Source of the DNA: a virus
Taxonomy: Duplodnaviria; Caudoviricetes
Direction: 5' to 3' (one strand)
IMG/VR virus record: IMGVR_UViG_3300033121_001334
Coordinates: 1 to 64,000 of that record
DNA: 64,000 bases
Part shown: positions 1 to 64,000 of the stretch, piece after piece
How the letters are laid out: the number at the start of each line of letters is the position of its first letter
Position numbering within the stretch: position 1 is the stretch's first letter
The notes under the pieces: model-generated
Seen by the model: the letters and a program-made list of their open reading frames with translations, nothing else
What the model was told of the DNA's origin: nothing
The model's database searches: none
Made by a program: the position numbers and the translations under genes

Positions 1-465
1 GGGGTCTGATTATCCCAGAACCTTTTATTGAAGAACAAGGTTCATTCAGTTCTGGGATTTTGAGTTACGGCATGTTTGGGCCGTCCCTCGAAACTTCACC
101 CTTGCTTTCGCTTGGGTTCTCTCCTGCGCCTCGGTGCGGTTGATTAGGAGAGCCGCTGTACCTATTTACTTGTCAAACTCCAACTTTGTCGGGATACCAT
201 CCCTTTGGTCAGAGCGGGCTAATGTCGAACCTTCGAGTCGGCTTTCTAACAAGGAGGTCTGTCCAGTTTGACCTGAGTATCCTTGTTATTTGCCTCCGTC
301 GAGTCCTAGCAGCGAGTTGGACTGGTCCCTTACTCTGTTCGCCGCTAGTACGTCCCGTTGGTCCTACCTTATCGTCGAGATTTCTTCAACGCTAAGGTAT
401 CTCACCAAACTTCCGTCCGTTTCTGTAACCTTTCGGCCCTCGGTTGCGAGCGACGTTGGATTGAC
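1..465 (-). ncRNA. Candidate large structured ncRNA (3' end runs off the window)
   Basis: No credible ORF; upstream sigma70-like promoter; several 7-10 bp helices (CTAGCGGCGA/TCGCTGCTAG, ATCCCAGAAC/GTTCTGGGAT, CTCTCCT/AGGAGAG) and GAAA tetraloops on the minus strand. Confidence 0.5.
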
Positions 466-471
466 GAGATA

Positions 472-500
472 AGAATATCCGCCTCCCCCAACCCCGTCAA
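472..500 (-). promoter_or_regulatory. sigma70-type promoter TTGACG-N17-TATTCT
   Basis: -35 at 495-500, -10 at 472-477, read on the minus strand. Confidence 0.6.
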
Positions 501-561
501 GCCGTTGAACCAAGAAATTCCAAATTTCTTAGCGACAACTTATCCACAAACCTTCAACAAC

Positions 562-1065
562 TCAATCCTTCATCCGAGTGAAAGTCATGGGGCCGCTGCT
601 GAGAAGGGTGAAGAAGTCTTCCTCGGTCATGGTCTTGGGGCGAGAAATAATGGCGGTTCCTTTGACAACGCCTTCAAACCTGACGCCCTTCTTTTGAAGG
701 CCATGAATGAAGTTGGCGATTTTCTTCGGGAACACATCCGACTTGTCCATGCCAGGAAAGTCGTAGTTATAACCATACGGCTTTGACTGTTTCTCAACAA
801 TCTTGACAACCTCGTTGTTCCAGCCAGAAGGACCATGCTCGGTGATCTCAATGATATCACCAACGCAAAGTCCGCAAAGGCAGTTGTTCCGAACTTCAGC
901 CTTCGTTGCGCTCAGTTTGTTGATCCAGAAAGACTCGCCCGTGCCTTCACCAGAACCGTCAAGTTCGCCAGCAGTTTTGCTGCTGATATAGCACTTGCAA
1001 AGGTTCTCTTCTGGCTCGGCAGCCTTTTTGGTGGTTTTCTTGACGGTGGTTTTTGTCTTTGGCAT
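562..1065 (-). CDS. hypothetical protein (possible DUF4265-like)
   Basis: 167 aa ORF, motif ACTAAACTTT 20 nt upstream; ESFWI...GLCVGDII segment recalls DUF4265. Confidence 0.6.
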   Translation of the reverse strand: MPKTKTTVKKTTKKAAEPEENLCKCYISSKTAGELDGSGEGTGESFWINKLSATKAEVRNNCLCGLCVGDIIEITEHGPSGWNNEVVKIVEKQSKPYGYNYDFPGMDKSDVFPKKIANFIHGLQKKGVRFEGVVKGTAIISRPKTMTEEDFFTLLSSGPMTFTRMKD

Positions 1066-1089
1066 GATTTCTTTGTTGGCGCAGAAAGT

Positions 1090-1350
1090 TTAGTTCGGAG
1101 GGTTCTTGGCGTACAGCAGGGCTTGGTCCAGATAAATCGCCGCATTACCGAGGATGTTGTTCCCTGGCAGTTTGGGGAAGCTCCACTCAAGACAGGGCTT
1201 TCCGTCATACCGCAAAATCCCGTCAGAGTCTCTGACTCCAACATAGGCATTGCAAACAACCTCAGCCTCTCGACCTTTGCCCTCCATCCAGAAGTCGAAC
1301 TTATAGCCGTCCTTGTGAAGCGTGACAGTTTTGGGTTTCTTAGTTTCCAT
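1090..1350 (-). CDS. hypothetical protein (start revised to METKK)
   Basis: ATG overlaps the end of the upstream ORF; 86 aa. Confidence 0.6.
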   Translation of the reverse strand: METKKPKTVTLHKDGYKFDFWMEGKGREAEVVCNAYVGVRDSDGILRYDGKPCLEWSFPKLPGNNILGNAAIYLDQALLYAKNPPN

Positions 1351-1813
1351 ATTCGGCTCTTCTCTTTTCCCAGAAGTTATCCAGCCAACGCTGCTCCTCA
1401 GCCTCAAGGTCGGCTCTCTTTCCAGTATAAACGCCGCTGTTGGGGAGGTTTTCGCAAGACCAGAGGTTCTTGTGTTGAATCGGAAAAGGAGAACTCTTCT
1501 CTCCGCCAAAGATCGTAGGAACTCCGTCAGCAAAGCGCAGATCGCATTCGGTTGCAATCTTCTCAGCGAGATGACGATCTTCGAGCGGAATGGAAACAAC
1601 AACGAAGGTAAGTCCTTTGTGCAAAATCAAGAACATCTGAAATCGGTCGTTCAATACCTCGTCTTTTGGGTCATAATGTTCATGCTCAAGGCGAGTCATA
1701 AACTTTGCGAACCCAACCCGCCCCATAAAACCAACAATGCCAAAACGATCATTGGCGTCAAAATGGGCCTGAATCTTGGCGGTAGTAATCTCGTTGGTTG
1801 TTGGAGGATTCAT
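1340..1813 (-). CDS. hypothetical protein
   Basis: 157 aa ORF in co-directional string, GGAGG SD upstream. Confidence 0.7.
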   Translation of the reverse strand: MNPPTTNEITTAKIQAHFDANDRFGIVGFMGRVGFAKFMTRLEHEHYDPKDEVLNDRFQMFLILHKGLTFVVVSIPLEDRHLAEKIATECDLRFADGVPTIFGGEKSSPFPIQHKNLWSCENLPNSGVYTGKRADLEAEEQRWLDNFWEKRRAEYGN

Positions 1814-1818
1814 GGTGT

Positions 1819-2121
1819 CTACTTTCCGACAAGCAGCGAATAAGCCGCAAGACCCTTCTTGAAAACGGCTTCGTCGCCGCCAATGTCAGGATGATTCTTC
1901 ATGGCGAACTGTCGCCATGCGCTCTTGACCGCCGCTGCGTCAGCGCCTTGCTGCAAGCCCAAAACAGTATACGGGTTGTCCTTATCGAGAACAGCAACAG
2001 CCTCTTCCTCGCCCATCATGCGGGCTTCGTAGGTCTTGCGCCATTCCTCAGGATTGCCTCTCTTCTCGGCATGACCGTAAGGAGCGTAGCCTTTGTCGAA
2101 TGCTCGGCTCTTCTTCGCCAT
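1819..2121 (-). CDS. DnaJ (J-domain) protein
   Basis: NPYTVLGL...AVKSAWRQFAMKNHPDIGGD with the HPD motif. Confidence 0.85.
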   Translation of the reverse strand: MAKKSRAFDKGYAPYGHAEKRGNPEEWRKTYEARMMGEEEAVAVLDKDNPYTVLGLQQGADAAAVKSAWRQFAMKNHPDIGGDEAVFKKGLAAYSLLVGK

Positions 2122-2496
2122 GCTAATTACTTCCGCGCAAGAAGTTTAGTCCTCGTCCTCAATCTCTTCCAGCGCACCAGCGATATGACGCTCCAAGACC
2201 TCAAAAGCTGTTTGACCATTGGAGGTTTTTGTGTCAGGATCAATGCCATTGGCCTTGAGAATGGCGACAATGTGTTCAGCGGTATTCGGTCCAGCAACGC
2301 TAGCCATTTCGTTTCTCCACCTTCCAAGTCGGGTCTCCGCCAGCGTCCGTCCGCTCAACGGAATAGCCCTTCCTTCTTAGGTCTTGGAAGAAGTCGTGAA
2401 GTTTAGTTCTGCTGCCAACAAACAAAGCGCCCTTCAGAAGAAGACCGTTTTTGGCCTTCAAATCTTCAGAAACGCTTTCGATGGACCATGATCCAT

Positions 2497-2817
2497 TCAG
2501 CACTGCCAGATGCCTTCTTTCAAAAGGTCGCCAATGGTATTCCCCCTTCCAACGGCTGTTTGGTCCACAACCCCTTTGTCTGTCAACATACCAAGCTCAA
2601 TAAATGAGCCGCTTGGATCGTTGCGCGACTTTCCGCCGCTGACAACATACTGATGCTCGCCCTTGATATCAATATCTTCGGGCACGGCAACAATTCCAAC
2701 GACCATCATGAGTTTGCGACCAGGTCCAGCGGGGCCGTTTGCGTTTTTGGGCGTGTCTCGGAAGAAGAGTTGGCCGGTGATGCGCTTTTGCTTGTCAGAC
2801 ATGGAGTCGTCCTTCAA
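2497..2817 (-). CDS. hypothetical protein
   Basis: 106 aa ORF in co-directional string. Confidence 0.6.
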   Translation of the reverse strand: MKDDSMSDKQKRITGQLFFRDTPKNANGPAGPGRKLMMVVGIVAVPEDIDIKGEHQYVVSGGKSRNDPSGSFIELGMLTDKGVVDQTAVGRGNTIGDLLKEGIWQC

Positions 2818-3193
2818 ATGCCTCTCTCAATCTGCGCCGAACTTCCGTTTCGCCAAGTTCTTTCACCAGCAAAAGGATTTGCTCGTCCCGTCCAGCATTG
2901 TTGGTATCAGAGCCTTCAACGCTGACGCAATCATGAACGTCATTGTCGAGCATCTCCTGAAGGTTCTCCTTGTCCGCCTCGTCCAACTGAGCTTCGGTTG
3001 CCTCGTAGATAGCCTTGGCTGCTGTTTCCTCCGCTCTTTGCTTGTCGAGCAAATGCTTGAGATGGATTCCGTGCCTATTAAGAGAGGCGAGCCTCTGCTC
3101 GCTCGTCTGCGTAGGCATGAAGATTTCGGGACCAAAGAATCCTTCCAACGCTACAAGGAGTCCTTCCAAGTCGTCGATGGGGACGGTAATCAT
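2795..3193 (-). CDS. hypothetical protein
   Basis: 132 aa ORF, motif copy upstream. Confidence 0.65.
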   Translation of the reverse strand: MITVPIDDLEGLLVALEGFFGPEIFMPTQTSEQRLASLNRHGIHLKHLLDKQRAEETAAKAIYEATEAQLDEADKENLQEMLDNDVHDCVSVEGSDTNNAGRDEQILLLVKELGETEVRRRLREAFEGRLHV

Positions 3194-3344
3194 GTTTCTC
3201 AGTATAGGCGAGGAAGTTTAGTCCTGCAACTGGTTGCAAGGCCTGGTCATTTCTTTTGGAAAATCTTCCATTTCACCACTGGAGGGATTCCAATCACATG
3301 CCAGAATCCAATGAAAGCGAAAAAGTAGAGAAAGAAATTTCCCA

Positions 3345-3665
3345 TTATGCGATAAATCCATGCTTCTTGGCGAAATCGAGTTGTCTTCCGTACTTCCGTC
3401 CCCGCAGACCGCAAGCCCTCAAATGCTTGCAATCGCCATGCGAGATGCAACCTGGGCAGGAGCAGGACCAGTAGAGAGCGCCAGGAGCCGCATCAAAAGA
3501 AATCTTGTAGATTCTCGTGCTACTTGAACTGGCGACTCCAAAGCCAAACTTGTAGCGGTCAGAGTCAGGGTAGGTCTGGACCGCATTGCTAGGGGCTTGG
3601 GGCCTCGGAGCCTTGACGATGGCTGCGCTACGTTGGATTTGTCCCTTTGCCATAACTTTCCCCAT
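3345..3665 (-). CDS. SWIM zinc-finger protein
   Basis: YWSCSCPGCISHGDCKHL matches the CxC-x(n)-CxH SWIM pattern. Confidence 0.75.
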   Translation of the reverse strand: MGKVMAKGQIQRSAAIVKAPRPQAPSNAVQTYPDSDRYKFGFGVASSSSTRIYKISFDAAPGALYWSCSCPGCISHGDCKHLRACGLRGRKYGRQLDFAKKHGFIA

Positions 3666-3677
3666 TGCGCAGAAAGT

Positions 3678-3968
3678 TTAGTCCGCAGTCGGGTAAATCT
3701 CGCCGACCTTGACTCTCCACTTCTTCTTGAAGGGAGCCTTGGCGATCAAGCCCTTGACTGCTTCTGCGTCCTTACGAGAGCGGTAGTAGAAGACCAAATC
3801 CCTGCGACCAAAGCCGCACCCGCTACCTCCGTCCCTCTTCTTGAGGTACTTCGGAATGACCTTCTCAGGCCCCTTAGGGTCTTCGATGTCAAATTCAAAG
3901 TAGAACTCGGCATTGTAAGAAACCTCAACCGAATATTCAGTCCTTTGCTTGGTGATCTTCTTTGCCAT
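3678..3968 (-). CDS. hypothetical protein
   Basis: 96 aa ORF between two motif copies. Confidence 0.7.
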   Translation of the reverse strand: MAKKITKQRTEYSVEVSYNAEFYFEFDIEDPKGPEKVIPKYLKKRDGGSGCGFGRRDLVFYYRSRKDAEAVKGLIAKAPFKKKWRVKVGEIYPTAD

Positions 3969-4001
3969 GTTCTTTTCTTTCTCGCAGAAAGTTTAGTTCA
4001 A

Positions 4002-4040
4002 TGACCCCGCTGGGACTCGAACCCAGGACCAACGGATTAA
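4002..4040 (-). pseudogene. 3' half of a split tRNA-Lys
   Basis: TTAATCCGTTGGTCCTGGGTTCGAGTCCCAGCGGGGTCA: intact T arm; acceptor strand pairs with the 5' half at 4814-4847. Confidence 0.8.
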
Positions 4041-4249
4041 TGCAAAAGAAGAGCAGACAAGACGATATTGACGATGAATCCAACAAAAGCAACAATAACT
4101 GCTTGCTTGCCTCTCTTTCCTTTATTGCTCCAATCTATTGCTCCAAGTAAAAGAGCAACAAGAACGCAAACAGGAAAAATAAAGGTTCCTATTGCAAAAC
4201 CCATTGCAATCTGTCCCAAAATTGTTGGCCTGCTTTGCTGATTGTTCAT
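4037..4249 (-). CDS. small membrane protein (cassette cargo)
   Basis: 70 aa, two hydrophobic helices; its TAA stop lies in the anticodon loop of the tRNA 3' half. Confidence 0.7.
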   Translation of the reverse strand: MNNQQSRPTILGQIAMGFAIGTFIFPVCVLVALLLGAIDWSNKGKRGKQAVIVAFVGFIVNIVLSALLLH

Positions 4250-4686
4250 ATTTGCTCCAACCTTTCCTTCGTGAGAACAAAGTCATCGTGGAAGTTTAGT
4301 CCCTTGGTTTGACCGTTCCTGGTCTTCTCTTTCCTGACCGCCCAACTTCTTGTTCCTACAAAATGTTCTGGTTTGAGTAGGTACATATCCCCTGATTCAT
4401 GATCATAGCAGACAATCAAGTCACAGTCTTTTTCTGTGTATCCTTTGCTTGTGCCCTTATACCAATTAGTTGTTCTTAAGGAAAATTCTCTTGCGCCAGA
4501 AGAATTTATTCGTTCGCTCGATTTGACTTGAACTTTCTTGAGTTTGCCGTCTATTACGGCAACAAAGTCAAATGGCAGATTGTCGCTTAAGGGCGCAAGG
4601 ACCGGAATATCGAACTTCGCAAACTCCCCCATTACTATTAATTGAGCTTTTTCGCCTTTACCTTTTGGATTCATATACACCTCCAA
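4246..4686 (-). CDS. PD-(D/E)XK endonuclease (free-standing, homing-type)
   Basis: PFDFVAV...KKVQVKS motif, DCDLIVCY; lies within tRNA remnants. Confidence 0.8.
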   Translation of the reverse strand: MEVYMNPKGKGEKAQLIVMGEFAKFDIPVLAPLSDNLPFDFVAVIDGKLKKVQVKSSERINSSGAREFSLRTTNWYKGTSKGYTEKDCDLIVCYDHESGDMYLLKPEHFVGTRSWAVRKEKTRNGQTKGLNFHDDFVLTKERLEQI

Positions 4687-4730
4687 ACATCTATTTCGTA
4701 GGTGTATATAAAACTCCTTCTTTTATTGAA

Positions 4731-4803
4731 TGCCCCCTGCTGGATTCGAACCAGCGGCCACTCGCTTAAAAGGCGAATGCTCTAACCACTGAGCTAAGAG
4801 GGC
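4731..4803 (-). tRNA. tRNA-Lys(TTT)
   Basis: GCCCTCTTAGCTCAGTGGTTAGAGCATTCGCCTTTTAAGCGAGTGGCCGCTGGTTCGAATCCAGCAGGGGGCA; cloverleaf, no encoded CCA. Confidence 0.92.
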
Positions 4804-4813
4804 GATATTTTTC

Positions 4814-4847
4814 AAGTCCGACGCTCTACCAACTGAGCTACGGGATC
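4814..4847 (-). pseudogene. 5' half of a split tRNA (Lys-type)
   Basis: GATCCCGTAGCTCAGTTGGTAGAGCGTCGGACTT, ends in the anticodon loop. Confidence 0.8.
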
Positions 4848-4957
4848 GTACCATGACGAGAAGGGCAGGGGCGGCCTCTCGTAATCCTCAGACTATCCCC
4901 ATCAGCAGACTGAGGGATTTAACAGTCACCGTCATGGATTTTAGTTGTCAGGAAAGT

Positions 4958-5632
4958 TTAGTCCTGAGGCTTCTTATTCTTGGTATGCGGAGATTCTCTT
5001 TCTTCCACCTTGCTAAAAGCCTCTTTTGTTTCCGGGCTAGTCTGCTGTCCCAAAATCTCAAGAGCCTCGATCACAGACATCCCGCTTTGCTCGTCCAACA
5101 TCTCCTCAATCTTCTCGTTATACATAATCGAAGAAGTATGAGCGGCCTCGGTATCTCCGGCGTTCCAGAGATCCATGATGATGCCTTCATGGGTCAAAAC
5201 AACAATCAGTGTACGGCCTTCTTCCTTGTCCTCGTACTCAACCCTCATGTCGTTGCCGACTCGAACGGGAACGTCGTCAACCTTGAAGGTGACGGGCGCA
5301 TGAGAGCGAGGGTCATTGCTTTCTTCCGTCAGGTCCGCAGCGGACTCAGGCTCGCCAGCGGTGTAGCGGCTGATTTGTTTCATTGCAGCCAAAAGTTGAG
5401 CCTTCGCCTCTTCTTCCTTTCGACCAGTCTTGATAAAAGAACCGGCGTACTTAAGAGCGTTGTAGATGCTTTGCAAATCGGCTTGAAGGGCAAGAATCTT
5501 GCCGTTCATAACCTTGCTAACGGCATTCATAACCGCATCTTGCTGGGAAAGAGAAAAGCCTTCTCCATTGCCCATGTCGTTGAGGCGACTGGCGGCGTCT
5601 TGGAGAATCTCTTGGGCAAGGTTGTTGTTCAT
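4958..5632 (-). CDS. hypothetical protein
   Basis: 224 aa; its TAA stop is the TAA of a motif copy. Confidence 0.75.
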   Translation of the reverse strand: MNNNLAQEILQDAASRLNDMGNGEGFSLSQQDAVMNAVSKVMNGKILALQADLQSIYNALKYAGSFIKTGRKEEEAKAQLLAAMKQISRYTAGEPESAADLTEESNDPRSHAPVTFKVDDVPVRVGNDMRVEYEDKEEGRTLIVVLTHEGIIMDLWNAGDTEAAHTSSIMYNEKIEEMLDEQSGMSVIEALEILGQQTSPETKEAFSKVEERESPHTKNKKPQD

Positions 5633-5670
5633 GCTCTTTCCTTCGGCGCGGAAAGTTTAGTTACGGCTTC

Positions 5671-6036
5671 TTAAGACTTCCATTCCCAAGCAATCAGGAA
5701 CCAGCCAGAAGGAGCCAACTTGTTCGCCTCGTCTTCGTTCTGACCAAGCCAATGATTAAAAGAAGTTTCAGTCAAATCAAAGGACTTATCCTTCTCAAAC
5801 TCAGGGTCAATCTCGAACTCAACCTTGCGCTCGACCCAGGTATGGTCAGAAAGAGCCAAGCCAAGATCCACCTTGATTGTTGGCAGAACGCCGCAATCGC
5901 CGCAATGACCAGGACCAGGATTGTCATGGCAACGGCAATGAGGGTCTGAGCAAGTAACCTCGCCCTTTGCAGGTTCAGCGGCGGGCGGCGTCGGCGTGGC
6001 GGACTCTTCAAGATTGACGGCGTTTGGGTTTCCCAT
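5671..6036 (-). CDS. hypothetical protein, Cys/His cluster (possible Zn binding)
   Basis: CSDPHCRCH...HCGDCG. Confidence 0.65.
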   Translation of the reverse strand: MGNPNAVNLEESATPTPPAAEPAKGEVTCSDPHCRCHDNPGPGHCGDCGVLPTIKVDLGLALSDHTWVERKVEFEIDPEFEKDKSFDLTETSFNHWLGQNEDEANKLAPSGWFLIAWEWKS

Positions 6037-6146
6037 AATGAATGGATTATAGCAGAAAGTTTAGTCCTTGATTTTGTGCCAATGAAAAAAGGACCGCCGC
6101 TATGCAGCGACGGCCCTTTCCTTCGGAGAAGTTGTCAGCAAGCCGA

Positions 6147-6671
6147 TTAGCGGCTGCCGGTGTTGCCAGCCTTGCTGCGCTGACGGGCGCGGATGGCCTC
6201 AGCCTCAGCGAGAATGCGCTGGTTGCGAGCGTTTTCCTGAATCTCCGCAGCGTTGCGAGCGTGATCGGAGATGATGTTGAGGCCGGTCTGAGCCGCCTGA
6301 CCAGCGGGACCGTCCTGAGCAACGCGACGCGCCAGAGCGTCGTTGATGCTCGCGCCCATGCGAACGAGATTGTCGGTGTCCTGGTTGTCGAGGCTGGCGG
6401 GGGTGACGAAACCCGAACCGTTGAACATCGACGAGGGCTTGTCGCTGGAGGTCGCCGTGCGAACCGCATCGCAATACGCCTGAGCGGAGGTCGCATTGGT
6501 GATGCGATTGCTCTCCGCCGCAGCGTGGTTGTTGCGGCTCTCGCGAGTCTTGGCCGGAGTATTGGCCGGAGCGGAAGTGTCGTTGCCGTTTGCGTTGCTC
6601 ATGTTTCTACTGCCTTCTGTTCGCCCCTTATTGGGGCTTTGGTTTGGGGGCCTACTAACATTTCGGCCCAA
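6147..6671 (-). CDS. hypothetical protein
   Basis: 174 aa (start may be MSNANG); GC hairpin + U tract follows at about 6085-6120. Confidence 0.65.
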   Translation of the reverse strand: MGRNVSRPPNQSPNKGRTEGSRNMSNANGNDTSAPANTPAKTRESRNNHAAAESNRITNATSAQAYCDAVRTATSSDKPSSMFNGSGFVTPASLDNQDTDNLVRMGASINDALARRVAQDGPAGQAAQTGLNIISDHARNAAEIQENARNQRILAEAEAIRARQRSKAGNTGSR

Positions 6672-6729
6672 CTGTTCCGACTCTCATTTTCTCCAAGAAA
6701 GTTTAGTTCTTGGAGGACGATGAACTACT

Positions 6730-6921
6730 TTACCCTATCCCCTCACTGTTGTCAAGCCTACGAAGACTCTTTTTTGTCTCTCTGCGCTCTTCCTTGACAG
6801 ACGGCTTGCCGCCAAAAGTCTTTGCCCTCGAACGACCAACCATCTTCTCCCTTTCCAGTTGGTTTTCCCTGGAAATCTTTCTGAGAGTTTTGACCAGTTC
6901 TTTTTTCTTGGGCTTTGCCAT
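6730..6921 (-). CDS. small basic protein
   Basis: 63 aa Lys/Arg-rich, motif copy upstream. Confidence 0.65.
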   Translation of the reverse strand: MAKPKKKELVKTLRKISRENQLEREKMVGRSRAKTFGGKPSVKEERRETKKSLRRLDNSEGIG

Positions 6922-7016
6922 GATATTTTTATTGCGCAGAAAGTTTAGTTCTTCAAAATAAAAGCCCCCTCTGCCTACGCCGACAGAAGGGGCAAACGTG
7001 GGTGACCCGAGATTGA

Positions 7017-7586
7017 TTAGGCGTTCTTCTTCGACTGGATCGCCGCCGCCTGAGCGAGAATCTCAGCCTCGCGCTGCTCGCGGAGAGCGTCGCGATGAGT
7101 CGTCAGGAAGTTGATGCAGTAGTTGAGGAAGTCGCCAGCCGTCTTGTCGCCAGCGGCCTCGCGCTTGGCGAGAATGTCGCCGATCAGCGTGACCATGTTG
7201 GCCGCGCCGTTGTTGGGAAGGCGAGTCGCAGGGCCGCTGTGGATGAAGCCGTCCGAGTTCCAATGCTGATCATAGCCCTTGCGGGGCGGATGAGCCTCGC
7301 ACTGCTCGTAGAACTCCTTGAGATACTGACGACCGCTATTGGCGTTGCTGGGGTCGATGCGGGTCTGCGTGGCGTTCTTCTTGATCCGCTTCGTCGCCTG
7401 AACCTCGATCGCTGCGACCGCAACCGCATGCGCCTCCGCAGCCTCGCCCTTCGGCTCGACCTCGACAGGAGCCGCAGCCTCCTTCGGAGCCTTCTTCTCA
7501 GCCTTCTTGGTCGCCTTCTTGTCCGCCGTCTTCGTTCCGCTCATTGCTGTTTCTCCGTTACTAAAACTTGGGTTGCTACTTCGCAA
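7017..7586 (-). CDS. hypothetical protein, Lys/Ala-rich N terminus
   Basis: 189 aa; terminator-like hairpin at about 6960-6995. Confidence 0.7.
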   Translation of the reverse strand: MRSSNPSFSNGETAMSGTKTADKKATKKAEKKAPKEAAAPVEVEPKGEAAEAHAVAVAAIEVQATKRIKKNATQTRIDPSNANSGRQYLKEFYEQCEAHPPRKGYDQHWNSDGFIHSGPATRLPNNGAANMVTLIGDILAKREAAGDKTAGDFLNYCINFLTTHRDALREQREAEILAQAAAIQSKKNA

Positions 7587-7695
7587 GCCCTATGACTTTC
7601 AGTTTACCTCCCAAAGTTTAGTCCCGCCTCCCCCTGCTCCCCTACCATACCGTAAACCCAGTAAAATCGCAAAATTGTGCACAACTTGTTGAAAA

Positions 7696-7728
7696 CAGAA
7701 CTCGACCCCGCAAAGGGTCGAGTTCTGT
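7696..7728. terminator. intrinsic terminator hairpin
   Basis: cagaactcgaccc-cgcaa-agggtcgagttctg inverted repeat downstream of 7754-8473. Confidence 0.7.
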
Positions 7729-7753
7729 TACTGTTCGGGTTGTCTGTTGTCGA

Positions 7754-8473
7754 TTAGCGGTTGCTGAACTTGGCGATGAACTCCATGAACGATTCAAAGC
7801 TCATCTCGCCAGATGCGTACAGATTCCAGGCCTTCGACAGGTCAAAAGAATCAACAACGCCGTCACCATCCAAATCCCCTGCGGTGATGATGTCGTAAGC
7901 GTCAGCATAGGCGGCGTCATAGCCTCCGTTGACGTTACGAACGACGGTGACAACACCAACCACCTTGTCGTCTTCGAGCCCGAGATTGTTGTTGTCGAAA
8001 AACACGCTCAGGCTGCCGTCGTCGTTGGCAAAGACAAAAGATCGAACTTGCTGCTGGCGAGGTTTGCCGTTCTCCATGTCGCGAATGTAAACCTCGATCA
8101 GGCTCGGATCAACAGGAGCGGTAAAGGCAATGTCGTAGGCAAAACCCGAACCTCGCTCCATGTTGGCATCGCGAGTCTGAGGCTGTCGAGGGTTGACGTT
8201 GTTGCCGACTCGACCAAGGCACCAGGTGAAAAAGTTGTTGGCCCCTTCGTAGCAAGCCTTGCGACGGTTGGCCTCATTGCTCTGCCGGTCGCAGTCAGCG
8301 AGGAGGCTTTGGAAGCATCCCCAACACTGACCAACATTCGGAGGATTGCCCAACTGCTCGCAAGGGTTGGCCTTGTTTTCGGCAACAGCGATACGCTGCT
8401 CAGCCTCCCCAAGCGCAGTGGCGCAAAAAACAACAAGAGCAAGAACGACGCACAGATAAACAAGACGGACCAT
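7754..8473 (-). CDS. secreted Cys-rich protein with C-terminal dockerin/EF-hand-like repeat
   Basis: N-terminal signal peptide, CWGC/C..C cluster, GDLDGDGVVDSFDL. Confidence 0.7.
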   Translation of the reverse strand: MVRLVYLCVVLALVVFCATALGEAEQRIAVAENKANPCEQLGNPPNVGQCWGCFQSLLADCDRQSNEANRRKACYEGANNFFTWCLGRVGNNVNPRQPQTRDANMERGSGFAYDIAFTAPVDPSLIEVYIRDMENGKPRQQQVRSFVFANDDGSLSVFFDNNNLGLEDDKVVGVVTVVRNVNGGYDAAYADAYDIITAGDLDGDGVVDSFDLSKAWNLYASGEMSFESFMEFIAKFSNR

Positions 8474-8775
8474 ATTGGAATCTCCAAATCAGTGTTCCTT
8501 GTTCGCCCCCATTGAGAGCATGGGAAAAAACGAACAAGTTGACTAGACAATTTTCAAAGAAAGTTTAGTTCAAAATGGATAAGTCCAATAATCAGCGGGT
8601 TGTTAAATGAAAATCGCCGCCAGAACTTCCCTTTCGGTGACCCTGACGGCGAAATCAGCAGAGAACCGTTTTAAGACCCCAGGTATACATTGAGTATACG
8701 GTTCAGTTCTTGCTCTACTAGAGGTTGGGTGCAGGTCTATCTTGCGATAGCCTCATACCAACATAGCTCTGCCGA

Positions 8776-8845
8776 AAACCCTTGGTAGGATTCGAACCTA
8801 CTGGACTCCGTATGAAACCGGAGCGCTCACCAGAGCAGCAAGGTT
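8776..8845 (-). pseudogene. atypical tRNA-like element (8-nt anticodon loop GTTTCATA)
   Basis: Good T arm GTAGG-TTCGAAT-CCTAC, stem CTCCG/CGGAG, 4-nt D loop, imperfect acceptor. Confidence 0.6.
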
Positions 8846-8919
8846 TAACCTTTTCCCAGGATGATCAGTCCCAGTACGCAAGGTTGGCCGTTATATTATA
8901 GAGGAGGCCAAACCTCTAA

Positions 8920-8995
8920 TAGCGGCTCCTGGATTCGAACCAGGGTTCTCGACGTTATGAGCGTCGCGAGATGGGCCAGACTTCTCCAAGCCGCA
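8920..8995 (-). tRNA. tRNA-Met(CAT), initiator-like
   Basis: TGCGGCTTGGAGAAGTCTGGCCCATCTCGCGACGCTCATAACGTCGAGAACCCTGGTTCGAATCCAGGAGCCGCTA; 1:72 mismatch and A11:U24. Confidence 0.85.
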
Positions 8996-9034
8996 ATCTG
9001 TACCTTTTGATTTATCGTCAAAAGTTTAGTTCTC

Positions 9035-9955
9035 AAACAGCCAAAGCTCCAATCCGGGACAGATTATCAAAACTAAGGCTGGTATTCGATCTCCCTTGCC
9101 TTTTTGTTCAATCGAGAAGGCAACTCTCTAGCTATATTTCAATAGCGCGCAAACAAAGACAAGTAAATAGTAAGCGGCAGAGGTTACTAGCCTCTGAACT
9201 TTCGTCCGTCCCAATGTTGTTATGCGACTCATCATAGAAACCCGCTTCGAATCAGGTCTCTCCGAGGCAGGGGTGGTTACCTGCAATCTCGCTCCCCTAG
9301 TCATATTATTTATGGCTAGTCGAGATCTTAGCGCCCCAACGGTTTTCCTATTGGCCTTTGCCGGATACCCGCCTTCCTTCTGCACTACACTGAAACGACT
9401 TACTCATACCTGAGTTACCAATGAACCCAGTACCTTATGCCTGGAGATAGGCATTAGATTTTCAGTCACCGCTTACTATTCACTTGTCAAAGACTTGAAA
9501 AGTCAGTGGCAAACTTTCATTTGCCAGCCGACCCTAGTAACTTTAGTTCCAAGAAGCACAAAGGCTGCTTGGTGGTCTTTTTCCCTGTCGCTAAAGTTTA
9601 TCCAACAAGGAAGCAAAGGCAGTCATAGTCTTAGGCTCTGGTCTCTTACCTCAAACTACCAGTGCTGCATCGCCTCAACATTGAATCATCTTACTGAAGG
9701 CGAACTTCAGATGATCCTTTAAAGCCGCTCTTTCTGCTTTCGCATCAGAGGGCTGCCAGGTCCGGCGTCCGTAGAGGCCGGCTGACCCGCCTTTTACCAA
9801 TCCTGTAGGTCGGCGGTTGACCCTCACAAAGACGCTGGAGAAAAGGGGGATTGTAAACCCGAAAGACCCAGCTATCTTTGCTAAAACTCAGTGCGGCGTT
9901 TACTCCGCACCTAGTTGCCCTTGCAAGCCTCGTCGTGGAGACCCAAGGGGCGTGG
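9035..9955 (-). ncRNA. Candidate large ornate ncRNA (about 920 nt; GOLLD/ROOL/MISL size class, family unassigned)
   Basis: No credible ORF; promoter at 9961-9989; at least 10 hairpins incl. GAAA and UUCG loops; 20-bp long-range helix 9158-9177/9469-9488. Confidence 0.65.
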
Positions 9956-9960
9956 ACCAT

Positions 9961-9989
9961 ATTGTAGCCGAAACTTTATTGACCGTCAA
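9961..9989 (-). promoter_or_regulatory. sigma70-type promoter TTGACG-N17-TACAAT
   Basis: -35 at 9984-9989, -10 at 9961-9966. Confidence 0.75.
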
Positions 9990-10017
9990 GTTTTCAAGTT
10001 TCGATTACAAGTGGTTC

Positions 10018-10194
10018 TCAAGCAGCCGTCGCAAGTTCTTTCTTCGTCGTTTTCAGCGCCTTCCACTTGCGACCCGTCTGCTCTTCCTTCTCTTTTCGGA
10101 GTTCTTTGGCTTGACCCTTGCCGAGATCACAACGGATTCCGCTCGCCAAAGGCTTTCCTTCTTCCACAACAATCCAAAAGCTATCGTCTTTCAT
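10018..10194 (-). CDS. hypothetical protein (start revised to MKDDS)
   Basis: 58 aa, start overlaps the end of the upstream ORF. Confidence 0.55.
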   Translation of the reverse strand: MKDDSFWIVVEEGKPLASGIRCDLGKGQAKELRKEKEEQTGRKWKALKTTKKELATAA

Positions 10195-10195
10195 G

Positions 10196-10381
10196 TTAGT
10201 TCTTCTTGGACTGGGACGCCTTGGCGATCTTCTCGTCAAGTTTTTCGATGCGCTTTTGAAGCGCCTTCTTTTTGCGCTCATAGCCCTTGATCTTATCTTC
10301 CTGCTTCTTCGCCGCCTTCAGCAACGACTGAAGCTCAGAAAGAGACAAGTCCGACAGTTGGTTTGTTTTTCCTTTGCTCAT
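10196..10381 (-). CDS. small coiled-coil protein resembling an H-NS oligomerisation domain
   Basis: LSDLSLSELQSLLKAAKKQEDK...; 61 aa from MSKGK. Confidence 0.5.
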   Translation of the reverse strand: MSKGKTNQLSDLSLSELQSLLKAAKKQEDKIKGYERKKKALQKRIEKLDEKIAKASQSKKN

Positions 10382-10406
10382 GGCCTTTCCCTTTTGTCCA
10401 AAAAGT

Positions 10407-10925
10407 TTAGTCCTCGTCCTCAATGTCGCTGCTGTCAAACGGAGAAACTTGGACAGTGTTACCAGTGGTAACAACATAGAAGAGGCCGTCTTCCCCTTCA
10501 GTGTAATCATCGCTCTTGATGAACTTCCTGGCAGCCTTCAACAAGCTGTCGTAGTCTTTATGAGACTTGCCAACAATTGATGGGTCAACACTTCCAAACA
10601 CATGCAAAAGATGAAATCGCTTTCCTGAACGAGTCTTCCGCTTCGCTTTTTCAAGCTTGCGTCCAGCTTCAAAGGCCATATCAATAGCCTTCTTAATGTT
10701 CCAGACGGCAATATCATGGAAGTCGAGTCTATCCATGTTGCGAGTCTCAAGCGTCTCAAGATTAAGAAGCTTGCGAATCTCTTCGGAAACGTTGTTCTTC
10801 GCAATCAATTCGGGCAGTTCCTTCTTGCCCTGCTCTCGAACCTTGTTGCACTTCACAGCTTCTTCGTCAGAGAGAGGGTGCTGTCGCACAATCCGCTCAA
10901 GGCGAGTTGTCTGAAAGTTGGTCAT
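10407..10925 (-). CDS. DUF6900-domain protein
   Basis: LNLETLETRNMDRLDFHDIAVWNIKKAIDMAFEAG signature. Confidence 0.75.
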   Translation of the reverse strand: MTNFQTTRLERIVRQHPLSDEEAVKCNKVREQGKKELPELIAKNNVSEEIRKLLNLETLETRNMDRLDFHDIAVWNIKKAIDMAFEAGRKLEKAKRKTRSGKRFHLLHVFGSVDPSIVGKSHKDYDSLLKAARKFIKSDDYTEGEDGLFYVVTTGNTVQVSPFDSSDIEDED

Positions 10926-11039
10926 AGCTTTTCGATTTGCGCGAAAAGTTTAGTTCAGAAATCAAAAGAAGGAGTTTTGAAGGGCTTTTTGTATTCCTGA
11001 AATAGCGGACTAACCGCTTAGATAACAGGAGTACAGGTA

Positions 11040-11798
11040 ATGAATCAGTGTAGAAAATGCAACAATCAAATACCAGCAACCGTTAGAATAAACAATAAGA
11101 GACGAAATCTTTGCGGAAGAAAGTTTTGCCTTGAATGCAGTCCTTTTGGTTCTCACAATACAAAACCAGATGATCCTGCAAGAAAATCTGTTTATGGACA
11201 GGAAAGATACAAGAAAAATCCTTATTCAAACTGGGCTGAGCATGCAAAAGAGTCTCATAGAAAAAGTACCGTAAACCGAGCAGCAAAACTAAAGCAGAAA
11301 ATTGTGAATCTGAAAGGCGGTAAATGCTCTTTATGCCAGAACTCAAGCATAGACGTTTTGACTTTTCATCACAGAAATAGAGAAGACAAGTTATTCAATC
11401 TTGACAAAAGTTCATTGAGGTCTTACTCGTTAGAAGAAATAGCAAAAGAAATAGAAAAATGCGATCTTCTGTGTTTTAATTGCCACATGGAAACTGAAGC
11501 CAAACACGAAGCAGTAAAAGGCTCAGGAAAGCAGAATGTTAGAGGATGGGAAAGAAAGCAAAAAGCAATTGAAGAATTGGGAGGCAATTGTTCACAATGT
11601 AAATATGACAAATGCATAAGATCTCTGTCTTTCCATCACAGAGATCCATCTACAAAATCTTTCCCTTTAGATATTAGAGCCTTCAATGGTTATTCTTGGG
11701 AAAAACTACAAAACGAAATCAACAAGTGCGATCTGCTTTGTTTGAACTGTCATCGAAGCCTAGAGAACTCTCTAAGAAAAAGCAGGTATCTGCAATAA
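11040..11798 (+). CDS. HNH endonuclease with two tandem HNH domains
   Basis: Two GGxCxxC...FHHR...KCDLLCxNCH units; stop abuts the tRNA 3' end on the opposite strand. Confidence 0.9.
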   Translation: MNQCRKCNNQIPATVRINNKRRNLCGRKFCLECSPFGSHNTKPDDPARKSVYGQERYKKNPYSNWAEHAKESHRKSTVNRAAKLKQKIVNLKGGKCSLCQNSSIDVLTFHHRNREDKLFNLDKSSLRSYSLEEIAKEIEKCDLLCFNCHMETEAKHEAVKGSGKQNVRGWERKQKAIEELGGNCSQCKYDKCIRSLSFHHRDPSTKSFPLDIRAFNGYSWEKLQNEINKCDLLCLNCHRSLENSLRKSRYLQ

Positions 11799-12085
11799 TG
11801 GGCAAACCGGGATTCGAACCCAGAACCTAGCGATTATGCCTACTGACTTGAGTTTCCCCAAGAGTCGGACTGTACCTTCACCCGTTTCACTTCCTTACGG
11901 AAGAAAAGTTAGGGTGGCTGCCGTCCAGTCTCTACACCTTCGCTTTTCAGCGCTTGGCTCGGGATTGGCGTGAGTCTTTCGACCTTTAGCTTTCCCCGAC
12001 TTTGACAGCTTACTCATACAACATTCCTATTGTATGGACCCAAGTTTTCTTAAGTCGCTTGCTCTAACCGTTGAGCTATTTGCCC
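11799..12085 (-). tRNA. tRNA(CAT), probably Ile2, interrupted by a group I intron
   Basis: Exons 12053-12085 and 11799-11838 join to GCGA-CT-CAT-AA-TCGC; anticodon arm resembles enterobacterial ileX. Confidence 0.88.
11839..12052 (-). mobile_element. group I intron (214 nt, no ORF) after U33
   Basis: P1 GACU/UAAG-AAAA-CUUG/GGUC with U-G at the splice site; R GTAGAGACTG; S AAGGTACAGTCC; terminal G. Confidence 0.9.
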
Positions 12086-12109
12086 TATCTTCAATCGTCT
12101 ACTATCAGT

Positions 12110-12183
12110 ATATCCCCTGTTTTTGAACCTGGTATTGACCGCTAACCGACTCACCCAGTCTCTAACCGCTGAGCTAATCGCCC
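12110..12183 (-). pseudogene. degenerate tRNA remnant
   Basis: 5' part GGGCGATTAGCTCAGCGGTTAGAG is canonical; the rest is decayed. Confidence 0.55.
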
Positions 12184-12231
12184 GCCAACTCTTTCTCGAC
12201 TAACGGAAGTTTAGTTCCGCCACATTCCACA

Positions 12232-13158
12232 TTACGCAGCCTTGCAAGAAAGCTTGCGATTTCGCTCCTTCATCAGTTCCTCAACCTTGCGAACCTCCTT
12301 CGAGGAGATTTGCCGCTTCTCAGCGGGCAAGTAAGCGCCGCCGAAGAGCGACTCGCAAACCGACCAAAGACGCTCATAGTGGTAGTCGTGACGGTAGTAA
12401 CGGTAAAGATCGTCCTTCTTGCCGTCAACGATTTGGCCGACGAACTTGTTGCTGCTCAGCGGACGCCACTTCCACTCCCACTTCATGGTCTTGTCGTTGA
12501 AATCACGAACAGTCTCGCCGAACGACTTCTTCTTCTTCTCTTCAGCCGTCGCCTCGCGGAACTTGAACTCGTACCAAACCTCGCCGATCTTGTGGTACTG
12601 CGTCAGCGGCTTCTTCGGGTCGAAGTAGCTGTCGTTGCTCACGACCGTCTCTCGCCGATAGCGAGGATTCTTCTTGGTCTTGCGCAGTGTCCCGTCTCGG
12701 GGATCGACGTAAAACTCTTCGCGACCATAAGAAGTCGTCATGCTCTCGGGGCCAATGACCCCAGAAGCCATGACAGTGTTACCTTCCATGTAAGTCTTGG
12801 TCTGGACTTCGCCGAACTTAATCAAGTGCTGCCAAACATGAAACTGAATAGCGTTATTCAGGTTGAGGCCGCTCATGATCTCGCTGTACACCTTGTCCCA
12901 AGGCTGACCAATGCGAGAATTCAAGAAACGACGAAGAGGATTGAGGTTCTCGTTCAACCGCTTCTTGTCGTCGAAGGAGTTGGGCTTCGAGGTGTGAACC
13001 CTTTTCATTCCGCGAAAATCAGGAGTGTCCCAATCTTCTTCGAACGGAATGTCTTTGCAAGCCTGGCGAGTCAAATGACGGTTCTGGCGAATCCGCTCCT
13101 TACCGCAGCCGCCAGTTCGGGGGCGCTCAACCAAAACTTTTGCCATGTCTTTACGCAT
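12232..13158 (-). CDS. conserved hypothetical protein (MRKDMxKVxVERPR family)
   Basis: 308 aa from MRKDM; LNENLNPLRRFL...GQPWDKVYSEI. Confidence 0.75.
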   Translation of the reverse strand: MRKDMAKVLVERPRTGGCGKERIRQNRHLTRQACKDIPFEEDWDTPDFRGMKRVHTSKPNSFDDKKRLNENLNPLRRFLNSRIGQPWDKVYSEIMSGLNLNNAIQFHVWQHLIKFGEVQTKTYMEGNTVMASGVIGPESMTTSYGREEFYVDPRDGTLRKTKKNPRYRRETVVSNDSYFDPKKPLTQYHKIGEVWYEFKFREATAEEKKKKSFGETVRDFNDKTMKWEWKWRPLSSNKFVGQIVDGKKDDLYRYYRHDYHYERLWSVCESLFGGAYLPAEKRQISSKEVRKVEELMKERNRKLSCKAA

Positions 13159-13351
13159 TGGTCCTCTTATTAGAAAATTGAGGCTGTTTGGAAAAGAAAC
13201 CAAAACTTTTCTTGGTTTTGAATGTTAGATCAACAGAGCAATCGGGCTCGTTAAGATCATTAATTACAAAACGCTTGACCTTGCTAACCATCTCCTCGGT
13301 TCCAGAGATTTTGATTCTCAAGGTTTTTTGTTTCTTAGTCGCTTCCAACAT
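13151..13351 (-). CDS. hypothetical protein
   Basis: 66 aa, motif + SD upstream. Confidence 0.6.
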   Translation of the reverse strand: MLEATKKQKTLRIKISGTEEMVSKVKRFVINDLNEPDCSVDLTFKTKKSFGFFSKQPQFSNKRTNA

Positions 13352-13384
13352 GCTTTTCTTTTTCCGCGAAAGTTTAGTTCCGAA

Positions 13385-13458
13385 TGGGCGACCTGGGACT
13401 CGAACCCAGAACCTCTTCTACGTCAAAGAAGCGCGCTGGCCAATTGCGCCAGTCGCCC
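13385..13458 (-). tRNA. tRNA-Val(GAC)
   Basis: GGGCGACTGGCGCAATTGGCCAGCGCGCTTCTTTGACGTAGAAGAGGTTCTGGGTTCGAGTCCCAGGTCGCCCA. Confidence 0.9.
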
Positions 13459-13708
13459 GTTTTGTATTGTCCCAAGCCTTTCTACTATAAACAACGTTTG
13501 TCATGCTTGAAATATCTTCAACAAGAATGGCATGGTCCGTTCTGTCTTTGAATCTATTGCAAATCACTTCAGTTATATCATTAACTGCCTTTACTGCCGC
13601 AGCATTAGTAAGGCTCAACCCTTTTATTTGTATCTCCAAAACTGGTTCTGGTCTCAATTCTCCTTGTTCAGGAGAATGATCCGTAATGGTTATTTTGCGG
13701 ATAGTCAT
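13418..13708 (-). CDS. hypothetical protein overlapping the 5' half of tRNA-Val(GAC)
   Basis: 96 aa from MTIRK, motif + SD upstream. Confidence 0.55.
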   Translation of the reverse strand: MTIRKITITDHSPEQGELRPEPVLEIQIKGLSLTNAAAVKAVNDITEVICNRFKDRTDHAILVEDISSMTNVVYSRKAWDNTKRATGAIGQRASLT

Positions 13709-13742
13709 GCTTTTCTTTTTCCGCGAAAAGTTTAGTTCTAAA

Positions 13743-13780
13743 TTGGAGCGACAGGAATCGAACCTGTCATCCTCTGTTTT
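13743..13780 (-). pseudogene. orphan tRNA 3' half (isotype undetermined)
   Basis: AAAACAGAGGATGACAGGTTCGATTCCTGTCGCTCCAA; intact T arm. Confidence 0.7.
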
Positions 13781-14318
13781 CTGAAACTGCTTTACAAAAA
13801 ACAATCAATTCATCATCAGAGTATCTGTTTTTGGCAAGGTTAGCCATAACTGATACAAACTGAACATTTCCTTTAACATATCCTAAAGAATTGTCTATTC
13901 TATCTAAACTTGCACCATTTATAGGTTGTTTACCAATCCAGCCGTTAGTGTTTTGAGGAAGAACAAGATCCCAACCTGTATAAGGACATTTGCCTTTTTG
14001 CTTTTCCCATAAAAAACGAATATATTCTAGGTCTATATCAACTTCTTTATTTGTTCTGGTTTTAGATACACTTCTTGTTTTTAGGACTGTTGAAAACCAT
14101 CGAAAAGGAGTTAATTCATCTCTTTGATTTCCAGATTCTTTTTTTATGTTTGGATTGCCCTTTCTTGGATTAGCCTTATTACCAATAAGGCAAGCACAAG
14201 ATCTAGAGCAACAATGTTTATATCCTCTTTTTTGCGCAAGGTTGTATTGAGAAATTGTTTTATGAAACCTTTTTCTACATTCTTGGTTTTCACATTCAAC
14301 TTCAATCAAGGTCTTCAT
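13767..14318 (-). CDS. HNH-family endonuclease
   Basis: GKCPYTG...SLDRIDNSLGYVKGNVQFVSVMANLAKN; ORF ends inside the tRNA 3' half. Confidence 0.85.
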   Translation of the reverse strand: MKTLIEVECENQECRKRFHKTISQYNLAQKRGYKHCCSRSCACLIGNKANPRKGNPNIKKESGNQRDELTPFRWFSTVLKTRSVSKTRTNKEVDIDLEYIRFLWEKQKGKCPYTGWDLVLPQNTNGWIGKQPINGASLDRIDNSLGYVKGNVQFVSVMANLAKNRYSDDELIVFCKAVSENRG

Positions 14319-14392
14319 GTTTATTCCGGGTTTTTGTGATAAGAGTTTACTAAATAAATAGTCTTATCGGCTAAACCCGAAAAATTATTCAA

Positions 14393-14464
14393 TCGGCCCT
14401 CCCGCGCTTGAATCGGGTTCTAACGATTATCAGTCGTTTGCTCTACCACATGAGCTAAGAGCCG
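14393..14464 (-). tRNA. tRNA-Ile(GAT), atypical T arm
   Basis: AACGA-CTGATAA-TCGTT; T arm CCCGA-TTCAAGC-GCGGG has an A53:G61 mismatch. Confidence 0.75.
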
Positions 14465-14478
14465 CTTTCTAACAAAAG

Positions 14479-14553
14479 GGTGATCGACGGGACTCGAACC
14501 CGCAATCCTCTGGATCACAACCAGATGCTTAAACCAATTAAGCTACGACCACC
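14479..14553 (-). tRNA. tRNA-His(GTG)
   Basis: G-1 and C73 present; TCTGG-TTGTGAT-CCAGA. Confidence 0.92.
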
Positions 14554-14675
14554 ATCAAGCTGCTAGAACTCCTTGATTTTACAAGTCAAAACTAGCGGGT
14601 ACTCATTTTTGAGCAGGTTTAGTCGCTACGCTTCTAAACATGCCTTGCAGGTTTAGCTAACCTGAGTTTTCCAAA

Positions 14676-14704
14676 TAGGCACAGCCGGACTCGAACCGAC
14701 AAGC
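14676..14704 (-). pseudogene. 3' remnant (T arm + acceptor strand) of split tRNA-Val
   Basis: GTCGG-TTCGAGT-CCGGC-TGTGCCT-A; pairs with GGGCGCA at 15411-15417. Confidence 0.7.
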
Positions 14705-14875
14705 TTACTTCTTTTCAAGTTCCTCAATACGTTTTTCAAGAGATTCAACATACTTCATAAGAGGTTCAAATGCTCTTGAAAGTCGGTTTAATCTGTCTCT
14801 TAGATTGCCACCAGAAGGAATCGCATTATCTGTTCTGGTTAGACTATCAATTTCTTTTTTAATATCAGAATTCAT
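14705..14875 (-). CDS. small coiled-coil protein (cassette cargo; start MNSDI)
   Basis: 56 aa, GGAGG SD just after tRNA-Val. Confidence 0.6.
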   Translation of the reverse strand: MNSDIKKEIDSLTRTDNAIPSGGNLRDRLNRLSRAFEPLMKYVESLEKRIEELEKK

Positions 14876-14886
14876 TTTTCCTCCAA

Positions 14887-14961
14887 TAGGCCCTCGGGGT
14901 GACGATCCCCGTACCTCTTCGGTGTAAACGAAGCGCTCTAGCCAGCGTGAGCTAAGGGCCT
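14887..14961 (-). tRNA. tRNA-Val(TAC), non-canonical T loop
   Basis: AGGCCCTTAGCTCACGCTGGCTAGAGCGCTTCGTTTACACCGAAGAGGTACGGGGATCGTCACCCCGAGGGCCTA. Confidence 0.8.
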
Positions 14962-15374
14962 GTATGTCGCTCCTGGTAGTGGAGCTTAGCATGGCAATTC
15001 CTGCAAAGAACCATGCATTTTTCTATCTCTTTCATAATGCGTTCTAGGCTCATGCCTTTACGAACCATTATGCTAACTTCAATTTCTTTTTCCTGCGGAT
15101 CTCTGTGATGAAAGTCAAGACAAGCAATATGTGATTCTCGACAAACTTCACAAGGATGATTTTTCCTGTAATCGTTTAGAAACTCCCTGTTTCTTTCAAT
15201 AATCTTTTTGCGCCAGATTTTTGCATCTTTTTTCTTTTGGGCTGCATTTTCTGGATTTTGATACCACTTCTTATTGTATTCGCTATGGTAAGCGAGTTTC
15301 TTTTCTCTTTCTTTTTGAGGCATAACAGGTTCTCCTGTTATACCTATTCGACTACTTCTTTTACACTCCTTCAA
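14952..15374 (-). CDS. HNH endonuclease
   Basis: CEVC...CLDFHHRDP...KCMVLCRNCHAKLH; last codons overlap the tRNA-Val 5' end. Confidence 0.88.
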   Translation of the reverse strand: MKECKRSSRIGITGEPVMPQKEREKKLAYHSEYNKKWYQNPENAAQKKKDAKIWRKKIIERNREFLNDYRKNHPCEVCRESHIACLDFHHRDPQEKEIEVSIMVRKGMSLERIMKEIEKCMVLCRNCHAKLHYQERHTGP

Positions 15375-15377
15375 TTT

Positions 15378-15417
15378 CCGTGTAAAGGTGGCACTCTAGC
15401 CATTGAGTTATGCGCCC
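15378..15417 (-). pseudogene. 5' half of split tRNA-Val(TAC)
   Basis: GGGCGCATAACTCAATGGCTAGAGTGCCACCTTTACACGG, truncated after the anticodon loop. Confidence 0.8.
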
Positions 15418-15429
15418 AAACCCTGAAGT

Positions 15430-15729
15430 TTAGTTCTGACCTTCCGGCTGAACTTCTTCAGTTTTCATTTCTTTCTGCTTCTTGATCTCTTCAGATCTTT
15501 CCTTGAACCATCGGCCAATATGGCCCTGCATTGCGTAAATGTGACCCTCGTTCTCGCTAAGTTCGCTTTCCTTGATGAACCTGGTAAGCTCAAGAGCAAG
15601 AGCCTTATTCAGGGTAATAGTGATGTTACCCTTCATATGCTCAGGGTTTGCTGCGTCAAAAGGCTGAAGAATGAACACAGGCTTCTGAAGCGGACGACGA
15701 TTTCTGACAGTTTTGGGGGAGTCGGACAT
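15430..15729 (-). CDS. hypothetical protein (start MSDSP)
   Basis: 99 aa; stop is the TAA of a motif copy. Confidence 0.65.
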   Translation of the reverse strand: MSDSPKTVRNRRPLQKPVFILQPFDAANPEHMKGNITITLNKALALELTRFIKESELSENEGHIYAMQGHIGRWFKERSEEIKKQKEMKTEEVQPEGQN

Positions 15730-15803
15730 GGATTTGCTCCAAGTGGTAAAAGTAAACACTCAAAAGATACATCGTACCTTTCTGCTTTCCACAATCAAGT
15801 CAA

Positions 15804-15875
15804 CGCGCCGTGGGAGGTTCGAACTCGCTTTTCCCGATTTGGAGGCGGGCGTCTTACCAATAGACGAATCGGCGC
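15804..15875 (-). tRNA. tRNA-Trp(CCA)-like, degenerate
   Basis: CCCGC-CTCCAAA-TCGGG; mismatches in the anticodon, T and acceptor stems. Confidence 0.55.
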
Positions 15876-15973
15876 AGTGTTACAAGCTATTCTGTTGTCA
15901 AAGAAAAAACCCCTCAAGTTTTTAGAAGGGATTTTTCCAAAAGCTTTGAAATAACTGATAAAGGAGTTCAGTT

Positions 15974-16432
15974 ATGTCAAAGTATCAGGAAATGACCCCA
16001 GAAGAAATCGAAGAATACAGAAGAAAACGTAGAGAATATTACCAGAATCTAACAAAAGAAGAAAAAGAAAGAAGAAGAATACAAAGAAGAGAAAGACGTA
16101 GAAAAAATGGAAAACCAGAAAAAGAATTAGAAGCTAATAGAAAATGGGCTGCCAAAAACAATATCAAGATTCAAAAGCAAGCTCAAGATTTGAAACAAAA
16201 ATGTGTAGAACTAAAAGGTGGAAAGTGTTTTGCTTGCAATAATTCTTTCCCGTCTTGTGTTTTTGATTTTCACCATAGAGATGTTAATCAAAAAGAAGAA
16301 CAATTATCGGTTTTGATCTACAAAGCTCACGGAGAAATGACTCAAGAACTATTATCTGAACTTCATAAATGTGATCTCCTTTGCTCAAACTGTCATAGAA
16401 TACATCACCATGTGAAACAAAAAACCCCTTGA
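15974..16432 (+). CDS. HNH endonuclease (antisense to tRNA array)
   Basis: GGKCFACNN...FDFHHRD...KCDLLCSNCHRIHH; AAGGAG SD. Confidence 0.88.
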   Translation: MSKYQEMTPEEIEEYRRKRREYYQNLTKEEKERRRIQRRERRRKNGKPEKELEANRKWAAKNNIKIQKQAQDLKQKCVELKGGKCFACNNSFPSCVFDFHHRDVNQKEEQLSVLIYKAHGEMTQELLSELHKCDLLCSNCHRIHHHVKQKTP

Positions 16433-16499
16433 ATAAACTCAAGGGGTTCCGCAGACCTGTGGACATACAGCAAGTAGTCAACAGTCGCTACCCCTTGAG
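16415..16499 (-). promoter_or_regulatory. attenuator: antiterminator 16490-16499/16438-16447 versus terminator 16438-16447/16424-16432 + U tract
   Basis: CTCAAGGGGT pairs with ACCCCTTGAG (10 bp); ACCCCTTGA-GTTTAT-TCAAGGGGT-TTTTT. Confidence 0.8.
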
Positions 16500-16543
16500 G
16501 TAATGACATGCCAAATCACCTGATGTACAACTATGCTGTTCAT
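16478..16543 (-). CDS. attenuator leader peptide MNSIVVHQVIWHVITSRGSDC
   Basis: 21 codons, GGAG SD; codons 4-14 are Ile x3, Val x4, His x2, Trp, Gln. Confidence 0.75.
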   Translation of the reverse strand: MNSIVVHQVIWHVITSRGSDC

Positions 16544-16576
16544 TTCAAAAATCTCCGCCCAACATTGGGCTACCCA

Positions 16577-16605
16577 ACTGTATCGGCTTTTTCCGCAAAA
16601 GTCAA
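16577..16605 (-). promoter_or_regulatory. sigma70-type promoter TTGACT-N17-TACAGT
   Basis: -35 at 16600-16605, -10 at 16577-16582. Confidence 0.7.
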
Positions 16606-16743
16606 CAATCTTTTCACGCTTTCTCTAGTTTCCTAAAATCCTTCATTTTCCGCTTACGGAAACTAGGCCATTTTGGGAAACTGCTAAATGCGATTAAGAC
16701 CCCGATTCTCACCCATAACGATTATGCTTCACAAATTCCTTCT

Positions 16744-17142
16744 TTATTGCGAAACTTTTCCGTAAATTTCTGCGCTTTCAATCGTGCCTGTTGGAATAGT
16801 AATCAAAGATCTAAAACTGGGCTCTTTGTTTCCAGCTTCAAACATTGAGTCAACTCCAATAGTAACAAATTCTTTTTTTTCGCCTATAAAAGCAACAAAA
16901 CCGGAAGTGCAAACCTTGCTTGGCCCGTCAGGAACTTCGCCAGGCTTGAGTACAGAATCCGGATCGAATACTGCGCCCTTCCAAATAACCTGAACTATAT
17001 TCCCAATTTCAGCCTTGGCAAAAAACTCTTCAGAGTTCATAAACTTCTCCTTTACTATCATGTCTATCGACAAGAGAGTATTACAAGGAGAAAATCCAGA
17101 ATCCTCTTCAGTTCTGACTATTGAATTTACGAATCGCGCCAA
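16744..17142 (-). CDS. hypothetical protein (start probably further downstream)
   Basis: ORF track; Sm/SH3-like beta-rich segment. Confidence 0.55.
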   Translation of the reverse strand: MARFVNSIVRTEEDSGFSPCNTLLSIDMIVKEKFMNSEEFFAKAEIGNIVQVIWKGAVFDPDSVLKPGEVPDGPSKVCTSGFVAFIGEKKEFVTIGVDSMFEAGNKEPSFRSLITIPTGTIESAEIYGKVSQ

Positions 17143-17524
17143 TCAGTGTAGCGACTTCGATTTTCCAAAGCTCAGGAAACCTGACATTCTCTGGCATCCA
17201 AACATCAAAATGAACGTCCAGAATAGACTTGATATTTGCTCTACCAGCAGGATTCAAGCTATGAACAACAACAATCTTACCATGATGCTGCGTCATGTCT
17301 TTCAAGTGACGAGCAACAAAACGACCGTCCTCATGATCGTCTTTGGTAACATGATAATGCTCTTCTTCGAGATCGTGATCCAAATAGATCACATCATACT
17401 CGTTCTTTTTCAACAAGTCGATTGCTTCTTGCGCAGTGATAGCAAAGTCAACAACGCAGCCAATAGCTTTCTGTTGAAAGACATCTCGCCTGCTCTTCAT
17501 GTCGTCAAGGAACAAGATCCTCAT
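17108..17524 (-). CDS. cyclic-phosphate-processing receiver-domain protein
   Basis: MRILFLDD...EAIDLL...DVIYLDHDL...VVVHSLNPAG pattern. Confidence 0.7.
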   Translation of the reverse strand: MRILFLDDMKSRRDVFQQKAIGCVVDFAITAQEAIDLLKKNEYDVIYLDHDLEEEHYHVTKDDHEDGRFVARHLKDMTQHHGKIVVVHSLNPAGRANIKSILDVHFDVWMPENVRFPELWKIEVATLIGAIRKFNSQN

Positions 17525-17528
17525 TGAA

Positions 17529-17617
17529 TGCGGCAGGCGGGCGATAAACCCGCTTGCCCCTTTAGATTGCGTTTTCAAAATGCAACCAGCGCCTACCAAA
17601 CGTACAGGGCCTGCCGC
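17529..17617 (-). pseudogene. tRNA-like cloverleaf (Ser TGA-like, non-canonical T loop)
   Basis: 7-bp acceptor GCGGCAG/CTGCCGC + A; T-like arm GCGGG-TTTATCG-CCCGC; loop TTTGAAA. Confidence 0.5.
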
Positions 17618-17665
17618 ACTTCATTATCGACCAACGCCGCCCTGCCTCTCTGCTGTTCAGAAAGT

Positions 17666-18859
17666 TTAGTTCTCCTCGTCGCCGCCCTCGTCGTCGTCGT
17701 TGCGGCGACCTTCGCTGGTCAGCGACCAGCCGCCATTGTCGTCTCGGTCAGCCAGGCCTTGAGCCTTGTAGTTCGACAGGTTCTTGCTCAGCTTCTCGCG
17801 AGTAAGCTCAGGGAATTCGACAAGAAGCCTGTCGTAGATACCGCCAAGGTCCAGCCGAGAATGAGTTGTGAGAATGTCTTTGACGCTGGGAAACAGTCTC
17901 AGCCTCTTGCCTCTTTGGGGCTTGGTCTGCTTTGCGGTCTTGATAGAGGGATGTCCTCCAAGCTCGGCAACTCGTTGGTCGAGGGCTGCGAACTTCTGAA
18001 AAGCAAGTTCAACGGCGATTTGCGCTGCCTTGGCCGCTTTCTTTGCAAGACCATACTCGGCAACGGCCTTCATCCGCTCTTCTTCAGCGAGCTTGAGAGA
18101 GGCGCTGTCTTTGCCCAAAAGAACGTCAAGGTCGATGAGGTCGTCGTCGTCAAGGTCGATTGGAAACGAAGGCTGCGGCTTCGCAACCGCAAGAATGGAA
18201 GCGGGAATGGCCGGCGCAGTGGGGCGAGAAGGTTGAGCGACGGTTGGAGGTGTCGGCGGAGGTGTCTGCGGCTTGAATGGCAAGGCTTCGGGGGTAGAAG
18301 GAGCCGTCAGAACCTCAAGGAGAGCGTCATGGGCTTCCCCAATAGGCAAGAGCTTGGCGTCGTCTTGCATGGGAACCTTGTTGATTTTCCCAATCGCTCT
18401 CATGCCGTCGCCGTGGTCCCTCCACTTGTTGGCGAGATTGAAGTTCTGCGTCCAACGCCTTTCTTGCCCGGCCCAAACGGCTTTCATCTTCGCGCTGAAG
18501 ATGACAAACTCGCCAGAGGGAGCGCCAGTCGGGACAATGCTCGTTGGGATAGACAGTCTCTCTCCGAGCGGCTTCCGAAAATCAACAGCAGACGGCATAT
18601 TCATTACCTCCGTGATGTCAAAGTCGCAACCGCTCTTCCAAAGATAGATATTGGAGAGCTTTTCTTCTTCGTCATGTCCGTGCTTGAAGGGCCGAACGAT
18701 GGCCCTTCCATTGCCCAAGACCTTCTTGAGAATGCCCCTATTGGGCTTCCCCCTTATGTCTTTGTTGATGAGCTTGATATTGCAGATTCGCCCGCTCTGT
18801 TGAGCAAGCTCAAGGAGCTTGAGGGCTTGAGCTTCTGAAATTCCTTGACGGCTTTCCAT
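17666..18859 (-). CDS. hypothetical protein, Pro-rich linker, coiled coil and C-terminal winged helix
   Basis: 397 aa; LDLGGIYDRL...LSKNLSNYKAQGLADRDDNGGWSLT. Confidence 0.7.
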   Translation of the reverse strand: MESRQGISEAQALKLLELAQQSGRICNIKLINKDIRGKPNRGILKKVLGNGRAIVRPFKHGHDEEEKLSNIYLWKSGCDFDITEVMNMPSAVDFRKPLGERLSIPTSIVPTGAPSGEFVIFSAKMKAVWAGQERRWTQNFNLANKWRDHGDGMRAIGKINKVPMQDDAKLLPIGEAHDALLEVLTAPSTPEALPFKPQTPPPTPPTVAQPSRPTAPAIPASILAVAKPQPSFPIDLDDDDLIDLDVLLGKDSASLKLAEEERMKAVAEYGLAKKAAKAAQIAVELAFQKFAALDQRVAELGGHPSIKTAKQTKPQRGKRLRLFPSVKDILTTHSRLDLGGIYDRLLVEFPELTREKLSKNLSNYKAQGLADRDDNGGWSLTSEGRRNDDDEGGDEEN

Positions 18860-18912
18860 AGTCTAGAAGTCTAGGCCGAAAGTTTAGTCTTGGGCTTTCT
18901 CCGAGTGCAAAA

Positions 18913-18963
18913 TGGCCCCGATGGGATTCGAACCCCTACGCCTTTTTACGGGCTACGGATTTT
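18913..18963 (-). pseudogene. 3' half of split tRNA-Leu
   Basis: AAAATCCGTAGCCCGTAAAAAGGCGTAGGGGTTCGAATCCCATCGGGGCCA; long variable arm; pairs with GGCCCTG at 20026-20032. Confidence 0.82.
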
Positions 18964-19423
18964 TCACATTTCTTCCTCTCCAAGTTGGAGTCAATGCGTG
19001 GCAGTTGCAACACAAAAGTTCTAGATTTTCTTTTCGGTTATCAGTTCTATCACCATTTTTGTGTTCAATTTCTAAAGGAGCGATCTCTCCTTGCCATTCT
19101 GTTATTTTACACTTTTCACATTGATGACCTCGTTCCGAAATCAAATGTGGTTTTAAAGAAGAAAGCTTATTGTATTCTGACCAGTCTTTTAATCTTTTCC
19201 CAACGTTCCAAGCACTACCAGTCCAATGAGAACAATCCAGATTTAGCCTCTGGAGTGTTTTTCTCATATTGTTGTAGTTGCCACCTGCAACTCTGAGATC
19301 AAGGGCCTTCAAAAGCTCTGCCATCGAGTTGACTTCTTTACACTTTTGAATAATTTGTTCATCGGTGTAGCTTCTGTATTTTCTTGCCATAATCCACCTC
19401 CATAGATGGATTACAATTGGCAA
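18953..19423 (-). CDS. HNH endonuclease
   Basis: CEKC...LEIEHKNGDRTDNRKENLELLCCNCH; ORF ends in the tRNA 3' half. Confidence 0.9.
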   Translation of the reverse strand: MPIVIHLWRWIMARKYRSYTDEQIIQKCKEVNSMAELLKALDLRVAGGNYNNMRKTLQRLNLDCSHWTGSAWNVGKRLKDWSEYNKLSSLKPHLISERGHQCEKCKITEWQGEIAPLEIEHKNGDRTDNRKENLELLCCNCHALTPTWRGRNVKNP

Positions 19424-19456
19424 TCGAATTATCCTTCTTCGTCTACCAATTCCTAA

Positions 19457-19775
19457 TGGACTGACCGGGACTTGAACCCGGATGGTGTTTGAATACCTGC
19501 GGATTTTCTTACCACTTCAGCTTTCGCCGACTGCCCTTTTCCATCAAGGTACTTGGGGTCTTACGTTTGTGGTCTGGACTGTACCTTCATCCGTTCTGCT
19601 TCTTACGAAGAGTTTTGGATGACCCAATTGCAGTCTCTACGGCTTCCTTTGTAGGTTTGCCTCGGAATTGGGATTTTACACCGTTTCCCGATACTCTGGG
19701 TTTCATTTACAAGATTACTCTTGTAACGCTCAAATTGTCTAAGTCCGCTGCGTCTGCCAATTTCGCCATCAGTCC
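19457..19775 (-). tRNA. tRNA-Leu(TAA) with group I intron
   Basis: Exons 19741-19775 and 19457-19507 join to GCGGA-CT-TAA-AA-TCCGC. Confidence 0.9.
19508..19740 (-). mobile_element. group I intron (233 nt, no ORF) between anticodon positions 34 and 35
   Basis: 5' AGACAATTTGAGC recalls the cyanobacterial/plastid trnL intron; R CCGTAGAGACTG; S AAGGTACAGTCC; terminal G. Confidence 0.9.
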
Positions 19776-19782
19776 AATTATT

Positions 19783-19983
19783 CTATTCTTTGCGCGAATA
19801 ATTTTGCACAGACAATTTATCTATTTGTTCTTGTTGAGATTTAATAATACTTAAGATTTTCAAAAAATCTCCAGCCATAACAAAAAAAGTATTATCTCCC
19901 TTAATAGGAAATTTTCCTCCTTTACCAGCTTTATCCATTCTTTCTTTAACGTTTTGAATAAGTTCCTCAATCTCGTTCTTCAT
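19783..19983 (-). CDS. hypothetical protein (cassette cargo)
   Basis: 66 aa, GAAAGGA SD. Confidence 0.65.
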   Translation of the reverse strand: MKNEIEELIQNVKERMDKAGKGGKFPIKGDNTFFVMAGDFLKILSIIKSQQEQIDKLSVQNYSRKE

Positions 19984-19993
19984 ATTTGTCCTT

Positions 19994-20389
19994 TCAAAAA
20001 GTCCGATGCGTCTGCCGTTCCGCCACAGGGCCGATAATCTGAGAAACAGTCATTTTGCGAACAGGTAAAATGTTGTGGTCCAAGAAGTGATTGAGGCAAT
20101 CTTCCACTTCGTCCAAGAAGCTATCGCAGGCGGCAATTCTGTTAGAGGGAAGATCTTCTCTCATTTCAAGAATCGTTCTGTAAATCGAAATCAAGTCAAT
20201 AACTTTGCATTCGATTTTAGATTCTCGCGCAAAAGTAAAAGCGTCCGAAATGAGATCCAAATCGGGCTTTCTTGCGGATTTCAATGATTGAAATGCAGAA
20301 AGAGCTTTTTCTTTGCGAAGCTCGTTCTGGTTTGGAGAGTGAATATCTACTTTAATAGAACGAAAATCAAGAGTATCAAGCATCGTCAT
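19994..20389 (-). CDS. hypothetical protein reading through the tRNA-Leu 5' half
   Basis: 131 aa; C terminus GPVAERQTHRTF is encoded by the tRNA remnant. Confidence 0.6.
   Translation of the reverse strand: MTMLDTLDFRSIKVDIHSPNQNELRKEKALSAFQSLKSARKPDLDLISDAFTFARESKIECKVIDLISIYRTILEMREDLPSNRIAACDSFLDEVEDCLNHFLDHNILPVRKMTVSQIIGPVAERQTHRTF
19999..20032 (-). pseudogene. 5' half of split tRNA-Leu
   Basis: GGCCCTGTGGCGGAACGGCAGACGCATCGGACTT. Confidence 0.82.
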
Positions 20390-20391
20390 AA

Positions 20392-20465
20392 TAGCTCCAG
20401 AGAGATTCGAACTCTCAACCTTACCGCCTTAAACGGTTTGCCTCTGCCGATTGAGCTATGGAGCC
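20392..20465 (-). tRNA. tRNA-Leu(TAA), short variable loop
   Basis: AACCG-TTTAAGG-CGGTA; 74 nt. Confidence 0.82.
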
Positions 20466-20481
20466 AAAGTTTAGTTCTAAA

Positions 20482-20555
20482 TGCTCTTGAGTGGATTCGA
20501 ACCACTAACAACTAGATTCTGAGTCTAGCGCCTCTGCCGGTTGGGCTACAAGAGC
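20482..20555 (-). tRNA. tRNA-Leu(CAG), short variable loop
   Basis: CTAGA-CTCAGAA-TCTAG; 74 nt. Confidence 0.88.
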
Positions 20556-20568
20556 GAATTTTACTAAA

Positions 20569-20642
20569 TGCCCAGGACTGGATTCGAACCAGCACTGTAT
20601 TGATTTTGAGTCAATCGCCTCCTGCCGTTGGGCTACCTGGGC
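20569..20642 (-). tRNA. tRNA-Leu(CAA), short variable loop
   Basis: ATTGA-CTCAAAA-TCAAT; 74 nt. Confidence 0.88.
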
Positions 20643-20663
20643 TTTATTGAAGTATTTCCATAA

Positions 20664-20746
20664 TGCCCCTGAGAGGATTCGAACCTCCACGTCCTTTCGG
20701 ACACGAGATCCTAAGTCTCGTGCATCTGCCGTTTCGCCACAGGGGC
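20664..20746 (-). tRNA. tRNA-Leu(TAG)
   Basis: CGAGA-CTTAGGA-TCTCG; long variable arm GTCC-GAAA-GGAC. Confidence 0.93.
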
Positions 20747-20987
20747 CTATTTTATTTAGGCCATTTTACACGGACTTGTAAAATTCCAGACAGCTTTGAT
20801 GTCTTCTTCAATCGGAAACTCATGCGATCTATTTCCGTCAACAATAACCTCTTTTACTGATTCAGTAACGCAAATTGCAGAAACTAATTTTTGAAGCTCG
20901 CTCAGAACATCGACCTGAAAATTGTAAGTGTCCTCAGTGGTTATAACAACGATTCTTTTTGTACTCATTATGATCCTTTCTTTTAAA

Positions 20988-21071
20988 TGGCCTTGACAGG
21001 ACTCGAACCTGCACTCTCTTGCGAGAACCACCACCTCAAGGTGGCGCGTCTGCCAATTCCGCCACAAGGCC
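20988..21071 (-). tRNA. tRNA-Leu(GAG)
   Basis: CCACC-TTGAGGT-GGTGG; long variable arm CTC-GCAA-GAG. Confidence 0.93.
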
Positions 21072-21080
21072 TTATGTACC

Positions 21081-21145
21081 AAAAGAAAAACCCCATCTTT
21101 TTAGGGATGGGGTTCGTGTGCATCTACGCAACGACTTCCATCCCT
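21081..21145 (-). promoter_or_regulatory. attenuator: antiterminator 21138-21145/21103-21110 versus terminator 21106-21112/21091-21097 + U tract
   Basis: AGGGATGG pairs with CCATCCCT; CCCCATC-CCTAAAAA-GATGGGG-TTTTTCTTTT. Confidence 0.82.
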
Positions 21146-21196
21146 TTATTCAAGGAGTAGGAGGCCGCATAACAAGCTGTTGAAGTTAGTATTCAT
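21146..21196 (-). CDS. leucine attenuator leader peptide MNTNFNSLLCGLLLLE
   Basis: 16 codons with 6 Leu (TTG TTA CTC CTA CTC CTT); probably a leaderless mRNA. Confidence 0.8.
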   Translation of the reverse strand: MNTNFNSLLCGLLLLE

Positions 21197-21202
21197 GGTT
21201 GA

Positions 21203-21230
21203 ACTATATACCTTTTCGGCTAGAAGTCAA
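21203..21230 (-). promoter_or_regulatory. sigma70-type promoter TTGACT-N16-TATAGT
   Basis: -35 at 21225-21230, -10 at 21203-21208, 6 nt before the leader ATG. Confidence 0.7.
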
Positions 21231-21372
21231 AAAATCCTTCAACGAACACGAAAGAATTTTGTGAGTTTTCACCGATTGAGCTTTTTTGGTTTCCGGAAAA
21301 TTACAAGGAATCTCAATCCCGCAATAAGGACAAAATATCTGTCCAAGCGTTTTTTCTCCGCAAACAAGACAA

Positions 21373-22032
21373 TCACTTGATCTTGTAATAGCGGATCGCT
21401 TCTTCCAAATCCAACGCCTCAAGCTCGCCCAGAGAAATAAAAACACAACCCCGCTGCTTATAGATAAGAGGATTATGCCAGTGTCCATGTACGAGTATCC
21501 TAGGCATATGAGCATGAATCATCGAATCAAGCAAGAAAGCTGTGGAGTTACCCTTTGGTTCGCCCCAGCCCTCATTGTTGCGGTCATAAGTACAAGAAGC
21601 AGCCTTGGCAATCTGATGAAGCCTAAACGGAGCTTCATGACAAATCAGAATATCAGGCTTGTTGTTGATGTAGTCATCAAGAGCAAGCTCCATAGCCTCC
21701 CGATTAAGTTGCTCGTCAGGCCACCAATCAACTCCCTCTTTTCTCCACTTCTTATCAACAGAATCAGCGCCAGCAACAATGTACAGCCCATTCCACATGC
21801 CATACTCAACGGCATACTGCGGATGCGCTCTGCAAATGGCTGGATTGTCATGATTTCCGCGAAAGAAACGAAAGTTCGCAGGCAGCTTTGGTTCTCGACC
21901 AGGAAAGCCAATACCAACGTCGCCAAGACCAAGAACAGTCTTGTTCGCGTACTTATCGCAGACGTTCTTGAGCATGGACCATTTCCCATGAACGTCGCCA
22001 ACAATCACAATATCATTCAGGCTTGGATTCAT
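21373..22032 (-). CDS. calcineurin-like metallophosphoesterase
   Basis: GDVHG, GDVG, GNHD, HGHWH motifs. Confidence 0.9.
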   Translation of the reverse strand: MNPSLNDIVIVGDVHGKWSMLKNVCDKYANKTVLGLGDVGIGFPGREPKLPANFRFFRGNHDNPAICRAHPQYAVEYGMWNGLYIVAGADSVDKKWRKEGVDWWPDEQLNREAMELALDDYINNKPDILICHEAPFRLHQIAKAASCTYDRNNEGWGEPKGNSTAFLLDSMIHAHMPRILVHGHWHNPLIYKQRGCVFISLGELEALDLEEAIRYYKIK

Positions 22033-22462
22033 CTCTCAAAACTTTCTGGAACTGATACAGCGCCGCTCCTTCTAAACACTGCTTTGCAAGACCAAACAAA
22101 ACGCTCAATCTGTCAAGCGTTAGTCCGGCTCTCTTTGCAATACCGCCCAGAAGAAGCTCTCGCTGTTTTTCGTCCAAAAGCTGAGAGGTGGTGTCAATCG
22201 CCACCAAAATGCGCAAGAATCCAACAAGCTCGTCTTCTTCCAACGGAGGGTCAATCTCTTCGTCATTGCCCAAAAAATCGGTCAGCTTCACAAGCTCGCA
22301 ATCCTGATAAGGGTTTGCGATGTAGTTAGCGACCTCTTCCGTGAAAGAAGTATCAACGCCAATGAAGCCGCCGTCCACCTTATGAATATCAAGATGAATA
22401 ACCTGACCCGGATTATCAGGGTCAGCTACCTCGATAGTCTTGATGTACTGGCTAATCTTCAT
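22013..22462 (-). CDS. hypothetical protein
   Basis: 149 aa, overlapping start/stop with neighbours. Confidence 0.7.
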   Translation of the reverse strand: MKISQYIKTIEVADPDNPGQVIHLDIHKVDGGFIGVDTSFTEEVANYIANPYQDCELVKLTDFLGNDEEIDPPLEEDELVGFLRILVAIDTTSQLLDEKQRELLLGGIAKRAGLTLDRLSVLFGLAKQCLEGAALYQFQKVLRDESKPE

Positions 22463-22914
22463 GATTCGTCTTCTGTTCCGCCGTCGCCAAAGATTCGCTC
22501 TCGAACCCTGTCATGGATAGCATAGTCAACCTCAAAGAAGGCGTCAACTTGCCGTCCCATTTCAAGAGCTTTTTCGATTTCATTTGCGCCGCTATTGGAA
22601 AGCACAATCTTCTTGCCGGTAATCCTTTCAAGGGAAGCGATAACCCGCTTCATACCTTCGACAGGATCAACATTGGCAATCGTCCTGAACGACGGAGCCA
22701 GGTCCGCAAATGATGTTGCGTAAACTTGATTGAACGCAAGGTTTTCTCGGTATTCCGTCAGCGCCCAAGAGTTCGGCGTTGCGGAAACACCATAACGATA
22801 GCTCAAGGTCTCGCCCTTGCTGCGAGGCCCTTCAGACTTGCGAGTTTTCCAGTCGTCCGAAAGGTGACAAAGCACCTTTTCGTTCTCGGCTTGCTTCGGT
22901 AAATCAACTTTCAT
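22459..22914 (-). CDS. hypothetical protein
   Basis: 151 aa, motif upstream. Confidence 0.7.
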   Translation of the reverse strand: MKVDLPKQAENEKVLCHLSDDWKTRKSEGPRSKGETLSYRYGVSATPNSWALTEYRENLAFNQVYATSFADLAPSFRTIANVDPVEGMKRVIASLERITGKKIVLSNSGANEIEKALEMGRQVDAFFEVDYAIHDRVRERIFGDGGTEDES

Positions 22915-22975
22915 ATGCTACATATAGTAGCAGAAAGTTTAGTCTTGGCAAACCAAACTGTGGTTTCTCAAAGAA

Positions 22976-23542
22976 CTAGACACACTCCAACGACGAGAGT
23001 TTCTCGTTCATGTCTACCTGAACGCCTCTGTCTTCAAGAAACTGAACAAGGTCGTATAACTCTTTGTACGAGTCATGACCTAAAGATTCATTCATAAATA
23101 AAAGACCAGACCAAACAGCTTTGCCGCTACGAGGAACCTTGATCTCTTTTCCGTCGAGACAGATAGTTGACGGATAAGTTGTGAAGCCAAAGTACACAAA
23201 AGCGCCGTTGCTAAGTTCAACCGCAAATACAGCAATACTTTGCGGATTCACAATCACAATCTTGTCATTGTGAAGCATAATCCCTTGAGACAAAAGCTTT
23301 GCGTCAAGCAAGGGATCTTCTGAACCCTCAACCAGGCACTCTTCTCCATAAAAGCGATGAATGGGGCCTACCCTAATCGCCTTATCCTGTGCTTGTTGTC
23401 GCAGGGCAACAAGATGAGCATACATCTCCTTCTTGTCGCAAACAAGCTCAAAATGAAGAGCGCCAGAATCAGTCTGATGATTCTTGAGTCGCTCGGTTTC
23501 CATAAACAATTCCCCTGAACGAACTGGACTGATTGTTGTCAT
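22976..23542 (-). CDS. hypothetical protein
   Basis: 188 aa ORF. Confidence 0.7.
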   Translation of the reverse strand: MTTISPVRSGELFMETERLKNHQTDSGALHFELVCDKKEMYAHLVALRQQAQDKAIRVGPIHRFYGEECLVEGSEDPLLDAKLLSQGIMLHNDKIVIVNPQSIAVFAVELSNGAFVYFGFTTYPSTICLDGKEIKVPRSGKAVWSGLLFMNESLGHDSYKELYDLVQFLEDRGVQVDMNEKLSSLECV

Positions 23543-23688
23543 GTTTCTTTGTTGTTGAGAATTCCCGTGCCCTCAAAGATAGTATGAACTCCCCGCATGA
23601 AAATGCAACATTTTACAAGTGAAAACGGCACAATCTAAAAGAAATACATAAAGGCTTCTTGTTATACGACCCTGCTAGACCTTTGGAT

Positions 23689-24282
23689 TCAGAAATTCGC
23701 CAAATAAGCGGCAATTTCTGTGAAATCCGCAAGGTTGGCGCGATCCCAGGGAGTCTTCCCTGCATTGTCCTTCACATGAACGCTTGCACCTTCTTCTTCA
23801 ACAAGCCGCTTGACTTCATCAAAGTCTTGAGCGTCAACAGCCAGATGCAGGCGGGTCTTCCCAAACTGACCAACCTTCTGGTCAATGCTTCGAAAAACCG
23901 GCTTCTCCTTAAGCCTAGTCTGGAAAACCAAACTAGAAGGCTCTTCAATAACCGGCTCTGGTTGACTGTTGAAGAACTCAATGATCTCGTCAAAAACTTG
24001 AGAAGTTATGTTTTGCAAATCAATAATAGCATTGACCTGCGCCAATCGAGTCAACGCTCCAGGTTGAAGCTTGCCCTTCTCGGCCCAGGCAGGATGCTGA
24101 TTCAGGATTTCTCTTTTTGCACGAGAGAAAATAAACTCTCGCAATCTAAAGCGGTCAATTGTCGAACCGTTATTCGAAGAAAGCCTCCTGGTTAGTTCTT
24201 CAATAAGAGGTTCCAGAAGGCTTTCTTCTTTTGGGCTGATTAATGGCATAAACAATCCTTTTTTCATCAGCAAATGAGCCAA
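23689..24282 (-). CDS. ankyrin-repeat protein
   Basis: FGKTRLHLAVDAQDFDEVKRLVEEEGASVHVKDNAGKTPWDRA. Confidence 0.8.
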   Translation of the reverse strand: MAHLLMKKGLFMPLISPKEESLLEPLIEELTRRLSSNNGSTIDRFRLREFIFSRAKREILNQHPAWAEKGKLQPGALTRLAQVNAIIDLQNITSQVFDEIIEFFNSQPEPVIEEPSSLVFQTRLKEKPVFRSIDQKVGQFGKTRLHLAVDAQDFDEVKRLVEEEGASVHVKDNAGKTPWDRANLADFTEIAAYLANF

Positions 24283-24440
24283 GTCCGTCTAGCTCACTAT
24301 CAGGAAATTTGTCGGTTCCGTTTGCCGCCCTCTCCGAGACAGCAAGAATATCGTACATGAAATCGCCTTGAAAAGCAAGAAACGAAAGAACTTGCAATGA
24401 TTTTTTGCAATCGGGGTTAGTTGTGGAAAAGTTGTCACTT

Positions 24441-26111
24441 TCAGTTGAGGCTATCAATCATTTCCCGCATCGCTTTGTAAGCTCTACGCTCGTCAAAGCA
24501 CTCGTCAATTCTTGTAAGCAGGGACGCAAACTCTTCATTATGCCAGTTGCAAATTGTATGCGCAACCTCGTGTTTTGCCAAAGCCATCAACTTTTTCTGG
24601 TCTTCTTGGCTCCTGATGCCATACAACAACTTGCCGTCCTCGCTAACAGGATTCAACAACAAAGCTGAACCGCCGCTAACCGGCATATGCTTCGCTTTGG
24701 CGGTGTCCGAAAAAGTCCAACCAATCCCCCAAACAACCTGAGCAATCGATTCGTCGCCCTTCATCATTGCGTCAACCGCATACTGACAGGCAACCTTCCA
24801 CAACATCAAGAGCTTATACATAATAAAACCCTTGTTATAAGTCTTGTCTCCATGCTCCATTACAATCCAATTCTCAGGATTGTAAGAATCAATAACCCTC
24901 CTAATGTTCTCATTCTCCGTGTCGTCGTCAATGAAAATATCAGGAAGCCCGCTATGAAACTTTTCGCCGATTCTATTCGGAAGCGTTTCAACAACGGGAG
25001 TATTCTTCAGACGATCAAGCATCTCGCCGCCGCCCAAAACCCCGCCAATAACTTCCGCAGCGCGAAAGGTCGTTGTATCCAAAATCGCTGATCGACGAAC
25101 TTCCTCGCCTTCAACAGGTCTTGTATAAACCGAACCCGAAGCGCGACCTGCTGCAAAAACCTTGATTTCTTCGCCAGACTCAATCTTCGGAAGTTTAGTT
25201 CCAGCCTTCGGCGAAACCGAGAAGATAAGCCCTCGACCCTTGATCGTTGCGTCCTTCTTCTTGAAGCGAGGCTTCAGAGCCGAGACCGTATCAACCGCAA
25301 GCTCCTGCACAAATGCCTCAAGAACAGAAGAGTACAAAGAGTGCATGCCGTCTCGATTTGCCGTCAAAACCTCTCGACTCAGATTTGGCTCAACCTCAAC
25401 AATGACTTGAGCCCTGGCTCCAATCGACTGACTGTACATGACCGCGCCAGCAACTCGCACAAGCAGCCGATGATTTGCAGCCGACTTGTTAACATAAACG
25501 TTCGCAAAAGGAACATTGTTAACAAGAAGCTGACGAGTAAGCTGACGACGATGGTTCCATCCCGTAAACCGAATGCCATTAACATAAACGTCGCAATACA
25601 TCTGACTATTGCGAAGATAGTTATCAAGCTCGCTGGAAAGACGATCGTAACTCTCGTCCTCGATCTCAACCTGAAGAAGACAACCATGACGAAGATCGAC
25701 CGTTGCGATTTCGTAAGAACCGCCCTCGCCCTGAACCAAGTTGTCCTGCGTATGAATCGTGTAGTTCTTCATGGAGAAACAGGTCAACAGTCTGGCTCGA
25801 CCAAACCCGCCAACCGTTGAGCCGCCAGTCTTGGTCGTCGAACCAAGACTGAAATAAACGTTCTCCAAAACTTCCCGACTCATGCCGGTGCCATTGTCGT
25901 CAAATGAAATCCCAATGACACCGTTGTCTTTCCTGACAATCTCAACATCAATCCGAGAAGCCTTTGCGTCTGTTGAGTTCTGGAAAAGTTCGCGCCAAAA
26001 AGCAAACTGCCAGTTCGAATACATCCGCCGCTCTTTGACGAAAAAAGACTTTGGAACCATTACGCTAGGCATTTGGTCGGTATCTCCGTTGGTGAAGCTT
26101 ACGCTTTTCAA
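24441..26111 (-). CDS. GHKL (Hsp90/MORC-type) ATPase with C-terminal HExxH motif
   Basis: RELFQNSTDA, DDNGTGM, GGFGRA; LAKHEVAH near the C terminus. Confidence 0.85.
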   Translation of the reverse strand: MKSVSFTNGDTDQMPSVMVPKSFFVKERRMYSNWQFAFWRELFQNSTDAKASRIDVEIVRKDNGVIGISFDDNGTGMSREVLENVYFSLGSTTKTGGSTVGGFGRARLLTCFSMKNYTIHTQDNLVQGEGGSYEIATVDLRHGCLLQVEIEDESYDRLSSELDNYLRNSQMYCDVYVNGIRFTGWNHRRQLTRQLLVNNVPFANVYVNKSAANHRLLVRVAGAVMYSQSIGARAQVIVEVEPNLSREVLTANRDGMHSLYSSVLEAFVQELAVDTVSALKPRFKKKDATIKGRGLIFSVSPKAGTKLPKIESGEEIKVFAAGRASGSVYTRPVEGEEVRRSAILDTTTFRAAEVIGGVLGGGEMLDRLKNTPVVETLPNRIGEKFHSGLPDIFIDDDTENENIRRVIDSYNPENWIVMEHGDKTYNKGFIMYKLLMLWKVACQYAVDAMMKGDESIAQVVWGIGWTFSDTAKAKHMPVSGGSALLLNPVSEDGKLLYGIRSQEDQKKLMALAKHEVAHTICNWHNEEFASLLTRIDECFDERRAYKAMREMIDSLN

Positions 26112-26205
26112 CCGTATACGGAAAGTTTAGTTCTAAGAGTTAAATAAAAATCCCCCCGCTCCGAAGAGCAGGGGGGACTCTGAAAGAGACGCCGACGTTG
26201 CTGGC

Positions 26206-26706
26206 TTACTCGCCCTCGACGACGATTGCGTCCTCGGGGTTGGCGAGGTAGGCGTCCATGCCGCTGCCAGCCTGGTACTGGCCGCGATCAACCCGGACGC
26301 AGACGGGCGACTTGCCCATGCGGAGGTTCGCCAGCTTGCTGAGGGACTGAGCGACCATCGTGGGGTAGTTTTCCGCGGTCGTGTTGTAGCCGTTCTTCTT
26401 GACCTTCTCGCAGATCTGCGTGGTCGTCTGCGCCCGCTTCGCAGTCAACGACTGAGCAACCGCCGTGATGAGCGAAACCTCGTTGGAAGCGCGAGACTTG
26501 CGACCGCCCTTGCGGACGGTGCCGCCCAAGCTCTTGATCTGCGCCTGGACCGTCGCCCGCTCGGCGTCGATCTCGGCAAGACGAGCCTTCGCCGAAGCGA
26601 GGCCAGCCGACCGCGCCGTCTCCAGAGCAGCCTGAGCCGCCGCCATCTGCGCCTCCGCATCCGCCAAAGAAACCGTCGAACCGTTCTGAGTGCCCTTCGT
26701 CGCCAT
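26206..26706 (-). CDS. coiled-coil + winged-helix putative nucleoid-associated protein
   Basis: RKSRASNEVSL...VKKNGYNTTAENYPTMVAQSL...RVDRGQY; GC-rich codon usage; terminator at about 26145-26180. Confidence 0.7.
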   Translation of the reverse strand: MATKGTQNGSTVSLADAEAQMAAAQAALETARSAGLASAKARLAEIDAERATVQAQIKSLGGTVRKGGRKSRASNEVSLITAVAQSLTAKRAQTTTQICEKVKKNGYNTTAENYPTMVAQSLSKLANLRMGKSPVCVRVDRGQYQAGSGMDAYLANPEDAIVVEGE

Positions 26707-27060
26707 TTGTATTTCTCCTACTTATGGCTTCCGTTGACTTCCAAGAACCGACTACTACTTTTCGTCGCCCTCAGTTGTCTATTCTTCAAAAACCCCAAGA
26801 AAGTTTAGTTCGGAGCTTTCTATTCGCCCTTGCCAACCTTCCCTTACGCCCTTTACGTTTTTCCCAAGAAAGTTTAGTCCTGGGCGGCGTTCCCCTTCTT
26901 ACTCTAACTCGTACCTTTATACGAGTCAACCTTGTAAACCCCAATTTTCGCGGAAAAGTTTAGTCCTCCCCAAACTTTCTCTTTAAGGTTTGTAAACAGT
27001 TAGGGATACAAAGCCTTTATTACCCATTTCAAAGCCCGCCAAAAGTTTAGTTCTGGCTTT

Positions 27061-28119
27061 TTACTCCTCCTTGTAGCCAAATCGAGTCAAATCTCCGACT
27101 TCTGCAACTGAAATAATCCCCTCAGCCATATGACGGAAGACGGCCCGTTTGCCCGTAGCCCCATACCTGTTCTTCTCGTCGCAAGCAATAATGAATTCCG
27201 CAGGATCAAACTTATTCCTGTGAGCAATCATCTCAATGTCAACTTTGTGACCAGGATAAGTTCCTCCCTTTATTTTACCCTTTCCGTTGACATGCGAAAT
27301 CAACCAGAAAGAAGTACCAAGAGAAGTAGCCATTGCCTTGTATGTAGTCAGAATAGTCGTAATGCCAGAAGAAAAACGAGCCTGACGAGTATCCTGAATT
27401 GAATCAACAATCACCAACCTGGGACGATGCTCGTTAATCAACGACTCATGCTGCGTTAGATTGTCAGAGCTTGACAAAAGAATATTGTGCTTGTTCGTCC
27501 AAGATTTCCCGTTGCGACCAAGAAAAACCTCAACCTTCTCTTCGTTCTGAATAAACAGAACCCCGTTCAAATCCATCTCCTCGTCAGGAGGATAGTCAGG
27601 ATGACCAACAGCGGCAGCAATCTGCACCGTCAATCGAGTCTTACCCATCCCCTTGGGAGCGCCGAAGATCAAACAGGCTCCTCTAGGAAGCCCTTCAGTT
27701 CCGCTTACGGGGTCAGTGCCAAGAACCTCGTCAACCCCCTTCAGCCCAAGACTAAAGCGAGGACTATGAATTCTCTCAATCTCGCTCACATGACGAGCCG
27801 TACCGTCATCGTCTCTCAGCATGTCAAGAGCAGAAAGCTCCTGGCATTCGGAAAGATAACGGTGCTTGCACTTGCGGATTTGTTCCATCAGCCGCTGACG
27901 AAACAAAGCGTCATGCTTCGGGGCCACAACCCCAAACTTGTTCGCAATCTTTACCCGCTCGTCATCTCGCTCAATCGCAGCCAGATTATGCTTGAAACGA
28001 GTCAGGTTGTACAAGATTGTATCATTGTCCGTTTTCTGATGAAGCAAAAGATTGATACGTTGCTCATTGGTGAGATTCTCTCCCTGATCGGAAGGAATAA
28101 CATTACTCGACCTCGCCAT
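27061..28119 (-). CDS. RadA/Sms-like RecA-family ATPase (ATPase domain only)
   Basis: Walker A GAPKGMGKT, VIVDSIQ, ISHV, KNRYGAT (KNRFG-like). Confidence 0.8.
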   Translation of the reverse strand: MARSSNVIPSDQGENLTNEQRINLLLHQKTDNDTILYNLTRFKHNLAAIERDDERVKIANKFGVVAPKHDALFRQRLMEQIRKCKHRYLSECQELSALDMLRDDDGTARHVSEIERIHSPRFSLGLKGVDEVLGTDPVSGTEGLPRGACLIFGAPKGMGKTRLTVQIAAAVGHPDYPPDEEMDLNGVLFIQNEEKVEVFLGRNGKSWTNKHNILLSSSDNLTQHESLINEHRPRLVIVDSIQDTRQARFSSGITTILTTYKAMATSLGTSFWLISHVNGKGKIKGGTYPGHKVDIEMIAHRNKFDPAEFIIACDEKNRYGATGKRAVFRHMAEGIISVAEVGDLTRFGYKEE

Positions 28120-28288
28120 GCAGTTCCTCAGTTCTGTCCATAGAACAACCGCCTAACGTGCCAGCGGTCTGATCGTGCCTATCGGCCTTCAGCCCAAAGT
28201 TTAGTCCTACCCCAATACATACCATACAAATAAAAAGGCGTCCCAGCAACAAGCCAAGACGCCTTTACACGAGTTTTGTAGTTAGCTA

Positions 28289-28975
28289 TCAGTCCTCGTC
28301 AGAAGAGAACTCTTCCTCTTCGACCTCCGCCAAATGCTCGGCCTCGCTGATAATCAAACCCGCCGGAATGCTGTCAACCGTCTTCGTATACTTACGTTTG
28401 CGATTGGTATTCAACGGCTGAACAGGATCGCCGTCCGCAATGCCAGTTCTCAACTGAATCTTAACTTGACGATTTGCGTCAACAACAATGTCAATGCAAG
28501 CCCCAACCTGCGCTAGCTTGAAACCATACGGATGATTGCCGCCTAAACGCTGAAGAACCTCAACGTTCTGAAGGAAACGAGTAAAGTCGTCTCGGCCAGT
28601 CTCGACATTGCGACATGGACGCTCAGAGAATCGCTGCCACGCAGTCTTGCCAACCTTTATTGTCTCAGGCTTTGAGGTAATCTCCTGAAACTTCTTATAA
28701 ACAATAGAAACAGGATGAGGCTTGCCTGTTCCTAAGGCAACAAGAGAGTCGATGATAAAACTGTATAGACGATTTGCTCCGTAAGGAGAAATAAAACGAC
28801 CCTGTTCCTGCATTTGACGACGAACTTCAATGAGCTTGTCAGCCTTCAGATGATACTTGCGAGGAACCTTAGATTCTCCGCCCCTACCGTTCGCAACAGC
28901 CTTTCGCGCAGAAAGCGGAATGTTCGCATGACCCGCTATATCCATGTATAACTGTTGCTTGCTTTTTCTTGGCAT
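28289..28975 (-). CDS. hypothetical protein
   Basis: 228 aa ORF, terminator-like hairpin at about 28232-28266. Confidence 0.7.
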   Translation of the reverse strand: MPRKSKQQLYMDIAGHANIPLSARKAVANGRGGESKVPRKYHLKADKLIEVRRQMQEQGRFISPYGANRLYSFIIDSLVALGTGKPHPVSIVYKKFQEITSKPETIKVGKTAWQRFSERPCRNVETGRDDFTRFLQNVEVLQRLGGNHPYGFKLAQVGACIDIVVDANRQVKIQLRTGIADGDPVQPLNTNRKRKYTKTVDSIPAGLIISEAEHLAEVEEEEFSSDED

Positions 28976-29223
28976 AACAAAACTCCAGTTGCCAATCGGC
29001 TGCCTTGGCCTTTGCCCCGAAATATTCTAGGCTCCGACTTTTCCACCTGCACATGCAAAATCGTTCAACATAGCCTACCAAAATACAGAAATGCAGCCCC
29101 ATAGCGCCCTATTGCGGTTTTTTGATTGCCATTTCTCCACTCCCAACCCCGCTCTCACACCCATAACCATTCCGATAAACGTGTCATCAAACTCGTCAAG
29201 CAAACCCCGAAAGGCAGGTACTT

Positions 29224-29964
29224 ATGGAAGAACTTATTCCTATGACAGACTTCGACCAGAGATATTACCCTGAAATCTCTGAAGAAGATAAAGTTAACTT
29301 TATCATGCATTCTAATTCTTTTGAAAGAATAGTTCATAAGTATGACCAGATTCAGGCGCATCTTCTGATTCCGTCAAGAGCAGATCCAGCCGTTTCTGGT
29401 CAAATGAGATGCCTCCACCTCATTTTTGAACTTGCTAAAAATCCTGACCTCATCCCAAAACCAAATCTAATAACTCCTGCAAGTTTTGATAAACTCTTTC
29501 CCTGGGTTAGACAACTTCATAAAAACTTGCTCCACGATTTTTCGCGCAAAGGACAAGAACTCCTTAACCAAATCGATTACCCACAACCCGAAGAACTTGG
29601 TAGCTATAGAACCGAACCTAAAACCCTTGGCTCCCGCCTTATGCCCCCGCCCGACCAAATCAAAACCCTCCTCGCCACCCTCTTCTCAAATTACTCTAAA
29701 ACTTATCACAAATATAAGGAAGGTATCGAAACACCTATCCTCATGGAAAAAGAACATTGGCTCGACCTAGAAAAACAAATCCACCTCGCCTCCCTCTCCT
29801 TCGCTTGCGTCAAACCTTTCAAAGAAGGCTCCAACCGTACCGCACGCCTCGTCGAAAATCTCCTCAGACTTAACACAGGCCTCAAGTTCACCTTCCATAC
29901 TGATAAAGATAACTACCTCAGAGAACTCACATCCCTCCAAGATTCATCTTATAAGTTTTCTTAA
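29224..29964 (+). CDS. Fic-domain protein with degenerate active site
   Basis: SYRTEP...GSRLMPPPDQIKTLL; VKPFKEGSNRTARL in place of HPFxDGNGRxxR. Confidence 0.75.
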   Translation: MEELIPMTDFDQRYYPEISEEDKVNFIMHSNSFERIVHKYDQIQAHLLIPSRADPAVSGQMRCLHLIFELAKNPDLIPKPNLITPASFDKLFPWVRQLHKNLLHDFSRKGQELLNQIDYPQPEELGSYRTEPKTLGSRLMPPPDQIKTLLATLFSNYSKTYHKYKEGIETPILMEKEHWLDLEKQIHLASLSFACVKPFKEGSNRTARLVENLLRLNTGLKFTFHTDKDNYLRELTSLQDSSYKFS

Positions 29965-30002
29965 ACAGTGGTACAGTTTCGTTGCGCAGTGGAACGTTCT
30001 CT

Positions 30003-30032
30003 AATTATATTCTTCTTAAGAAGAATATAATT
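30003..30032. repeat. 30-bp perfect palindrome
   Basis: aattatattcttcttaagaagaatataatt equals its own reverse complement. Confidence 0.95.
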
Positions 30033-30706
30033 CACCGGAGAGTCTTTAGTATCTTCTCGACAACATTCGTGCCAGAAGAAAGTTGACGAACAGCGTCCTC
30101 GCCAATACCAGAAAGTAGCTCTCGCCGCGCAGTGCTAACAATCAACTGATTGTCCCTCTCCAAACTCTTCTTAACCAAGACTCTCAAAAATTCCCGCGCA
30201 CAAGAATCATCTAACCCTACATCAAACGAATCAACCCAGATAACACTGTTCCTAATCTCCCCCTTGTACAAATCAGTCAATACCGCCCGCGCCTTCTCTA
30301 CCCCAAGCCCTCCTGAATCCAAAGCACTACCACTAATAAAACTCCTCATACACAAAGCAGAGTTGTACCCCAGTAACCCACCTAACACCTGATGCTCTTT
30401 CAAAATGGTATCAGGAAATACCAAACTTTGCACTACTCTCCCCTGCTTTACAATACCAGTAGCTATAGCGCCACCATATTCTAATTCCCCATACCCGCTC
30501 ACTTTATCCCAATCTAGAAAACAAGTATCAGGATACATGGCATTACGAAATAACCTCAATGCCATTTTTTGTAGCATGCTCTTGCCAGAACCATTACCGC
30601 CAACTATCCCAACAATAGGTAATGGACTACCAGAATCTCCTCGTAAATCTACCGTAGCCTTGCCAGAACCCCAATCCGCTTCCAAACGCCGTACTCGCAT
30701 AATCAA
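30032..30706 (-). CDS. ABC/AAA_21-type ATPase with degenerate Walker B
   Basis: GIVGGNGSGKS; VIWVDSFDVGLDD; QLIVST. Confidence 0.7.
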   Translation of the reverse strand: MIMRVRRLEADWGSGKATVDLRGDSGSPLPIVGIVGGNGSGKSMLQKMALRLFRNAMYPDTCFLDWDKVSGYGELEYGGAIATGIVKQGRVVQSLVFPDTILKEHQVLGGLLGYNSALCMRSFISGSALDSGGLGVEKARAVLTDLYKGEIRNSVIWVDSFDVGLDDSCAREFLRVLVKKSLERDNQLIVSTARRELLSGIGEDAVRQLSSGTNVVEKILKTLR

Positions 30707-31194
30707 ACTCCTAACCGTCCCATAGGACTAAACTTTGTCGGTATTCCCCTCTAGAGGCCTCACCCGCCTATTGCCCTCTTTCCTGCCCTTCGGAGAAGCA
30801 CGAGGCTGCTGGAGCCGCCTAAAGGCTAGCTTTGCCCCTCCAGTCCTTCTCCGTTCTGGTAGGAGCAAAAGCTCGTAGCAGTCACCCTCTGTAGCTCGCT
30901 ATGGAGGGTGATTGTCTTTACTGCTTCCAGAACTGCCAAGAAAACCGCTTCCCGTAAGTTCTTTTGCATGTCCAAAGCCTCAAACGCCCTATGACCTCAA
31001 AAAGAACAACTAAGAGAAATAAACTTAGTAATAGCGGCCAGAAGAAAAAGCCCAAGAGATACTCTTGAATGGAACGATCTCTTTTATCATTCTCTATTAT
31101 GAACATCGTAACAACGCTCATGATAGTCCAAGCAAAAATATAATAAACGAATGGCGCAGTTACCGGCGCAGCGGACGAACCTTGCAAAGCTAGA

Positions 31195-31265
31195 TTCAGT
31201 GTTAGAAATCTTGCGCAGTGGACCATTTCAGTGTTACAACTTTCAGTGTTAGAGATTCAGTGTTA
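31195..31265 (+). repeat. four direct repeats TTCAGTGTTA
   Basis: copies at 31195, 31227, 31242, 31256, followed by an AT-rich stretch. Confidence 0.85.
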
Positions 31266-31454
31266 GAAATTATAAGATTGTAGTTTATGTTTTGTGAATG
31301 TTAATTATTAGTTTGTAGGTCAGAGAGTCGCTAATCACCAGTTATTTGAAGCATGTCCCCATGAAATGTCATAAAGTGGGGCAAAGTGGGGCAGTCCTCT
31401 AACTCTTCCTACTACAAACCTTATTATTTCCTCACCAGAAGGGCTTCTACTCTT

Positions 31455-31820
31455 CTATTCTTTCTTAACAGCTACATCTTCTTCTAGCGGATCTTCTATC
31501 GCTACAATGTTCTGATTTTCTATTATAGTCTGGTTGTTTGCATTCTTTATATCAAGATTTGCAGGACATTGGGATTGCATGAGTTGTGATTGGAGCATTG
31601 ACATTTTGACATTTTTACATTCATTCAAAGCTTCAGAAACGTCAACAAGGAGGGCATTAGTAGCGGCAGCGGCGAAGGTAAATGTCCAGCCTATAGCGAC
31701 GACGAGCAGGGTTCCAACATTGAGGCCATTGAGAGAAGCGACGACGACAAAGTAGAATATAGCGAGGGGTATGCAGACCTTATAAATCTTATTCATTAGT
31801 TCTCTATTTGACTTTACCAT
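31455..31820 (-). CDS. membrane protein
   Basis: two hydrophobic helices, 121 aa. Confidence 0.65.
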   Translation of the reverse strand: MVKSNRELMNKIYKVCIPLAIFYFVVVASLNGLNVGTLLVVAIGWTFTFAAAATNALLVDVSEALNECKNVKMSMLQSQLMQSQCPANLDIKNANNQTIIENQNIVAIEDPLEEDVAVKKE

Positions 31821-31891
31821 TTTATCTGTACTACGACTTTAGTATAAGATTTGTTAGTGTGAGATTTTCGAAGGTTTCGAAAGAGTGTGAA

Positions 31892-32342
31892 TTATGATAC
31901 TAGGTCATAACCTTTTCGTTGGAGTGTTGGTTGTGCGAGTTTGAGTTTTGTTGAGACTTGGGCTATAACTTGGAGGAGTTGTTCTTCGAATTTTGGGTCG
32001 CAGCAGATAGCTACGATTCGTCCTGGTTTGGTTTTGAGGGGGGGACCATTTTTCTTTAGCGGACATTAGTTCAAAGTCTGCTTCTGAGATTTCTGTTATA
32101 TCAGGAGCGAAGGCTATTTCGGCGATTTCTTTATAGGTTGTGAAAAAGAGCATTTTATGTTTAGGATTTTTGACGACAGCGACTGGTAGTTGAAGATAGT
32201 TTATACCTACTACTTCTAGGGAGAGTTCTGTTGGGAGGGAGGCTTTGAGTTCTTTACAGATATTGTCAAAAGCTTTATCTCGTACTGCGAGATAATCTCT
32301 TTTGATGGTTACTTGTTGCGGGTTCTGTTGTGGGTTCTGCAT
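31892..32342 (-). CDS. hypothetical protein with probable frameshift at a C7 tract
   Basis: ORF 31905-32342; the alternative frame after 32038-32044 gives a more protein-like tail. Confidence 0.5.
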
Positions 32343-32419
32343 TGGTTATTAGCTCCTTAGTCTTGGTGGTATTAGCGATGTTGGTGATGTTGTGAAGATT
32401 TGATTATTGCGCGAAAATA

Positions 32420-32920
32420 TTAGGGGTTTAGGTTTTTATATCTTGGGGTTATAGAGACTGAGGGGTTAGGTGTACCGAGTCCTGTTTTGACGACTAGGTA
32501 TTCTTGTTTATTATTGATATCATAGAGGACGAAGACGGAGAACTCTTGTTCTCTATTATATTGCCAGGGGGTAATAGTAAAAGAAAGGGGTTGGATAACA
32601 GGGGCATATTCTTTCTGCAAGATTTCCTGTTGTAACTTTTCTTTTTCTATAAGATTGAGTCTTTCTATTTCTTCTTCTTGTTCTTTTTGGAGTTGTTCGG
32701 CTCTACGTTGTTCGGCTCTAGCTTGAGCTTCTTTGGCGCGGACGTTGGCTCGTTCTTGGAGGAGCTTATTTTTTTCTTCTTGCAAGAGCTTCTGGGCTTG
32801 TGAAGATTTATCTTGCGCGATTTTTCCTTTTATGGGGAAATAGAAAGCGGCGAAGACGGCTAAGAGGGAGAAGGCGCATAGTATTATTTCAGGGAACGGG
32901 AAGTCTCTTGATTGTCTCAT
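32420..32920 (-). CDS. membrane-anchored coiled-coil protein
   Basis: N-terminal TM helix and charged helix. Confidence 0.7.
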   Translation of the reverse strand: MRQSRDFPFPEIILCAFSLLAVFAAFYFPIKGKIAQDKSSQAQKLLQEEKNKLLQERANVRAKEAQARAEQRRAEQLQKEQEEEIERLNLIEKEKLQQEILQKEYAPVIQPLSFTITPWQYNREQEFSVFVLYDINNKQEYLVVKTGLGTPNPSVSITPRYKNLNP

Positions 32921-33622
32921 TATTTTTCTTCTTTCTTAGGTTTTGGCGAGATAGAGACGACTGTTCCGTTTTCAACGAGAACGTATTCGATATTATTTTC
33001 GATATCTTTGACAACAAAGACATATCGAGGGCTACCGATGCTTTCTATTATTTTTTGTGAAGGCTGCGGGTTATCTGTTTGGTTTATTGTTTTAGGCGGG
33101 TTAGAGAGAGCGGCGACCACGAGAGCGACGACGATGGCGATAAGGAGTCCGAAACAATGGTGGAGGTCGTTTTTTTCATATGCGCGGATTTTTAGTTCTT
33201 TGGGTGTTTATTCGTAAAAAGAGAATCGATGACGGCGAGGACTGCGTTAGACACGCCTACTAGGAGGAGGGCGGAGATGTCTACGATTCCGGCGGCGACA
33301 GAGAGGATTATTGAGCGGACGGCGTTCATTAGTGGCGATTTTTTCCGAGGCCAATAAAGGACAGGAACAGTTCAGAAGAGGCTTTTGCCAAGGTTTGCGC
33401 TGCAACGTCTTTAGGTATTCCCGATTCTATGAGATTATCATATAATCTTTTAAGGGAGGGGGTAATAAGGTCAACATAGCGGGCGGTTGCCTGGTCAAAC
33501 TCTTGCATTTGTTGCGGGGTCATTTGGGGTGTCATTTATTATCTTCCTATTACAAGAATAAAAAAGCCCTGCCATGCCGTCGTTAAGCAAAGCAGGGCCT
33601 GTAGGAGAAAGCGATTTAGGGC

Positions 33623-34006
33623 TCAATCTCGGACGTATTCGGTACGGCTGAGCAGGTGGTTTCTTTCGCGAACAATCTTGGACTTGTACTTACCCTTCGG
33701 GATATTGATGGGCTTATGTTCCTCATGTTCGATAGTCGAGTCTTCCTGGACATCGACATAGGTTTCCGCTTCTTCGCCCTTCTTGGGTTTGGATTTGAGG
33801 ACGGTAGCTTTACCCTTGAGCTTATGGGAGTGTCCGGTGACTTCGCCATAAGCAACAACCGGCTCATGATGAGGGGTCAGTTTAGCGGGAAGCTTGTCAA
33901 TCTTGAAGAGCAGAACGTCTCCCTGCTGGTAGTAGACTTCATTGCTAGCGGGTGTTGCGGCTTTGGTTGCGGTCTTTTTCTTCTCGGCCATTGTGTTTCC
34001 TTTCAT
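33623..34006 (-). CDS. conserved hypothetical protein (QGDV...GEVTGHxH...HEEH family)
   Basis: QQGDVLLF, AYGEVTGHSH, IEHEEHKPINIPKGKY. Confidence 0.8.
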   Translation of the reverse strand: MKGNTMAEKKKTATKAATPASNEVYYQQGDVLLFKIDKLPAKLTPHHEPVVAYGEVTGHSHKLKGKATVLKSKPKKGEEAETYVDVQEDSTIEHEEHKPINIPKGKYKSKIVRERNHLLSRTEYVRD

Positions 34007-34917
34007 TATGAAACTTGGAGTTTATTTTCATCTTTTACAAGAGGTTTCTTGAAAAAATGAAAACTTGTTTCTTGACAAAATCCTGATTTAAGACGGATCT
34101 TTTTACCATCGAATCCGGCAATATCTTCAAGCCGGAAAATAACTTGCCAAAGTTTGTCGGTTGTTTTAGGGCCGAAATATGTATGCGCGATAAACATATT
34201 AGAACAATGTAGGCCGGGTACGCATGTTAAAGAATCGTTTTCTGTTTCTGAGACATCTATAGAAAAACGTCCGGGTTTTTGTATAAAACTTTCATTATAT
34301 TTACCCGAACAATCTGAGTTTGTTACTCTATAAGCTGTAAAATAACCATTAGAATCTGGAATAATGTTTAGTATAGAGAGCATATAGGGAATTCGTTCAT
34401 AAATATCACATTTCCAGTCGCCTCCCTGCCATGTACCTCCCTGCCATGTACCTCCCTGCCATGTACCATTATTCCAGATGCCATTTAGCCAGAGGCCATT
34501 TTTCCAGGTGCCGTTTAGCCAGATGCCATCTAGCCATTTGCCTCTTCCCCAGATGCCATCTAGCCATGCGCCGTTTTTCCAGGTGCCTTTTTCCCAGGTG
34601 CCGTCATGCCAAGTACCGTTTTTCCAAAGGCCATCTAGCCATGTGCCGTTTTCCCAAGTACCGCTTTCCCAGATGCCGTCATGCCAAATTAACAACCCAT
34701 CATGGGTAATACTAACCGTTGCCGCTGTAGTAGATGCTTTATTTAGCCATAAAGTAGTTTGTTTTTGTTGTTCATTTGGTTCATTAACAGGAATATTTTC
34801 GCTATTTAGATAGGTAATTTTAATTGCTAAGACATTATCCATTGATGATTTCTTTATTTTAGATAATGAAATTATGTCAAAGCGAGGGGCAGGGTCGTTG
34901 CTCCATGATTGCGCCAC
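34006..34917 (-). CDS. Trp-rich pentapeptide (GxWxx) repeat protein
   Basis: about 18 GTW/GIW/GLW pentapeptides; 15-bp DNA repeats at about 34410-34690. Confidence 0.8.
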   Translation of the reverse strand: MAQSWSNDPAPRFDIISLSKIKKSSMDNVLAIKITYLNSENIPVNEPNEQQKQTTLWLNKASTTAATVSITHDGLLIWHDGIWESGTWENGTWLDGLWKNGTWHDGTWEKGTWKNGAWLDGIWGRGKWLDGIWLNGTWKNGLWLNGIWNNGTWQGGTWQGGTWQGGDWKCDIYERIPYMLSILNIIPDSNGYFTAYRVTNSDCSGKYNESFIQKPGRFSIDVSETENDSLTCVPGLHCSNMFIAHTYFGPKTTDKLWQVIFRLEDIAGFDGKKIRLKSGFCQETSFHFFKKPLVKDENKLQVS

Positions 34918-36143
34918 TTGATGGCTTCTTCAACAGTTTTGCAACTATTGTCAACGCCTTCAAGATGATGATCGTCCATTGAGGGGTTCTTCATTTGGAG
35001 GAACTTACAAGCTCTACGGGTTGTTCCGCCCCAGGGGCTTGCAACTGGTATTTCAACTTCAAGGAGCTTATAATCTCCCTGAGTGTCGATGGTTTTAGCG
35101 CCAAGGCTTCGAATGATAGACTTTGGGCCAAGTCTTTCGAGGACAACTCTGCGTTGTTCGACATTCAATCTGAAGAAGGCGGTTTTGCGCTTCTCCATAT
35201 CCTTAGCCTTGCAAGTTATCACCCATTCAGGACAATCTCTGCCTCTGAAGTAGTAATAGTTTGCCTTACCGCTCTTCTTAAAGGCGTAGGACTTTTCGTT
35301 ATGAAGAACGAGTCGCTTGGTGTTGTTTGCCTGTACGACTCTTGAAGATACGAACGAGGCCTTATGCCCTGCGTAGAAAACTCTACCAGGAACAATAGCA
35401 AAGAAGATGAAGTGGTTATTGATTTCCTCAAGGGCCTTCTTAAGATTTTCAGGCAGGGCAACCTTGCGAACGGCAATCTGGCGAACGATTGCTGACAAGA
35501 AGCCAACGGTACTTGCAAAAGACTGAGTGGAAGTGAATATCTTAGAATGTAGCTTCTTACAAAGTTCCAAGAACTGCGGGTCGAGGCATTCTTGGACTCT
35601 GCCCATCTTAAGGATATAGCAGGTTCGGGTGTTATAGTTCTCGAAGAACTCGGTAAGAGTTATTCTGGGGAGATTTTCGATTTCCGCGAGAATTTGATCG
35701 TAGTAAGGCGCGAGGGACCAGCTTACAGCGTCTTTGTGGTTGAAGTTAAAGATAGCGTCGAGTTTGGTAACTCTTGAGATGGCGCTTTGAACGTTGGAGA
35801 GAGCGACATGGAGGCGGTCGATAGAGAGGACTTTGGAGCCTGGTATATCGCTTGGGACAGAGAAGCCCATTGCTTGCGAGTATCCGTTACTACTGCCATA
35901 CTCGCTTTCAAAAGACTTAATTTGGCAGGTTGAGATTGAGGAAGTATCGAGCGGGTATCTCGAAGCCTCAACAAAGCTAAGAGCAACCTGCTTAGCAAGT
36001 TTTTCATAGCCTTCTTTACGAGCTTTCTTGACCTTCTTTTTCTTCTTACCAGAGGTCTTGTATTTGACCTTTTCTGGTTCAACAAACTTTTTGTTGATTA
36101 GGTCTTGCTCAATGATTTGCTGGATGAGAGGGGTATCGCTCAT
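34872..36143 (-). CDS. DUF6745-like protein
   Basis: NVEQRRVVLERLG...YKLLEV...FLQMKNPS...EGVDNSCKTVEEAIKW. Confidence 0.7.
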   Translation of the reverse strand: MSDTPLIQQIIEQDLINKKFVEPEKVKYKTSGKKKKKVKKARKEGYEKLAKQVALSFVEASRYPLDTSSISTCQIKSFESEYGSSNGYSQAMGFSVPSDIPGSKVLSIDRLHVALSNVQSAISRVTKLDAIFNFNHKDAVSWSLAPYYDQILAEIENLPRITLTEFFENYNTRTCYILKMGRVQECLDPQFLELCKKLHSKIFTSTQSFASTVGFLSAIVRQIAVRKVALPENLKKALEEINNHFIFFAIVPGRVFYAGHKASFVSSRVVQANNTKRLVLHNEKSYAFKKSGKANYYYFRGRDCPEWVITCKAKDMEKRKTAFFRLNVEQRRVVLERLGPKSIIRSLGAKTIDTQGDYKLLEVEIPVASPWGGTTRRACKFLQMKNPSMDDHHLEGVDNSCKTVEEAIKWRNHGATTLPLALT

Positions 36144-37096
36144 AAGGAATCCTAGGCTATAAAAAAGCCACTATATTTATGGATTTTTCTTGATTTCTTC
36201 GACAGCGGCATTAATAAGTCTATCAATTTCCTGAAGTTGGGTTTTGTAGTGCATTCTCTGTTTGCGGATGCGTAGGTATCTCCAAAACTGGACGATTAGA
36301 ACTAACAGGAACGGAGCGAGGACAAACAGGGTTGCTGCGGGCAATTGAAGATTCAATCTCAACCTCCACTTTTATATTTCCCGTTATTTTACGAACATAG
36401 GAGTTACCAGGGCTTTCGAGATGGGCCGGCAATCCGTCTGATATAGTGCCTCTTGTGACATTGATTGTTTTGAACTTTTGGTAATAGCCTTTGCCGGCGT
36501 TTTTAGTGTGGATTGTTTTGACAATAAAGAACTTATCTCTCAGGTCGCATTGGTAGAAGCCGTCTTGGAGCGGTTCTTTTTGTTGCGCGAAAAGAAACCA
36601 AGGTTCTTCATTTTGGAATGACACTGAGATGATCATGATCGGATTGTTTTGACTGAGCGGACGAAGCTTGGAATGCAACAGGTTAGGACAACGATTGAGG
36701 CTACAATCATAATGCCTTTATCTGTTGAGTTATACTTACTGTCCCATGTATATACTCCATATGTCATAAAGAGTATATACAAGACGAGTGCAGGCTCAAG
36801 AAAGAGAAGTATCCAGGCTGCTTTTTTAGCAGAGAGCAGGTTCGAGTTCTGAGAGTTCTTCATGAGATTCCTCATAAGTATTTTCGCAAGGCTTTGTGGT
36901 TTTAGCATTTAGAGAATCAGCCACGGCCTTACAATCTTCGGGATCTTGGAAAGAAGCAATCCAGGTTTTATTGCTATCATTCTTGTAAAGTTCGGTTCCT
37001 TCGGAAATATAGCGCGTCATGCAGTTACCTCAGTTTGTCAAGATTGCGGGAGGAATCGTTACTATTACGTTGCAAACGAGTCTTGAAAAGTTTAGT

Positions 37097-37456
37097 TCAG
37101 AAAGGGAGGTCAGAGAGATCGATGGTCGGGTATTTCTGAACATAAACAATGTACCAGGTTTCGGGAAGAAACTCCGAGGGCTCGTCGCCTGTCAAGATTA
37201 TAGCTCTTAGAACTTTCACTAAAAAGAGTTCTATTTTATCGAGCCTTCTTTTTAGCTCCAAAATGGCTTCTTCTTTGTTAGAAGTGAAGTGTTCTTTTTT
37301 GAAGTAAATATGATCTTGGTTTATCATATCTCGTACTTCAAACCTGAATACGTCGCCGAATACGCCAAGCGCCTCTATTTCGGTAAAGGGTATTTCTTGA
37401 GGCAGTTCTATTTCAAGGTGTGTATTCATGTAGGTTTGTGACATTGCAATAACCAA
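37097..37456 (-). CDS. hypothetical protein
   Basis: 119 aa, stop in a motif copy. Confidence 0.6.
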   Translation of the reverse strand: MVIAMSQTYMNTHLEIELPQEIPFTEIEALGVFGDVFRFEVRDMINQDHIYFKKEHFTSNKEEAILELKRRLDKIELFLVKVLRAIILTGDEPSEFLPETWYIVYVQKYPTIDLSDLPF

Positions 37457-37880
37457 GTCTTCTAAGTATATTTAGCATTGATCGCGAATATACATAGATA
37501 ACATCGTCAAACGAGACTTTTGCCGACTTGAGCAAATACTTGATTGTTTTTTCTCCAATTCCTTTTCTTCGTCGGTCGTGTTTTGTGTAGGCCATGATTT
37601 CGAAGTTTGGAAACTGGAACGAAAACGCAGAGCTAAGGGGTTGCGACGGTTCGGCATCGCACATGCCTTTTCTCTGCATATTCTTCGTTATGGAAACCAA
37701 GCATATTGGGTTTCCATTATCTCTTGTTATGGCGAACAAAGACGAGTTGAAGTCTTCTGGAACTTCAAGTAATCTGGATAGAGTTCCGTGGTGATGGAGG
37801 CGGTGTTCCCCAAACGTTATTAGGTTATAATCTTTGTTCTTCTTGATATTTGAAGATTTTGTAATTGCTACAGTCAGCAT
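37413..37880 (-). CDS. possible GNAT acetyltransferase
   Basis: AYTKHDRRRKGIGEKTIKYL resembles GNAT motif A (RxxGxG). Confidence 0.5.
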   Translation of the reverse strand: MLTVAITKSSNIKKNKDYNLITFGEHRLHHHGTLSRLLEVPEDFNSSLFAITRDNGNPICLVSITKNMQRKGMCDAEPSQPLSSAFSFQFPNFEIMAYTKHDRRRKGIGEKTIKYLLKSAKVSFDDVIYVYSRSMLNILRRLGYCNVTNLHEYTP

Positions 37881-37952
37881 AAACGGCTCTGCTGTTTTGA
37901 TTGAACTATTTGCGCGGAATAACTCCCCAGCAAAATGCCGGGGAGTTATTTG

Positions 37953-38324
37953 TCAGTTAGAGCTTGTGGTTGTTCCGGTTGTTGGCTGGGCCGTTGAAGC
38001 CGGCGTTCCAGCAGGTTGCGGGCTGTTATGATTAAGCGGGACTCTTGCTTGAGGCATTGGTAGCGGCTCGGGCTGAGATAGCGTCCAGATATACGCTCCG
38101 CCGCCTGCGCCAACGATCAAAAGAATAAACAGTATGAAATAGAAAGCATCGCTTCCAAATGAAGACTTAGGCGATGTCGGTTCCTTCTTGGGACTATCAG
38201 TCTCCGTTAGAGTGTCTGTTGGCGGGTTTGACGACAATGATTCTTTCGTATCCATTCTAAAACTCCTTATGCGGGTATAAAGGTCCAGTCGATTTTCATA
38301 CCAAAGAAATGATCGAAGATCCAA
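37953..38324 (-). CDS. membrane-anchored protein
   Basis: single TM helix and Pro/Thr-rich tail. Confidence 0.6.
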   Translation of the reverse strand: MDLRSFLWYENRLDLYTRIRSFRMDTKESLSSNPPTDTLTETDSPKKEPTSPKSSFGSDAFYFILFILLIVGAGGGAYIWTLSQPEPLPMPQARVPLNHNSPQPAGTPASTAQPTTGTTTSSN

Positions 38325-38677
38325 ACAGTAAATCTACAAAAAGTCAGTAGAGACAATAATAGAGAGAACATCGAAACCATGTAGACTGTTAGAGAGTATG
38401 AGAGGGGAACACCTTCTGTTGTGGTCAGCTTTTTTGCGTAGTTCAATCCGCTAGTTGCAACAAAGGCCATGAAGGCTGAAAGAGTAGCCGACGCGATTCC
38501 GACAGCTATTGCTCCAAGCAGGTTCACAAACGGAACATAGAACGGAGCAACAAGCAATACTAGGCAGCCAAGAAAGGAAGTGAAAACACAAAAAAGCTTC
38601 GACAAAATCGCCTCAACTTGCATTAGAGCGGCCTTCGTTATGGCGGACTGGTTCTCTTTTTTGTCTCTTTCGACCAT
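38267..38677 (-). CDS. multi-pass membrane protein
   Basis: three hydrophobic segments. Confidence 0.6.
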   Translation of the reverse strand: MVERDKKENQSAITKAALMQVEAILSKLFCVFTSFLGCLVLLVAPFYVPFVNLLGAIAVGIASATLSAFMAFVATSGLNYAKKLTTTEGVPLSYSLTVYMVSMFSLLLSLLTFCRFTVWIFDHFFGMKIDWTFIPA

Positions 38678-39416
38678 GTAAATCTCGCTTTACGCTCCAA
38701 TGCTTCGGCAAATGTCTTGGCTTCATCGTCTGAACAAAATGCTCTCTCCATTCTTCCACAAAGGTTTGGAAGTTTTCGGTTTTGGAAATTACAATTTGAG
38801 AGTGAGAAAGATATTCTCCAGACTGTCCGTTATCTGTTTTTACTATTTTTTCGAGATATTCATTATCAACGAAAGAACTGTTTGTTTCTTTCTTAATTTG
38901 CTCAATCAAATATTGTTTTCTATCTTCGGGAATTTGTTCGCCAAACTTGATGAGAGTTTTAGCGTATTTAGGAGCTTGTTTCTCATTGATGTTATTTAGA
39001 CCATGCAAGGGAGCATTGTATTTTTCCGCCAGATCTTGTTTCTTTTTTACGGCATGTTTCTCGTATACAACATGGCACTCTATACAGAGAGGGAGAATAT
39101 CATAGTAGTTAGAATCCTTGATCTCTTTAGGAAACTCTTTGCGGTAGCAATAAGGAACAACGTGATGTTTTGTTAGCTTTTCGCTTGACCCGCAGCAGCA
39201 ACACTTATTTTCTCTATTTTGAAGATAGTAATGGTCGCCAGACCAGCCAAGGCCATTAGGTTTGAACTTGAGTCTTATTGTGTTTGGAGCTTCCAGAACT
39301 GCCAAGTTTTTTCGAACATACCAGTCGAGCTTCTTCTTGTGACACTTGAACATTTCAACGCCTTCAGGCGATAGAACTGTACAGTTGTGATAGATTTCTT
39401 CGTTTGAATAACTCAT
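38613..39416 (-). CDS. HNH-like protein resembling the EXD2 C-terminal domain
   Basis: NCTVLSPEG...WYVRKNLA...LKFKP...ENKCCCCG...HHVVPYCYRKEFP...YDILPLCIECH. Confidence 0.7.
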   Translation of the reverse strand: MSYSNEEIYHNCTVLSPEGVEMFKCHKKKLDWYVRKNLAVLEAPNTIRLKFKPNGLGWSGDHYYLQNRENKCCCCGSSEKLTKHHVVPYCYRKEFPKEIKDSNYYDILPLCIECHVVYEKHAVKKKQDLAEKYNAPLHGLNNINEKQAPKYAKTLIKFGEQIPEDRKQYLIEQIKKETNSSFVDNEYLEKIVKTDNGQSGEYLSHSQIVISKTENFQTFVEEWREHFVQTMKPRHLPKHWSVKRDLHGRKRQKREPVRHNEGRSNAS

Positions 39417-39620
39417 ACAAATAGCTTGTATACAATAAAAGCTATAAACACAACAACAACTGCTATTATTGTATATGTTGTTAGGCTAAGAATTAGGGGA
39501 AACAAGAAAATAAAACCAAAAGCTCCCAGAACTAGCCCAAGCGCTTTTTGCGAAAGCGAAGCTTCTTTATTCGAAATCAACTGTAACGCAAAAAACAACA
39601 ACAAGCAACCAAGCACAAGT

Positions 39621-40046
39621 TTAAGCAAAGCGAGGATCATGTTTTTCCTTTTCTTGCGTCAGTCTCTCTTTCAGGGAGGCTGAATAATTGATATAACTGC
39701 CGTTCTTTGGACCAGGATTCTTGCTAACGCAGATAAAAACTTCATACCCTCTTATAGAAAGAATATAAGCAAGATTGTACATAATTTTGTTATGTACGTT
39801 GTAGGAAACTTCAACGAAGTCCTTAGAGCTTAGGGCGTCAGAGAGTTCAGGATCAAGTTCTATCAGGTGCAACTTATCCTTCCAGCCTTCTTCCGTGAAG
39901 GGGATATTTGATATTGCAAGAGCAGTCGAGTCTGCTTTTCCTACCAGATGCAGGTAAATAGCTATGCTATCAAAAATTTCCTCGACAAGCTTATAGCGTT
40001 CAAGATTGTTTTTGACAGGGGTACAACTGCCGCTTTCGTCAATCAT
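39621..40046 (-). CDS. hypothetical protein (possible paralog of 40043-40498)
   Basis: shared ILS/TxRGxEVF motif. Confidence 0.6.
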   Translation of the reverse strand: MIDESGSCTPVKNNLERYKLVEEIFDSIAIYLHLVGKADSTALAISNIPFTEEGWKDKLHLIELDPELSDALSSKDFVEVSYNVHNKIMYNLAYILSIRGYEVFICVSKNPGPKNGSYINYSASLKERLTQEKEKHDPRFA

Positions 40047-40498
40047 AACTCATTCTCGAATGGGACGAATATCTTGTTATTTAAGAATACTTCATGGCCG
40101 CGAAAAGTAAGAATTGAGCAAATAAGATTTGCCCAATGAAGAGATAGATTCGTCATGAAAGAGTTGATTTCATAGCTAAAGAAGATGTCAGCCGCAATAG
40201 CGTCAACCGGATACTTCGCTTCCAAGGTTTCGTTGTTCGTTTCAGGTTCTTTATCGCTGATTGTTACGGCAAAGTGTTTGTCTGCGCATGGATTTTCGCT
40301 TGCCACAACTCGTATATTGACGTAGAGAATTGGATACTCGCAAAGTTCTTTGAGGAACTTAAGAGTTAGATTCCGTTCTTCTTCGGTTGGTATTGAAGAC
40401 ATTTCTTGCGTTATTACGAGTTGCGTATTCTTATTTGAGAAAAAGGAAATACTTGACGGACTTCCTGTTGTATTACAGGATTTATAACTATTCTTCAT
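40043..40498 (-). CDS. hypothetical protein
   Basis: 151 aa, ATGA-type overlap. Confidence 0.6.
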   Translation of the reverse strand: MKNSYKSCNTTGSPSSISFFSNKNTQLVITQEMSSIPTEEERNLTLKFLKELCEYPILYVNIRVVASENPCADKHFAVTISDKEPETNNETLEAKYPVDAIAADIFFSYEINSFMTNLSLHWANLICSILTFRGHEVFLNNKIFVPFENEL

Positions 40499-40910
40499 AT
40501 TTGAAGTTCTCTGGATTTCTATTTAGAGCATTATCAATCTTTCTCTGCCATTCTGCGAACAAGGGCAAAAGTTCTATAGATATTCTTGGCTTATAATCAT
40601 GGCTTGCAAAGATTTCAGGTATTCTGAAGTCCTCAAGGAGTTCTTCTGCAAGCTCGTCGGTCCATGCGGAAGCCAAGTTGGAATGAACTTCGCAGATATC
40701 TCCGCAAAACTCTCCATAGGAGTTTGTTTGACCCATTCCGTCTGGAGTTACAGATTGAAATAAAACTCCTGAGAAATGGCTCTTAGGATCGTCCCATACG
40801 TCTATAATTTGAGACGGGTTGTTTTTTAGATATTCAATAGCTTTATCGTAACTGTCCATTTTAACCTCAAACTTATAGTGAGATTGATAATTTTGATTTT
40901 CACTATGCAA
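40488..40910 (-). CDS. hypothetical protein
   Basis: 140 aa, motif upstream. Confidence 0.65.
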   Translation of the reverse strand: MHSENQNYQSHYKFEVKMDSYDKAIEYLKNNPSQIIDVWDDPKSHFSGVLFQSVTPDGMGQTNSYGEFCGDICEVHSNLASAWTDELAEELLEDFRIPEIFASHDYKPRISIELLPLFAEWQRKIDNALNRNPENFKYEE

Positions 40911-40927
40911 AATCAGGAAAGTTTAGT

Positions 40928-41275
40928 TCAGGATACGCCATTTTCGGCTCTCATCGTAATAGAGAACTTCTCTAGCGGAGGAACTATCTTTTCTCCGACT
41001 ATCTTAGAACATAAAGATTGACCAATCTCAGAATGGTCTTTTACTTCTGTCAGGGCGGTGAAGACGCCTTCTAAACAGGAATATAAATGAGCCTCTGTTT
41101 TGGCAGGATCTTCATAAGAAGCGGAGGCTTCAGCGCAAATCTTATCGGCGTATTGAAGGAGATGCATGCTCGCCTTTATTTTTCCATGCAAAGAGGCGAT
41201 TCCCAGCCGTCTGCGCTGGTCGTCAGTTACATGAATCTCATTATTAGTCGCCTCATTATTGGTTACTTTTGGCAT
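40928..41275 (-). CDS. hypothetical protein
   Basis: 115 aa. Confidence 0.65.
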   Translation of the reverse strand: MPKVTNNEATNNEIHVTDDQRRRLGIASLHGKIKASMHLLQYADKICAEASASYEDPAKTEAHLYSCLEGVFTALTEVKDHSEIGQSLCSKIVGEKIVPPLEKFSITMRAENGVS

Positions 41276-41298
41276 ACAGTTTCTCCGATTTAGATTTA

Positions 41299-41844
41299 TT
41301 AAGAAGTCGCACTAGCGGGCGGTTGCGAAGTCTCGGTTTCCTCTGCGCTATCAACGCTATGACCCATTGCCCGCATAAGGGCTGTGATTTTCTCAAATCG
41401 GTTTTGAGTCATACCGCCATAAGCTTCCTCAGGTTTCACCTTATACTTGCGCGCAAAGGTTTTTTGCTGATTCCACCAACGAATAGTCTTCTGCTCTTCT
41501 TCATTTTCTGAGGCATAAGGCCAAAGTTTACCGTCATTCTTGTATTTAGCAACGACAAGGTTGTAACGGGTTTCCCAAATGCCGTCCCTTTCAAGCGCTT
41601 CATTTACGTCAATTAGACCCTTGAGAAGGGCTTCTCTTTCAAGAGAAATGCCAGGAGCCTTCTCTCCAGCCGCCTTTTTGGCAAGAAGATACTTCTGCCT
41701 GCTCCACCACTGTCCGAGTGCTTTTTCGGTTTCGTCTTTGGAGGTTGTTGAGGGCCACCTCTTATTAGTAGCAGCGAACTGCTTCACTTGCTCAAAATGC
41801 TCGGTCCATTCTGCTTGTCTTTTTGATTCCGCCATTAGTCTCAT
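41299..41844 (-). CDS. helicase-associated (HA) domain protein, two repeats
   Basis: WTEHFEQVKQF...KRWPS...EKALGQWWSRQK repeated. Confidence 0.75.
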   Translation of the reverse strand: MRLMAESKRQAEWTEHFEQVKQFAATNKRWPSTTSKDETEKALGQWWSRQKYLLAKKAAGEKAPGISLEREALLKGLIDVNEALERDGIWETRYNLVVAKYKNDGKLWPYASENEEEQKTIRWWNQQKTFARKYKVKPEEAYGGMTQNRFEKITALMRAMGHSVDSAEETETSQPPASATS

Positions 41845-42007
41845 CCTTTGTGTCTATTGTGTCGAAGGCCCATAATGGCTCTTCTCAACACTATTTTCGA
41901 CTAATGAGCGTTCTTTTTTGAGCATTCACGCAAATTTTGAACTATAAAAGCTTAAAAGAAAACTCCCCTTGCGGAGAGTAATCTGGGCGGGTCGCTGATC
42001 CTGGTTA

Positions 42008-42463
42008 TCAGTCCTTGAGAGCTTCCTGTAACGCTCGGAGTTCCATGACTCTGCGCTGCTCAGGGGAAACGAGGCGATTGACCTTGATATCGAGTTCTTC
42101 GAGTTCCTTCTGCTTCTTCTCAATCGAGAGCATTTCAACTCGGGTCTTAAGATCTTCTTTCCAGTCGCTGATTGGATAGGCCTGCCAGGTTCCGTTGAAA
42201 TCAACGCCAAGCTGTTTTGCGGCCTTGGAGAGTTCGGCTTCTTGAGTATTCAAGAATGCATAGATTTCAACAAGTTTACGAACGTCTCTGACAGTCTGGA
42301 TGTTCGTTCGGTCTGCCGTCGTCGTTTCGTCGCGCCCAAAAGTGCAGCTAGTCTTCCAGAACGGACGAGTTTTGGCTTTTTCGATTTCTCTTTTCTTCTG
42401 TTCAACCTTAACCAGCAGAGCCAAAACTGCTTGATCTACTGATTCGTCTGCTTTGTTCGTCAT
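42008..42463 (-). CDS. coiled-coil hypothetical protein
   Basis: 151 aa, AAGGAG SD. Confidence 0.75.
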   Translation of the reverse strand: MTNKADESVDQAVLALLVKVEQKKREIEKAKTRPFWKTSCTFGRDETTTADRTNIQTVRDVRKLVEIYAFLNTQEAELSKAAKQLGVDFNGTWQAYPISDWKEDLKTRVEMLSIEKKQKELEELDIKVNRLVSPEQRRVMELRALQEALKD

Positions 42464-42474
42464 ATAACTTCTCC

Positions 42475-43587
42475 TTATTTCGAAACATCGTAAACTGTGT
42501 TAATGGGAATCTTCTTGCCGTTTGAGAGAACCATGTTGATCTTGAAAGATTTCTTGACTCTTTCAAACGCTTGTTCTTTTGTTATGTGCGGCTTGTTCCA
42601 GCCCCTATTCGAATAGTTGTAAACCATCGTCTTTGTATTGAGAATTCCGCTTTCTTCAATAGAGTAGGTAATCTCGTGCGGAGGTTGCCACCCTTTATGG
42701 AGCCTCAATACCCAGAAATGAAGGTTATCTCCATTCTTGTCAATAAACTCTTTGCTTTGATGATTTTGTATCAATTCTTTTGATTCAAAAACTTCTTCCA
42801 AAGTGATTGTTTGGGGTTCGGATTCCCAACCCTGAATGCCAGACGAATGAGGATCGGTGTTCCATTCGTCAATCAGGTCGGCGTAGTTGAGAACGGGTTC
42901 TGTGCTATTCAGCAGGGCTAAGAACTTAACGTCGCTCTTGCCGAAGAACTTTAAGCCATATTTAGTTCTTTGGGGATAAGCAAAGATATGTTGCCTTGTT
43001 CCCTTGCGAGGCTTGATTTCACTCCGGTAAGGACTCCATTCAAACCAATGGAATCTACCAAGATAGATAACTTCTTCGCCCTTCTTTGTTGTATAGCTAT
43101 GACCAGGCTTCAAGTCCTTAGCAGAGATGTTTTGATCTTGGCGCTCGGTATAGTCAACAGCCTTCTTGTATTCTTCTGAACAGCAAGGCAAAAGAACAAG
43201 TTCTGTTCCTTTCCAGGCGTAAACAAACTTGCCTTCTAGACCACGCTTGAGGCAGTCTGTTTCCGTCAGAATACCAATAAGGTTTTCTGGCGTTACCTCA
43301 AACTCAATACCGCGAGGATCATACATGCGAATATATGATCGATTAGAACCAAAATGGTCCCAGTTGAATCGTTTGACATCTTTGTTAAGGCAAAAGCCGT
43401 CCTGAGGATTGTTATCAAACTCCTGAGCGTCAATCTTTTTGTCGCGCCAAGATTCCCAGGACTTTTCCTTGCGCAAAACTCCCTTGTTATCAAAGTAGAT
43501 AACATAAGCAAGCTTGCCTGTATAAGTTCCTTTACGGTCTTGGAAGCCAACCTTGATCTTCTTGGGTATAAAGAGATTGCCGCTCAT
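42475..43587 (-). CDS. conserved phage-type hypothetical protein
   Basis: 370 aa; IPKKIKVGFQ...KLAYVIY...LRKEKSWESWRD. Confidence 0.75.
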   Translation of the reverse strand: MSGNLFIPKKIKVGFQDRKGTYTGKLAYVIYFDNKGVLRKEKSWESWRDKKIDAQEFDNNPQDGFCLNKDVKRFNWDHFGSNRSYIRMYDPRGIEFEVTPENLIGILTETDCLKRGLEGKFVYAWKGTELVLLPCCSEEYKKAVDYTERQDQNISAKDLKPGHSYTTKKGEEVIYLGRFHWFEWSPYRSEIKPRKGTRQHIFAYPQRTKYGLKFFGKSDVKFLALLNSTEPVLNYADLIDEWNTDPHSSGIQGWESEPQTITLEEVFESKELIQNHQSKEFIDKNGDNLHFWVLRLHKGWQPPHEITYSIEESGILNTKTMVYNYSNRGWNKPHITKEQAFERVKKSFKINMVLSNGKKIPINTVYDVSK

Positions 43588-43634
43588 TCGCTCGTTTGCC
43601 TTTCTTTTTGATTGTTGCTGGTTTCGCCGTTGTA

Positions 43635-44480
43635 TTAGAGGATACGAGCGGCGTACAGGCAGATGAGCGTCTTGCAGTCTCGGATGAGGCCGTCAGCATG
43701 AAGTTTCTGAATCTCTTCGCGAGTCATCCACTTGGCTCGGATGTGTTCGCCTTCGCTGGCAAGGCCAGTGACTCCGCCGGGGCTGGTCTTGGGAACAATG
43801 CCAAGATAGAACGACATCTCTTCGTTCGTAATACCAGGCGTCATCATTGCCTTGTGAATCAAGCGAAGATCAGAAGACCCGATGACGCAGTTGCCCTCTT
43901 CTTGCGCTTCGCGAATAGCGGTCGCTTCGGCAGAGTCGCCAGGTTCGATGACGCCAGCGATTGTCTCATAAAGCCAACCGTCTTCATTGACTTCCTGAGG
44001 AGTCTTGGTTGCGTCCTGATTGGCGTTATACCAAGCAGGATAACGAAGCTGACGAATCAAGAGAAACTTGCCCTCAGAAGGACACATCGGGAGAACCGTC
44101 GTTGACATCTTCTGTAGATGAACGAACTCTCGATGGCCGGTATCAGGCGGGTTGCCGTCTTGGTTGTCAATCTCGTAGTCTTGCGTAATGATACGAACGT
44201 GTCGTCCTCGGGTTACTCGATTGTTTGTTTCGGTTAGCGTGAACGGAGGAACTTCAATACCAACAATCGGCTTGGTAGCGGGCGGGTTCGCAATCTTCTT
44301 CGGAACAATAGGACTTGTTGGAGAAGAAAAAGTGGGGACGATTGGCGCTGGCGCGGGCGTCGGCGCAGCAGGCGTTGTCCCCTGTTGAGCAGGAACAAGG
44401 ATCATGGTGCTGTAACCGGGATTGTTTTTTGCAGACGGAGCGCTAGTCGGAGGACGAGCGGAGCGGGGTTTGGATGCCAT
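43635..44480 (-). CDS. NUDIX hydrolase (ADP-ribose/NDP-sugar pyrophosphatase type)
   Basis: Nudix box GVIEPGDSAEATAIREAQEEG; LLIRQLRYP; TPGITNE. Confidence 0.9.
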   Translation of the reverse strand: MASKPRSARPPTSAPSAKNNPGYSTMILVPAQQGTTPAAPTPAPAPIVPTFSSPTSPIVPKKIANPPATKPIVGIEVPPFTLTETNNRVTRGRHVRIITQDYEIDNQDGNPPDTGHREFVHLQKMSTTVLPMCPSEGKFLLIRQLRYPAWYNANQDATKTPQEVNEDGWLYETIAGVIEPGDSAEATAIREAQEEGNCVIGSSDLRLIHKAMMTPGITNEEMSFYLGIVPKTSPGGVTGLASEGEHIRAKWMTREEIQKLHADGLIRDCKTLICLYAARIL

Positions 44481-44498
44481 TGAGATATCTTGCCTTTC

Positions 44499-45035
44499 TT
44501 AGTGATTGTTCTTGTTTTCGATAGCGGGATATGGTCTATCAATATAGGCCAAAGCAAAAGTTGAAACAACAAAGATCAGATGGATTCCTACGAGAATGCC
44601 AATCTTATGCCAGCTTGCAGCGTCAACATTCGAAGACTCTGCTGTTTCGACAAACTTCTTGAGAAGATGGATACTACTCACCCCAATTAGCGAAGATCCC
44701 ATCTTGACCTTCAAACCTGAGGCCGTGATGTGGCTCATGAATCGAGGTCGATTGATGATTGTTTCAGGATCGATTTCTCGAACAAAGATTGAATAACCGC
44801 CAATAGAAATCATGACAACCAGATTAGCAAGCATGGCGATATCAACAAGCCCCAACAGGCAAAGCATTGTCTGTTCAGAGCTTAGCTCGCCAATCTCCGA
44901 AGCCATATGATAGAGTTCTTGACAAAACTTGTAGGAGTACAAAGCAAGACCAATAGAAAGGCCTATAGAGGTAACAGCAAGCAGCCATCGGCTGGCAAAT
45001 ATGCTGCGCTCTATAAGGGAGAGAGGCTTGCTCAT
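44499..45035 (-). CDS. yqhA: YqhA / UPF0114 membrane protein
   Basis: IFASRWLL...LVDIAMLANLVVMISIGGYSIFV...LKVKMGSSLIGVSSIHLLKKF. Confidence 0.85.
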   Translation of the reverse strand: MSKPLSLIERSIFASRWLLAVTSIGLSIGLALYSYKFCQELYHMASEIGELSSEQTMLCLLGLVDIAMLANLVVMISIGGYSIFVREIDPETIINRPRFMSHITASGLKVKMGSSLIGVSSIHLLKKFVETAESSNVDAASWHKIGILVGIHLIFVVSTFALAYIDRPYPAIENKNNH

Positions 45036-45302
45036 GTTTTTGGGCTTTGCTCGGAAAGTTTAGTTACAGTCTTACCGTCCTTGCCGTATTTCGTCTCAAA
45101 ACTCTTCGTTGAGCAAAGGTTCGGGTCGCCGTCGTAAGCCCAAACAGAGCCTTTGTTTTCGCCAGCGGTTTCAGGTTGAAGATTTGCGCCTTGAAGAAGA
45201 AGTTGTTCAGTCATTTCATTGACTTCCTGAACCGCTCCTGTCATTCTACCGTCAGCATATCTTCTAGCCCAGAAGTGGAGCTTAGTCGCAATAGCAAGAG
45301 GA

Positions 45303-45650
45303 TCATGCTTTGGTGGGCTCTTTGGCATGTTTCTTCTGTTCCGCGAAATAATCCATGATAAACTCTTCGGACAAGGCTTTTCCAATTTTAGTTATGATTT
45401 CAAAGCCTTGAGAGCTATCGTCGTTATCCAGGAAACGGTCAAAGGTTTCTTGAACTTTTTTGGCGGACTCTTCTTGAGCCTTAGCAAGAATTTCCGGCGC
45501 TATCTTTGGTGACGCAGTTTCGGTTGACTGGTAACAACTTATGCGCATGCAGATTTGCATGTTTGCAAAACACAACTGCATTAGTTCAAGAATTTGTCTA
45601 GCCTGAGCCGCTGATCTCTTGTATTCAGCCGAATTCGTATCAAGACTCAT
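45303..45650 (-). CDS. hypothetical protein
   Basis: 115 aa in an overlapping gene string. Confidence 0.6.
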   Translation of the reverse strand: MSLDTNSAEYKRSAAQARQILELMQLCFANMQICMRISCYQSTETASPKIAPEILAKAQEESAKKVQETFDRFLDNDDSSQGFEIITKIGKALSEEFIMDYFAEQKKHAKEPTKA

Positions 45651-46119
45651 TTTTTTTATCTTTCTTGATTTGCCGCTCTAGCTCTTCTTTGCTCATCTCT
45701 ATAAACTGAGATTTGTCGCCTTTTTCCTGAATGAGCTTGATAGACTCTGCGGAGATTGAGCCAGGAGATTCGTTAACTTCTTCTCCTCTGTCAATGCGTA
45801 AAGCTTCGGCATAGGAAATGATAAACCAATCAGATCCGTTAGCCTTTACTGCTTGCCTCTTAAGTTCAGGAAATGCTTCTTCTTCAGAAGACGCTTCGAT
45901 CGTACCCCATGTAATGTGACAAACAGGAATACCGCCAGCGAAAAACTGAATATCTCCTTCAGCGAGATGGTTTTCCCAGTCATCGCTAGAGGCGAGCATC
46001 TTGTAGACGCTCCTATTCGTTCCTCCAGTCATGCCTTTGCGAATCATAACAAGATAAAGCTGTTCATCCATTTGGTTTCTTTCTAAGAAAAAGGAAATAA
46101 GGCTCAAAACCCTCGTCAT
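45640..46119 (-). CDS. hypothetical protein
   Basis: 159 aa (start probably MDEQL). Confidence 0.6.
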   Translation of the reverse strand: MTRVLSLISFFLERNQMDEQLYLVMIRKGMTGGTNRSVYKMLASSDDWENHLAEGDIQFFAGGIPVCHITWGTIEASSEEEAFPELKRQAVKANGSDWFIISYAEALRIDRGEEVNESPGSISAESIKLIQEKGDKSQFIEMSKEELERQIKKDKKNES

Positions 46120-46636
46120 AGCCCGGCTTATCGTATTTTACTTCCCAACCAGCTTCTTTGTATAGTTCTTCAACGTCAAGAAGCCTCTCGTCAAAGATTC
46201 TGTTTCGAGAAAATCCTATCGCGACAAGTTGGTTTACAATCTCTCGTTGCAAAATTCTTGCAGCGCCATTCTTGTATTTTTCCGAGATTAACGAGTTGAA
46301 GACTTCAATAACTTTATCGGGAATTGAAGCTGAAGGCTTTATTTGCTCTGGTGTTATCGGTTTAGTTTTCTTTTGATTCTGTGGTTCTGACCAAGGATTG
46401 AGAGGAGGATAACCAGCGACTCTAGGCTTGAATTGATTATCCATTTCAACAGCAAAAACACAATCTTTGAATAGTTTCCTGATTCCAGAAGAAGTAACAA
46501 GCCATTTATTGTTATCAAGTATTTCTTCAGTCCATTCCCATTTTTTACTATTGATTTTGTTTATCTTATATCTGCGAGTAGGTCCAACTTGCAGTATATA
46601 CTCGCCTTGTTTATTTTCATAGTGATGGGGAATCAT
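46064..46636 (-). CDS. hypothetical protein
   Basis: 190 aa; LDVEELYKEAGWEVKYDKPGYDE. Confidence 0.7.
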   Translation of the reverse strand: MIPHHYENKQGEYILQVGPTRRYKINKINSKKWEWTEEILDNNKWLVTSSGIRKLFKDCVFAVEMDNQFKPRVAGYPPLNPWSEPQNQKKTKPITPEQIKPSASIPDKVIEVFNSLISEKYKNGAARILQREIVNQLVAIGFSRNRIFDERLLDVEELYKEAGWEVKYDKPGYDEGFEPYFLFLRKKPNG

Positions 46637-47249
46637 ATTTGAACCTGCGTTTCCTTAGCGAGATGAATGAGATCTTTGATTAGAAGCTCTCTATCAGATC
46701 TTTTCTCTTCAAGAGATTGCGCCATCGAACAGAGAACGCCAAGTCTATGCTCGACGGCTTCGTTTCTCGTTATGAAAAAGTGAATCGACGCAAAACCAGG
46801 ATACAAGATCGCTGTTCGTCCCTGAATCTCGGTAACTCCAGTTACTTCGATCTCTTTGAGGGTGCCAAAGTGCCAAACCCAAACCTTGTCGCCTTTAGAA
46901 ACCATTATGCATCTCAAATAATTATGTTATCTTCGAATTCGCCTAGAAGTCTAAGAAGAAGTTCTTTATCATGCTTTTCATATGCGTTATAATGGCGCAG
47001 TTCGGCAAGATGAGCAAATTTCATTTATTCAACTTCCTGAAAAGAAGACTTCTCAAAAATTATTGCATCGTTTATTTTTTCATTTACATCAACGTAATAG
47101 TCGCCTTGATAAACAATGACTCCAACATTGTCTCGAACTTCAACTTCTTTTATTATGTCGTATCTAGCGATTGCAGGAAGAGGCGAAAAACCATCTTGTC
47201 GCTTGCCTGGCGGGAGAGTTCTTTTAGCGCAAAGTATGGCCTTCATTTA

Positions 47250-48557
47250 TTACCCTTTCAAGACAGCAACAGGCAGAAGTTCGATTTGGATATCAACCAA
47301 GTCCTTTTGGTTGTTCATAACAACGTCAATGCTTTTATATGCGCTTCCAAGTTCGTCATGAGCTTCTTGAACTCCATAAAGCTCAACAGAACCAAGCTGC
47401 GAAGCCTGCGAAGGGTCAAGCCCGTCAGCAATACGCTTCTTAGCGGTTGTTCTACTGAAGTTTCGACCCGCACCATGCGAACAAGAGTTGAAGCTGTCTG
47501 GGTTTTCCTTACCCTTTACAATGTAGCTCTTGCTGCACATCGAACCAGGAATAATTCCAACAGTCGTCTTGCGAGCGAGCGTTGCTCCTTTGCGATGAAC
47601 CCATACATTCTCACCATGATGATGTTCAATCGTTGCGTAGTTATGGTGAATGTTGATAATGTCCTTGAGAGCAGCCGTCTGGTGATATTGCTCTCTAACA
47701 GCTTCCTGACAACATATCATCATGAGTTTTCTGTTTACAAGAGCGTAATCTTGCGCAGCCAAAAGGCTTGCAATGTACCATTGTCCTTCGTCAGAATCAG
47801 CGGGCAAGAATGCTAGTTCTTCATTAGGAAGGCGAGTGTAGTATCTCTTGCAGGTCTTGACGGCAAGGTGATGGAACTTCTTGGCAAGCTGAGCGCCAAA
47901 GCCTCTGGAACCGCTATGAAGCATGAACCAGGCGTTGCCTTCTGCGTCTTGCTGAAGCTCAATGAAGTGGTTTCCGCCACCAAGAGTTCCTATTTGTATT
48001 TTTGCTCTGCACCATGCAGGATAATCAAGAGTCTTACAGAATTCTTTTGCTTCCTCAACCTTTTTCTCGACATCAGCAATATGGTCAATAATACGCTTAT
48101 GACCAAGCCAGAGATCGCTTCTAGAGCGGTTTTTACCTTCGCCAACAGGGACATCAGCGGCAATGGCTGTCATGAGCTTCTTGATATCAAGGTCTGCGAC
48201 TTTGATACCTGAATTCCATGCACACATTCCGCACCCGATATCCACCCCGACCGCATTTGGTGAAACGGCATTATGAAGCGGCAGGACGCAGCCGACTGGG
48301 ACTCCAAAACCTGTATGAGCGTCGGGCATGAGCGCAACATGGCGATAGACGCAAGGAAGGCGAGCAGCTTCGCTGACTTGACGAATTGCGCCTTCTTCTA
48401 GGTTGAGGATGGGCTTGCCGGTTTCTGAATCGACATCCTTCGTCCAGCACTTGACAGGAACGCCGCCAGTTTGCTCGGGCGGGATTACGACGGGTCCGAG
48501 TTTTTCTTCAATGGTTGACATGATGTGATTATAGGATAAAAAATGGCACAAAATCAA
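47250..48557 (-). CDS. rtcB: RtcB RNA 3'-phosphate/5'-OH ligase
   Basis: MPDAH, GVDIGCGM, GTLGGGNHFIE, HSGSRG, HHNY, HRKGA, PGSM, SHGAGR. Confidence 0.95.
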   Translation of the reverse strand: MILCHFLSYNHIMSTIEEKLGPVVIPPEQTGGVPVKCWTKDVDSETGKPILNLEEGAIRQVSEAARLPCVYRHVALMPDAHTGFGVPVGCVLPLHNAVSPNAVGVDIGCGMCAWNSGIKVADLDIKKLMTAIAADVPVGEGKNRSRSDLWLGHKRIIDHIADVEKKVEEAKEFCKTLDYPAWCRAKIQIGTLGGGNHFIELQQDAEGNAWFMLHSGSRGFGAQLAKKFHHLAVKTCKRYYTRLPNEELAFLPADSDEGQWYIASLLAAQDYALVNRKLMMICCQEAVREQYHQTAALKDIINIHHNYATIEHHHGENVWVHRKGATLARKTTVGIIPGSMCSKSYIVKGKENPDSFNSCSHGAGRNFSRTTAKKRIADGLDPSQASQLGSVELYGVQEAHDELGSAYKSIDVVMNNQKDLVDIQIELLPVAVLKG

Positions 48558-48588
48558 ACGTGTCTAAAGTGTTTTCATTCAAAACTTG

Positions 48589-49338
48589 CTATTTGTTCCA
48601 GAACCAATTAGGAAGAGATTCTAAAAAGTAAATTCGTTCTTGAGTTAAAGGCCGAAGTCTTGTTCCTTTGCCTTTATAATTTCTTTTTTGATTAGCAATC
48701 CACTTGCCTAATCTTTTTTCTTCTAAATCTTTGGACTTTTGAGATGGATACTTTTTATTCTTTTCTTGAAATTCTTTAACAGAATTAGCATTTTCCTGCC
48801 AAATATTATCAAGATCTACTTCCCATTTCCAACCAGGAATGGATTCGAGAAAAGAAATTTGTTCTTGAGTTAAAGGCCTTGCTCCCTTCCCTTTGTAGTT
48901 CTTTTTTTGACAAGAACACCAGCTTCCTAATCTTTTTTCTTCTTTATTTTTAGAATGATCAGATGGATGCTTTTTATTATTTTCTTGAAATTCTTTAACA
49001 GAGTTAGCATTCTTTTGCCAAAGATCATCATCATCCCAGTACCAACCAGGAATAGATTCAAGAAAAGAAATCTGCTCCTTAGTTAAGGGTCTTAACTCTT
49101 TTGCTTTACCTTTGTAATTCTTTTTTTGATTAGCAACCCAGTAACTTAATCTCTTTTCTTCTTTGTTTTTAGAATTATGAGTTGGAAATCTATTATTGAT
49201 TTCTTGAAATTCTTTAACAGAATTAGCATTCTGTTGCCAAATATTATCAAGATCTAAAGACTGCTGCCACGGGACAGTATCAATAGCGTTGAGTCGTTTA
49301 ACGGCTTTAAGTTTAGTTCTTTTATTCCAGCCTAGCAT
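48589..49338 (-). CDS. helicase-associated (HA) domain repeat protein, three repeats
   Basis: W..NANSVKEFQE.N...PS...K..EEKRLG.W...QK.NYKG three times, with DNA-level similarity. Confidence 0.85.
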   Translation of the reverse strand: MLGWNKRTKLKAVKRLNAIDTVPWQQSLDLDNIWQQNANSVKEFQEINNRFPTHNSKNKEEKRLSYWVANQKKNYKGKAKELRPLTKEQISFLESIPGWYWDDDDLWQKNANSVKEFQENNKKHPSDHSKNKEEKRLGSWCSCQKKNYKGKGARPLTQEQISFLESIPGWKWEVDLDNIWQENANSVKEFQEKNKKYPSQKSKDLEEKRLGKWIANQKRNYKGKGTRLRPLTQERIYFLESLPNWFWNK

Positions 49339-50021
49339 TACTTATCCTTATTCGGAATAAAAACAAGCGTCCCCATGACAGTCTTCGGATTCGCCGCATC
49401 GCTATTAGTCTTCTTGTTCGGCTGAGTGCCATTATAGGTATAGGCAGAGTTTCCAGCAACTTTCCACTTTTTCTTGCTCCAAACCAAACGAAACATCGCA
49501 TTTTTGCAAAGATTGTCAATCAACTCTTTGACGCTAGAAAAGCGATTATGAGCCTTAATCACAACATTCAATACAAACATTGTATCTGTGTGATTGTTTT
49601 CATAAAGAAAGTTCAAAATTCTTCCAGCATGTATGGCTCCCTTGTCTGTCATGTTAATCAGGTCAGCATTAACTATTGCTGGATTGAAATTTCCATTATG
49701 CTGAGCAATCTTCATGGCTGTCAAAAAATCCAAACCATACCAATTTGATTCTTTGTATAGCTGGTTCTTTTTGTGAATTTTTTGTTCAGAATCTACTCCG
49801 TGAAATTGATTGGGAGTTATCAAGCCAGCCTTGATAACTTGATCAAGCTCGGAATCTTCTAAGATGCCGCTTTCGTCAGCGCAAAGAGCGCACATGCTCC
49901 AGTATTGTTTGTCTTCTGGAAGAGAAGGACCAATAAATTGCTTATACACATCAATGATAGTCGCTTCTCTAGCAGCATGCTTACGAGGGCAACCTGTGTA
50001 CGTTTTAGGAGTAATGGTCAT
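49338..50021 (-). CDS. hypothetical protein (possible Rossmann-like fold)
   Basis: 227 aa, coupled to the helicase and HA genes. Confidence 0.65.
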   Translation of the reverse strand: MTITPKTYTGCPRKHAAREATIIDVYKQFIGPSLPEDKQYWSMCALCADESGILEDSELDQVIKAGLITPNQFHGVDSEQKIHKKNQLYKESNWYGLDFLTAMKIAQHNGNFNPAIVNADLINMTDKGAIHAGRILNFLYENNHTDTMFVLNVVIKAHNRFSSVKELIDNLCKNAMFRLVWSKKKWKVAGNSAYTYNGTQPNKKTNSDAANPKTVMGTLVFIPNKDK

Positions 50022-50085
50022 AGTTTAAACCAGTCTGGTCTCAAAGATCTAATAATCTTGTCAAACTCAGTATCATATCCAGTTT

Positions 50086-52314
50086 TTATTCGCCATACAA
50101 TCTTCTCTTTTCTTCAAGAAGAGATTGATTACGCTTCCAGCTATAAGCTTCTTCGTATAATGAAACCTCTTCTGGATCCGAAGATTTCTTTTGAGGATTT
50201 CGATTGTTTTTGGCAACAAATGCGTCAAGTCGATCAATGAAGTTGTTGAATCTTTCCAGAGAATGACTTGTTGAAATTCTGGTTACAGCATTTCGGAAAG
50301 ACTTGAAAGAATCAATACCAATGGCTTCCGCAGCAAAGGATACAAGCAAACCCTCTGGAGAGATTTCTTCCGGGCTAACAAGGCCAAATTCTTCAGCCAT
50401 CATGCGAACCAAAGGAGAGTCAAAATCAAGTGAAAGCCGAACGCTATTGGCTTTCATTGCAGAAGCTCTACGGGCCGTGTAGGTGGCAACCGATTCAGCA
50501 TACAGGTGAACGAGTTCTTCATCTACATCAAGGTCAAGAAGGATATCCGAAACGATATCAATTCTTTCCTTCAGGCTAATTTCTCGACCTTCCATTGCAA
50601 TTCTTGCAGTTACAACAGCAAGGAATTCGCTTCTCTTGTCCATTGTTTCAAACAACTCGCTCATAAGGTCGCCGCCAGAAATTTCTTCTTTTTCTTCAGG
50701 ATTGTTTCTCTTTGGAGCCGTAACCATTATGGGCTGCATAATATCAATGCACATCATGAGCGCCAAGTTCAAACTCAAAAGCGCTTGATTAAGGTCTTCC
50801 GACATTGATTCCGAATCGACCTTTGTTGAAGTCGGAAGTAGCCATGTCATTACAGCATAGCTTTTTCCAGCAACATCTCTGATCATTCGACCATTGATCT
50901 GAACAATCATGGCGAGAGACTTAACGTTGCCAATCAAAATAATCTGGTCGCAAGCAATCCAATCAAACCCCTCTTTGCACATACCCAGAGCGATGATAAC
51001 ATCAACAGAGTCTTTGCCGTCATTAACTCCTCTCAGGAATTTCTTAACACTTTTGCGAATGTGATCTTCGTCGTCAACGGCGTCAACAACGGTTATCCAC
51101 TTGTTCTTGCCAACACGAAGTTGGAAAACTCCTTCAACAGTTTCACCGTCGCTGTTTGTGTAGGTTTTTTTCTCGATACCTTTTTTCCAGCCGACCCCCT
51201 CAAGTATTCCATGCAAAACGTTTTCAACGTCGTCCTTCTTGCGGCTAACAGGAAAAGCTGAGTCTTCGCCCTTTGTTCTTGCTGGAATAAAGAAGATTGG
51301 TTTGTTTAGGCCATGTTTGCGAATTGTGCTTGCAATTGGCTTGACAAAGCTTTCTTTGGTAGAAAAAACTCCAAAGTCGTAAATCAACTTGTTGAGATAC
51401 TTGAAGTATTTGAAGTATTCATCGAACGGTAGTTCATAAAAAGCTCCGTCAAGAAGCTTTGCAAACTTACCAGCAAAAATGCGCCGTCTGTCGCCGCGGA
51501 AGAAGGTTGCAGTGAGGCCGCAGATATGAGTATTAAGTTGTCTGTTTTCCAGAATATAAAAGATCATCTCTCCGAGCGTGTTGCAGGTTTCTTCTGAGTT
51601 GTCAACAAAGAGATGATGAAACTCATCAATGACTATGAGGAGATTTGAAAGAAGATGGAGCTTCTTTGCTTTCTTGAGTTCTTTGTAGACCCGAGCTAGC
51701 GTCGAATGAGTAACTATGGCGATTCTTGAGTGGGGCTCAACACCAGCCGGATCTGTAAGGAACTTTATTGTTTCTTTAACTTTGCCTTCTTCTGAAGCGC
51801 AAGCCTTGCCTGCCGACTGGCAAAGATCAAGACAGGGACTCCATGTAACGCAATCCTTTTTGGGGAAAAGAGATTTCCAATTATGTCTTTCTTGATCAGT
51901 CAAAGCTTTAAAGCAAGCCCAGTTTTCTTCTCCAATCAAAAAGCTAGAGATTTCGCCATCTTTGGTGTGACGCCAAGCTTCGCCAATAACTTCCTGAGGT
52001 GGAGCAATAATTGCTCTAACTTTAGGATTATCAGTCAAAATTTGAGAAACAGCAATTGAGGTAGTCTTGCTTTTACCTGCTCCAGTTGAAAGAATCAAAC
52101 CAGAAATAGGATGATTATTAGCATATCTGTCGCAAATATGCTTTACTGCTGGTTCCTGATACTCTCTAGGAATGTAGACCTTTTCCTCGAAATCAGGAAA
52201 ATAAACACTTTCAATTTTGTGATTCGGGTCACGAGAACATACAAACAGAGGCTTTGTTTCTGTTTGATGGATTCTCTTTTTAGTCAAAGAGTGTTTCGCT
52301 AGATCTACCACCAT
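50086..52314 (-). CDS. superfamily 2 DEAD/DEAH-like helicase (ResIII type)
   Basis: LSTGAGKS, VIDEFHH, GLTATFFR, IALGMCKEGFDW, VQINGRMIRD. Confidence 0.88.
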   Translation of the reverse strand: MVVDLAKHSLTKKRIHQTETKPLFVCSRDPNHKIESVYFPDFEEKVYIPREYQEPAVKHICDRYANNHPISGLILSTGAGKSKTTSIAVSQILTDNPKVRAIIAPPQEVIGEAWRHTKDGEISSFLIGEENWACFKALTDQERHNWKSLFPKKDCVTWSPCLDLCQSAGKACASEEGKVKETIKFLTDPAGVEPHSRIAIVTHSTLARVYKELKKAKKLHLLSNLLIVIDEFHHLFVDNSEETCNTLGEMIFYILENRQLNTHICGLTATFFRGDRRRIFAGKFAKLLDGAFYELPFDEYFKYFKYLNKLIYDFGVFSTKESFVKPIASTIRKHGLNKPIFFIPARTKGEDSAFPVSRKKDDVENVLHGILEGVGWKKGIEKKTYTNSDGETVEGVFQLRVGKNKWITVVDAVDDEDHIRKSVKKFLRGVNDGKDSVDVIIALGMCKEGFDWIACDQIILIGNVKSLAMIVQINGRMIRDVAGKSYAVMTWLLPTSTKVDSESMSEDLNQALLSLNLALMMCIDIMQPIMVTAPKRNNPEEKEEISGGDLMSELFETMDKRSEFLAVVTARIAMEGREISLKERIDIVSDILLDLDVDEELVHLYAESVATYTARRASAMKANSVRLSLDFDSPLVRMMAEEFGLVSPEEISPEGLLVSFAAEAIGIDSFKSFRNAVTRISTSHSLERFNNFIDRLDAFVAKNNRNPQKKSSDPEEVSLYEEAYSWKRNQSLLEEKRRLYGE

Positions 52315-52664
52315 CTATAAACCTTTCTTTCTTGTTTTCCAGGCTTTCTTCGCAGCGTTGCTACGGACAGAAGCCTTCTTGTTTCTGGTAATCCATGCTT
52401 TACGAGCCGCAAGACTTGACTTTTGAGAAATAGCCATATCTCTATCCTTTAGTTGCAAAGTTTAGTCCTCTGCTTGAGGGTAAAGAATCACATGTCGTTC
52501 ATACTGGTATCTCTTGTGAAAGATAGAGATTTTGAACAGTCAAAGTATATTCGAGCAAGTTCTCACTTGCAAATTTTGATGACTATTTCTGTAAGAAAAA
52601 CTTCCTGCAACTCCTTGCAACTCCTTGCGGCTCTTTGCGACTCCTTGCGGCTCTTTGCGACTCC

Positions 52665-53444
52665 TTACGAAGGGTTGAAAATATTCACAGAATTTGAGAG
52701 CCTACCTTTTGCTTGCTCAAAGTATTCCTGATTCTTCTCTACGCACAAATAGTCAAGCCCAAGACCTTCGCAAGCAACCGCTGTCGTTCCTGACCCACAC
52801 ATTGGATCAAGAACGAATCCTCCTTTAGGACAACCAATTTCTAAACATCGCTGAACCAGCCAAATTGGTTTCTGGTGAGGATGCCCAACCCTTTCGGAAG
52901 TTGGAGTTATAGAACTCGTCCAAACGTTCCGTAGCTGCTTACCTTGCGCAAAAGTCTTACTAGCCTCGTAGTTGAAGTAGTAATCTTTTGATTTTACAGC
53001 CCATATCAGATGTTCTGTAGATTCAATCAGACCTGATTGAGTAATGTTGAACATCGCATTGTCTTTGTACCAGACAATAGAGTTGACAATCTTCATACCT
53101 AGTTGGCGTTGAAGGATCTCTCCGCAAAGATAGAGATTATGAAATGAAGCGCAAAGGAAAAGATTGCCAGTATCCTTCATGGCTTCCTTGATAAGAGTTA
53201 GCCATTTCAAATAAGACTGATATTGCTCTTCAATGGACTCAAACTGGTCCCAATCCTCGTCGGACTTTTTCCAGTTCTTGTCTTTGTGGGAAAGCTTTTT
53301 GTTGCCGATTCCGTAAGGCGGGTCAAAGAAAACAAAGTCAACTTGGTTTTTGAACCGAGATAGCTCCGTCTCTGCGTCTGAGTTCAGCAACTTTCCCATT
53401 AGAGCGTAAATCGACCTTCCAGCTTTGATTCTGGGCTCTTTCAC
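52665..53444 (-). CDS. DNA N4-C/N6-A methyltransferase, beta class
   Basis: FFDPPY, GHPHQKP, VLDPMCGSGTT. Confidence 0.92.
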   Translation of the reverse strand: MKEPRIKAGRSIYALMGKLLNSDAETELSRFKNQVDFVFFDPPYGIGNKKLSHKDKNWKKSDEDWDQFESIEEQYQSYLKWLTLIKEAMKDTGNLFLCASFHNLYLCGEILQRQLGMKIVNSIVWYKDNAMFNITQSGLIESTEHLIWAVKSKDYYFNYEASKTFAQGKQLRNVWTSSITPTSERVGHPHQKPIWLVQRCLEIGCPKGGFVLDPMCGSGTTAVACEGLGLDYLCVEKNQEYFEQAKGRLSNSVNIFNPS

Positions 53445-53486
53445 GCTATGGTCTAAAACTAAACTTCTGTCGCAAAATCAACAGCT

Positions 53487-54296
53487 ATGGCGAGTAAGAG
53501 CAAACACGTTGTCCTGTCGATTGACTTCGATTTCTTTATTAAAGAAGATATTTCATACGATTGGGGTCATCGAGAGAATGGGCTGTTCATTGGCCCAATC
53601 TGGCCAATTCGAGCTATGCAGCTTTTGTCGCAAGGCATCGACCCTCTCAAGGATGTTGGACTGGTCGAAGATCCCAGCGAGCTTCCTGTAAGTCTTAAAA
53701 AACTTGGTTGGAAGTTTTGTAAACAATCAAGGCTTTCAATTGCCGAATCTCATGCTTCGGCCTACCACGCCTTGAAATACCATACAAACCTGGAAATCAT
53801 CAACATCGACGCTCATCATGATATTTGCTACGGTCAAGACGAGAAGCTTGACTGCGGCAACTGGATTTATATGCTTGCCAAAGAAGGGCGGGTCAAGAAG
53901 GTAACAATCGTCTATCCTCTTTGGCGCAAGAGCGAACATGACGCCGAGATGGATAGCGACTATCTGAGCAACGAATCGGTCAAGAAACTTACCAGTCTTG
54001 GCGTTGAGGTTGATGTTGTTTACGGCATTGACAAGACTCATCCAAGAAAAGTTCGGGAAGTTTTTATTGCTCGTTCTGGTGCTTGGGTTCCGCCTTGGAC
54101 CGACGACGAATTCCTCCAGTTTATCAGCGTTTGGTCTTTAAGAACCAGAATTCAAACAATTTGGAACTATCAATCTCTTGACCAGTTCAAGAGGGAGTTT
54201 GATCTTGAAGAAGTCAAGAAGGGCGCTGAACTCATGAAGGTTCAAATGGGGGAAATGAGCAGCAAGAGACTTGTGAATAAGATTATCAAAACCTGA
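53487..54296 (+). CDS. UPF0489 / arginase-like metallohydrolase
   Basis: LSIDFDFF, ESHASAY, INIDAHHD, LDCGNW. Confidence 0.7.
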   Translation: MASKSKHVVLSIDFDFFIKEDISYDWGHRENGLFIGPIWPIRAMQLLSQGIDPLKDVGLVEDPSELPVSLKKLGWKFCKQSRLSIAESHASAYHALKYHTNLEIINIDAHHDICYGQDEKLDCGNWIYMLAKEGRVKKVTIVYPLWRKSEHDAEMDSDYLSNESVKKLTSLGVEVDVVYGIDKTHPRKVREVFIARSGAWVPPWTDDEFLQFISVWSLRTRIQTIWNYQSLDQFKREFDLEEVKKGAELMKVQMGEMSSKRLVNKIIKT

Positions 54297-54325
54297 TCTT
54301 TGCCGAAATAGACGATTATTCGTCT

Positions 54326-55165
54326 ATGAGCGGCAAGAAGTTTGATGTTATTCTGATGAACCCGCCTTACCAGAAGCCAAGTAAGGACGGCATAGGTCGT
54401 AATAAGCTATTGTGGCCTCTCTTTGTTGATAAAGCTTTAGAGCTTTGCAAAGAGGGCGGTTATATAGCTAATATTCATCCTTCCATCTGGCGCAAACCAG
54501 ATTACAAGCTCTTTCAGAAGCTTGTAAAATATAACATCCTACGGCTTTGTATGAACTCCAAAAAGACTGGTAATAAGGTCTTTGGAGTCAATACCAGATT
54601 TGACTGGTATATTCTACAGAAATCGCCCTATGCTGGACCAACATTGATCGTAGACGAGGCGGGCGGAAAGTTTAGTTCTGATATTCGGAAGTTTCCTTTC
54701 CTACCAAGCGCCAATATCGAGCAGGTTATGAAGATCATGACCACTCAAACTGGAGAACGGGTTGAAGTTCTTTATTGCACAAGATATCATAGGAAATACA
54801 AAAAACTTGTTAAGGAAGAAAAGACAAGCGAGTTCTGCTACCCGCTTGTTCACTCAATTGTCAAGGGCGGACCAGTTCTTTATTACACAAATACTACAGA
54901 GCGAGGTATCTTCGGAGTTAAGAACAAGGTCATTATCAATATGGGCGAGAAGCTTTATACTCTTCTGGACCTGAATGGTGATTATGGTATGACCGAGTGC
55001 TGTTTTGCTATTGCTTGCTCGTCCGCTGAAGAGGCAATAAAAATCAACGAAGCACTGAACTCTGAAGCGTTTGCTGAAGTCGTAAAAAGCACCAAGTGGA
55101 GCAACTATAAGATTGAGTACAAGATGTTTGAATATCTACGCAAAGACTTCTGGAGGCTCTTATGA
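54326..55165 (+). CDS. N6-adenine DNA methyltransferase, catalytic (NPPY) + TRD half
   Basis: KFDVILMNPPY...WPLFVDKAL...GGYIANIHPSIW; no motif I. Confidence 0.8.
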   Translation: MSGKKFDVILMNPPYQKPSKDGIGRNKLLWPLFVDKALELCKEGGYIANIHPSIWRKPDYKLFQKLVKYNILRLCMNSKKTGNKVFGVNTRFDWYILQKSPYAGPTLIVDEAGGKFSSDIRKFPFLPSANIEQVMKIMTTQTGERVEVLYCTRYHRKYKKLVKEEKTSEFCYPLVHSIVKGGPVLYYTNTTERGIFGVKNKVIINMGEKLYTLLDLNGDYGMTECCFAIACSSAEEAIKINEALNSEAFAEVVKSTKWSNYKIEYKMFEYLRKDFWRLL

Positions 55166-55635
55166 GCAGAGAAGAGAGATATAGAACTACTGGCGAAGTC
55201 TTTACTCCGCCTTCTCTTGTTAGAAAGCTTGTTTCTTCTTTGCCTACAGAAGTGTGGAAGGAAAATAAAACCTTCCTAGATCCTGCTTGCGGAAATGGAA
55301 ACCTGCTCATTGCAGTTCTTTGGCGCAAAATAGAAAGAGGGCATAGTCCTTTAGAAGCTTTGAAGACAATCTACGGAGTAGATATTATGCCTGATAATAT
55401 AAAAGAATGCAGGTTGAGGATTCTTGGGCTAATCTCTTTATTTCAAGCAGTTACTAAAGAACATATAAAGGCTGTACTAACTAATATTGTGTGGGCTAAT
55501 AAAGGTTCTTTGGAGTATGATTTTTCTTTTGCGCCGGTAAATGAAATTGGCGAATGGGTTGATTGGCAAAAAGAAAAAGAGCTTCCTATTACAGAAGCTC
55601 TTTGCGAGAAAAAGACAAGCAGCATTTTTGATTAA
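55162..55635 (+). CDS. N6-adenine DNA methyltransferase, SAM-binding (motif I) half
   Basis: GEVFTP...TFLDPACGNGNLL...IYGVDIMPDN. Confidence 0.8.
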   Translation: MSREERYRTTGEVFTPPSLVRKLVSSLPTEVWKENKTFLDPACGNGNLLIAVLWRKIERGHSPLEALKTIYGVDIMPDNIKECRLRILGLISLFQAVTKEHIKAVLTNIVWANKGSLEYDFSFAPVNEIGEWVDWQKEKELPITEALCEKKTSSIFD

Positions 55636-55914
55636 TCGTCGTCAGAAACGGCTTCAGTTTCAAATCTCCACCAGAAGTCGCCATGTCCGCCATTCTTGCG
55701 AGTCCAGGTTCCTTTTAGGATCTCTCCTTTATCGTCTATGACGCAGCCTATTGGTGCCTTGATTTTCTCTTTTTCAATCAAGATTTTCGCCATGTTTTCT
55801 TGTTGTTCTTTTGAGCCATATTTACAACATCTGCGACACCCGCCAGAAAGAACCGGATGAGCGCAAGTGCAAGTCAAAGAGCAAGGATTGCCAAACTCGC
55901 AAGGGCAGGTTTTT

Positions 55915-56532
55915 CTAGGCGTACTTTTCCCATTCGCCTCTGAAGACGGCTTTGAGCTTTTCGAGGTAGTCATTTGATTTGACCTTTCTCATCCAAAGAT
56001 CATGCCCTGAGCCGCCTTTAGCAATAACGCCTTCCCAAACAGGAAGAGTTCGGGTACGAACGGCCTCAATCAGTTCTTGATTAAAATTTCCTTCGTAAAC
56101 GACTTGAGCGGACTTGAGATGACCGAAGTGCTTGACGAAATCTCTAGGCCCCAAGATACCCTTCTTGTGGAAGTTGATATCGAACAAGACAAGTTCTTTA
56201 GGATCGTTGTCTGGTTCCAAGTCATGAATACCAGCAAACGATTTTGGCCCAAAGAACTCGCAATAGGCGGTTACTCGCTCATTATTGCGATACTCTTTTG
56301 TGTCTTGAATGACTTTCTCAACACCTTCGGCTTGGGTGTCAAGGAAGAGCTTTATAGCTGGTCCGAAAACAGGATCTGTATGATCAAACAGCCTTGTTCT
56401 AGTTCCGAACTTATTCCATCCCTTTTTGGGAGTCCATTCAAAGCGCAGGTTACTACCGTCATACTTATAGAAAGCAATGCAAGGCTTTCCAAAGTCGCCA
56501 AGAGGCCCCTCAATAGACGGATATTCTTTCAT
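55915..56532 (-). CDS. Rnl2-like RNA ligase / nucleotidyltransferase (minimal)
   Basis: motif I YKYDGSN, CEFFG, LFDI, EGVIAK, KVKS. Confidence 0.75.
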   Translation of the reverse strand: MKEYPSIEGPLGDFGKPCIAFYKYDGSNLRFEWTPKKGWNKFGTRTRLFDHTDPVFGPAIKLFLDTQAEGVEKVIQDTKEYRNNERVTAYCEFFGPKSFAGIHDLEPDNDPKELVLFDINFHKKGILGPRDFVKHFGHLKSAQVVYEGNFNQELIEAVRTRTLPVWEGVIAKGGSGHDLWMRKVKSNDYLEKLKAVFRGEWEKYA

Positions 56533-57109
56533 TTGTTCTCAACAACAATCAATTCATGAAGCTCGTAACAGCTTTTTACGCCGTCACTATGCTGTACGTC
56601 AAAGCATAGGCCATGAGAATCATGATGTCCAATGACAACGCCATTAGCTTCATGCCGCCTGGTCTTCTTTGCTTCTTCTGACCAGTCTTCCGCTTCCATA
56701 CCTCCATCAATAAAGGTCATCACCTTTGTTCCTGGAGCTATCGGAGGATAGACCGACGTTTGAACCTGGTAAGTTCTCATTATATGCTCCAAAGGTAAGA
56801 CCAGTTTGACTTATGACGTTCAATAATCTTTTTGTCAAACGCTTTTCTATCAAACTTGTTTTCTTTTATTGCCTGCAAGTCTTCAAGAGTTATTTCTTCA
56901 ATGGTTTCATGATTTCCAACCTTAGGATTATGATGAGGAAAAGACCCGTAAAGCTTGTAGATGTATTTATTTGCGCTATACCAGGCATGGACTTCGTATC
57001 CATTTATACGGAATATTGTATATACAACACCGTTGCCTTGATTAAGTAGATCCTGTAGTTTTTTCGACTCGTCACTCACGCCCCCCTCCTTATCCCAAAA
57101 GTTTAGTTC

Positions 57110-58336
57110 TTAGGCGACTAGCTGCAACTGCTTTTGCTTCTGTTCCTTAAGGCTTGCGAAAATTTCGGGCAAGGTCAGAATCTTCGGCTGTTCGACTTCC
57201 TCTGCTCTACCTCTTGAGGGAGCATAGCTCGGAGTGAAGACATTAGCGAGCTTCTTGAAACGGTCTTCGCTCTCCTGAATCAACAAGAGGCGCATGATGA
57301 CGCTATCCGTAGGAGGGAAGTCTCCGGTAAGAACAACGCAAAGTTGCTCAATTTGCTTACCCTTCTCCCAAACAGCAACCTTCTGATGACCAGGGAAGAT
57401 TTGATAAGTTCTTCCGCTATCACCCTTGAAGGTTATGAAACCTCGAACAGCAAACTTCTGGAAAGCCTGCTCTCCAATCAAGCGACGAAGGGTTTGACGA
57501 GCGCGAACCTCTCTGATATCCGTTGTTGGACGGAGTTCTTTGCTCTTGACAATAATGTTGGGAGCAATTCTAGAACGCAAGATTTCCTTCATGCGCTCAA
57601 CAGGATCAATAACGTGCTGAGCAGGAGCGCCGCCATACCAGTAACGAAGATGATGAGCATATGCGACATCATGTTCATTATGTTCCCATTCAACGTAAGT
57701 TGTTGTTGCCGTATTTGTGTAGTTATGGAAATACGGGCGAAGATATGTAGTCGCAGACGTTGTTATGTCTGTGTCGTTGTTATATGCTGAATAAGCATTA
57801 TAGGTTGCGGTCGTTGTTGTAGCAGAAGACGTTGTGTATCGAAGAGCGCGAATTGGAGATGCAGTCGCAGTTGTTGGATATCTTATGAGTCTTCTATAGA
57901 TTTCTCTTCGATAACGATCAGTCCCCATGTTATGTTCAAGAGCGTTTGTTGTTGCGTCAACAAAGCCTCTTTCGTGGGGATTAGTTTCTTGACCAGTTGC
58001 AGGAACCGGAGCGACTTGAATCACTTCGTTCTTGAATATCTTAACATGGAGCTTAGCTCTCATGTGTTCGCCAGTTTCAGGGAAATATGGCTCAACTCTT
58101 TCAACAACGCTGACAACGGTATTACCGTCGCCGTCAACTGTTGTGTAAGGGAGTTCATACTCGTCTTGCATGCAGTAAACATTATCATTCACTGCAACGT
58201 CAATAACCTTCTCCCTGGTTCCTTTCTGATATTGAGAGGGAAACTCAATGCGTTCAACAGGCTCGTTGCCTGTAACTTCATGAGCAGGGACTTCGGTTAT
58301 TTCACCAATTTCAGGAAGAACGGCTGTCTCTGGCAT
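57110..58336 (-). CDS. hypothetical protein with Thr-rich linker and conserved C-terminal domain
   Basis: RARQTLRRLIG...KGDSGRTYQI...LCVV...PPTD...ESEDRFKKLAN. Confidence 0.75.
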   Translation of the reverse strand: MPETAVLPEIGEITEVPAHEVTGNEPVERIEFPSQYQKGTREKVIDVAVNDNVYCMQDEYELPYTTVDGDGNTVVSVVERVEPYFPETGEHMRAKLHVKIFKNEVIQVAPVPATGQETNPHERGFVDATTNALEHNMGTDRYRREIYRRLIRYPTTATASPIRALRYTTSSATTTTATYNAYSAYNNDTDITTSATTYLRPYFHNYTNTATTTYVEWEHNEHDVAYAHHLRYWYGGAPAQHVIDPVERMKEILRSRIAPNIIVKSKELRPTTDIREVRARQTLRRLIGEQAFQKFAVRGFITFKGDSGRTYQIFPGHQKVAVWEKGKQIEQLCVVLTGDFPPTDSVIMRLLLIQESEDRFKKLANVFTPSYAPSRGRAEEVEQPKILTLPEIFASLKEQKQKQLQLVA

Positions 58337-58337
58337 T

Positions 58338-58700
58338 TCAGCCTCCGGCGACTAGCTTGATAGGAAGAAACAAAACTTCTTCTGCGGTTGGATCAAATTT
58401 ATCCATTGGAGCGCCTTGCTTACCATCTCCACCGACTCGATAAGCGCTAAGGCCCTCTTTGATAAATTGATCAAACATTCGACCGGCTTCAGCAATATCT
58501 CCCATGCTCATTCTGTTCCAAACAAGGCGCTTATCGCCTTCTCTTTGGTCAAGAATACGGAAAATGCCAAAGCCCTTATTACCTTCGATAAGAGCAAACT
58601 CTTTATCGTCAGGAGCCTGTAGGCCTGTTTCAAGCTTGCAGAGTGGACGAGCCTTTGAGAATGGAGAAAAATCAATAATAGTTGCTGCGGTCTGCGTCAT
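58338..58700 (-). CDS. small protein ending in Gly-Gly
   Basis: GDKRLVWN...FDPTAEEVLFLPIKLVAGG*. Confidence 0.75.
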   Translation of the reverse strand: MTQTAATIIDFSPFSKARPLCKLETGLQAPDDKEFALIEGNKGFGIFRILDQREGDKRLVWNRMSMGDIAEAGRMFDQFIKEGLSAYRVGGDGKQGAPMDKFDPTAEEVLFLPIKLVAGG

Positions 58701-59056
58701 ACTCTGTCTCCGAAAAATTCAACCCAATGACTGATATCTTTGCCAACTTGGTCTGGCTTTGTTACAACAACAGCATCTCTTTCATTTGTTGAACCTGCTC
58801 TGTCTTTCATCTGAATAGTTCGAGCATTCCAAGTAAATGAGGACTTAGGAGCATATATCTCGTCAACAGGTTTACCGCTGTATCGACGGTCTTCAACGAT
58901 TTTGCCGTCTTCAACCCGTCGTTGATGATCGTGTTTGCAATTAGGACAAATGATCTTATGAACACCGTTGAGTCCCATGTTCATTTTGATCATAAAGTAT
59001 CCGCCGCATCCACCACCGGATTTAGTGCAGTAGAATTCTTGTACAACTCTCGACAT
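58697..59056 (-). CDS. zinc-ribbon protein
   Basis: YCTKSGGGCGG...ICPNCKHDH. Confidence 0.7.
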   Translation of the reverse strand: MSRVVQEFYCTKSGGGCGGYFMIKMNMGLNGVHKIICPNCKHDHQRRVEDGKIVEDRRYSGKPVDEIYAPKSSFTWNARTIQMKDRAGSTNERDAVVVTKPDQVGKDISHWVEFFGDRV

Positions 59057-59115
59057 ATTCCTGTTTACCTCTATTGAAACAACAAGACCGCCGCTAAGCG
59101 GTCTTGTTGTGTTAT

Positions 59116-60447
59116 TTAGTCAACGCGCTCAGCAGAGAAGGAGTGAAGAGCCGTATTCTTGGCAAAAGTGTACCAAGTATTTTCTTCACCAACCAGAGAA
59201 GCATGCTCGTCATGACAAATTTCAAAGTTGCGAGCATAAATTCCGCTACGAGCAAAGATTACTTCGCCAGAAAAGAAATAATGGCGATTTGAGTCTTCGT
59301 CCTCAATCCCAAATGCAAGGCCAGAGATTTCACCATCTTTATTGTCTGCGAACATAAGGGTATCAGGAGAGTAGCGGTCAGGAACCTGCTTCTGATTCTT
59401 GACAGGAATAGCGAACCATTCGCCCTGACGGAGAACGCCCTTTAGTCCGCGAGCAGAAGCGGGCATAAGCGAAACGTAGGCGCTTGGAATATCCTTCGGA
59501 TTATCAGCAAGAACGCAACCAAAATAGGTTCCCTCGTCCTGCCCGAGAATGTAACTTTCCTTGCCGTTTCTCAAAAGAACGGTTGAAGACTTATGCCATT
59601 CAATCGGATTGCTGTCAATCAAAGAGAAACCAGCTTCGGGAGGAGTCTGGTTAGCTGCCCAAATGTCAAATCTAAACTTGGACGACTTGCGAGCATTGCT
59701 GCAAGCGGTTCGCAAAGCTTTGCTTGCTTCTTTTCTCTGCTCAGGAGTGAAGTCAACAACCTTCAGCTTCGCCTTGCGAATAGTTTCGTTTGCCGCGCTC
59801 TCGTCAAGAACCTTCTTAGCAATAAGATTGCCAAGGCAGTTGAAGCTCAAAGTTGGATGTTCGTCAAACTGACCAGACGAAACAAACTCATGCTCGTTGT
59901 TTGCATTTTCGTCAGCGTTGATTAGGAGATGGCCGTCAACAAGAAGAGCGCCGATAGTGTCGAAGTGGGGAATAAAATCAGTATCGTCAATGAACCAGTC
60001 ATTATCGCCAACAGAATCCTGGCTTTCATTGAAATAGTCACGAGCATTAACCGAAAGACAATGGAAAGGCAGTCCATATTCAGGACTGAATCTTGTTACG
60101 AATCTTGTTACTTCGCCAGTTTCGGGATTGATTGCAAGGAGAAAGCAGTCGTAACTGCAAACTCCATCAACGGCTCTTGTTTTCGAAGAATCACAAAGAT
60201 CAACACAAACAAGATGAAGGCCTTCAAAAGTGACAGGGGACTTTCCTGTTTTGAGGTAATCATCAACTCCTGGCATGGCGTCAATGATGTCGTCTTCGCT
60301 TGGGCGCTGAGCTTTTGGATTCTTCGCAACAGAGGTAATCTCATAAGGCTTGTTGAGAGTACCCTTAAAAGGAACGATAAATCGCTCCTTGAATTCGTTG
60401 ATGCGGGTTTGAGAAACGGAAGATTTTTTGTTTAAAGTGGTTGTCAT
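59116..60447 (-). CDS. hypothetical protein with C-terminal RQGxxF...HxEH domain
   Basis: 443 aa; LRQGEWFAIP...RH...HDEHASL...KNTALHSFS. Confidence 0.7.
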   Translation of the reverse strand: MTTTLNKKSSVSQTRINEFKERFIVPFKGTLNKPYEITSVAKNPKAQRPSEDDIIDAMPGVDDYLKTGKSPVTFEGLHLVCVDLCDSSKTRAVDGVCSYDCFLLAINPETGEVTRFVTRFSPEYGLPFHCLSVNARDYFNESQDSVGDNDWFIDDTDFIPHFDTIGALLVDGHLLINADENANNEHEFVSSGQFDEHPTLSFNCLGNLIAKKVLDESAANETIRKAKLKVVDFTPEQRKEASKALRTACSNARKSSKFRFDIWAANQTPPEAGFSLIDSNPIEWHKSSTVLLRNGKESYILGQDEGTYFGCVLADNPKDIPSAYVSLMPASARGLKGVLRQGEWFAIPVKNQKQVPDRYSPDTLMFADNKDGEISGLAFGIEDEDSNRHYFFSGEVIFARSGIYARNFEICHDEHASLVGEENTWYTFAKNTALHSFSAERVD

Positions 60448-60470
60448 TTGAGATTCCTTGTATCTAGAAC

Positions 60471-60785
60471 TTATTTCGGAGCTACAGTAACGCTTATTGC
60501 GACTTTCTTTTCGATTACTGGTCTATTTGCATGAAGAGGGACGAATTTTTCGTCTTTCAACGTTTTATACTCAATCGCTTGTTCCCATTTTTCACGATTG
60601 GCATAAACTTCATAACTCCATGTTTCTTCTGTTGAGGCTGGATATCCATGACCGGGATTAGTTCTTGATCGCTCGTCCCCAGGGATATAGATAGTTCTTG
60701 AACAAAGAATGGCGAAGTGTTCACCAGTAGGAATGTCTTCTGGTTGAGAAGCAAACTTTTGAGGATATGCAAACCTGGGAGACAT
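60471..60785 (-). CDS. hypothetical protein
   Basis: 104 aa; IYIPGDERSRTNPGHGYP. Confidence 0.7.
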   Translation of the reverse strand: MSPRFAYPQKFASQPEDIPTGEHFAILCSRTIYIPGDERSRTNPGHGYPASTEETWSYEVYANREKWEQAIEYKTLKDEKFVPLHANRPVIEKKVAISVTVAPK

Positions 60786-60787
60786 GG

Positions 60788-61150
60788 TTATTTTCCGCTA
60801 ACAAAGGCGTCAATCTTTTCAAACGTGTCACCAAAAGAGAGCGGCTCCAGCGAGACGGAAACATCAACTTTACCGCCTACAATAACCTTCTCAAAAAAGG
60901 CGGTAAGATAATTTCCTGCGCCATCATGCCCCGTTATAACCAAAGGAGTTGAGAACCCGCTTTCTTTGGCTTGCTTCCAGTTTTGGTAAAAATAGGCGAC
61001 AGGACAAGCAAACTTTTTGCCATTTGCGTCGTCATGAAGATGGACTTCTCCTTTATTTTCATGAATGCGGAGTCTTGTGATTGGTGTTGAACCAATCTTA
61101 GGCGTTGCCGCTGGCGGGGGAGTCAAGATTTTTTCGTTCGTTCCACCCAT
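60788..61150 (-). CDS. hypothetical protein (start MGGTN)
   Basis: 120 aa, GGAGAAG SD. Confidence 0.6.
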   Translation of the reverse strand: MGGTNEKILTPPPAATPKIGSTPITRLRIHENKGEVHLHDDANGKKFACPVAYFYQNWKQAKESGFSTPLVITGHDGAGNYLTAFFEKVIVGGKVDVSVSLEPLSFGDTFEKIDAFVSGK

Positions 61151-61445
61151 TTTCTTCTCCTGGTTTTGGAAGCTGATCAAGAGTAGGTTTACCAGCATAC
61201 TCCCAATCGCCATGAATTCTTTCACTAAAACCTTCGGTAAAGCAGCATTGAAACTCGCCATGCCAAGGTTGAGACTCATCGTATTGCAGATAATGACCGT
61301 TTTCAAGCTTTTTTGTGATTGTACGATATATGTACTCAACGTGCGTAAAGCTCTTGCCGTAAAAATCGACCCCTACTTCTTTTACAAGAGGGATTCTTAC
61401 TCTAGCAGGTAATCCAAACTTGTCTGCTATTTGCTTAACGTTCAT
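61098..61445 (-). CDS. hypothetical protein
   Basis: 115 aa, ATGA overlap with the upstream gene. Confidence 0.6.
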   Translation of the reverse strand: MNVKQIADKFGLPARVRIPLVKEVGVDFYGKSFTHVEYIYRTITKKLENGHYLQYDESQPWHGEFQCCFTEGFSERIHGDWEYAGKPTLDQLPKPGEENGWNERKNLDSPASGNA

Positions 61446-62638
61446 CTATTGAAGCCAGGAAATTTTCTTGGATAGATTGACGGTTCATGAAACTCGTTAT
61501 TAACAATCCAATACGAGATTCCAACGTTGAGACCAATAGTGAATAGGAAGGTTAGAATTACCGCCCAAGTAGGCGGAGCGACATCTAGATAATCAAAATC
61601 CTTTTCAAACTCTTTTCGCTTCCAAAAAGTCGGGACAGCTTCTTCGATCCAGTCGAGAATGCTATCAAGTTCAACTCGCTTACCAATTTGATCATTAACA
61701 ATGTTTCTTCCCTGAACATTGATTTCGCTATTGTCGCACCAAGAGAACGCATGCCCCCAAGTAACTTTGTAATCCTTATCAACGCCAACACAGATGACAA
61801 GTTCATTCATGTTACCGTTGATCCAGTAATTCTGTTGCGCATATCCAGCGTCTAGAGTTTGCTCTTTGAAGACGAGAAGCCAAACTCGAAGCTCTTTACT
61901 AGCCCCATAACGAGCATTGAAGACGGATAGCCGCCGTTCTGCTTGAGCAAAACCAGGAACATTATCGCCCAAGACAGAAGGTATTACCCATTTATCAACA
62001 ATAGAGGGGTAATCGTAAAGGCCTAATCTTTTGACATCTTCTTCTTTGACGGGTTGCAGCTTAAATACTGATCTTGAAACGGCAACTTTGTTTTCATAAG
62101 AATGAACGCTGCTAATAACCTCCATATCCTCGTTTCTGTTGTTGAACAGAACGTTGTATCTGTCGCCGTCTTTGTTATAAAAATTCCGGTTCAGTTCTTC
62201 AAAAGACTCATTACCCCAACGACGAACAAAGTCTTTGTATTCTGAAGAACTAATGCTGTAGCTTTCTCCGTTGCTACCGCATGCAGACCAGCTAGGAGGA
62301 TGTTCATCAATACGAGATTTACGAACGGTTTTGTATTTCGTTCTTGAATGTCTTTTGCCGTCAGAACCCGTATATTTCTCGGTTCCGTCAGCAACTCTAA
62401 CATTGTAATAGACTTTTTCATTCCATGCTTCTGTATAACTAGCTTTAGTAATCCAGCCAGTCCAGTATTCGTCCCTGCTTGCTTGAAAAAAGGACGTAGT
62501 AAAATGCATTAGCAGCGCAAAGACAAATGAGCCGCCAAATGGGATAAAAAACTCCCACCACTTGGTCTTATGCTGGAACTTGAACCACAAAACTATTGCA
62601 GTAATGAAGGGGACAAGCATTGCTAGGAAAATGAGCAT
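61442..62638 (-). CDS. membrane protein with large soluble domain
   Basis: two N-terminal and one C-terminal TM helices; 398 aa. Confidence 0.75.
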   Translation of the reverse strand: MLIFLAMLVPFITAIVLWFKFQHKTKWWEFFIPFGGSFVFALLMHFTTSFFQASRDEYWTGWITKASYTEAWNEKVYYNVRVADGTEKYTGSDGKRHSRTKYKTVRKSRIDEHPPSWSACGSNGESYSISSSEYKDFVRRWGNESFEELNRNFYNKDGDRYNVLFNNRNEDMEVISSVHSYENKVAVSRSVFKLQPVKEEDVKRLGLYDYPSIVDKWVIPSVLGDNVPGFAQAERRLSVFNARYGASKELRVWLLVFKEQTLDAGYAQQNYWINGNMNELVICVGVDKDYKVTWGHAFSWCDNSEINVQGRNIVNDQIGKRVELDSILDWIEEAVPTFWKRKEFEKDFDYLDVAPPTWAVILTFLFTIGLNVGISYWIVNNEFHEPSIYPRKFPGFNR

Positions 62639-62718
62639 ATTTCAATCCACTTTCTTTCAATCTAATCAACCCTTCCAAAACAACAGTCTCGCCGATTCCG
62701 CCGAGGCTGTTGTGAAGT

Positions 62719-63270
62719 TTACTTGTTCGGCTTAAACAAATCGGTATCGTCGTCCTTGCCAGTTTGGAATGCGTTGTCTGTTCTAGTTGAAGTCACAAGC
62801 TGAATTGCCAGTTCTTTTCGACCCAAAAAGCCAAGATACATAGAAGAAGGGAATCGGCGGAAGAGGCGGGTATGCTCCGCATGAATATCAATAAGAGTCT
62901 TCTGCTCTCGCTCAAAGTCTCGACGATTCGCCTCGATGCTTGTCATAAGCTGTTTAAAGAGGCTTGAATCGAAGTTTGGATTAGATTCCTTGACAAACTT
63001 GATCAGTTTGGCTTGTCCGTCAGGATTCCGAGCGTCCATGATATCCTTATAGATACCACGGAAGCTTTCCTGATACTTGTCAGTAACGCCAGCTTGCTGC
63101 TGAATCGTTTTCCAAACTCGGTCATAAACGACCTGATTGGCTTTCTGCGAAGCCTCAACGCTGGTTCTCAGGTCGGCCTCGTTATTGCCATAGCTAATAA
63201 GAGGGACCACCACCATGAAGATGGCGACAAAAGCGAGAACACCAAGAACGATCCATCCTTTGTACTTCAT
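62719..63270 (-). CDS. LemA-like membrane-anchored helical protein
   Basis: N-terminal TM; ...HTRLFRRFPSSMYLGFLG; gene pair with 61442-62638. Confidence 0.55.
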   Translation of the reverse strand: MKYKGWIVLGVLAFVAIFMVVVPLISYGNNEADLRTSVEASQKANQVVYDRVWKTIQQQAGVTDKYQESFRGIYKDIMDARNPDGQAKLIKFVKESNPNFDSSLFKQLMTSIEANRRDFEREQKTLIDIHAEHTRLFRRFPSSMYLGFLGRKELAIQLVTSTRTDNAFQTGKDDDTDLFKPNK

Positions 63271-63281
63271 TTACTGCTTCC

Positions 63282-63818
63282 TTATCCAACAGGGGTTAGG
63301 AGTTTCGGACTGAAATGGAAGATTGAGTCTTCCCCGATCTGGACTTCCTTGTCTTCCTTTGCGCGAGTTTCGTCAAGGACTCGGTTGCCTTGACTGTCCT
63401 TGATTATAGGCGCAGTATAGGTTGTGGCAAGAGCCTTACCGTCTCTTGAGTAAGAAAGCATGATCGAAAAGCCCTCAATAGACGAAGGCATTTCCCGAAC
63501 GCTGCCATATTTCTCTAGATTCTTGCTATAGTCTTCAATTGTCTTTTCTTCTGTGTACCAACACTCGCAGATCTGAACGACAGCGATAGGTTTGAATTCA
63601 GCGCATGCTCTTTGAATAAGAGAAGCGATAAGATTCTTGCTTGGCAATCTCTGGTATAGAAAACTTGGAATGTCAACAATTTGATTATCTTTCAAAACGA
63701 GCTTAAAGAGCATTGGTAGTTCTTCCTTAGAAACTTTGAGATATGACTTCATGGTTTCAACTGAAGAACTAATAATGTTTTTGAAAAGCTCTGTATGTTT
63801 CTTTGTTGGGTCCAACAT
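63282..63818 (-). CDS. hypothetical protein (start MLDPT)
   Basis: 178 aa. Confidence 0.65.
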   Translation of the reverse strand: MLDPTKKHTELFKNIISSSVETMKSYLKVSKEELPMLFKLVLKDNQIVDIPSFLYQRLPSKNLIASLIQRACAEFKPIAVVQICECWYTEEKTIEDYSKNLEKYGSVREMPSSIEGFSIMLSYSRDGKALATTYTAPIIKDSQGNRVLDETRAKEDKEVQIGEDSIFHFSPKLLTPVG

Positions 63819-64000
63819 ATTACACCCCGATTGTTTCAGGTTCAGTTTCTTCGACTTCCTGAGCAACAGGAGAAGCAGCAACAGCTTCGTCTCCGTCGCT
63901 AAGCTTCATGATTCGAACGCCATTAGTGCCTCTGTGAGTAATGCGGATTGAATCAGCGGGAATGCGAATCATCTGTCCCTGTTTGGTAATAAACACAATG

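What the first reader, a model, noticed from the sequence alone, without database searches (positions are those of the whole stretch)
4002..4847. tRNA-Lys split by a cassette that carries its own tRNA-Lys
Seen: the 5' half (4814-4847, ends ...GGACTT) and 3' half (4002-4040, begins TTAATCC...) rebuild a cloverleaf with a 7-bp acceptor GATCCCG/CGGGGTC and loop CT-TTT-AA. Between them lie an intact, divergent tRNA-Lys(TTT), a PD-(D/E)XK nuclease and a membrane ORF whose stop is in the old anticodon loop. No group I P7 core is present, so this is not an intron. Inference: an endonuclease-driven allele replacement.
Basis: partly seen in the sequence, partly recalled or inferred. Interest (0 to 1): 0.78.

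Follow-up and report, generated by a model that had tools for sequence, protein, structure and literature searches.

The report
Nuclease cassette carrying spare lysine tRNA
A selfish DNA-cutting-enzyme gene sits in the anticodon loop of a huge phage's lysine tRNA gene and, instead of splicing out like an intron, carries a complete replacement tRNA with a different stem; a near-identical relative still has the unbroken gene, so the invasion can be traced base by base.

Summary
On the minus strand, 4847-4814 and 4040-4002 join into a canonical 73-nt tRNA-Lys(UUU), split between nt 34 and 35 by a 773-nt insert. The insert holds an intact, divergent tRNA-Lys(UUU), a 142-aa I-Ssp6803I-family PD-(D/E)XK nuclease and an orphan 70-aa two-helix membrane ORF that ends in the old loop. 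No ribozyme is present.

Contig L015 is an empty site with an intact tRNA-Lys. It is 100% identical to the window for 1687 nt up to T34, and for 1354 nt from 3853 onward. All differences on the right lie in 3988-3854, and most match a cassette-bearing lineage, as in a one-sided co-conversion tract. A cassette 98% identical sits in a backbone only 80-85% identical.

In nearly every related locus with readable upstream sequence (33-99% protein identity), the nuclease gene directly follows a tRNA-Lys(UUU). Many loci keep orphan halves, some decayed. Old and new tRNAs share the loop but differ in the anticodon stem.

Best reading: intronless homing into an essential RNA gene, with a cleavage-resistant spare. 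Cleavage itself is untested.

This scan has noted the same design on other DNA. Published work records only an "enigmatic" tRNA-in-tRNA intron in Lak megaphages.

The parts
4848..4945 (-). Structured ~100-nt leader just upstream of the tRNA-Lys gene. It is context rather than part of the insert. It travels with the cassette into the L021 backbone.
   Evidence: 100% identical in L015, 98% in L021 and 90% in L007. Consensus fold is a 9-bp closing stem enclosing three hairpins, with one compensatory pair. Only weak sub-threshold Rfam matches (YrlA, 21-23 bits).
4814..4847 (-). Old tRNA-Lys(UUU) 5' half, nt 1-34, native to this backbone.
   Evidence: 34 of 34 identical to the intact tRNA-Lys at L015:2763-2835. 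The 100% identity with L015 runs 1687 nt and stops exactly at 4814.
4804..4813 (-). 10-nt spacer (GAAAAATATC), the left end of the insert.
   Evidence: Shared with L021. Absent in L002, where the new tRNA abuts the old half.
4731..4803 (-). Replacement tRNA-Lys(UUU). Same loop CTTTTAA, but anticodon stem TTCGC/GCGAG in place of TCGGA/TCCGT.
   Evidence: ARAGORN. Rfam tRNA 74.2 bits. Identical to the cassette tRNA of L007 and L021.
4674..4708 (-). Hairpin that sequesters the nuclease gene's Shine-Dalgarno sequence (GGAGGTG) and start codon.
   Evidence: 9-bp stem TATACACCT/AGGTGTATA. Conserved across 6 lineages, with compensatory changes in the inner stem. T4 homing endonuclease genes have the same device (PMC2988022).
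4246..4674 (-). 142-aa PD-(D/E)XK homing-type endonuclease of the I-Ssp6803I family.
   Evidence: PF11645, E 1.2e-20. PDB 2OST by sequence, E 6e-7. AlphaFold model pLDDT 88.9; top Foldseek hit 2OST, TM 0.82. E8, Q49 and K51 are invariant and D36 nearly so among 13 homologues.
4037..4249 (-). 70-aa ORF with two predicted membrane helices, probably cargo. Its start overlaps the nuclease stop codon, and its TAA stop is nt 36-38 of the old anticodon loop.
   Evidence: ORF list and sequence. No Pfam or PHROG family. No homologue beyond its own cluster. Present in L021. Other lineages carry nothing or different ORFs at this position.
4002..4040 (-). Old tRNA-Lys 3' half, nt 35-73, of foreign (donor-type) origin.
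   Evidence: Differs from L015's own 3' half. Identical from nt 39 to the remnant in L002-L006, and 40 of 41 aligned nt match the intact gene at the start of L014.
3854..4001 (-). Co-conversion tract: the intergenic region plus the first ~115 nt of the downstream 96-aa gene, carrying donor-type alleles.
   Evidence: In the homologous right flank, all window-versus-L015 mismatches lie in 3988-3854. 16 of the 19 match L002. From 3853 to 2500 there are no mismatches. The protein shows the same mosaic.

Best explanation
This is a mobile 'cut-and-replace' homing cassette.

Proposed mechanism:
1. The 142-aa I-Ssp6803I-type nuclease is inferred to recognise the near-palindromic anticodon stem-loop of a sensitive phage tRNA-Lys(UUU) gene (core CGGACTT/TTAATCCG). 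It is inferred to cut there when a cassette-bearing phage and a cassette-free phage meet in one cell.
2. The break is repaired by copying from the cassette-bearing genome. This places the cassette at nt 34/35, destroys the target site and so gives self-immunity.
3. There is no ribozyme to restore the gene. Instead the cassette carries a full tRNA-Lys(UUU) with the same loop but a different, still base-paired anticodon stem. That tRNA supplies the function and is presumed uncuttable.
4. A hairpin over the ribosome-binding site probably limits translation of the nuclease.

Shown here: the anatomy; the nuclease family and fold; the absence of a ribozyme; the empty site; the exact breakpoint; the one-sided conversion tract; lateral spread between backbones; and a tight nuclease/tRNA-Lys linkage down to 33% identity.

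Inferred: the cleavage site, the resistance of the replacement tRNA, and the function of the membrane ORF.
For: Anatomy.

Nuclease: PF11645 E 1e-20; 2OST by sequence and by fold, TM 0.82; catalytic residues conserved.

Empty site: L015-L020 carry an intact tRNA-Lys between the same 224-aa and 96-aa genes.

Breakpoints: the window equals L015 at 100% over 1687 nt, ending exactly at T34. The right flank is 98.7% identical, with every mismatch inside 3988-3854 and 16 of 19 matching L002, then 1354 nt with none. L015's own 3' half, two small ORFs and an RNA-like stretch (675 nt) are replaced.

Lateral transfer: window 4955-3959 is 98% identical to L021, whose flanks are 80-85% identical or unrelated.

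Recurrence: a tRNA-Lys(TTT) lies directly upstream of the nuclease gene in L002-4, L006-11, L021-28, L031-32, L034-35 and 10 phage contigs scanned from the 33-38% identity group L036-L052, which come from contigs of up to 494 kb.

Orphan pieces: old halves flank the cassette in most lineages. The 5' halves differ between backbones, while one 3' half travels with the cassette.

Stem difference: in all 7 old/new pairs the loop is the same, and the anticodon stem differs at 2 or more of its 5 base pairs.

Regulation: the hairpin over the ribosome-binding site is conserved, as in T4 homing endonuclease genes.

Self-immunity: the window has no site within 3 mismatches of the presumed 15-bp target. 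About 2 would be expected by chance, so this is only weak support.
Against: - No cleavage data exist. The target and the cut position are inferred from the family precedent and from the breakpoint.
- All junctions could be copies of one ancestral insertion, so the shared 34/35 position is not independent evidence of where the enzyme cuts.
- The module shared by the window and L021 ends at a repeated intergenic motif on both sides. Motif-mediated shuffling could produce that without a nuclease.
- L036 has the nuclease but no tRNA, and L022-24 show no old halves.
- L008's replacement tRNA has the same stem as the old tRNA of the window's lineage. Specificities must therefore differ between nuclease lineages, which is untested.
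Confidence: 0.8

Rival explanations
1. The insert is an intervening sequence removed at the RNA level. Either it is an unusual self-splicing intron, or the halves are processed and then rejoined by the phage's own RtcB ligase, so the old tRNA-Lys is still made.
For: The split lies at nt 34/35, the classic position of the tRNA-Leu(UAA) group I intron. This genome has true group I introns in tRNA genes. The contig encodes RtcB (PF01139, E 9e-108). Both halves are complete in the window.
Against: - No ribozyme family matched at E up to 10, although the same tool finds the genome's real introns.
- The insert ends in A rather than G, and holds no guide sequence able to pair with GGACUU. Only 139 nt of it are non-coding, and 73 of those are the tRNA.
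- No bulge-helix-bulge fold forms at the junctions.
- In relatives the 3' part lacks nt 35-38 (L002), lacks the anticodon-stem strand (L025, L008), or is absent (L007).
- The window's two halves come from different alleles and pair imperfectly (U3.G70, U27.U43).
- The halves are intact here because the event is very recent: the flanks are 100% identical to L015.
Confidence: 0.04
2. Ordinary modular recombination between phages, at repeated intergenic motifs or by illegitimate joining, produced the arrangement. The nuclease is a passenger or has another role, and no site-specific cut in the tRNA gene is involved.
For: The motif ACTAAACTTYYYGCG occurs 13 times in the window on one strand, against 0.06 expected. 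It marks both ends of the 1-kb module shared with L021. The window's homology with L015 resumes at this motif.
Against: - The left breakpoint against L015 lies inside the tRNA anticodon loop, not at a motif.
- The nuclease/tRNA-Lys linkage holds from 99% down to 33% protein identity in unrelated phage backbones.
- Orphan tRNA-Lys pieces directly flank the cassette in many lineages.
- The nuclease family's characterised member targets a tRNA gene's anticodon region.
- The catalytic residues are conserved.
Confidence: 0.1
3. The cassette is kept mainly because it benefits the phage. Either the replacement tRNA escapes a host tRNA-Lys anticodon nuclease, or the nuclease cuts host tRNA-Lys genes while the phage supplies its own tRNA. 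Homing is secondary.
For: tRNA-Lys is a classic target of host anticodon nucleases, and phage tRNAs can evade them (PMC10264068, listed). The phage carries RtcB. The old anticodon arm CGGACTTTTAATCCG occurs in at least 120 metagenome contigs that look cellular, so host genes could be cut.
Against: Old and new tRNAs have the same anticodon loop, and the published escape mutations lie in the loop. The selfish signatures explain the spread without any benefit: target-site disruption, a conversion tract, and lateral transfer between backbones. The host is unknown.
Confidence: 0.06

Closest known systems
I-Ssp6803I and the group I intron of the Synechocystis tRNA-fMet gene (PDB 2OST; PMC3384342; Bonocora and Shub 2001 and Zhao et al. 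2007, cited from memory)
   Same: Same Pfam family and fold. It is a small PD-(D/E)XK enzyme. Its gene lies inside a tRNA gene's anticodon loop. Its known target is a pseudo-palindromic site of about 23 bp (PMC3384342); that this site is the anticodon stem-loop is from memory.
   Different: Here there is no intron ribozyme. Function is restored by a second complete tRNA gene rather than by splicing. The setting is phages rather than cyanobacteria, and the target is tRNA-Lys(UUU) rather than tRNA-fMet.
Free-standing homing endonucleases of T-even phages ('intronless homing'), especially SegB in the T4 tRNA cluster (PMC2330249, PMC2988022)
   Same: The nuclease gene is absent from the otherwise homologous locus of close relatives. 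tRNA genes are the target. Neighbouring tRNA genes are co-inherited and flanks are co-converted. A hairpin covers the ribosome-binding site.
   Different: SegB is a GIY-YIG enzyme. It recognises a site that includes the TpsiC stem-loop motif and cuts near the 3' end of tRNA genes. It sits between genes. Here the gene sits inside its presumed target and leaves two halves, and a dedicated same-anticodon replacement is part of the unit.
'Enigmatic' tRNA introns of Lak megaphages, including a tRNA-Thr(TGT) intron that may itself encode a tRNA (PMC6784885)
   Same: A huge phage has a tRNA gene interrupted by a sequence that holds another tRNA. Variants with and without the insert exist, and the insert sequence is conserved across cohorts.
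   Different: That report described the insert as an intron, with no mechanism and no nuclease link. I did not examine those sequences here.
Integrase-borne islands and prophages that insert into tRNA genes
   Same: A tRNA gene is the landing site, and the element restores tRNA function.
   Different: Those elements duplicate only the 3' part of the tRNA as an attachment repeat and need an integrase. Here no integrase or repeat is present, the two halves are complementary parts of one gene, and a whole new tRNA is supplied.
Synthetic 'cleave-and-rescue' and 'home-and-rescue' gene drives (from memory; not checked in papers)
   Same: The logic is the same: a nuclease targets an essential gene, linked to a recoded, cleavage-resistant rescue copy.
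   Different: Those are engineered Cas9 systems in animals. This is a natural protein-guided element in phages.

Membership tests
PDDEXK_5 / I-Ssp6803I homing endonuclease family | Match to Pfam PF11645 above the curated cut-off | tested here: met
   74.4 bits against a cut-off of 26.1, E 1.2e-20, covering profile positions 1-136 of 138.
PDDEXK_5 / I-Ssp6803I homing endonuclease family | Restriction-endonuclease-like fold matching I-Ssp6803I | tested here: met
   Model pLDDT 88.9. The top four Foldseek PDB hits are the 2OST chains, TM up to 0.82, E 2e-10.
PDDEXK_5 / I-Ssp6803I homing endonuclease family | Catalytic acidic residues and the Q-x-K motif conserved | tested here: met
   E8, Q49, V50 and K51 are invariant and D36 is at least 90% conserved in 13 homologues. 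They align to the D...QVK stretch of 2OST. The catalytic roles are taken from memory of Zhao et al. 2007.
PDDEXK_5 / I-Ssp6803I homing endonuclease family | Site-specific cleavage of the uninterrupted tRNA gene around the insertion point | not testable with these tools
   Needs an enzyme assay.
Group I intron | Conserved catalytic core (P3-P9) detectable by a covariance model | tested here: not met
   No RF00028 match at E up to 10 in 3500-5500. Positive controls at 11846-12061 (61 bits) and 19554-19750 (21.8 bits).
Group I intron | Terminal G and an internal guide sequence pairing with the 5' exon | tested here: not met
   The insert ends ...TTTGCA. It has no GAGTC, [GA]AGTCC or GGGTCC motif able to pair with GGACUU.
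Free-standing homing endonuclease (intronless homing, SegB-like) | Endonuclease gene absent from the homologous locus of close relatives | tested here: met
   L015-L020 lack it and carry an intact tRNA-Lys. Their flanks are 100% and 98.7% identical to the window.
Free-standing homing endonuclease (intronless homing, SegB-like) | Co-conversion of flanking markers | tested here: met
   Donor-type alleles are confined to 3988-3854 on the 3' side and absent on the 5' side.
Free-standing homing endonuclease (intronless homing, SegB-like) | Gene sits between genes, away from its cleavage site | tested here: not met
   Here it lies inside the presumed target gene, flanked by that gene's two halves.
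Integrase-mediated tRNA-targeting island | Integrase gene and a direct repeat of the tRNA 3' end | tested here: not met
   The insert holds only a tRNA, the nuclease and a 70-aa ORF. The flanking pieces are nt 1-34 and 35-73 with no overlap.
Archaeal-type split tRNA or bulge-helix-bulge intron | Bulge-helix-bulge motif at the exon-intron junctions | tested here: not met
   A minimal junction construct folds with no 3-nt bulge / 4-bp helix / 3-nt bulge motif.

The most novel reading that the evidence does not exclude
Homing endonucleases have a third general way, besides introns/inteins and intergenic placement, to live in essential genes. They insert into an RNA gene and bring a re-stemmed, cleavage-resistant spare copy. 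In huge phages this would run as an arms race across tRNA isotypes and nuclease families. The window alone holds Lys (PD-(D/E)XK) and Leu and Val (HNH) cases. One lineage's rescue stem is another lineage's target: L008's new stem equals the window lineage's old stem. This process would continually rewrite phage tRNA arrays and would explain the 'tRNA inside a tRNA intron' reported in megaphages. The nuclease may also cut host-type tRNA-Lys genes.
Probability: 0.45. Interest if true: 0.85.

Novelty: new variant of a known kind. Interest (0 to 1): 0.78.

Why it matters
Homing endonucleases are thought to survive in essential genes only by hiding in self-splicing introns or inteins, or by sitting beside their targets. 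This element shows a different solution: break the gene and deliver a recoded spare. That is the design of engineered cleave-and-rescue gene drives.

The element gives a mechanism for the turnover and diversity of tRNA genes in huge phages, and for their puzzling 'tRNA introns'. It extends the little-studied I-Ssp6803I family to a large phage-borne clade: 726 cluster representatives at E 1e-10 or better.

It also offers a set of natural nuclease and target pairs whose specificity appears to sit in a 5-bp stem. The near-isogenic empty and filled pair found here makes the homing event directly testable.

Tried and rejected
- Group I or II intron, or a small self-cleaving ribozyme: no Rfam match, even at permissive thresholds.
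- Bulge-helix-bulge splicing: no such motif at the junctions.
- Integrase-type insertion: no integrase and no repeat.
- Searches of viral contigs with the exact joined anticodon arm, the upstream 224-aa protein and the downstream 96-aa protein found nothing. The relatives came instead from protein-identity look-ups.
- The phages collection gave only generic tRNA matches.
It gave no extra empty sites, but showed that the arm is common.
- The membrane ORF has no family and no homologue.
- Zhao et al. 2007 and Pope et al. 2014 are not in the held library.
- Literature searches for a split tRNA with a nested replacement and a homing endonuclease found no description, apart from the Lak megaphage note.
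Full report
**Setting.** The window is the first 64 kb of a 74.6-kb IMG/VR viral contig that CheckV rates 15% complete. Two relatives of the nuclease locus lie on phage contigs of 370 and 494 kb. This is therefore a huge phage. Genes run on the minus strand, and the region is rich in tRNA genes (13 by ARAGORN).

**Observation.** Read on the minus strand, the region holds, in order:
- 34 nt of a tRNA 5' half, ending GGACTT (4847-4814);
- a 10-nt spacer;
- a complete tRNA-Lys(TTT) (4803-4731);
- 56 nt that form a hairpin over a GGAGGTG ribosome-binding site;
- a 142-aa ORF (4674-4246);
- a 70-aa ORF overlapping it by ATGA (4249-4037);
- 39 nt of a tRNA 3' half, beginning TTAATCC (4040-4002).

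Joined in silico, the two halves give a 73-nt tRNA-Lys(ttt) that ARAGORN accepts. The small ORF's TAA stop is nt 36-38 of the old loop.

**What the parts are.** The 142-aa protein matches Pfam PDDEXK_5 (E 1.2e-20). It matches the crystal structure of I-Ssp6803I (2OST) by sequence (E 6e-7). A confident model (pLDDT 88.9) has the 2OST chains as its four best PDB matches (TM up to 0.82). E8, Q49 and K51 are invariant and D36 nearly so across 13 homologues, so the enzyme is probably active.

I-Ssp6803I is a tetrameric homing endonuclease that reads a pseudo-palindromic 23-bp site (PMC3384342). From memory, that site is the anticodon stem-loop of the tRNA-fMet gene, whose group I intron encodes the enzyme.

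The 70-aa ORF has two hydrophobic segments, no family and no homologue outside its own cluster.

**Not an intron.** A permissive Rfam scan of 3500-5500 (E up to 10) finds only the nested tRNA and noise. The same tool finds a bona fide group I intron in a tRNA(CAT) gene at 11846-12061 (61 bits). In a comparably narrow search it also finds a weaker one in a tRNA-Leu(UAA) gene (E 0.0055). The insert ends in A, has no guide sequence for GGACUU, and has only 139 non-coding nt, of which 73 are the tRNA. The junctions form no bulge-helix-bulge.

**The empty site.** Exact-protein look-ups of the downstream 96-aa gene led to L015-L020, six JGI contigs. There the same 224-aa and 96-aa genes flank an intact tRNA-Lys(TTT) (70.6 bits).
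- Window 6500-4814 equals L015 1110-2796 at 100% over 1687 nt. The identity stops exactly at T34.
- Homology resumes at 3997. All 19 mismatches in that homologous flank lie in 3988-3854, and at 16 of them the window carries the L002 allele. From 3853 to 2500 there are none. The 96-aa protein shows the same mosaic.
- L015's own 3' half, a 55-aa ORF, an RNA-like stretch and a 72-aa ORF (675 nt) are replaced by the 773-nt insert plus a foreign 3' half.
- L015's acceptor stem pairs perfectly (GATCCCG/CGGGATC), whereas the window's chimeric pair has U3.G70. The intact state is therefore ancestral.
- The foreign 3' half has an uninterrupted counterpart at the start of L014, where 40 of 41 aligned nt match and the loop is contiguous.

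This is the pattern expected from repair of a double-strand break in the anticodon loop, copied from a cassette-bearing donor. Nothing is converted on the 5' side. On the 3' side, conversion runs to the first long homology.

**Lateral spread.** L021 carries a module 98% identical over 997 nt (window 4955-3959). It comprises the leader, both halves, the cassette and the membrane ORF, in a backbone that is otherwise 80-85% identical or unrelated. The ends of that module coincide with a repeated intergenic motif: 13 copies in the window, 0.06 expected. Motif-mediated exchange may therefore contribute to this transfer.

**Recurrence.** Homologues of the nuclease at 33-99% identity were examined on their contigs.
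- A tRNA-Lys(TTT) lies directly upstream wherever upstream sequence exists. The exceptions are L036 (no tRNA) and L030, where an HNH gene and a tRNA-Lys remnant intervene and an intact tRNA-Lys lies just beyond.
- Old 5' halves ending CTT, followed by the cassette, occur in L002-6, L021, L025-28 and L034-35. L007 and L031 break one or two nt later, and L008-11 break after the loop.
- The 3' parts are variably decayed. L002 lacks nt 35-38, L025 and L008 lack the anticodon-stem strand, and L007 has none.
- The 5' halves differ between backbones (GATCCCG, GACCTCG, GACTCCG, GACTCGG, GACTTGG). One 3' half (acceptor strand CGGGGTC) is shared by the window, L021 and L002-6. This fits a native 5' half and a 3' half that travels with the cassette.
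- Cargo between the nuclease gene and the 3' half varies: none, the 70-aa ORF, an ORF extending more than 190 codons (L034), or two ORFs.
- The more distant homologues (33-38%) sit free-standing after tRNA-Lys inside tRNA arrays, in the manner of SegB.
- A profile search finds 726 cluster representatives at E 1e-10 or better.

**Immunity by re-stemming (inferred).** In seven old/new pairs the loop is always CTTTTAA, while the anticodon stem differs at 2 or more of its 5 base pairs. Examples are TCGGA/TCCGT against TTCGC/GCGAG here, and ACGGA/TCCGT against GTGGA/TCCAT in L002. A stem can be rewritten with compensating changes without harming the tRNA. This would be the RNA-gene equivalent of synonymous recoding. 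L008's rescue stem (ACGGA/TCCGT) equals the old stem of L002, L007 and L031, so the nuclease lineages must differ in specificity and could prey on each other's spares. The window holds no site within three mismatches of the presumed 15-bp target (weak, since about 2 are expected by chance).

**Regulation.** The hairpin over the ribosome-binding site is conserved in six lineages, with compensatory changes. The same device limits translation of T4 homing endonucleases, including segB (PMC2988022).

**Rivals.**
- RNA-level rejoining is made attractive by a phage RtcB gene. It is contradicted by the missing ribozyme and by the decay or loss of 3' halves in relatives. The halves look perfect here only because the event is recent.
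- Nuclease-independent shuffling cannot explain a breakpoint inside the anticodon loop, nor the deep linkage of this nuclease clade to tRNA-Lys.
- An adaptive role is possible as an addition but is not needed. Options are escape from host anticodon nucleases, or attack on host tRNA-Lys genes, whose anticodon arm is the same. The unchanged loop argues against escape.

**Known relatives of the idea.** tRNA genes are established targets of phage homing endonucleases (SegB: PMC2330249). HNH genes in mycobacteriophage tRNA arrays have been linked to tRNA diversity (PMC5966550). Lak megaphages were reported to have 'enigmatic' tRNA introns, one of which may encode a tRNA, with intron-less variants (PMC6784885). 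I found no paper that describes a nuclease cassette carrying a whole replacement tRNA.

**Earlier notes of this scan.** The scan describes the same design on other DNA. This includes the same nuclease family in another huge phage (e1-5466599, e1-5466613) and other isotypes and nuclease families in phages, CPR bacteria and archaea. I did not test those notes. What this window adds is a near-isogenic empty and filled pair, with an exact breakpoint and a one-sided conversion tract.

**Same architecture elsewhere in the window (partly checked).**
- An old tRNA-Leu is split at 34/35 (20032-19999 and 18964-18913). The insert holds a small ORF, a complete tRNA-Leu(UAA) that itself contains a probable group I intron, and an HNH gene.
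- An old tRNA-Val(TAC) (15417-15380 and 14700-14676) encloses an HNH gene, a new tRNA-Val(TAC) and a small ORF.
- A further HNH-like gene ends against an orphan T arm at 13767-13743.

**Verdict.** It is a new variant of intronless homing that uses the I-Ssp6803I family without its intron. Confidence is 0.8, and the cleavage specificity remains to be shown.

Noticed in passing
window 18913-20032 (-): Second cut-and-replace cassette. An old tRNA-Leu 5' half (20032-19999, ends ATCGGACTT) and 3' half (18964-18913) enclose a small ORF, a complete tRNA-Leu(UAA) (19775-19457) and an HNH endonuclease gene (19390-18953; phrog_10822, E 8e-33). The HNH stop codon lies in the old 3' half.
   Followed up: partly
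window 19508-19740 (-): The replacement tRNA-Leu(UAA) itself holds a 233-nt probable group I intron between nt 34 and 35, the classic tRNA-Leu(UAA) intron position. Rfam RF00028 gives 21.8 bits (E 0.0055), below the gathering score.
   Followed up: partly
window 14676-15417 (-): Third cassette. An old tRNA-Val(TAC) 5' part through the anticodon loop (15417-15380), an HNH gene (15374-14952; phrog_2255, E 5e-26), a new tRNA-Val(TAC) (14961-14887), a 57-aa ORF, and the old T arm plus acceptor (14700-14676).
   Followed up: partly
window 13743-14318 (-): An HNH-like endonuclease ORF (14318-13767; phrog_3322, E 1e-23) ends directly against an orphan tRNA T arm plus acceptor strand (13767-13743). 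No matching 5' half was identified.
   Followed up: no
window 11846-12061 (-): A true group I intron (Rfam 61.2 bits, above the gathering score) in a tRNA(CAT) gene. It served here as the positive control for intron detection.
   Followed up: partly
window 47253-48380 (-) and 17108-17599 (-): The phage encodes an RtcB RNA ligase (PF01139, E 9e-108) and a cREC_REC cyclic-phosphate-processing receiver domain protein (E 4e-15). This suggests a tRNA or RNA repair module.
   Followed up: no
window 4848-4945 (-); L015:2660-2760; L007:2474-2570: A conserved ~100-nt structured leader lies directly upstream of tRNA-Lys: a 9-bp closing stem around three hairpins, with one compensatory pair. Only weak sub-threshold YrlA-like Rfam matches. 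Function unknown.
   Followed up: partly
window, 13 sites on the minus strand (e.g. 3983-3997, 3668-3682, 5647-5661, 13722-13736): The intergenic motif ACTAAACTTYYYGCG recurs 13 times (0.06 expected), usually about 15-20 nt before an ATG. It is probably a phage promoter or regulatory box. It also marks the ends of the module shared with L021.
   Followed up: partly
L015:3040-3230 and L007:4090-4290: An ORF-free, apparently structured ~190-nt stretch lies between small ORFs downstream of the intact tRNA-Lys. It was lost from the window when the cassette arrived. No Rfam family matched.
   Followed up: no
window 8776-8846 (-): ARAGORN reports a tRNA-like gene with a four-base anticodon (ttca), next to tRNA-Met. 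It may be a frameshift-suppressor-like tRNA or a miscall.
   Followed up: no
The nuclease's presumed target may therefore also exist in host chromosomes.
   Followed up: partly
L030:1725-3000: This locus looks like a graveyard of successive invasions. In order it holds an intact tRNA-Lys, an HNH-motif ORF, a tRNA-Lys 3' remnant that includes the anticodon loop, the PDDEXK_5 nuclease gene, and a second orphan T arm plus acceptor with CCA.
   Followed up: no

Follow-up and report, generated by a model that had tools for sequence, protein, structure and literature searches.

Three tRNA genes in a giant wastewater phage, those for Lys(UUU), Val(UAC) and Leu(UAA), each consist of two complementary remnants around an insert of 675–1035 bp, and each insert holds a homing-type nuclease gene, a small ORF and a tRNA gene with the same anticodon as the gene that it interrupts. 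We consider these inserts to be, very probably, free-standing homing-endonuclease cassettes that land in a tRNA gene and carry a replacement tRNA along with them. The cassettes are mobile, as filled and empty alleles of the same sites occur.

Anatomy of the split tRNA genes

The window, i.e. the whole analysed stretch of 64,000 nt, belongs to a 74.5-kb contig that makes up about 15% of the genome; all genes of the three loci lie on the minus strand (Table 1). We reconstructed split tRNAs using ARAGORN with long inserts permitted. The program rebuilt the Lys and Leu genes from their halves, which are nucleotide-complete, and called the in silico joins tRNA-Lys(ttt) and tRNA-Leu(taa). The acceptor stems of the Lys, Val and Leu remnant pairs are paired at 7/7 positions (chance about (6/16)^7 = 0.001 for each), while the tRNA-free part of the contig, from 22 to 74 kb, gave zero comparable split calls. 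The joins and stems thus confirm the three-locus architecture that an earlier note had described from the same DNA, and also its placing of the Lys and Leu breaks between anticodon positions 34 and 35 (U34/U35 in Lys, U34/A35 in Leu). Two other statements of that note have to be revised: Pfam and PHROG together assign the three nucleases to three families (PDDEXK_5, a phrog_2255-type HNH and an HNH_3/phrog_10822-type HNH) rather than to two, and the inner tRNAs, all of which it had taken to be intact, are so for Lys and Val but not for Leu, where an intron of about 233 nt lies at 34/35. The Val break falls at positions 40–46, with six nt lost, including part of the anticodon stem. Breaks concentrate in the anticodon loop, and those at the Val, Leu(GAG), Leu(CAA), Val(GAC) and GAU sites described here and below are not at 34/35.

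Table 1. Features of the split tRNA loci and of related sites, in window coordinates
Feature	Position	Strand	Evidence and remarks
Old tRNA-Lys(UUU) 5' half	4814..4847	-	Ends ...GGACTT, at U34; read directly; ARAGORN -io c[4002,4847]; join = tRNA-Lys(ttt)
Lys cassette, 773 bp, between U34 and U35	4041..4813	-	Read directly; ARAGORN
Inner tRNA-Lys(UUU), body unlike old	4731..4803	-	ARAGORN; Rfam tRNA model 74.2 bits
PD-(D/E)XK nuclease, I-Ssp6803I family	4246..4674	-	Pfam PDDEXK_5 E=1.2e-20; PDB 2OST E=3e-15
70-aa hydrophobic membrane cargo ORF	4037..4249	-	Stop TAA within old anticodon loop; no family match
Old tRNA-Lys 3' part, U35 to discriminator	4002..4040	-	Starts TTAATCC; ARAGORN; in silico join
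Old tRNA-Val(UAC) 5' part, through anticodon loop	15378..15417	-	Read directly; joins 14702 in strains without cassette
Val cassette, 675 bp	14703..15377	-	Missing in near-identical strain, 6 bp there instead
HNH endonuclease, phrog_2255 type	14952..15323	-	PHROG E=4.8e-26
Inner tRNA-Val(UAC)	14887..14961	-	ARAGORN; Rfam tRNA model 46.5 bits
56-aa cargo ORF	14705..14875	-	GGAGG ribosome-binding site ahead; no family match
Old tRNA-Val 3' part, T arm and acceptor	14676..14702	-	Read directly; in silico join
Old long-arm tRNA-Leu(UAA) 5' half	19999..20032	-	Ends at U34; read directly; ARAGORN; in silico join
Leu cassette, 1035 bp, between U34 and A35	18964..19998	-	Read directly; ARAGORN; independent X2 DNA contig covers 18297-21200
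66-aa cargo ORF	19783..19983	-	No credible family match; missing from L026 cassette
Inner tRNA-Leu(UAA) with ~233 nt intron at 34/35	19456..19776	-	ARAGORN -i; alignment A1
HNH endonuclease, HNH_3/phrog_10822 type	18953..19390	-	Pfam/PHROG; stop inside old 3' part
Old tRNA-Leu(UAA) 3' part, from A35 on	18913..18963	-	Read directly; ARAGORN; in silico join
Intact tRNA-Leu(GAG), empty site of L033 cassette	20988..21071	-	Window vs L033: one mismatch
Intact short tRNA-Leu(UAA), empty site of second L033 cassette	20391..20466	-	Comparison with L033
Endonuclease ORF (phrog_3322), 13767-14318, then lone tRNA 3' remnant, 13743-13767	13743..14318	-	PHROG

Comparison of the old and inner tRNAs shows that their 7-nt anticodon loops are identical, while two to four of the five anticodon-stem pairs differ, or an intron is present, and the bodies are quite different, which suggests that the two are not recent duplicates. 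Since the anticodon loops are unchanged, the earlier suggestion that the exchange diversifies tRNA bodies against host anticodon nucleases is unsupported. The cargo ORFs matched zero Pfam or PHROG families, and they are an optional part of the cassette, as the smallest cassettes, of about 535 bp, contain the tRNA and the nuclease and nothing else.

The intron of the inner tRNA-Leu was not scored by Rfam, even as a lone query. It does align (alignment A1) to an Rfam-positive group I intron at 11846-12061, and on this alignment is probably related to group I introns, which are found in further tRNAs of the same array. The inner tRNA-Leu and an L027 tRNA-Lys have their introns at 34/35, the same position at which the Lys and Leu(UAA) genes are broken.

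Some ARAGORN 'split' calls (14676-14961, 20664-21071, 8776-9566 and 14478-15518) were discarded as chimeras of two real tRNAs. An apparent half of a tRNA-Tyr in L003-L017, which are recoded phages, was dropped because it sits within an ORF; a D-arm regular expression for 5' halves was too noisy to locate any.

Filled and empty alleles

The Val site is empty in a near-identical strain. In four wastewater runs (X4, X5, X2 and X8, from three studies that supplied both DNA and RNA libraries, the RNA-library data as assembled contigs only) position 14702 is joined to 15378 through six other letters, with flanks almost without differences, and this allele folds as a canonical intact 75-nt tRNA-Val(UAC). 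The Val cassette was inserted as a single unit, nuclease and inner tRNA together. The reverse case is seen in a relative (L026/L033) with 82–87% nucleotide identity to the window: cassettes in L033 interrupt two Leu tRNAs that the window has in intact form. In one of them, tRNA-Leu(GAG), the insert lies precisely between A35 and G36 and is made of an HNH gene, a tRNA-Leu(GAG) and an ORF. The tRNA-Val(UAC) of L033 at the syntenic Val site is intact and again differs in body, suggesting that tRNA turnover is more complex than one insertion.

The same Lys split is found at the syntenic site in L001/L002 and L039/L040. The L001 cassette has a 196-aa lipoprotein ORF in place of the 70-aa ORF, and its halves lack one anticodon base. 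A 10-nt spacer separates the old 5' half from the inner tRNA-Lys in the window; in L001, L050 and L055 the inner tRNA follows directly after U34. For the Lys site, the old tRNA was not found intact in any syntenic allele, and in another relative (G001) the site is without any tRNA.

Among cultured phage genomes, a megablast search with 3000-23000 gave no match, and a protein search returned only homologues of 29% identity, in Ackermannviridae.

Pairing of nuclease families with anticodons

The same-anticodon match noted earlier for the window was also looked for in other phages and held at all 14 sites read, from several phage lineages. These are the window Lys, Val and Leu sites, Leu(UAA) in L136, Cys in L123, Lys in L046, L050 and L055, and six sites in L033, i.e. 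Leu(GAG), Leu(CAA), short Leu(UAA), old Leu(UAA), the GAU tRNA and Val(GAC).

Two of the pairings of nuclease and anticodon extend well outside this phage. Of 41 metagenome loci with the I-Ssp6803I-like PD-(D/E)XK nuclease, at least 28 have a tRNA-Lys(UUU) 12–75 nt upstream, a pairing that persists down to 37% protein identity, and this module of tRNA-Lys and nuclease is also common without any tRNA halves. The Leu-type HNH was examined at 80 viral loci, of which 72 have a tRNA within 200 nt. This tRNA is Leu(UAA) in at least 48 cases, often with a group I intron at the position of the break, and in at least 13 it bears an intron. Nuclease family and anticodon stay together across phages whose proteins are 30–40% identical.

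Proposed mechanism of spread

We infer that the cassette nuclease cleaves the intact tRNA gene and that cassettes spread through co-infection, perhaps as follows. The nuclease would recognise a single kind of tRNA gene at the DNA level (anticodon stem-loops are naturally near-palindromic) and would cut that gene in a co-infecting phage without the cassette. Repair templated by the cassette-bearing genome would then copy the cassette into the cut, and the insertion would disrupt the target and so protect the carrier from its own nuclease. The same-anticodon tRNA, presumed functional, would compensate for the lost one and could itself resist cutting by virtue of its differing stems or, for Leu(UAA), of a probable group I intron that occupies the very position of the cut. 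The two remnants, each about 35 bp long, may act along with their flanks as homology arms when the cassette spreads further, and small ORFs may travel with some copies. In L026 the inner tRNA-Leu(UAA) is intronless and its anticodon stem-loop is almost that of the old tRNA, so resistance there would need recognition beyond the stem-loop, or else a dead nuclease.

The earlier note had proposed a mobile, integrase-free cassette that destroys a tRNA gene, supplies a resistant tRNA of the same anticodon and carries cargo; this proposal is supported by the filled and empty alleles and by the anticodon match at all 14 sites, with resistance as a predicted property and cargo as an optional one. Its statement that no integrase is present holds, as regards tyrosine integrases, for the 74.5-kb contig (about 15% of the genome), where PF00589 had no match. 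Two features that define intronless homing are found in the cassettes: a nuclease of a homing family outside introns and inteins, and presence or absence between close relatives. Small target losses of 0, 1 and 6 nt fit break repair.

Alternative explanations

The 34/35 break of the Lys and Leu(UAA) genes could reflect an origin of their inserts from mobile group I introns in the anticodon loop, which would have lost the ribozyme and acquired a tRNA copy as a rescue. This explanation concerns origin and is compatible with homing cassettes. The break is at the intron site, the Lys nuclease is of the same family as that of the Synechocystis tRNA-fMet intron, and group I introns are present in tRNAs of the same array. 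We nevertheless think it unlikely, as the Lys insert (4041-4813) showed no trace of a ribozyme, the other breaks (Val, Leu(GAG), Leu(CAA), Val(GAC), GAU) lie elsewhere in the tRNA, and the tRNA-Lys and nuclease module is common without halves.

Alternatively, the nucleases might not target tRNA genes at all but pile up in a tRNA array that is repetitive and dispensable, with local duplication (a SegB-like amplification) and later decay accounting for the anticodon match. The window array does hold many nuclease genes, some outside split tRNAs (11040-11798, 15974-16432, 13767-14318), tandem tRNA repeats are generated by SegB (PMC13096335), and several remnants are decayed. At the same time, the inner tRNA is enclosed by the two halves and came in with the nuclease as one unit, its body is too unlike the old one for a recent duplicate, the pairing of family and anticodon recurs in phages with 30–40% protein identity, and breaks cluster in the anticodon loop, all of which makes this account very unlikely.

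We find it more improbable still that the halves are alive, i.e. transcribed, excised and joined into a working tRNA, by the phage RtcB ligase or by trans-splicing, around an intron-like insert. RtcB is encoded by the phage (47253-48380, E=9e-108) and by its relatives, and the window Lys and Leu halves are complete. Moreover, no difference between the Lys halves of the window and those of L001 breaks a pair: four are double compensatory changes and three retain a G-U pair. Where the inner tRNA begins immediately 3' of U34 (L001, L050, L055), RNase P would release the 5' half exactly there. RtcB, on the other hand, does not ligate the ends left by RNase P, and pair-preserving changes can also arise by homing into different intact alleles. 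The Val halves lack six nt, partly from the anticodon stem, one anticodon base is missing from the L001 Lys halves, the L026 Leu 5' half is shortened and the Leu(CAA) and Val(GAC) remnants of the relative L026/L033 are truncated. The Lys and Val inserts (4041-4813, 14703-15377) have no Intron_gpI match at E<=1, and a same-anticodon inner tRNA makes the old one redundant.

Three further candidates were rejected: a mobile group I intron enclosing the nuclease (the Lys and Val inserts lack an Intron_gpI match, and the tRNA and ORFs fill the space), an integrase-borne tRNA island (the tyrosine recombinase family PF00589 is without a match in the contig, and the remnants are complementary halves, not repeats) and a transposon or insertion sequence (the longest terminal inverted match is just 3–6 nt, the target loss 0–6 nt, and no target-site duplication was seen at the sites compared).

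Relation to known systems

The cassettes have several partial precedents. I-Ssp6803I (PDB 2OST), from the group I intron of Synechocystis tRNA-fMet, shares its protein family and presumed target region, the anticodon loop, with the Lys cassette nuclease, which in contrast has no surrounding intron, would have tRNA-Lys(UUU) as its target, and is accompanied by a whole tRNA gene instead of a ribozyme as rescuer. In Aeh1 nrdA/mobE and T4 gene 39/60 mobA, insertion of an endonuclease gene splits a gene and both halves still yield a working product. The same is true of 'fractured genes' with split inteins, in which a nuclease gene lies between the gene halves (PMC2677866). The cassettes resemble these in having the nuclease between gene halves, but differ in that the halves undergo decay and an entire spare copy travels with them.

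T4 SegB is a free-standing nuclease in a phage tRNA cluster that cuts the tRNA genes of phages without SegB and spreads with neighbouring tRNA genes, its presence varying among relatives (PMC2330249; PMC13096335; PMC3984707). The cassette nucleases are likewise free-standing genes in a phage tRNA cluster, variably present among relatives. SegB, however, is a GIY-YIG enzyme that lies between tRNA genes and recognises a T-loop common to many tRNAs, whereas a cassette lies inside one tRNA gene, leaves both halves, carries a same-anticodon tRNA and has a nuclease family bound to one anticodon. Collaborative homing (2009, as cited in PMC3984707) resembles the Leu(UAA) case, where an HNH gene adjoins a gene with a probable group I intron and the old gene is broken at the intron site; it differs in that here the whole intron-bearing gene has been copied into the old gene instead of replacing it, and most other cassettes are intronless.

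A search of the literature that covered subscription journals in small part turned up no account of split tRNAs whose insert brings a replacement tRNA. Engineered cleave-and-rescue and home-and-rescue drives are synthetic Cas9 constructs in insects, in which a nuclease destroys a needed gene and a cut-proof copy is linked to it. The cassettes follow the same logic but are natural and phage-borne, and the rescued gene is a tRNA. We see about an even chance that they are natural cleave-and-rescue drives, with nuclease lineages locked to an anticodon (PD-(D/E)XK to Lys-UUU, one HNH family to Leu-UAA), which destroy the resident tRNA and make the phage dependent on the cassette, with the conserved halves as portable homology arms enabling jumps between unrelated phages, and which act as the chief driver of turnover in the tRNA arrays of huge phages.

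Carrying a spare copy would be a third route by which a selfish nuclease gene can sit inside a useful gene without harm to its carrier, besides the two known ones, self-splicing introns and inteins. It would explain why nuclease genes, tRNA fragments and rapidly changing tRNA bodies crowd phage tRNA arrays. The cassettes are also a potential source of nucleases with predictable tRNA-gene targets of about 20–30 bp and, with filled and empty alleles co-occurring in wastewater samples, a natural system in which to follow how cleave-and-rescue drives behave in populations. For annotation, tRNA halves beside nucleases would be footprints rather than noise.

Decayed and additional cassettes

The phrog_3322 endonuclease ORF with its lone tRNA 3' remnant (13743-14318) is a decayed cassette. 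A pattern search of the window for the 5' partner of the remnant (13743-13767) returned chance-level matches only; L033 holds that partner together with an inner tRNA(GAU). At the Lys site, wastewater contigs that diverge from the window exactly at 4814 hint at a further cassette allele.

The window makes up the leading 64 kb of a viral contig (74.5 kb long) whose completeness CheckV puts at ~15%; given also that its syntenic relatives (IMG/VR and ENA) are contigs of 370, 494 and 506 kb, it is a fragment of a huge phage. The public runs in which it occurs come from wastewater and river metagenomes. From position 1 to ~32 kb the genes are encoded by the minus strand, and a tRNA array occupies 4.7-21.1 kb, with 13 tRNAs called by ARAGORN and 15 when introns are permitted.

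Anatomy of the split tRNA genes

Reading of the minus strand bore out the three split loci (Lys, Val and Leu) described in the earlier note, at which two remnants of a resident tRNA gene flank a cassette of homing-type nuclease, same-anticodon tRNA (the inner tRNA) and small ORF. With long inserts permitted, ARAGORN rebuilt one tRNA from 4002-4847 (773-nt insert) and another from 18913-20032 (1035-nt insert), and the Lys and Leu halves joined in silico were called as tRNA-Lys(ttt) and tRNA-Leu(taa). Old acceptor stems are paired at 7/7 positions at all three loci. By direct reading, both the Lys and the Leu gene are broken at 34/35 of the anticodon, just where the note had the breaks, and the Val gene is broken within the anticodon stem, on its 3' strand. 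Our T-arm scan picked out orphan T arms of canonical form at exactly four places, each on the minus strand: the three split loci and a lone remnant at 13743-13767. The Val cassette (14703-15377) has a 10-nt direct repeat, AAAAGAAGTA, close to both ends.

Nuclease and RNA ligase genes of the window
Feature	Position	Strand	Evidence
Lys nuclease, PDDEXK_5	4246-4674	minus	E=1.2e-20
Nuclease ORF in array, 252 aa, two HNH modules	11040-11798	plus	PHROG search
Further nuclease ORF in array	13767-14318	minus	PHROG search
Val HNH, phrog_2255	14952-15323	minus	PHROG
Nuclease ORF in array, HNH	15974-16432	plus	PHROG search
Leu HNH, HNH_3 / phrog_10822	18953-19390	minus	Pfam, PHROG
RtcB RNA ligase	47253-48380	minus	PF01139, E=9e-108

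A profile of the Lys nuclease and two relatives matches PDB 2OST (E=3e-15), the entry for I-Ssp6803I, which is the homing enzyme belonging to the tRNA-fMet intron of Synechocystis. The small ORFs of the window cassettes had no family match in Pfam or PHROG. The inner tRNAs had been described as intact and of the same anticodon as the old gene; the anticodon agrees at all three loci, but the tRNA-Leu(UAA) in the Leu cassette has an interruption of ~233 nt at 34/35. This interruption gave no Rfam score, and its core aligns both with the group I intron that Rfam does recognise (11846-12061) and with an intron in a tRNA-Lys-like gene of another sequence (L027). No ribozyme was found in the Lys or Val inserts by Rfam search.

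Filled and empty alleles at the Val site

Contigs of four public wastewater runs (two of RNA and two of DNA, drawn from three studies) were compared over 3900-21200. In 4/4 runs position 14702 is joined to 15378, with 675 bp skipped and six other letters instead, and the pieces flanking the joint show 0-5 differences over 0.5-2.5 kb. Since the DNA runs carry it too, the joint is a polymorphism at the DNA level, and splicing is ruled out as its source. With its six letters, the joint allele folds as a canonical 75-nt tRNA-Val(UAC); the HNH gene, tRNA-Val and small ORF are therefore a single 675-bp insertion in place of 6 bp of an intact tRNA gene. Elsewhere in the array, the plus-strand HNH ORF at 15974-16432 is missing from a strain in DNA run X2 (joint 15923->16437).

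Recurrence in a close relative and in other phages

A close relative, IMGVR_UViG_3300033121_001548 (loci L026/L033), is 82-87% identical to the window across most of 7.6-28 kb. The tRNA-Leu(GAG) that is intact at 20988-21071 of the window is broken in L033 precisely at the A35/G36 junction, where a 943-bp cassette of HNH, tRNA-Leu(GAG) and a 92-aa ORF separates halves that differ from the window gene by one base. Likewise, the short tRNA-Leu(UAA) that is intact in the window (20391-20466) is split in L026/L033 by an HNH and a tRNA-Leu(UAA). Three further tRNAs are split in this relative, namely Leu(CAA), Val(GAC) and one of long-arm type with anticodon GAU; each encloses an HNH and a same-anticodon tRNA and has a 7/7 acceptor stem. 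The window's lone remnant has its missing partner in the GAU remnant. Both phages have a filled old Leu(UAA) site, with related HNHs (72% identity), the inner tRNA being short and intron-less in L026 and long-arm and intron-bearing in the window; the L026 cassette has no small ORF, and the 5' half there is truncated. An intact tRNA-Val(UAC) with a third body occupies the syntenic Val site of L033.

The split Lys layout recurs at the syntenic site of the 370-506 kb relatives, with a different inner tRNA body and a 196-aa lipoprotein as cargo. PDDEXK_5 relatives have a tRNA-Lys(UUU) 12-75 nt upstream at no fewer than 28 of 41 metagenome loci, and the pair is also kept in stop-codon-recoding phages. 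At three Lys sites (L046, L050 and L055) where nuclease identity is only 37-38%, the break in tRNA-Lys(UUU) is again at 34/35, and the insert is a cassette of ~535 bp holding tRNA-Lys and nuclease without cargo. The Leu-type HNH lies within 200 nt of a tRNA at 72/80 viral loci; among these tRNAs, Leu(UAA) accounts for at least 48, and an intron is present in at least 13. At L136, a long-arm tRNA-Leu(UAA) is split at 34/35 by an inverted HNH and a short tRNA-Leu(UAA), and L123 is a Cys(GCA) case with a weaker acceptor stem (5/7). Remnant and inner anticodons are identical at 14/14 sites, an agreement whose probability by chance is far below 1e-9 even at a generous 1 in 5 per site. As the filled arrangements are reproduced by independent assemblies, assembly artefact is ruled out as their source.

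At the Lys site, the lipoprotein (lipobox LTNAGC) is encoded at 3438-4028 of the syntenic relative L001, and a 70-aa membrane protein at 4037-4249 of the window; both ORFs use the TAA in the old anticodon loop as their stop codon. These cargo genes may encode exclusion proteins.

Proposed mechanism and comparison with known systems

Intronless homing with a twist fits these arrangements best. A nuclease gene inside its own target would protect its carrier, and the cost of the broken tRNA would be covered by the same-anticodon tRNA within the cassette. The process is likened to known intronless homing (PMC3984707; SegB, PMC2330249), except that here the nuclease gene sits within its target and brings a replacement tRNA. 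Of the 5 stem pairs, 2-4 differ between old and inner tRNAs, whose 7-nt anticodon loops are identical. Most old Lys stems read CGGA...TCCG, a palindrome suited to putative cleavage by a multimeric PD-(D/E)XK enzyme. At the window's Leu(UAA) locus, the intron at the putative cut site would confer immunity, by the same logic as in collaborative homing. Junction losses of 0, 1 and 6 nt are consistent with break repair. As the earlier note had it, no tyrosine integrase was found in the 74.5-kb contig (PF00589 search), and the cassettes, when searched for terminal inverted repeats and target duplications, had none. Its suggestion of escape from host anticodon nucleases is neither backed nor contradicted: with the anticodon loops unchanged, replacement would leave the usual recognition element of these enzymes as it is.

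It is very improbable that the old halves still give a working tRNA. The phage does encode RtcB, kept in three relatives and probably serving tRNA repair against host nucleases, and between the window and L001 the Lys halves show only pair-preserving changes. Those changes, however, would be accounted for by homing of the cassette into intact alleles that differed from one another; moreover, remnants are incomplete at many sites, and a same-anticodon tRNA is present inside the split gene.

It is already known that homing nucleases reside in the midst of phage tRNA genes, cleave such genes and carry tRNAs with them (PMC2330249, PMC13096335, PMC8421152). Our literature search found no paper on cassettes inside a tRNA gene with both halves left and a same-anticodon replacement, or on either conserved nuclease/anticodon pairing.

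Other features of the array

A tRNA whose anticodon is probably CAU, containing the group I intron at 11846-12061, is adjoined on the opposite strand by the 252-aa double-HNH ORF (11040-12085 overall). In the region 14041-14678 of L033, compared with 14393-14552 of the window, a PDDEXK_5 gene that the window does not have lies between tRNA-His and tRNA-Ile, and the tRNA-His genes of the two share their ends and differ in their interiors, which looks like clean replacement without remnants. On the minus strand, the tRNA-like gene at 8776-8846 has an anticodon loop of 8 nt (ttca) and scores 24.8 bits with the tRNA-Sec model, under the cut-off. Upstream of tRNA-Met, ~950 nt (9035-9989, minus) hold no credible ORF and had no match in an Rfam search; in a strain variant, 9494-9718 is swapped for 100 other letters. 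Three tRNAs of 74-76 nt at 20391-20642 (minus), with Leu anticodons UAA, CAG and CAA, have a short variable arm and adjoin normal long-arm Leu tRNAs. The motif AACTAAACTT stands just upstream of genes at 25 minus-strand places in the window (e.g. 3994-4003 and 13729-13738) and at 13 in L033; it probably serves as a promoter of the phage or as a signal between genes.

Follow-up and report, generated by a model that had tools for sequence, protein, structure and literature searches.

Homing endonucleases normally spare the gene of their host, lying either between genes or inside self-splicing introns or inteins. Group I intron homing endonucleases are found in tRNA genes of bacteria, such as I-Ssp6803I in tRNA-fMet, and the integrative elements that target tRNA genes bring along a copied 3′ segment of the tRNA. 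ClvR ('Cleave and Rescue') is an engineered, synthetic gene drive that uses Cas9. Two phage systems are likewise comparable. SegB is a free-standing GIY-YIG homing endonuclease encoded in the tRNA cluster of phage T4 (PMC2330249; PMC13096335) that recognises tRNA genes through a conserved T-loop motif (PMC2330249), and the association of segB with tRNA genes is widespread (PMC13096335). In Aeromonas phage Aeh1, the HNH endonuclease gene mobE is inserted into the ribonucleotide reductase genes (PMC3045599; PMC2988022). Hairpins that sequester the ribosome-binding site have been reported for T4 I-TevI, I-TevII, I-TevIII and segB and for Aeh1 mobE (PMC2988022). Nucleases in phage tRNA clusters and a free-standing HNH gene that splits another gene are, in SegB and mobE, already known. 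Here we describe a phage locus in which an HNH gene and a second tRNA of the same anticodon lie inside a tRNA-Val gene, an arrangement that is probably a mobile homing-endonuclease cassette carrying a presumed cleavage-immune replacement isoacceptor ('cleave and rescue').

The window, by which we mean the whole stretch of DNA analysed, covers the initial 64 kb of one 74,563-bp contig (44.7% GC) from a virus record, and near-identical DNA occurs in wastewater, activated-sludge and river metagenomes. ARAGORN called 13 tRNA genes in the window, all on the minus strand. The array holds several nuclease genes among its tRNAs, and the phage also encodes a helicase and an RtcB RNA ligase. A blastn search of 50,697 deposited phage genomes returned no close relative, with matches only to tRNA genes, mostly tRNA-His. 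Exact-pattern scans of viral_contigs and metagenome_contigs for the 5′ half of the split tRNA, its 3′ remnant and the left junction gave 0 matches, both collections evidently being without the relatives. Related contigs were instead found by way of two proteins, the product of a 99-aa ORF just upstream of the locus, which has no Pfam match, and the HNH homologues. These relatives share a conserved gene order: the 99-aa ORF, tRNA-Val(UAC), tRNA-His, two tRNA-Ile genes and tRNA-Val(GAC). The original prediction, made from the window alone, was of a tRNA-Val split by an HNH gene together with a replacement tRNA-Val and a small ORF. The features concerned are as follows.

15375..15417, minus strand: 5′ part (nt 1–43) of the disrupted resident 'type A' tRNA-Val(UAC), placed by sequence, the allele table and the empty allele
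14707..15374, minus strand: inserted 668-nt cassette that holds, after its leader, the HNH gene, inner tRNA and small ORF; absent from the flank-joining contigs of 4 runs
15374..15324, minus strand: cassette leader, 51 nt
15318..15345, minus strand: predicted 12-bp RNA hairpin burying the Shine-Dalgarno sequence and ATG of the HNH gene (minimum free energy −17.4 kcal/mol, z −4.8)
14952..15323, minus strand: HNH-type endonuclease gene, 123 aa (PHROG 2255, E 1.2e-25; PHROG 3106, E 1.1e-23)
14887..14961, minus strand: intact 'type B' tRNA-Val(UAC) (ARAGORN; Rfam tRNA, 46.5 bits)
14705..14875, minus strand: 56-aa ORF with its own Shine-Dalgarno sequence, its stop codon running two bases into the former variable loop
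14676..14706, minus strand: 3′ part (nt 44–76) of the disrupted type A tRNA-Val(UAC), comprising a variable loop with one extra C, T-arm, acceptor strand TGTGCCT and discriminator A
47250..48557: RtcB RNA ligase (PF01139, E 6e-106)

The resident tRNA-Val(UAC) gene is interrupted by the 668-nt insert between nt 43 and nt 44, at the boundary of the anticodon stem and the variable loop. This position was set by aligning five occupied alleles with the empty allele, and it falls exactly between these two nucleotides because the 3′ part of the L013 allele begins with a complete variable loop. The 5′ half was predicted at 15378–15417 and is found there, running on the minus strand through the acceptor strand GGGCGCA, the D-arm, the anticodon-stem strand CCACC, the loop TTTACAC and GG; the alignment extends the 5′ part to 15375. 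The predicted pairing of the acceptor strand TGTGCCT of the T-arm/acceptor remnant with GGGCGCA is complete at 7/7 positions (5 Watson–Crick and 2 G-U pairs), and the remnant is the 3′ end of the same tRNA-Val and not of a non-Val tRNA. The other parts of the prediction were likewise borne out: the HNH gene following the 5′ half is ORF 15323..14952 (PHROG 2255, E about 1e-25), an intact tRNA-Val(TAC) with a different body lies inside the cassette, the 56-aa ORF (14875..14705) separates it from the remnant, and the anticodon tac is called both in the inner tRNA and in the rebuilt empty allele. Neither the cassette nor the neighbouring ORFs encode an integrase or transposase. Rather than a duplicated 3′ end, the inner tRNA is an entire isoacceptor of 64% identity, and the locus in these respects lacks the features of an integrase-type insertion.

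Comparative genomics had been proposed as a check through the empty allele, and this allele was found. We compared the contigs of public runs (assembled contigs, not raw reads) with window positions 14400–15800. Contigs of four wastewater runs from three studies (X2, X3, X4 and X9) link 14702 to 15378 and leave out 675 bases; six letters, the same in every run, stand between flanks that show 0 mismatches. In X3 record 10, the joined flanks extend over 248 and 423 nt with no differences from the window. X2 is labelled as an RNA library and X3, X4 and X9 as 'DNA?'. Parts of the cassette are without contig cover in all four runs, which is uninformative by itself. In minus-strand reading, the six letters contribute the TGG needed for a perfect CCACC/GGTGG anticodon stem and the start of a 5-nt variable loop, and ARAGORN calls the rebuilt allele as a 73-nt tRNA-Val(tac). 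Because the joined contigs rebuild this tRNA, an uninterrupted gene made of exactly these two halves exists in nature, and its identical flanks support the view that a tRNA-Val has been split by an HNH cassette with a replacement tRNA. In the window, nt 41–43 read AAA where the empty allele has TGG, leaving 2/5 anticodon-stem pairs, and the outer variable loop has one C more than that of the empty allele. Since neither TGG nor the empty-allele variable loop is present in the occupied DNA, the empty form cannot be derived from the occupied form by deletion or splicing; judged from these differences, the occupied form is the derived state.

Diverged versions of the empty allele are present in three related contigs (L001, L008 and L009), which carry an intact type A tRNA-Val(UAC) and no HNH gene at the same syntenic position, between the 99-aa ORF and tRNA-His. 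The cassette is thus present or absent at a single site among close relatives, and the presumed target is intact in the empty allele. Run X3 holds both the empty allele of window type and a cassette contig of L013 type, so potential donors and recipients co-occur.

Besides the window (W), four occupied alleles were recovered from related phage contigs (L012, L007, L013–L015 and L016). The left end of the cassette, TTGAAGGAGTG..., directly follows tRNA nt 43 in all five. Pairing in the outer tRNA and the content of the small-ORF position vary as listed here.

Window (W): acceptor pairs 7/7; anticodon-stem pairs 2/5; small ORF of 56 aa
L012: acceptor pairs 5/7; anticodon-stem pairs 2/5; small ORF of 56 aa
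L007: acceptor pairs 6/7; anticodon-stem pairs 4/5; no small ORF
L013–L015: acceptor pairs 4/7; anticodon-stem pairs 3/5; unrelated 50-aa ORF
L016: acceptor pairs, contig ends; anticodon-stem pairs 5/5; no small ORF before the contig end

Because anticodon stems are degraded and acceptor halves are mismatched in relatives, selection is not maintaining the outer tRNA. Read from these alleles, the resident tRNA-Val was destroyed by the insertion and is dead. The 5′ halves vary between occupied alleles and the two tRNA halves assort independently. Both halves are of W type in the window, L012 combines a W 5′ half with a 3′ part of L001 type, and L007 combines a 5′ half of L001 type with a W 3′ part. 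In the stretch of sequence displayed, L007 is identical at every position to the empty L001 through the upstream flank and 5′ half, as far as the junction. The independent assortment of the halves and the match of L007 to L001 as far as the junction place recombination break points at the cassette ends, as would be expected from double-strand-break repair with short co-conversion tracts. The bases next to the insertion are changed as well: the occupied allele differs from the empty one at nt 41–43 and in the variable loop.

The 123-aa protein belongs with the HNH endonucleases, which is the annotation of both PHROG families that it matches; Pfam HNH models gave no match. A profile built from 19 homologues matches the HNH region of McrA in the PDB (E 0.008). 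Nine residues are invariant in these homologues (C58, C61, H72, H73, C107, N109, C110, H111 and H115) and correspond to the catalytic His/Asn and the Cys4 zinc ligands. The predicted architecture consists of two N-terminal helices followed by a Cys4 zinc/beta-beta-alpha-metal module, with strands at 69–73 and 103–107 and a helix at 108–121 in the AF2 model (pLDDT 94). The top structural matches of the model are HNH nucleases, at weak scores (VIA-align/Foldseek: Gme HNH, Z 4.2, rmsd 3.4 over 63 residues; GVE2 HNH, Z 3.9; Foldseek E 0.37 or worse). The nearest homologue is P0012 (94%). Between alleles, dN/dS is 0.04–0.20 at dS 0.7–1.9, values that indicate purifying selection on the nuclease. 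The window and L007 genes are mosaic, about 100% identical at the ends and 60–75% in the middle, and all homologues of at least 66% identity with readable DNA lie at this one locus. None of 200 shuffled sequences folded as well as the hairpin over the start of the gene, and 4 of its 11 consensus pairs show compensatory changes over 5 alleles. The stop codon of the HNH gene lies within the inner tRNA, the first 10 nt of which overlap the final codons of the gene.

The inner type B tRNA is 100% identical in W, L007, L012 and L013, although their HNH proteins are 77–94% identical, and in the type B copies of L016, L010 and L011 the acceptor, anticodon and T stems have each changed in a compensatory manner. 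On this pattern, the inner tRNA looks functional and under selection. It has an unusual T-loop, ATCGTCA against the canonical TTCGAAT, and differs consistently from every type A allele at nt 39, nt 48–49 and the T-loop. In L010 and L011, a type B tRNA stands in tandem with an intact type A tRNA and there is no HNH gene, so type B also exists independently of the nuclease. The 56-aa ORF is kept in L012 with 2 amino acid changes (dN/dS about 0.07), is missing from L007 and is replaced by the unrelated 50-aa ORF in L013–L015, a distribution that marks it as variable, dispensable cargo. It has no Pfam or PHROG family, and a search of 5.8 billion proteins returned a single homologue cluster, the L012 copy. 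Its relationship to a 66-aa ORF in the tRNA-Leu cassette of the same phage was considered and rejected, the two being unrelated on comparison.

The surrounding array shows a wider pattern of exchange. Across arrays, tRNA bodies are 60–90% identical whereas spacers are 97–99% identical, and array tRNA genes have been exchanged far more than the spacers. The promoter-like site nearest to the cassette lies upstream of the array at 16605..16577, from which the array is probably transcribed; no promoter-like site was found on the minus strand within the cassette. Two further loci resemble the one described here. At the tRNA-Lys locus spanning 4002–4847, the halves join into a clean tRNA-Lys and the nuclease is of the PDDEXK_5 family; at the tRNA-Leu locus spanning 18913–20032, the nuclease is of the HNH_3 family and the inner tRNA-Leu contains a sub-threshold group I match.

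We weighed three other explanations of the interrupted gene. That the two flanking pieces come from unrelated tRNA debris and pair by coincidence has a negligible chance of being correct. Two of the seven acceptor pairs are G-U, and the estimated chance of such pairing, about 1 in 1000 per random 7-mer, is not vanishing in a tRNA-rich region; yet an uninterrupted gene of exactly these pieces occurs in four runs and folds as tRNA-Val(tac), and the same locus carries tRNA-Val(UAC) in all relatives. It is also very improbable, if slightly less so, that the insert is an intron, removed by self-splicing or by an endonuclease together with the phage RtcB ligase to leave a functional outer tRNA-Val. 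The phage does encode RtcB and has a group I intron elsewhere (Rfam Intron_gpI, 61 bits, 11846–12061) besides the sub-threshold match in the inner tRNA-Leu, and the joined form is present in the RNA library X2. That form, however, contains TGG and a different variable loop that are not encoded by the occupied DNA, and its presence in X3, X4 and X9 ('DNA?') as well marks it as an allele and not a spliced RNA. An Rfam scan of 13000–17000 that included Intron_gpI, with E up to 10, matched no ribozyme family anywhere in that interval, 14676–15417 included, and ORFs and tRNA fill nearly all of the insert. After removal of the insert, the exons would form only 2/5 anticodon-stem pairs in the window and L012 and 3/5 in L013, and pairing between the acceptor halves is imperfect in L012, L007 and L013. 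Intron splicing, including splicing of the BHB type, was rejected on this ribozyme, joined-form and stem-pairing evidence.

The main rival, which we consider unlikely, is a passive relic: one old illegitimate insertion that has been shuffled by ordinary recombination, with an HNH protein that has another role or target and no drive of its own. The restriction of readable HNH relatives of at least 66% identity to one locus fits such a history, as do the deep divergence of the HNH alleles (dS 0.7–1.9), the general recombination seen in the mosaic window and L007 genes, the greater exchange of tRNA genes than of spacers across the array, and the type B tRNA found beside an intact type A without an HNH gene in L010 and L011. 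Given the age of the HNH alleles (dS to about 1.9) and their restriction to a single locus, much of the pattern could reflect long residence and ordinary phage recombination rather than active homing. A passive relic accounts less well for break points concentrated exactly at the cassette ends, for presence and absence within otherwise identical flanks, and for the way in which a nuclease gene that ruins the gene it enters is held under strong purifying selection, which is the prediction of a homing cycle. The regulatory hairpin, typical of phage homing endonuclease genes (PMC2988022), also speaks against it.

For the mobile cassette, which we prefer, we infer a cycle in which the site of cleavage, the protection of the inner tRNA gene and homing itself are all predicted from sequence. 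A cassette-bearing phage and a cassette-free relative would infect the same cell, where the HNH nuclease would cut the uninterrupted type A tRNA-Val gene near nt 40–50. The break would be repaired from the cassette-bearing genome, with the tRNA halves and flanks serving as homology, and the recipient would thereby gain copies of the nuclease and the replacement tRNA along with a few adjoining bases. Decoding of GUA and GUG would then be restored by the replacement tRNA, presumed to be immune to the nuclease through its differences at nt 39, nt 48–49 and the T-loop, which are plausible immunity determinants. The altered T-loop of the rescue tRNA is suggestive, though by analogy alone, when set beside the T-loop recognition of SegB. 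Translation of the HNH gene would be limited by the hairpin over its ribosome-binding site.

More broadly, we suggest tentatively, as a possibility short of an even chance, that such phages carry natural 'cleave-and-rescue' drives against their own tRNA genes, which would destroy the isoacceptor of relatives and install the nuclease with an immune spare tRNA. On this suggestion, the same logic seems to recur at tRNA-Lys (with a PD-(D/E)XK nuclease) and at tRNA-Leu (with HNH_3). The contrast between diverged tRNA bodies and conserved spacers could have arisen from an arms race over the sites that the nucleases target, possibly in combination with host tRNA-cutting defences, given the phage RtcB. 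As a further part of this tentative suggestion, the position of the HNH stop codon within the spare tRNA would mean that processing of the tRNA by RNase P leaves a non-stop nuclease message, so that tRNA maturation would be coupled to limited nuclease expression. Should the nuclease indeed target the uninterrupted tRNA gene, there would be a concrete mechanism by which phage arrays renew their tRNA genes so rapidly. The nuclease would be a new DNA enzyme specific for a tRNA gene, and what determines immunity to it may be marked by the odd T-loop of the rescue tRNA. The system is directly testable, as natural empty and occupied alleles with identical flanks exist.

Several features of the locus have precedents. 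Like segB, the nuclease gene is free-standing within a phage tRNA array, and a hairpin over the ribosome-binding site, reported for segB (PMC2988022), is predicted here for the HNH gene. SegB targets the tRNA gene of nuclease-free relatives, with preferential inheritance of the nuclease and neighbouring tRNAs by co-conversion, as we propose here, and the T-loop motif that it recognises is the motif altered in the replacement tRNA. SegB is, however, a GIY-YIG enzyme encoded between tRNA genes, whereas the HNH gene sits inside a tRNA gene of which both halves are left, is fused to a replacement tRNA with the same anticodon and has a target that is predicted from sequence. The likeness to mobE lies in a free-standing HNH gene that splits a host gene without an intron or intein and has a hairpin sequestering its ribosome-binding site. 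The two halves of the Aeh1 enzyme, being proteins, come together again in active form; the split RNA at the present locus cannot do so, and a spare gene would rescue the function. Introns of the I-Ssp6803I type also place a nuclease gene in a tRNA gene with the empty allele as presumed target, but they restore the tRNA by self-splicing, in contrast to the decayed outer tRNA and the lack of a detected ribozyme at this locus.

A search of the literature, of limited coverage and hence not proof of absence, found no description of a tRNA gene that houses an endonuclease together with a replacement tRNA. Within the literature searched, what is new is the combination of an intron-less insertion in a tRNA gene, a linked rescue tRNA of the same anticodon and a nuclease ORF that overlaps this tRNA. 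Compared with the usual ways in which homing endonucleases spare their host gene, the cassette would represent a third solution, suited to an RNA gene, in which the gene is broken outright and a working, divergent copy is supplied. With integrative elements and ClvR it shares a replacement sequence that offsets the damage at the insertion or target site. Integrative elements differ in that the cassette has neither an integrase nor an att duplication and carries a whole divergent tRNA instead of a copied 3′ end. With ClvR, the cassette would share the logic of cleavage combined with an immune rescue and, if the nuclease truly targets the uninterrupted tRNA gene, it would be a natural counterpart of engineered cleave-and-rescue drives.

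The split tRNA-Val(UAC) has two sister loci in the window, one in a tRNA-Lys and one in a tRNA-Leu gene, in each of which the tRNA halves lie around a nuclease gene, an inner tRNA and a small ORF.

4002-4847 (-): split tRNA-Lys(UUU) locus, its halves around a nuclease gene, an inner tRNA and a small ORF
18913-20032 (-): split tRNA-Leu locus, its halves around a 66-aa ORF, tRNA-Leu(UAA) and an HNH_3 nuclease gene

Joining the outer tRNA-Lys(UUU) halves exactly at anticodon nucleotides 34/35 gives a clean 73-nt tRNA-Lys by ARAGORN, and between them lie an intact, divergent tRNA-Lys(ttt), a nuclease matching PDDEXK_5 (PF11645, E 1e-20) and a small ORF that is hydrophobic. At the Leu locus, the inner tRNA-Leu(UAA) is itself broken at 34/35, by about 230 nt, and contains a sub-threshold group I intron match (19554-19750, 21.8 bits, E 0.006). 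Because the splice-site sequences of the inner and outer tRNAs are nearly alike, the putative inner ribozyme could in principle also recognize the outer junctions.

Inside the Val cassette, the divergent replacement tRNA-Val(UAC), which we call type B, recurs in related phages, including one (L010) in which it stands in tandem with an intact resident, type-A gene and has no HNH gene.

14887-14961 (-): type-B tRNA-Val of the window
L010:2435-2510: type-B tRNA-Val in tandem with type A
L016:1112-1186: type-B tRNA-Val of a cassette-bearing relative

Its T-loop is non-canonical (ATCGTCA/G): position 54 is A and position 58 is T, instead of the usual T54 and A58. This swap is retained in every type-B copy, while the stems covary. 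In all five cassette-bearing alleles, the HNH ORF ends within the inner tRNA, overlapping its 5′ end by three sense codons plus the stop codon (14952-14961 (-) in the window); RNase P cleavage at this tRNA end would leave a nuclease mRNA lacking a stop codon.

Two further nuclease genes sit in the tRNA array of the Val cassette.

15974-16432 (+): opposite-strand paralogue of the cassette HNH (26% identity; PHROG 2255, E 1e-18)
13767-14318 (-): 183-aa endonuclease between tRNA-Ile and tRNA-Val(GAC) (PHROG 3322, E 1e-23)

In the interval between tRNA-Ile and tRNA-Val(GAC), relatives carry an additional ‘tRNA-Ile(gat)’ (83-93 nt), which the window lacks. At 6640-7890 of the cassette-free relative L001, a PD-(D/E)XK-like ORF is followed by one tRNA-Ile(gat) and an HNH-like ORF by another, of 89 nt, all four lying consecutively; this is one more case of a nuclease paired with a same-anticodon tRNA.

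We compared the sequence following the Val locus with that of three relatives (L001, L007 and L012).

14553-14675 (-): 123-nt spacer from tRNA-Val(UAC) to tRNA-His

Identity among relatives is 97-99% in this spacer, compared with only 63-91% in the tRNA-His genes and 60-90% in the type-A tRNA-Val genes. Judged by these identities, turnover is much faster in the tRNA bodies than in the spacer, which may have a function of its own, be it as a promoter, as a small RNA or as a processing signal. L008 (without the cassette) and L012 (with it) differ from the others by a 34-nt indel flanked by a short direct repeat.

Other RNA-related features of the window are as follows.

8776-8846 (-): tRNA-like gene whose anticodon has four bases (ttca), by ARAGORN
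11846-12061 (-): group I intron (Rfam, 61 bits, above threshold)
47250-48557 (-): full-length RtcB RNA ligase (PF01139, E 6e-106; PHROG ‘tRNA splicing ligase’, E 1.5e-111)

The co-occurrence of RtcB with large tRNA arrays suggests repair of tRNAs that host defences cut.

Follow-up and report, generated by a model that had tools for sequence, protein, structure and literature searches.

Why phages carry tRNA genes, and when they express them, has long been an open question. One locus in the virus contig studied here raises it in a specific form: does a short open reading frame (ORF), lying between a promoter-like site and a terminator ahead of a tRNA block, decide whether that block is transcribed? 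The window that we analyzed, 64,000 nucleotides in all, covers the first 64 kb of a virus contig 74.6 kb long. Its coding lies nearly all on the minus strand, and the contig's genes include gyrase B, RtcB and TilS. A preliminary description of the window had read the locus as a multi-amino-acid attenuator. Our analysis supports that reading: the ORF, its codons and the 2:3 pairing are conserved, and the family holds two further codon-matched leaders. From these comparisons and from modeled folds, we consider it likely that the locus is a ribosome-stalling transcription attenuator that would switch on the tRNA block when decoding of Ile, Val, His or Trp codons is slow, exerting feedback on tRNA supply.

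A codon-matched leader ahead of a tRNA block

The promoter, Shine-Dalgarno site and 21-codon leader of the preliminary description were all found where it had put them. The elements are as follows.

16577-16605, minus: sigma70-like promoter, TTGACT-17-TACAGT, with a GCCGATA block ahead of the -10
16570-16557, minus: small 5' hairpin ahead of GGAG
16553-16556, minus: GGAG, Shine-Dalgarno-like site, 9 nt upstream of the ATG at 16543
16478-16543, minus: 21-codon leader ORF (ATG at 16543, stop TGA at 16480-16478)
16534-16502, minus: control codons 4-14 (three Ile, four Val using all four codons, two His, one Trp, one Gln)

The promoter-like sequence is a 9/12 match and, taken alone, does not rise above counts in shuffled sequence; its layout is shared by relatives despite 5' UTRs that are wholly different among the homologous units. 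Codons 4-14 (ATA GTT GTA CAT CAG GTG ATT TGG CAT GTC ATT) read identically to the series first reported. Ten of these 11 specify Ile, Val, His or Trp. When the whole ORF is counted, with no stretch singled out, the share is 10 of 20 codons (P 1e-4 to 5e-4). Among the 748 short ATG ORFs of the contig, the leader ranks first by Ile/Val/His/Trp codons, and its best 11-codon stretch holds 10 of them, compared with 7 in the runner-up ORF. Codon 8, a Gln codon, has no matching tRNA in the downstream block and was counted against the attenuator reading. No Rfam family matches the leader, and no T-box match appeared up to E 1.

The tRNA genes downstream, on the same strand, are these.

15803-15876, minus: tRNA-Trp(CCA), weak score (31 bits), body near-identical in relative L029
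14887-14961, minus: tRNA-Val(TAC), within a cassette that splits an older Val(TAC) gene (5' half at 15417-15378)
14478-14552, minus: tRNA-His(GTG)
14393-14464, minus: tRNA-Ile(GAT)
13385-13458, minus: tRNA-Val(GAC)
11799-12085, minus: tRNA(CAT) with a 214-nt group I intron, probably Ile2

The first five had been named in the preliminary description, and all are present. It had also listed a probable Ile2(CAT) gene: a CAT tRNA is indeed there, interrupted by its intron and a clean cloverleaf when spliced, and the TilS encoded on the contig makes Ile2 its likely, though not certain, identity. Each tRNA of the Trp/Val/His/Ile/Ile2 block has at least one cognate codon in the leader. The block also holds HNH genes and ORFs of no assigned function; it contains no amino-acid biosynthesis, transport or synthetase genes.

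Conservation among relatives

Relatives carrying the Ile/Val/His/Trp leader include contigs of 494, 506 and 371 kb and belong to a phage family of ~500 kb. The 494-kb relative, G002, is 98% complete and has 72 tRNA matches. Cultured phages gave tRNA-sized matches only, GTDB genomes yielded no relative, and protein-based locus scans added a single relative of use, G001.

We aligned 10 distinct homologous units from this family, comprising nine distinct ORFs. The preliminary description had staked its reading on conservation of the leader ORF and the 2:3 pairing; both, as well as the codon content, are kept in the 10 units. The ATG, the frame and the position of the stop (TGA or TAA) are retained, and all indels are in frame. 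Five variants fall within codons 6-15, and every one is synonymous (P about 4e-4 to 9e-4); codons 16-20 vary freely, and the ATA codon is kept in 10/10 units. Paired cells of the alignment amount to 96% for the protector hairpin and 94% for the antiterminator (both introduced below), compared with 32-47% when the pairing is slid (35-47% for the protector). Covariation, with one both-sided pair in each structure, is sparse and does not exceed that of shuffles (44/500 and 85-124/500).

In all relatives with enough downstream DNA, the order of the genes is Trp, Val(TAC), His, Ile(GAT), Val(GAC) and then CAT tRNAs, with some duplicated. The tRNA bodies have been exchanged among relatives, and the anticodon set and order are unchanged. 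In relatives, about 8-45 nt separate the terminator from tRNA-Trp; there is therefore no room for a separate sigma70 promoter, and tRNA-Trp must come from read-through.

Mutually exclusive hairpins and a predicted switch

Folding predicts three mutually exclusive hairpins in the window and in 10/10 homologues.

16465-16528, minus: protector (1:2), a long hairpin of ORF nt 16-46 with nt 51-79 that conceals the antiterminator strand
16438-16499, minus: antiterminator (2:3), 16499-16490 with 16447-16438 enclosing an inner stem; z -4.4
16416-16450, minus: intrinsic terminator (3:4) and U tract; z -4.5

The perfect pairing that had been proposed between codons 15-18 and the 5' arm of the terminator is borne out: every base of ORF nt 45-54 (16499-16490) is complementary to 16447-16438, over 10 bp. 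Among the contig's 22 sites with a hairpin and U tract, this antiterminator complement is the longest (9 nt as scored; the next has 7). The terminator's energy ranges from -14.6 to -20.2 kcal/mol across 10/10 homologues. The protector is less convincing in the window, at -23 kcal/mol (z -0.8, no better than shuffles) vs. -24 to -35 kcal/mol (z -1.7 to -5.1) in relatives, and it carries a mismatch missing from 9/10 homologues.

When the transcript is cut at the end of the terminator 5' arm, the predicted probability of the antiterminator is about 1 with the ribosomal A site at or before codon 13 and 0 from codon 15. This boundary, at codons 13-14, coincides with the end of the control-codon run. 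In the same folding model, a ribosome at codon 4 weakens the protector from -23 kcal/mol to -19 kcal/mol, one at codons 5-9 weakens it to -16 kcal/mol, and by codon 12 the protector is gone. The full-length RNA with no ribosome folds into protector and terminator in all homologues. Two results count against the attenuator reading: in equilibrium folds of the full-length RNA, the terminator usually wins over the antiterminator even when a ribosome is stalled, and the truncated transcript without a ribosome favors the antiterminator in 9/10 homologues. These folds are equilibrium predictions, and the switch would therefore rest on folding order, as it does in known attenuators.

An HNH gene in the terminator region

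In the window, the path from the terminator to tRNA-Trp is interrupted.

15974-16432, plus: HNH endonuclease gene (PHROG 2255, E 1e-18) inserted in the terminator region; absent at this spot in relatives
15900-15938, minus: second hairpin and U tract, built on its 3' side from the 3' arm of the ancestral terminator
15888-15903, minus: boxA-like motif directly before tRNA-Trp

Comparison with the junction in L018 and L029 places the insertion within the terminator itself. What remains of the ancestral site, at 15921-15888, is its 3' arm, U tract and boxA-like site, now joined to a new 5' arm, with 26 nt identical to L018. The resulting second hairpin is weaker than the first: -8 to -10 kcal/mol when the U tract stays unpaired and -14.7 kcal/mol when it pairs. 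This hairpin and 460 nt of antisense HNH sequence lie ahead of tRNA-Trp, which was counted against the attenuator reading, and the insertion may lower read-through in this genome. An assembly artefact was ruled out, since the insertion is present on 12 contigs from other samples.

The boxA-like motif follows the terminator in six relatives and tRNA-Trp in three. It resembles boxA motifs quoted in 10.64898/2026.07.09.737519 and, judged by this resemblance, may help read-through into the tRNAs. A TTGACA at about 15901 was considered as a -35 element for tRNA-Trp and rejected: there is no -10 at 16-18 nt, two relatives have TTGAAA, and boxA fits better.

A different motif, with the core ACTAAACTT, occurs in 40 copies on the coding strand of the contig vs. 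2 on the opposite one, many of them about 20 nt upstream of an ATG. Copies lie at window positions 15434, 13736, 13378 and 12215, within the tRNA block, and also at 9030; none is found between the terminator and Val(GAC) in G002 and L021. The motif is a candidate single-box phage promoter or cassette junction. If it is a promoter, the distal tRNAs have a second input, and its copies in the block were counted against the attenuator reading.

Further leaders in the family

It had been suggested that other jumbo phages be scanned for a leader ORF and terminator ahead of tRNA clusters, with matching codons. The family has two further leaders, one for Leu and one for an array of 14 amino acids; the other tRNA blocks of G002 were read as a prediction test of the leader-terminator-tRNA design. 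The Leu leader lies in the window itself.

21082-21230, minus: putative Leu attenuator unit (promoter 21230-21203, ORF 21196-21146, antiterminator strand 21145-21138, terminator 21115-21082)
19456-21071, minus: block of six tRNA-Leu genes (GAG, TAG, CAA, CAG, TAA and an intron-containing TAA), starting about 11 nt past the Leu terminator

The Leu ORF is near-leaderless and has 16 codons, six of them Leu codons of five different kinds. In folding, its antiterminator holds to codon 15 and fails at the stop. The unit is kept in L010 and L018, and a diverged form occurs in L030 and L040. In G002 the Leu leader has been rewritten, including the 2:3 pair; Leu still makes up 7 of its 14 codons, and the predicted switch is unchanged.

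G002 also carries a large array of Phe, Pro, Arg, Gly, Tyr, Met, Gln, Ser, Lys, Asp, Asn, Thr, Cys and Ala tRNAs, which follows a terminator with a 39-codon ORF upstream. Codons 4-28 of this ORF are drawn entirely from the array's 14 amino acids and cover all of them, for which the joint chance is about 1e-6 with the run of codons chosen in hindsight. Directly afterwards comes a perfect 10-bp antiterminator strand, and codon 27/28 is where the model places the switch. L042 and L044 have diverged copies that retain the codon property. No leader matches the Leu or Ile/Val/His/Trp block of another; the three leader sequences are unrelated, and each fits its own block.

Ahead of its Glu/Arg tRNA block, G002 carries a promoter of the same type and an ORF of 17 codons, Glu, Arg, Phe and Gln codons among them (C1:225600-225790, L039). 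This locus has hairpins but no U-tract terminator, which was counted against the attenuator reading; a Rho-dependent or decayed attenuator is possible. This leader was found in G002 and G003 only and was excluded from support. A candidate unit in L045 proved to be a chance pattern match.

Proposed mechanism and alternative explanations

From the sequence anatomy, the codon match, the conservation and the predicted folds, we infer that the leader is translated, that ribosomes stall on it and that polymerase reads through, as well as what the signal is and how far the transcript extends. A host-type RNA polymerase would start near 16570, and a ribosome would translate the leader. If decoding is fast, the ribosome would pass codon 14 and cover the antiterminator strand, the terminator would form, and transcription would stop near 16420. 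A ribosome lingering on an Ile, Val, His or Trp codon (with the strongest effect at codons 10-13 and a weaker one at codons 4-9) would melt the protector, and nt 45-54, now free, could capture the 5' arm of the terminator before its 3' arm has been transcribed. The polymerase would then enter the Trp/Val/His/Ile tRNA genes, presumably aided by the boxA-like site. With no ribosome, protector and terminator would both form and the block would stay off. In the window genome, the HNH insertion may damp the output. This giant phage thus probably makes Trp, Val, His and Ile tRNAs only when ribosomes read those codons slowly. Because the tRNA product would relieve the stalling signal, the arrangement amounts to a negative-feedback loop on tRNA supply.

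Host anticodon-nuclease attack, tRNA overload during infection and amino-acid starvation are possible natural signals. Stalling attenuators such as the trp, his and ilv leaders cannot separate tRNA loss from starvation, and the phage unit would be equally blind to the difference. The same mechanism could thus respond to uncharged tRNA or to generally slow translation, a cue to the state of the host rather than to tRNA loss; Ile, Val and Leu are typical starvation-sensitive residues. We regard this version as rather unlikely: extra tRNA does not cure a lack of amino acid, isoacceptors are sampled singly (all four Val codons, ATT as well as ATA, five of six Leu codons), and the family's leaders divide the amino acids by tRNA block. 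The presence of RtcB and TilS on the contig is suggestive in the same direction. Isoacceptor-by-isoacceptor sampling and RtcB weakly favor tRNA shortage as the signal. A more far-reaching proposal is a whole-code tRNA homeostat, in which the Ile/Val/His/Trp, Leu, 14-amino-acid and possibly Glu/Arg leaders would jointly cover all 20 amino acids, each switching on the block of the slowly decoded tRNAs, such that anticodon-nuclease damage would be sensed and repaired without a protein sensor. We put this forward tentatively, as an idea more likely wrong than right.

Two further explanations bear on whether the leader controls the tRNAs at all. The locus might be an ordinary small gene with its own terminator, its codon bias reflecting RNA structure or peptide function and the tRNAs being transcribed separately. 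The promoter match, at chance level by itself, would allow this, and codons 6-15 lie within a conserved helix that is able to freeze the DNA sequence. Yet nt 28, 29 and 40, first or second codon positions that lie outside any pair, are invariant, whereas third positions vary, even where a pair is broken (nt 27). The lack of space for another promoter in relatives and the match of three unrelated leaders to their own blocks, with the Leu and array replicates, also disfavor an ordinary gene, which we judge very improbable. Alternatively, the attenuator could be real in the family and largely uncoupled in the window genome, where the HNH gene would add a constitutive second terminator (the hairpin and U tract at 15938-15900) and distal tRNAs would arise from internal ACTAAACTT promoters. 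The protector mismatch in the window, the strand bias of the motif, its spacing before many ATGs and its copies within the block all fit. Still, the leader, its promoter and the perfect 2:3 pairing have survived undamaged, the insertion left a complete rebuilt terminator beside the leader and spared the boxA-like site, and the second stem is weak unless its own U tract pairs; nor does the motif occur between the terminator and Val(GAC) in G002 or L021. Uncoupling seems unlikely to us.

Relation to known systems

Leader-peptide attenuators control amino-acid biosynthetic operons, as in trpL, hisL, leuL, thrL and the multivalent ilvGMEDA. The phage unit resembles these in its short leader with control codons, predicted exclusive 1:2, 2:3 and 3:4 hairpins, intrinsic terminator and putative multivalent sensing. 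The classical features found in it are a constrained leader ORF, cognate codons, a terminator and, in the folding model, an antiterminator overlapping the 5' arm. Unlike trpL, hisL and ilvGMEDA, it lies in a phage and would regulate tRNAs rather than enzymes, sense four amino acids of unrelated pathways at the isoacceptor level, and yield a product that directly restores the sensed quantity. To our knowledge, all described leader-peptide attenuators regulate amino-acid biosynthesis, transport or synthetase proteins; the targets of the phage unit are tRNA genes, and it would therefore work like the trpL/hisL/ilvL kind without being a member of it.

The pheST attenuator, in which the leader peptide of an aminoacyl-tRNA synthetase operon senses charged tRNA, also controls part of the tRNA supply; unlike the phage unit, it has a protein output, responds to one amino acid and belongs to a host gene. 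A literature search, confined largely to papers outside subscription, found no leader-peptide attenuator of tRNA genes and no T-box-controlled tRNA gene in Bacillus.

In T-box riboswitches, uncharged tRNA is bound directly by a 200-300-nt RNA, which chooses between terminator and antiterminator (PMC4052509). tRNA status would set the same choice in the phage unit, but there the sensor is a translated ORF; the leader, with no Rfam T-box match, is too short for a design with Stem I, a specifier loop and a T-box antiterminator bulge. The Anabaena trn operon, a tRNA array containing homing endonucleases, is kept off and induced by translational stress (TrcR; PMC8421152, PMC10272220); in contrast to the phage unit, control is by a protein repressor that acts at initiation and is not codon-specific. 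Neither "attenuat" nor "leader" occurs in the text of PMC8421152. The tRNA-Lys of phage T5 counters the tRNA-cleaving defense PARIS and gives a reason for on-demand tRNA supply; the abstract of that report describes no sensing switch (PMC11464382).

A codon-matched attenuator implies that the phage supplies its tRNAs inducibly, in response to slow decoding, rather than as a constant supplement to codon usage, and would extend textbook attenuation to a new class of target in a closed feedback loop. The leader would show which isoacceptors the phage monitors (ATA/Ile2, for example) and could act as a natural tRNA-damage reporter in work on defense systems.

Other features of the contig and its relatives

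An RtcB-family RNA ligase and a TilS lysidine synthetase are phage-encoded (window 47250-48524, minus; L046:7315-8376, minus). Group I introns occupy the anticodon loops of tRNA(CAT) (12085-11799, minus) and tRNA-Leu(TAA) (19776-19456, minus); only the intron of the former reaches the Rfam cut-off. Cassettes that hold a nuclease and a replacement tRNA of the same anticodon interrupt three tRNA genes, Leu(TAA), Val(TAC) and Lys, at the anticodon or close to it (20036-18912, 15417-14676 and 4847-4002, minus), and G001 has an equivalent at Trp.

The stretch at 9040-9950 (minus) has no convincing gene and no Rfam match. It is preceded by a TTGACG/TACAAT promoter-like site, has a boxA-like site at 9492 and ends before an initiator-like tRNA(CAT); it is kept in G001 and G002 and is a candidate large non-coding RNA. 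Positions 1-560 (minus), cut by the contig end, have few ORFs, a promoter-like site and a boxA-like motif at 177, and are possibly a second such RNA. An odd tRNA-like gene at 8776-8846 (minus) has an 8-nt anticodon loop (TTCA) where G001 has Gly(TCC). Finally, G002 encodes a tRNA with a CTA anticodon, amber suppressor-like, at C1:206506-206579 (L038).
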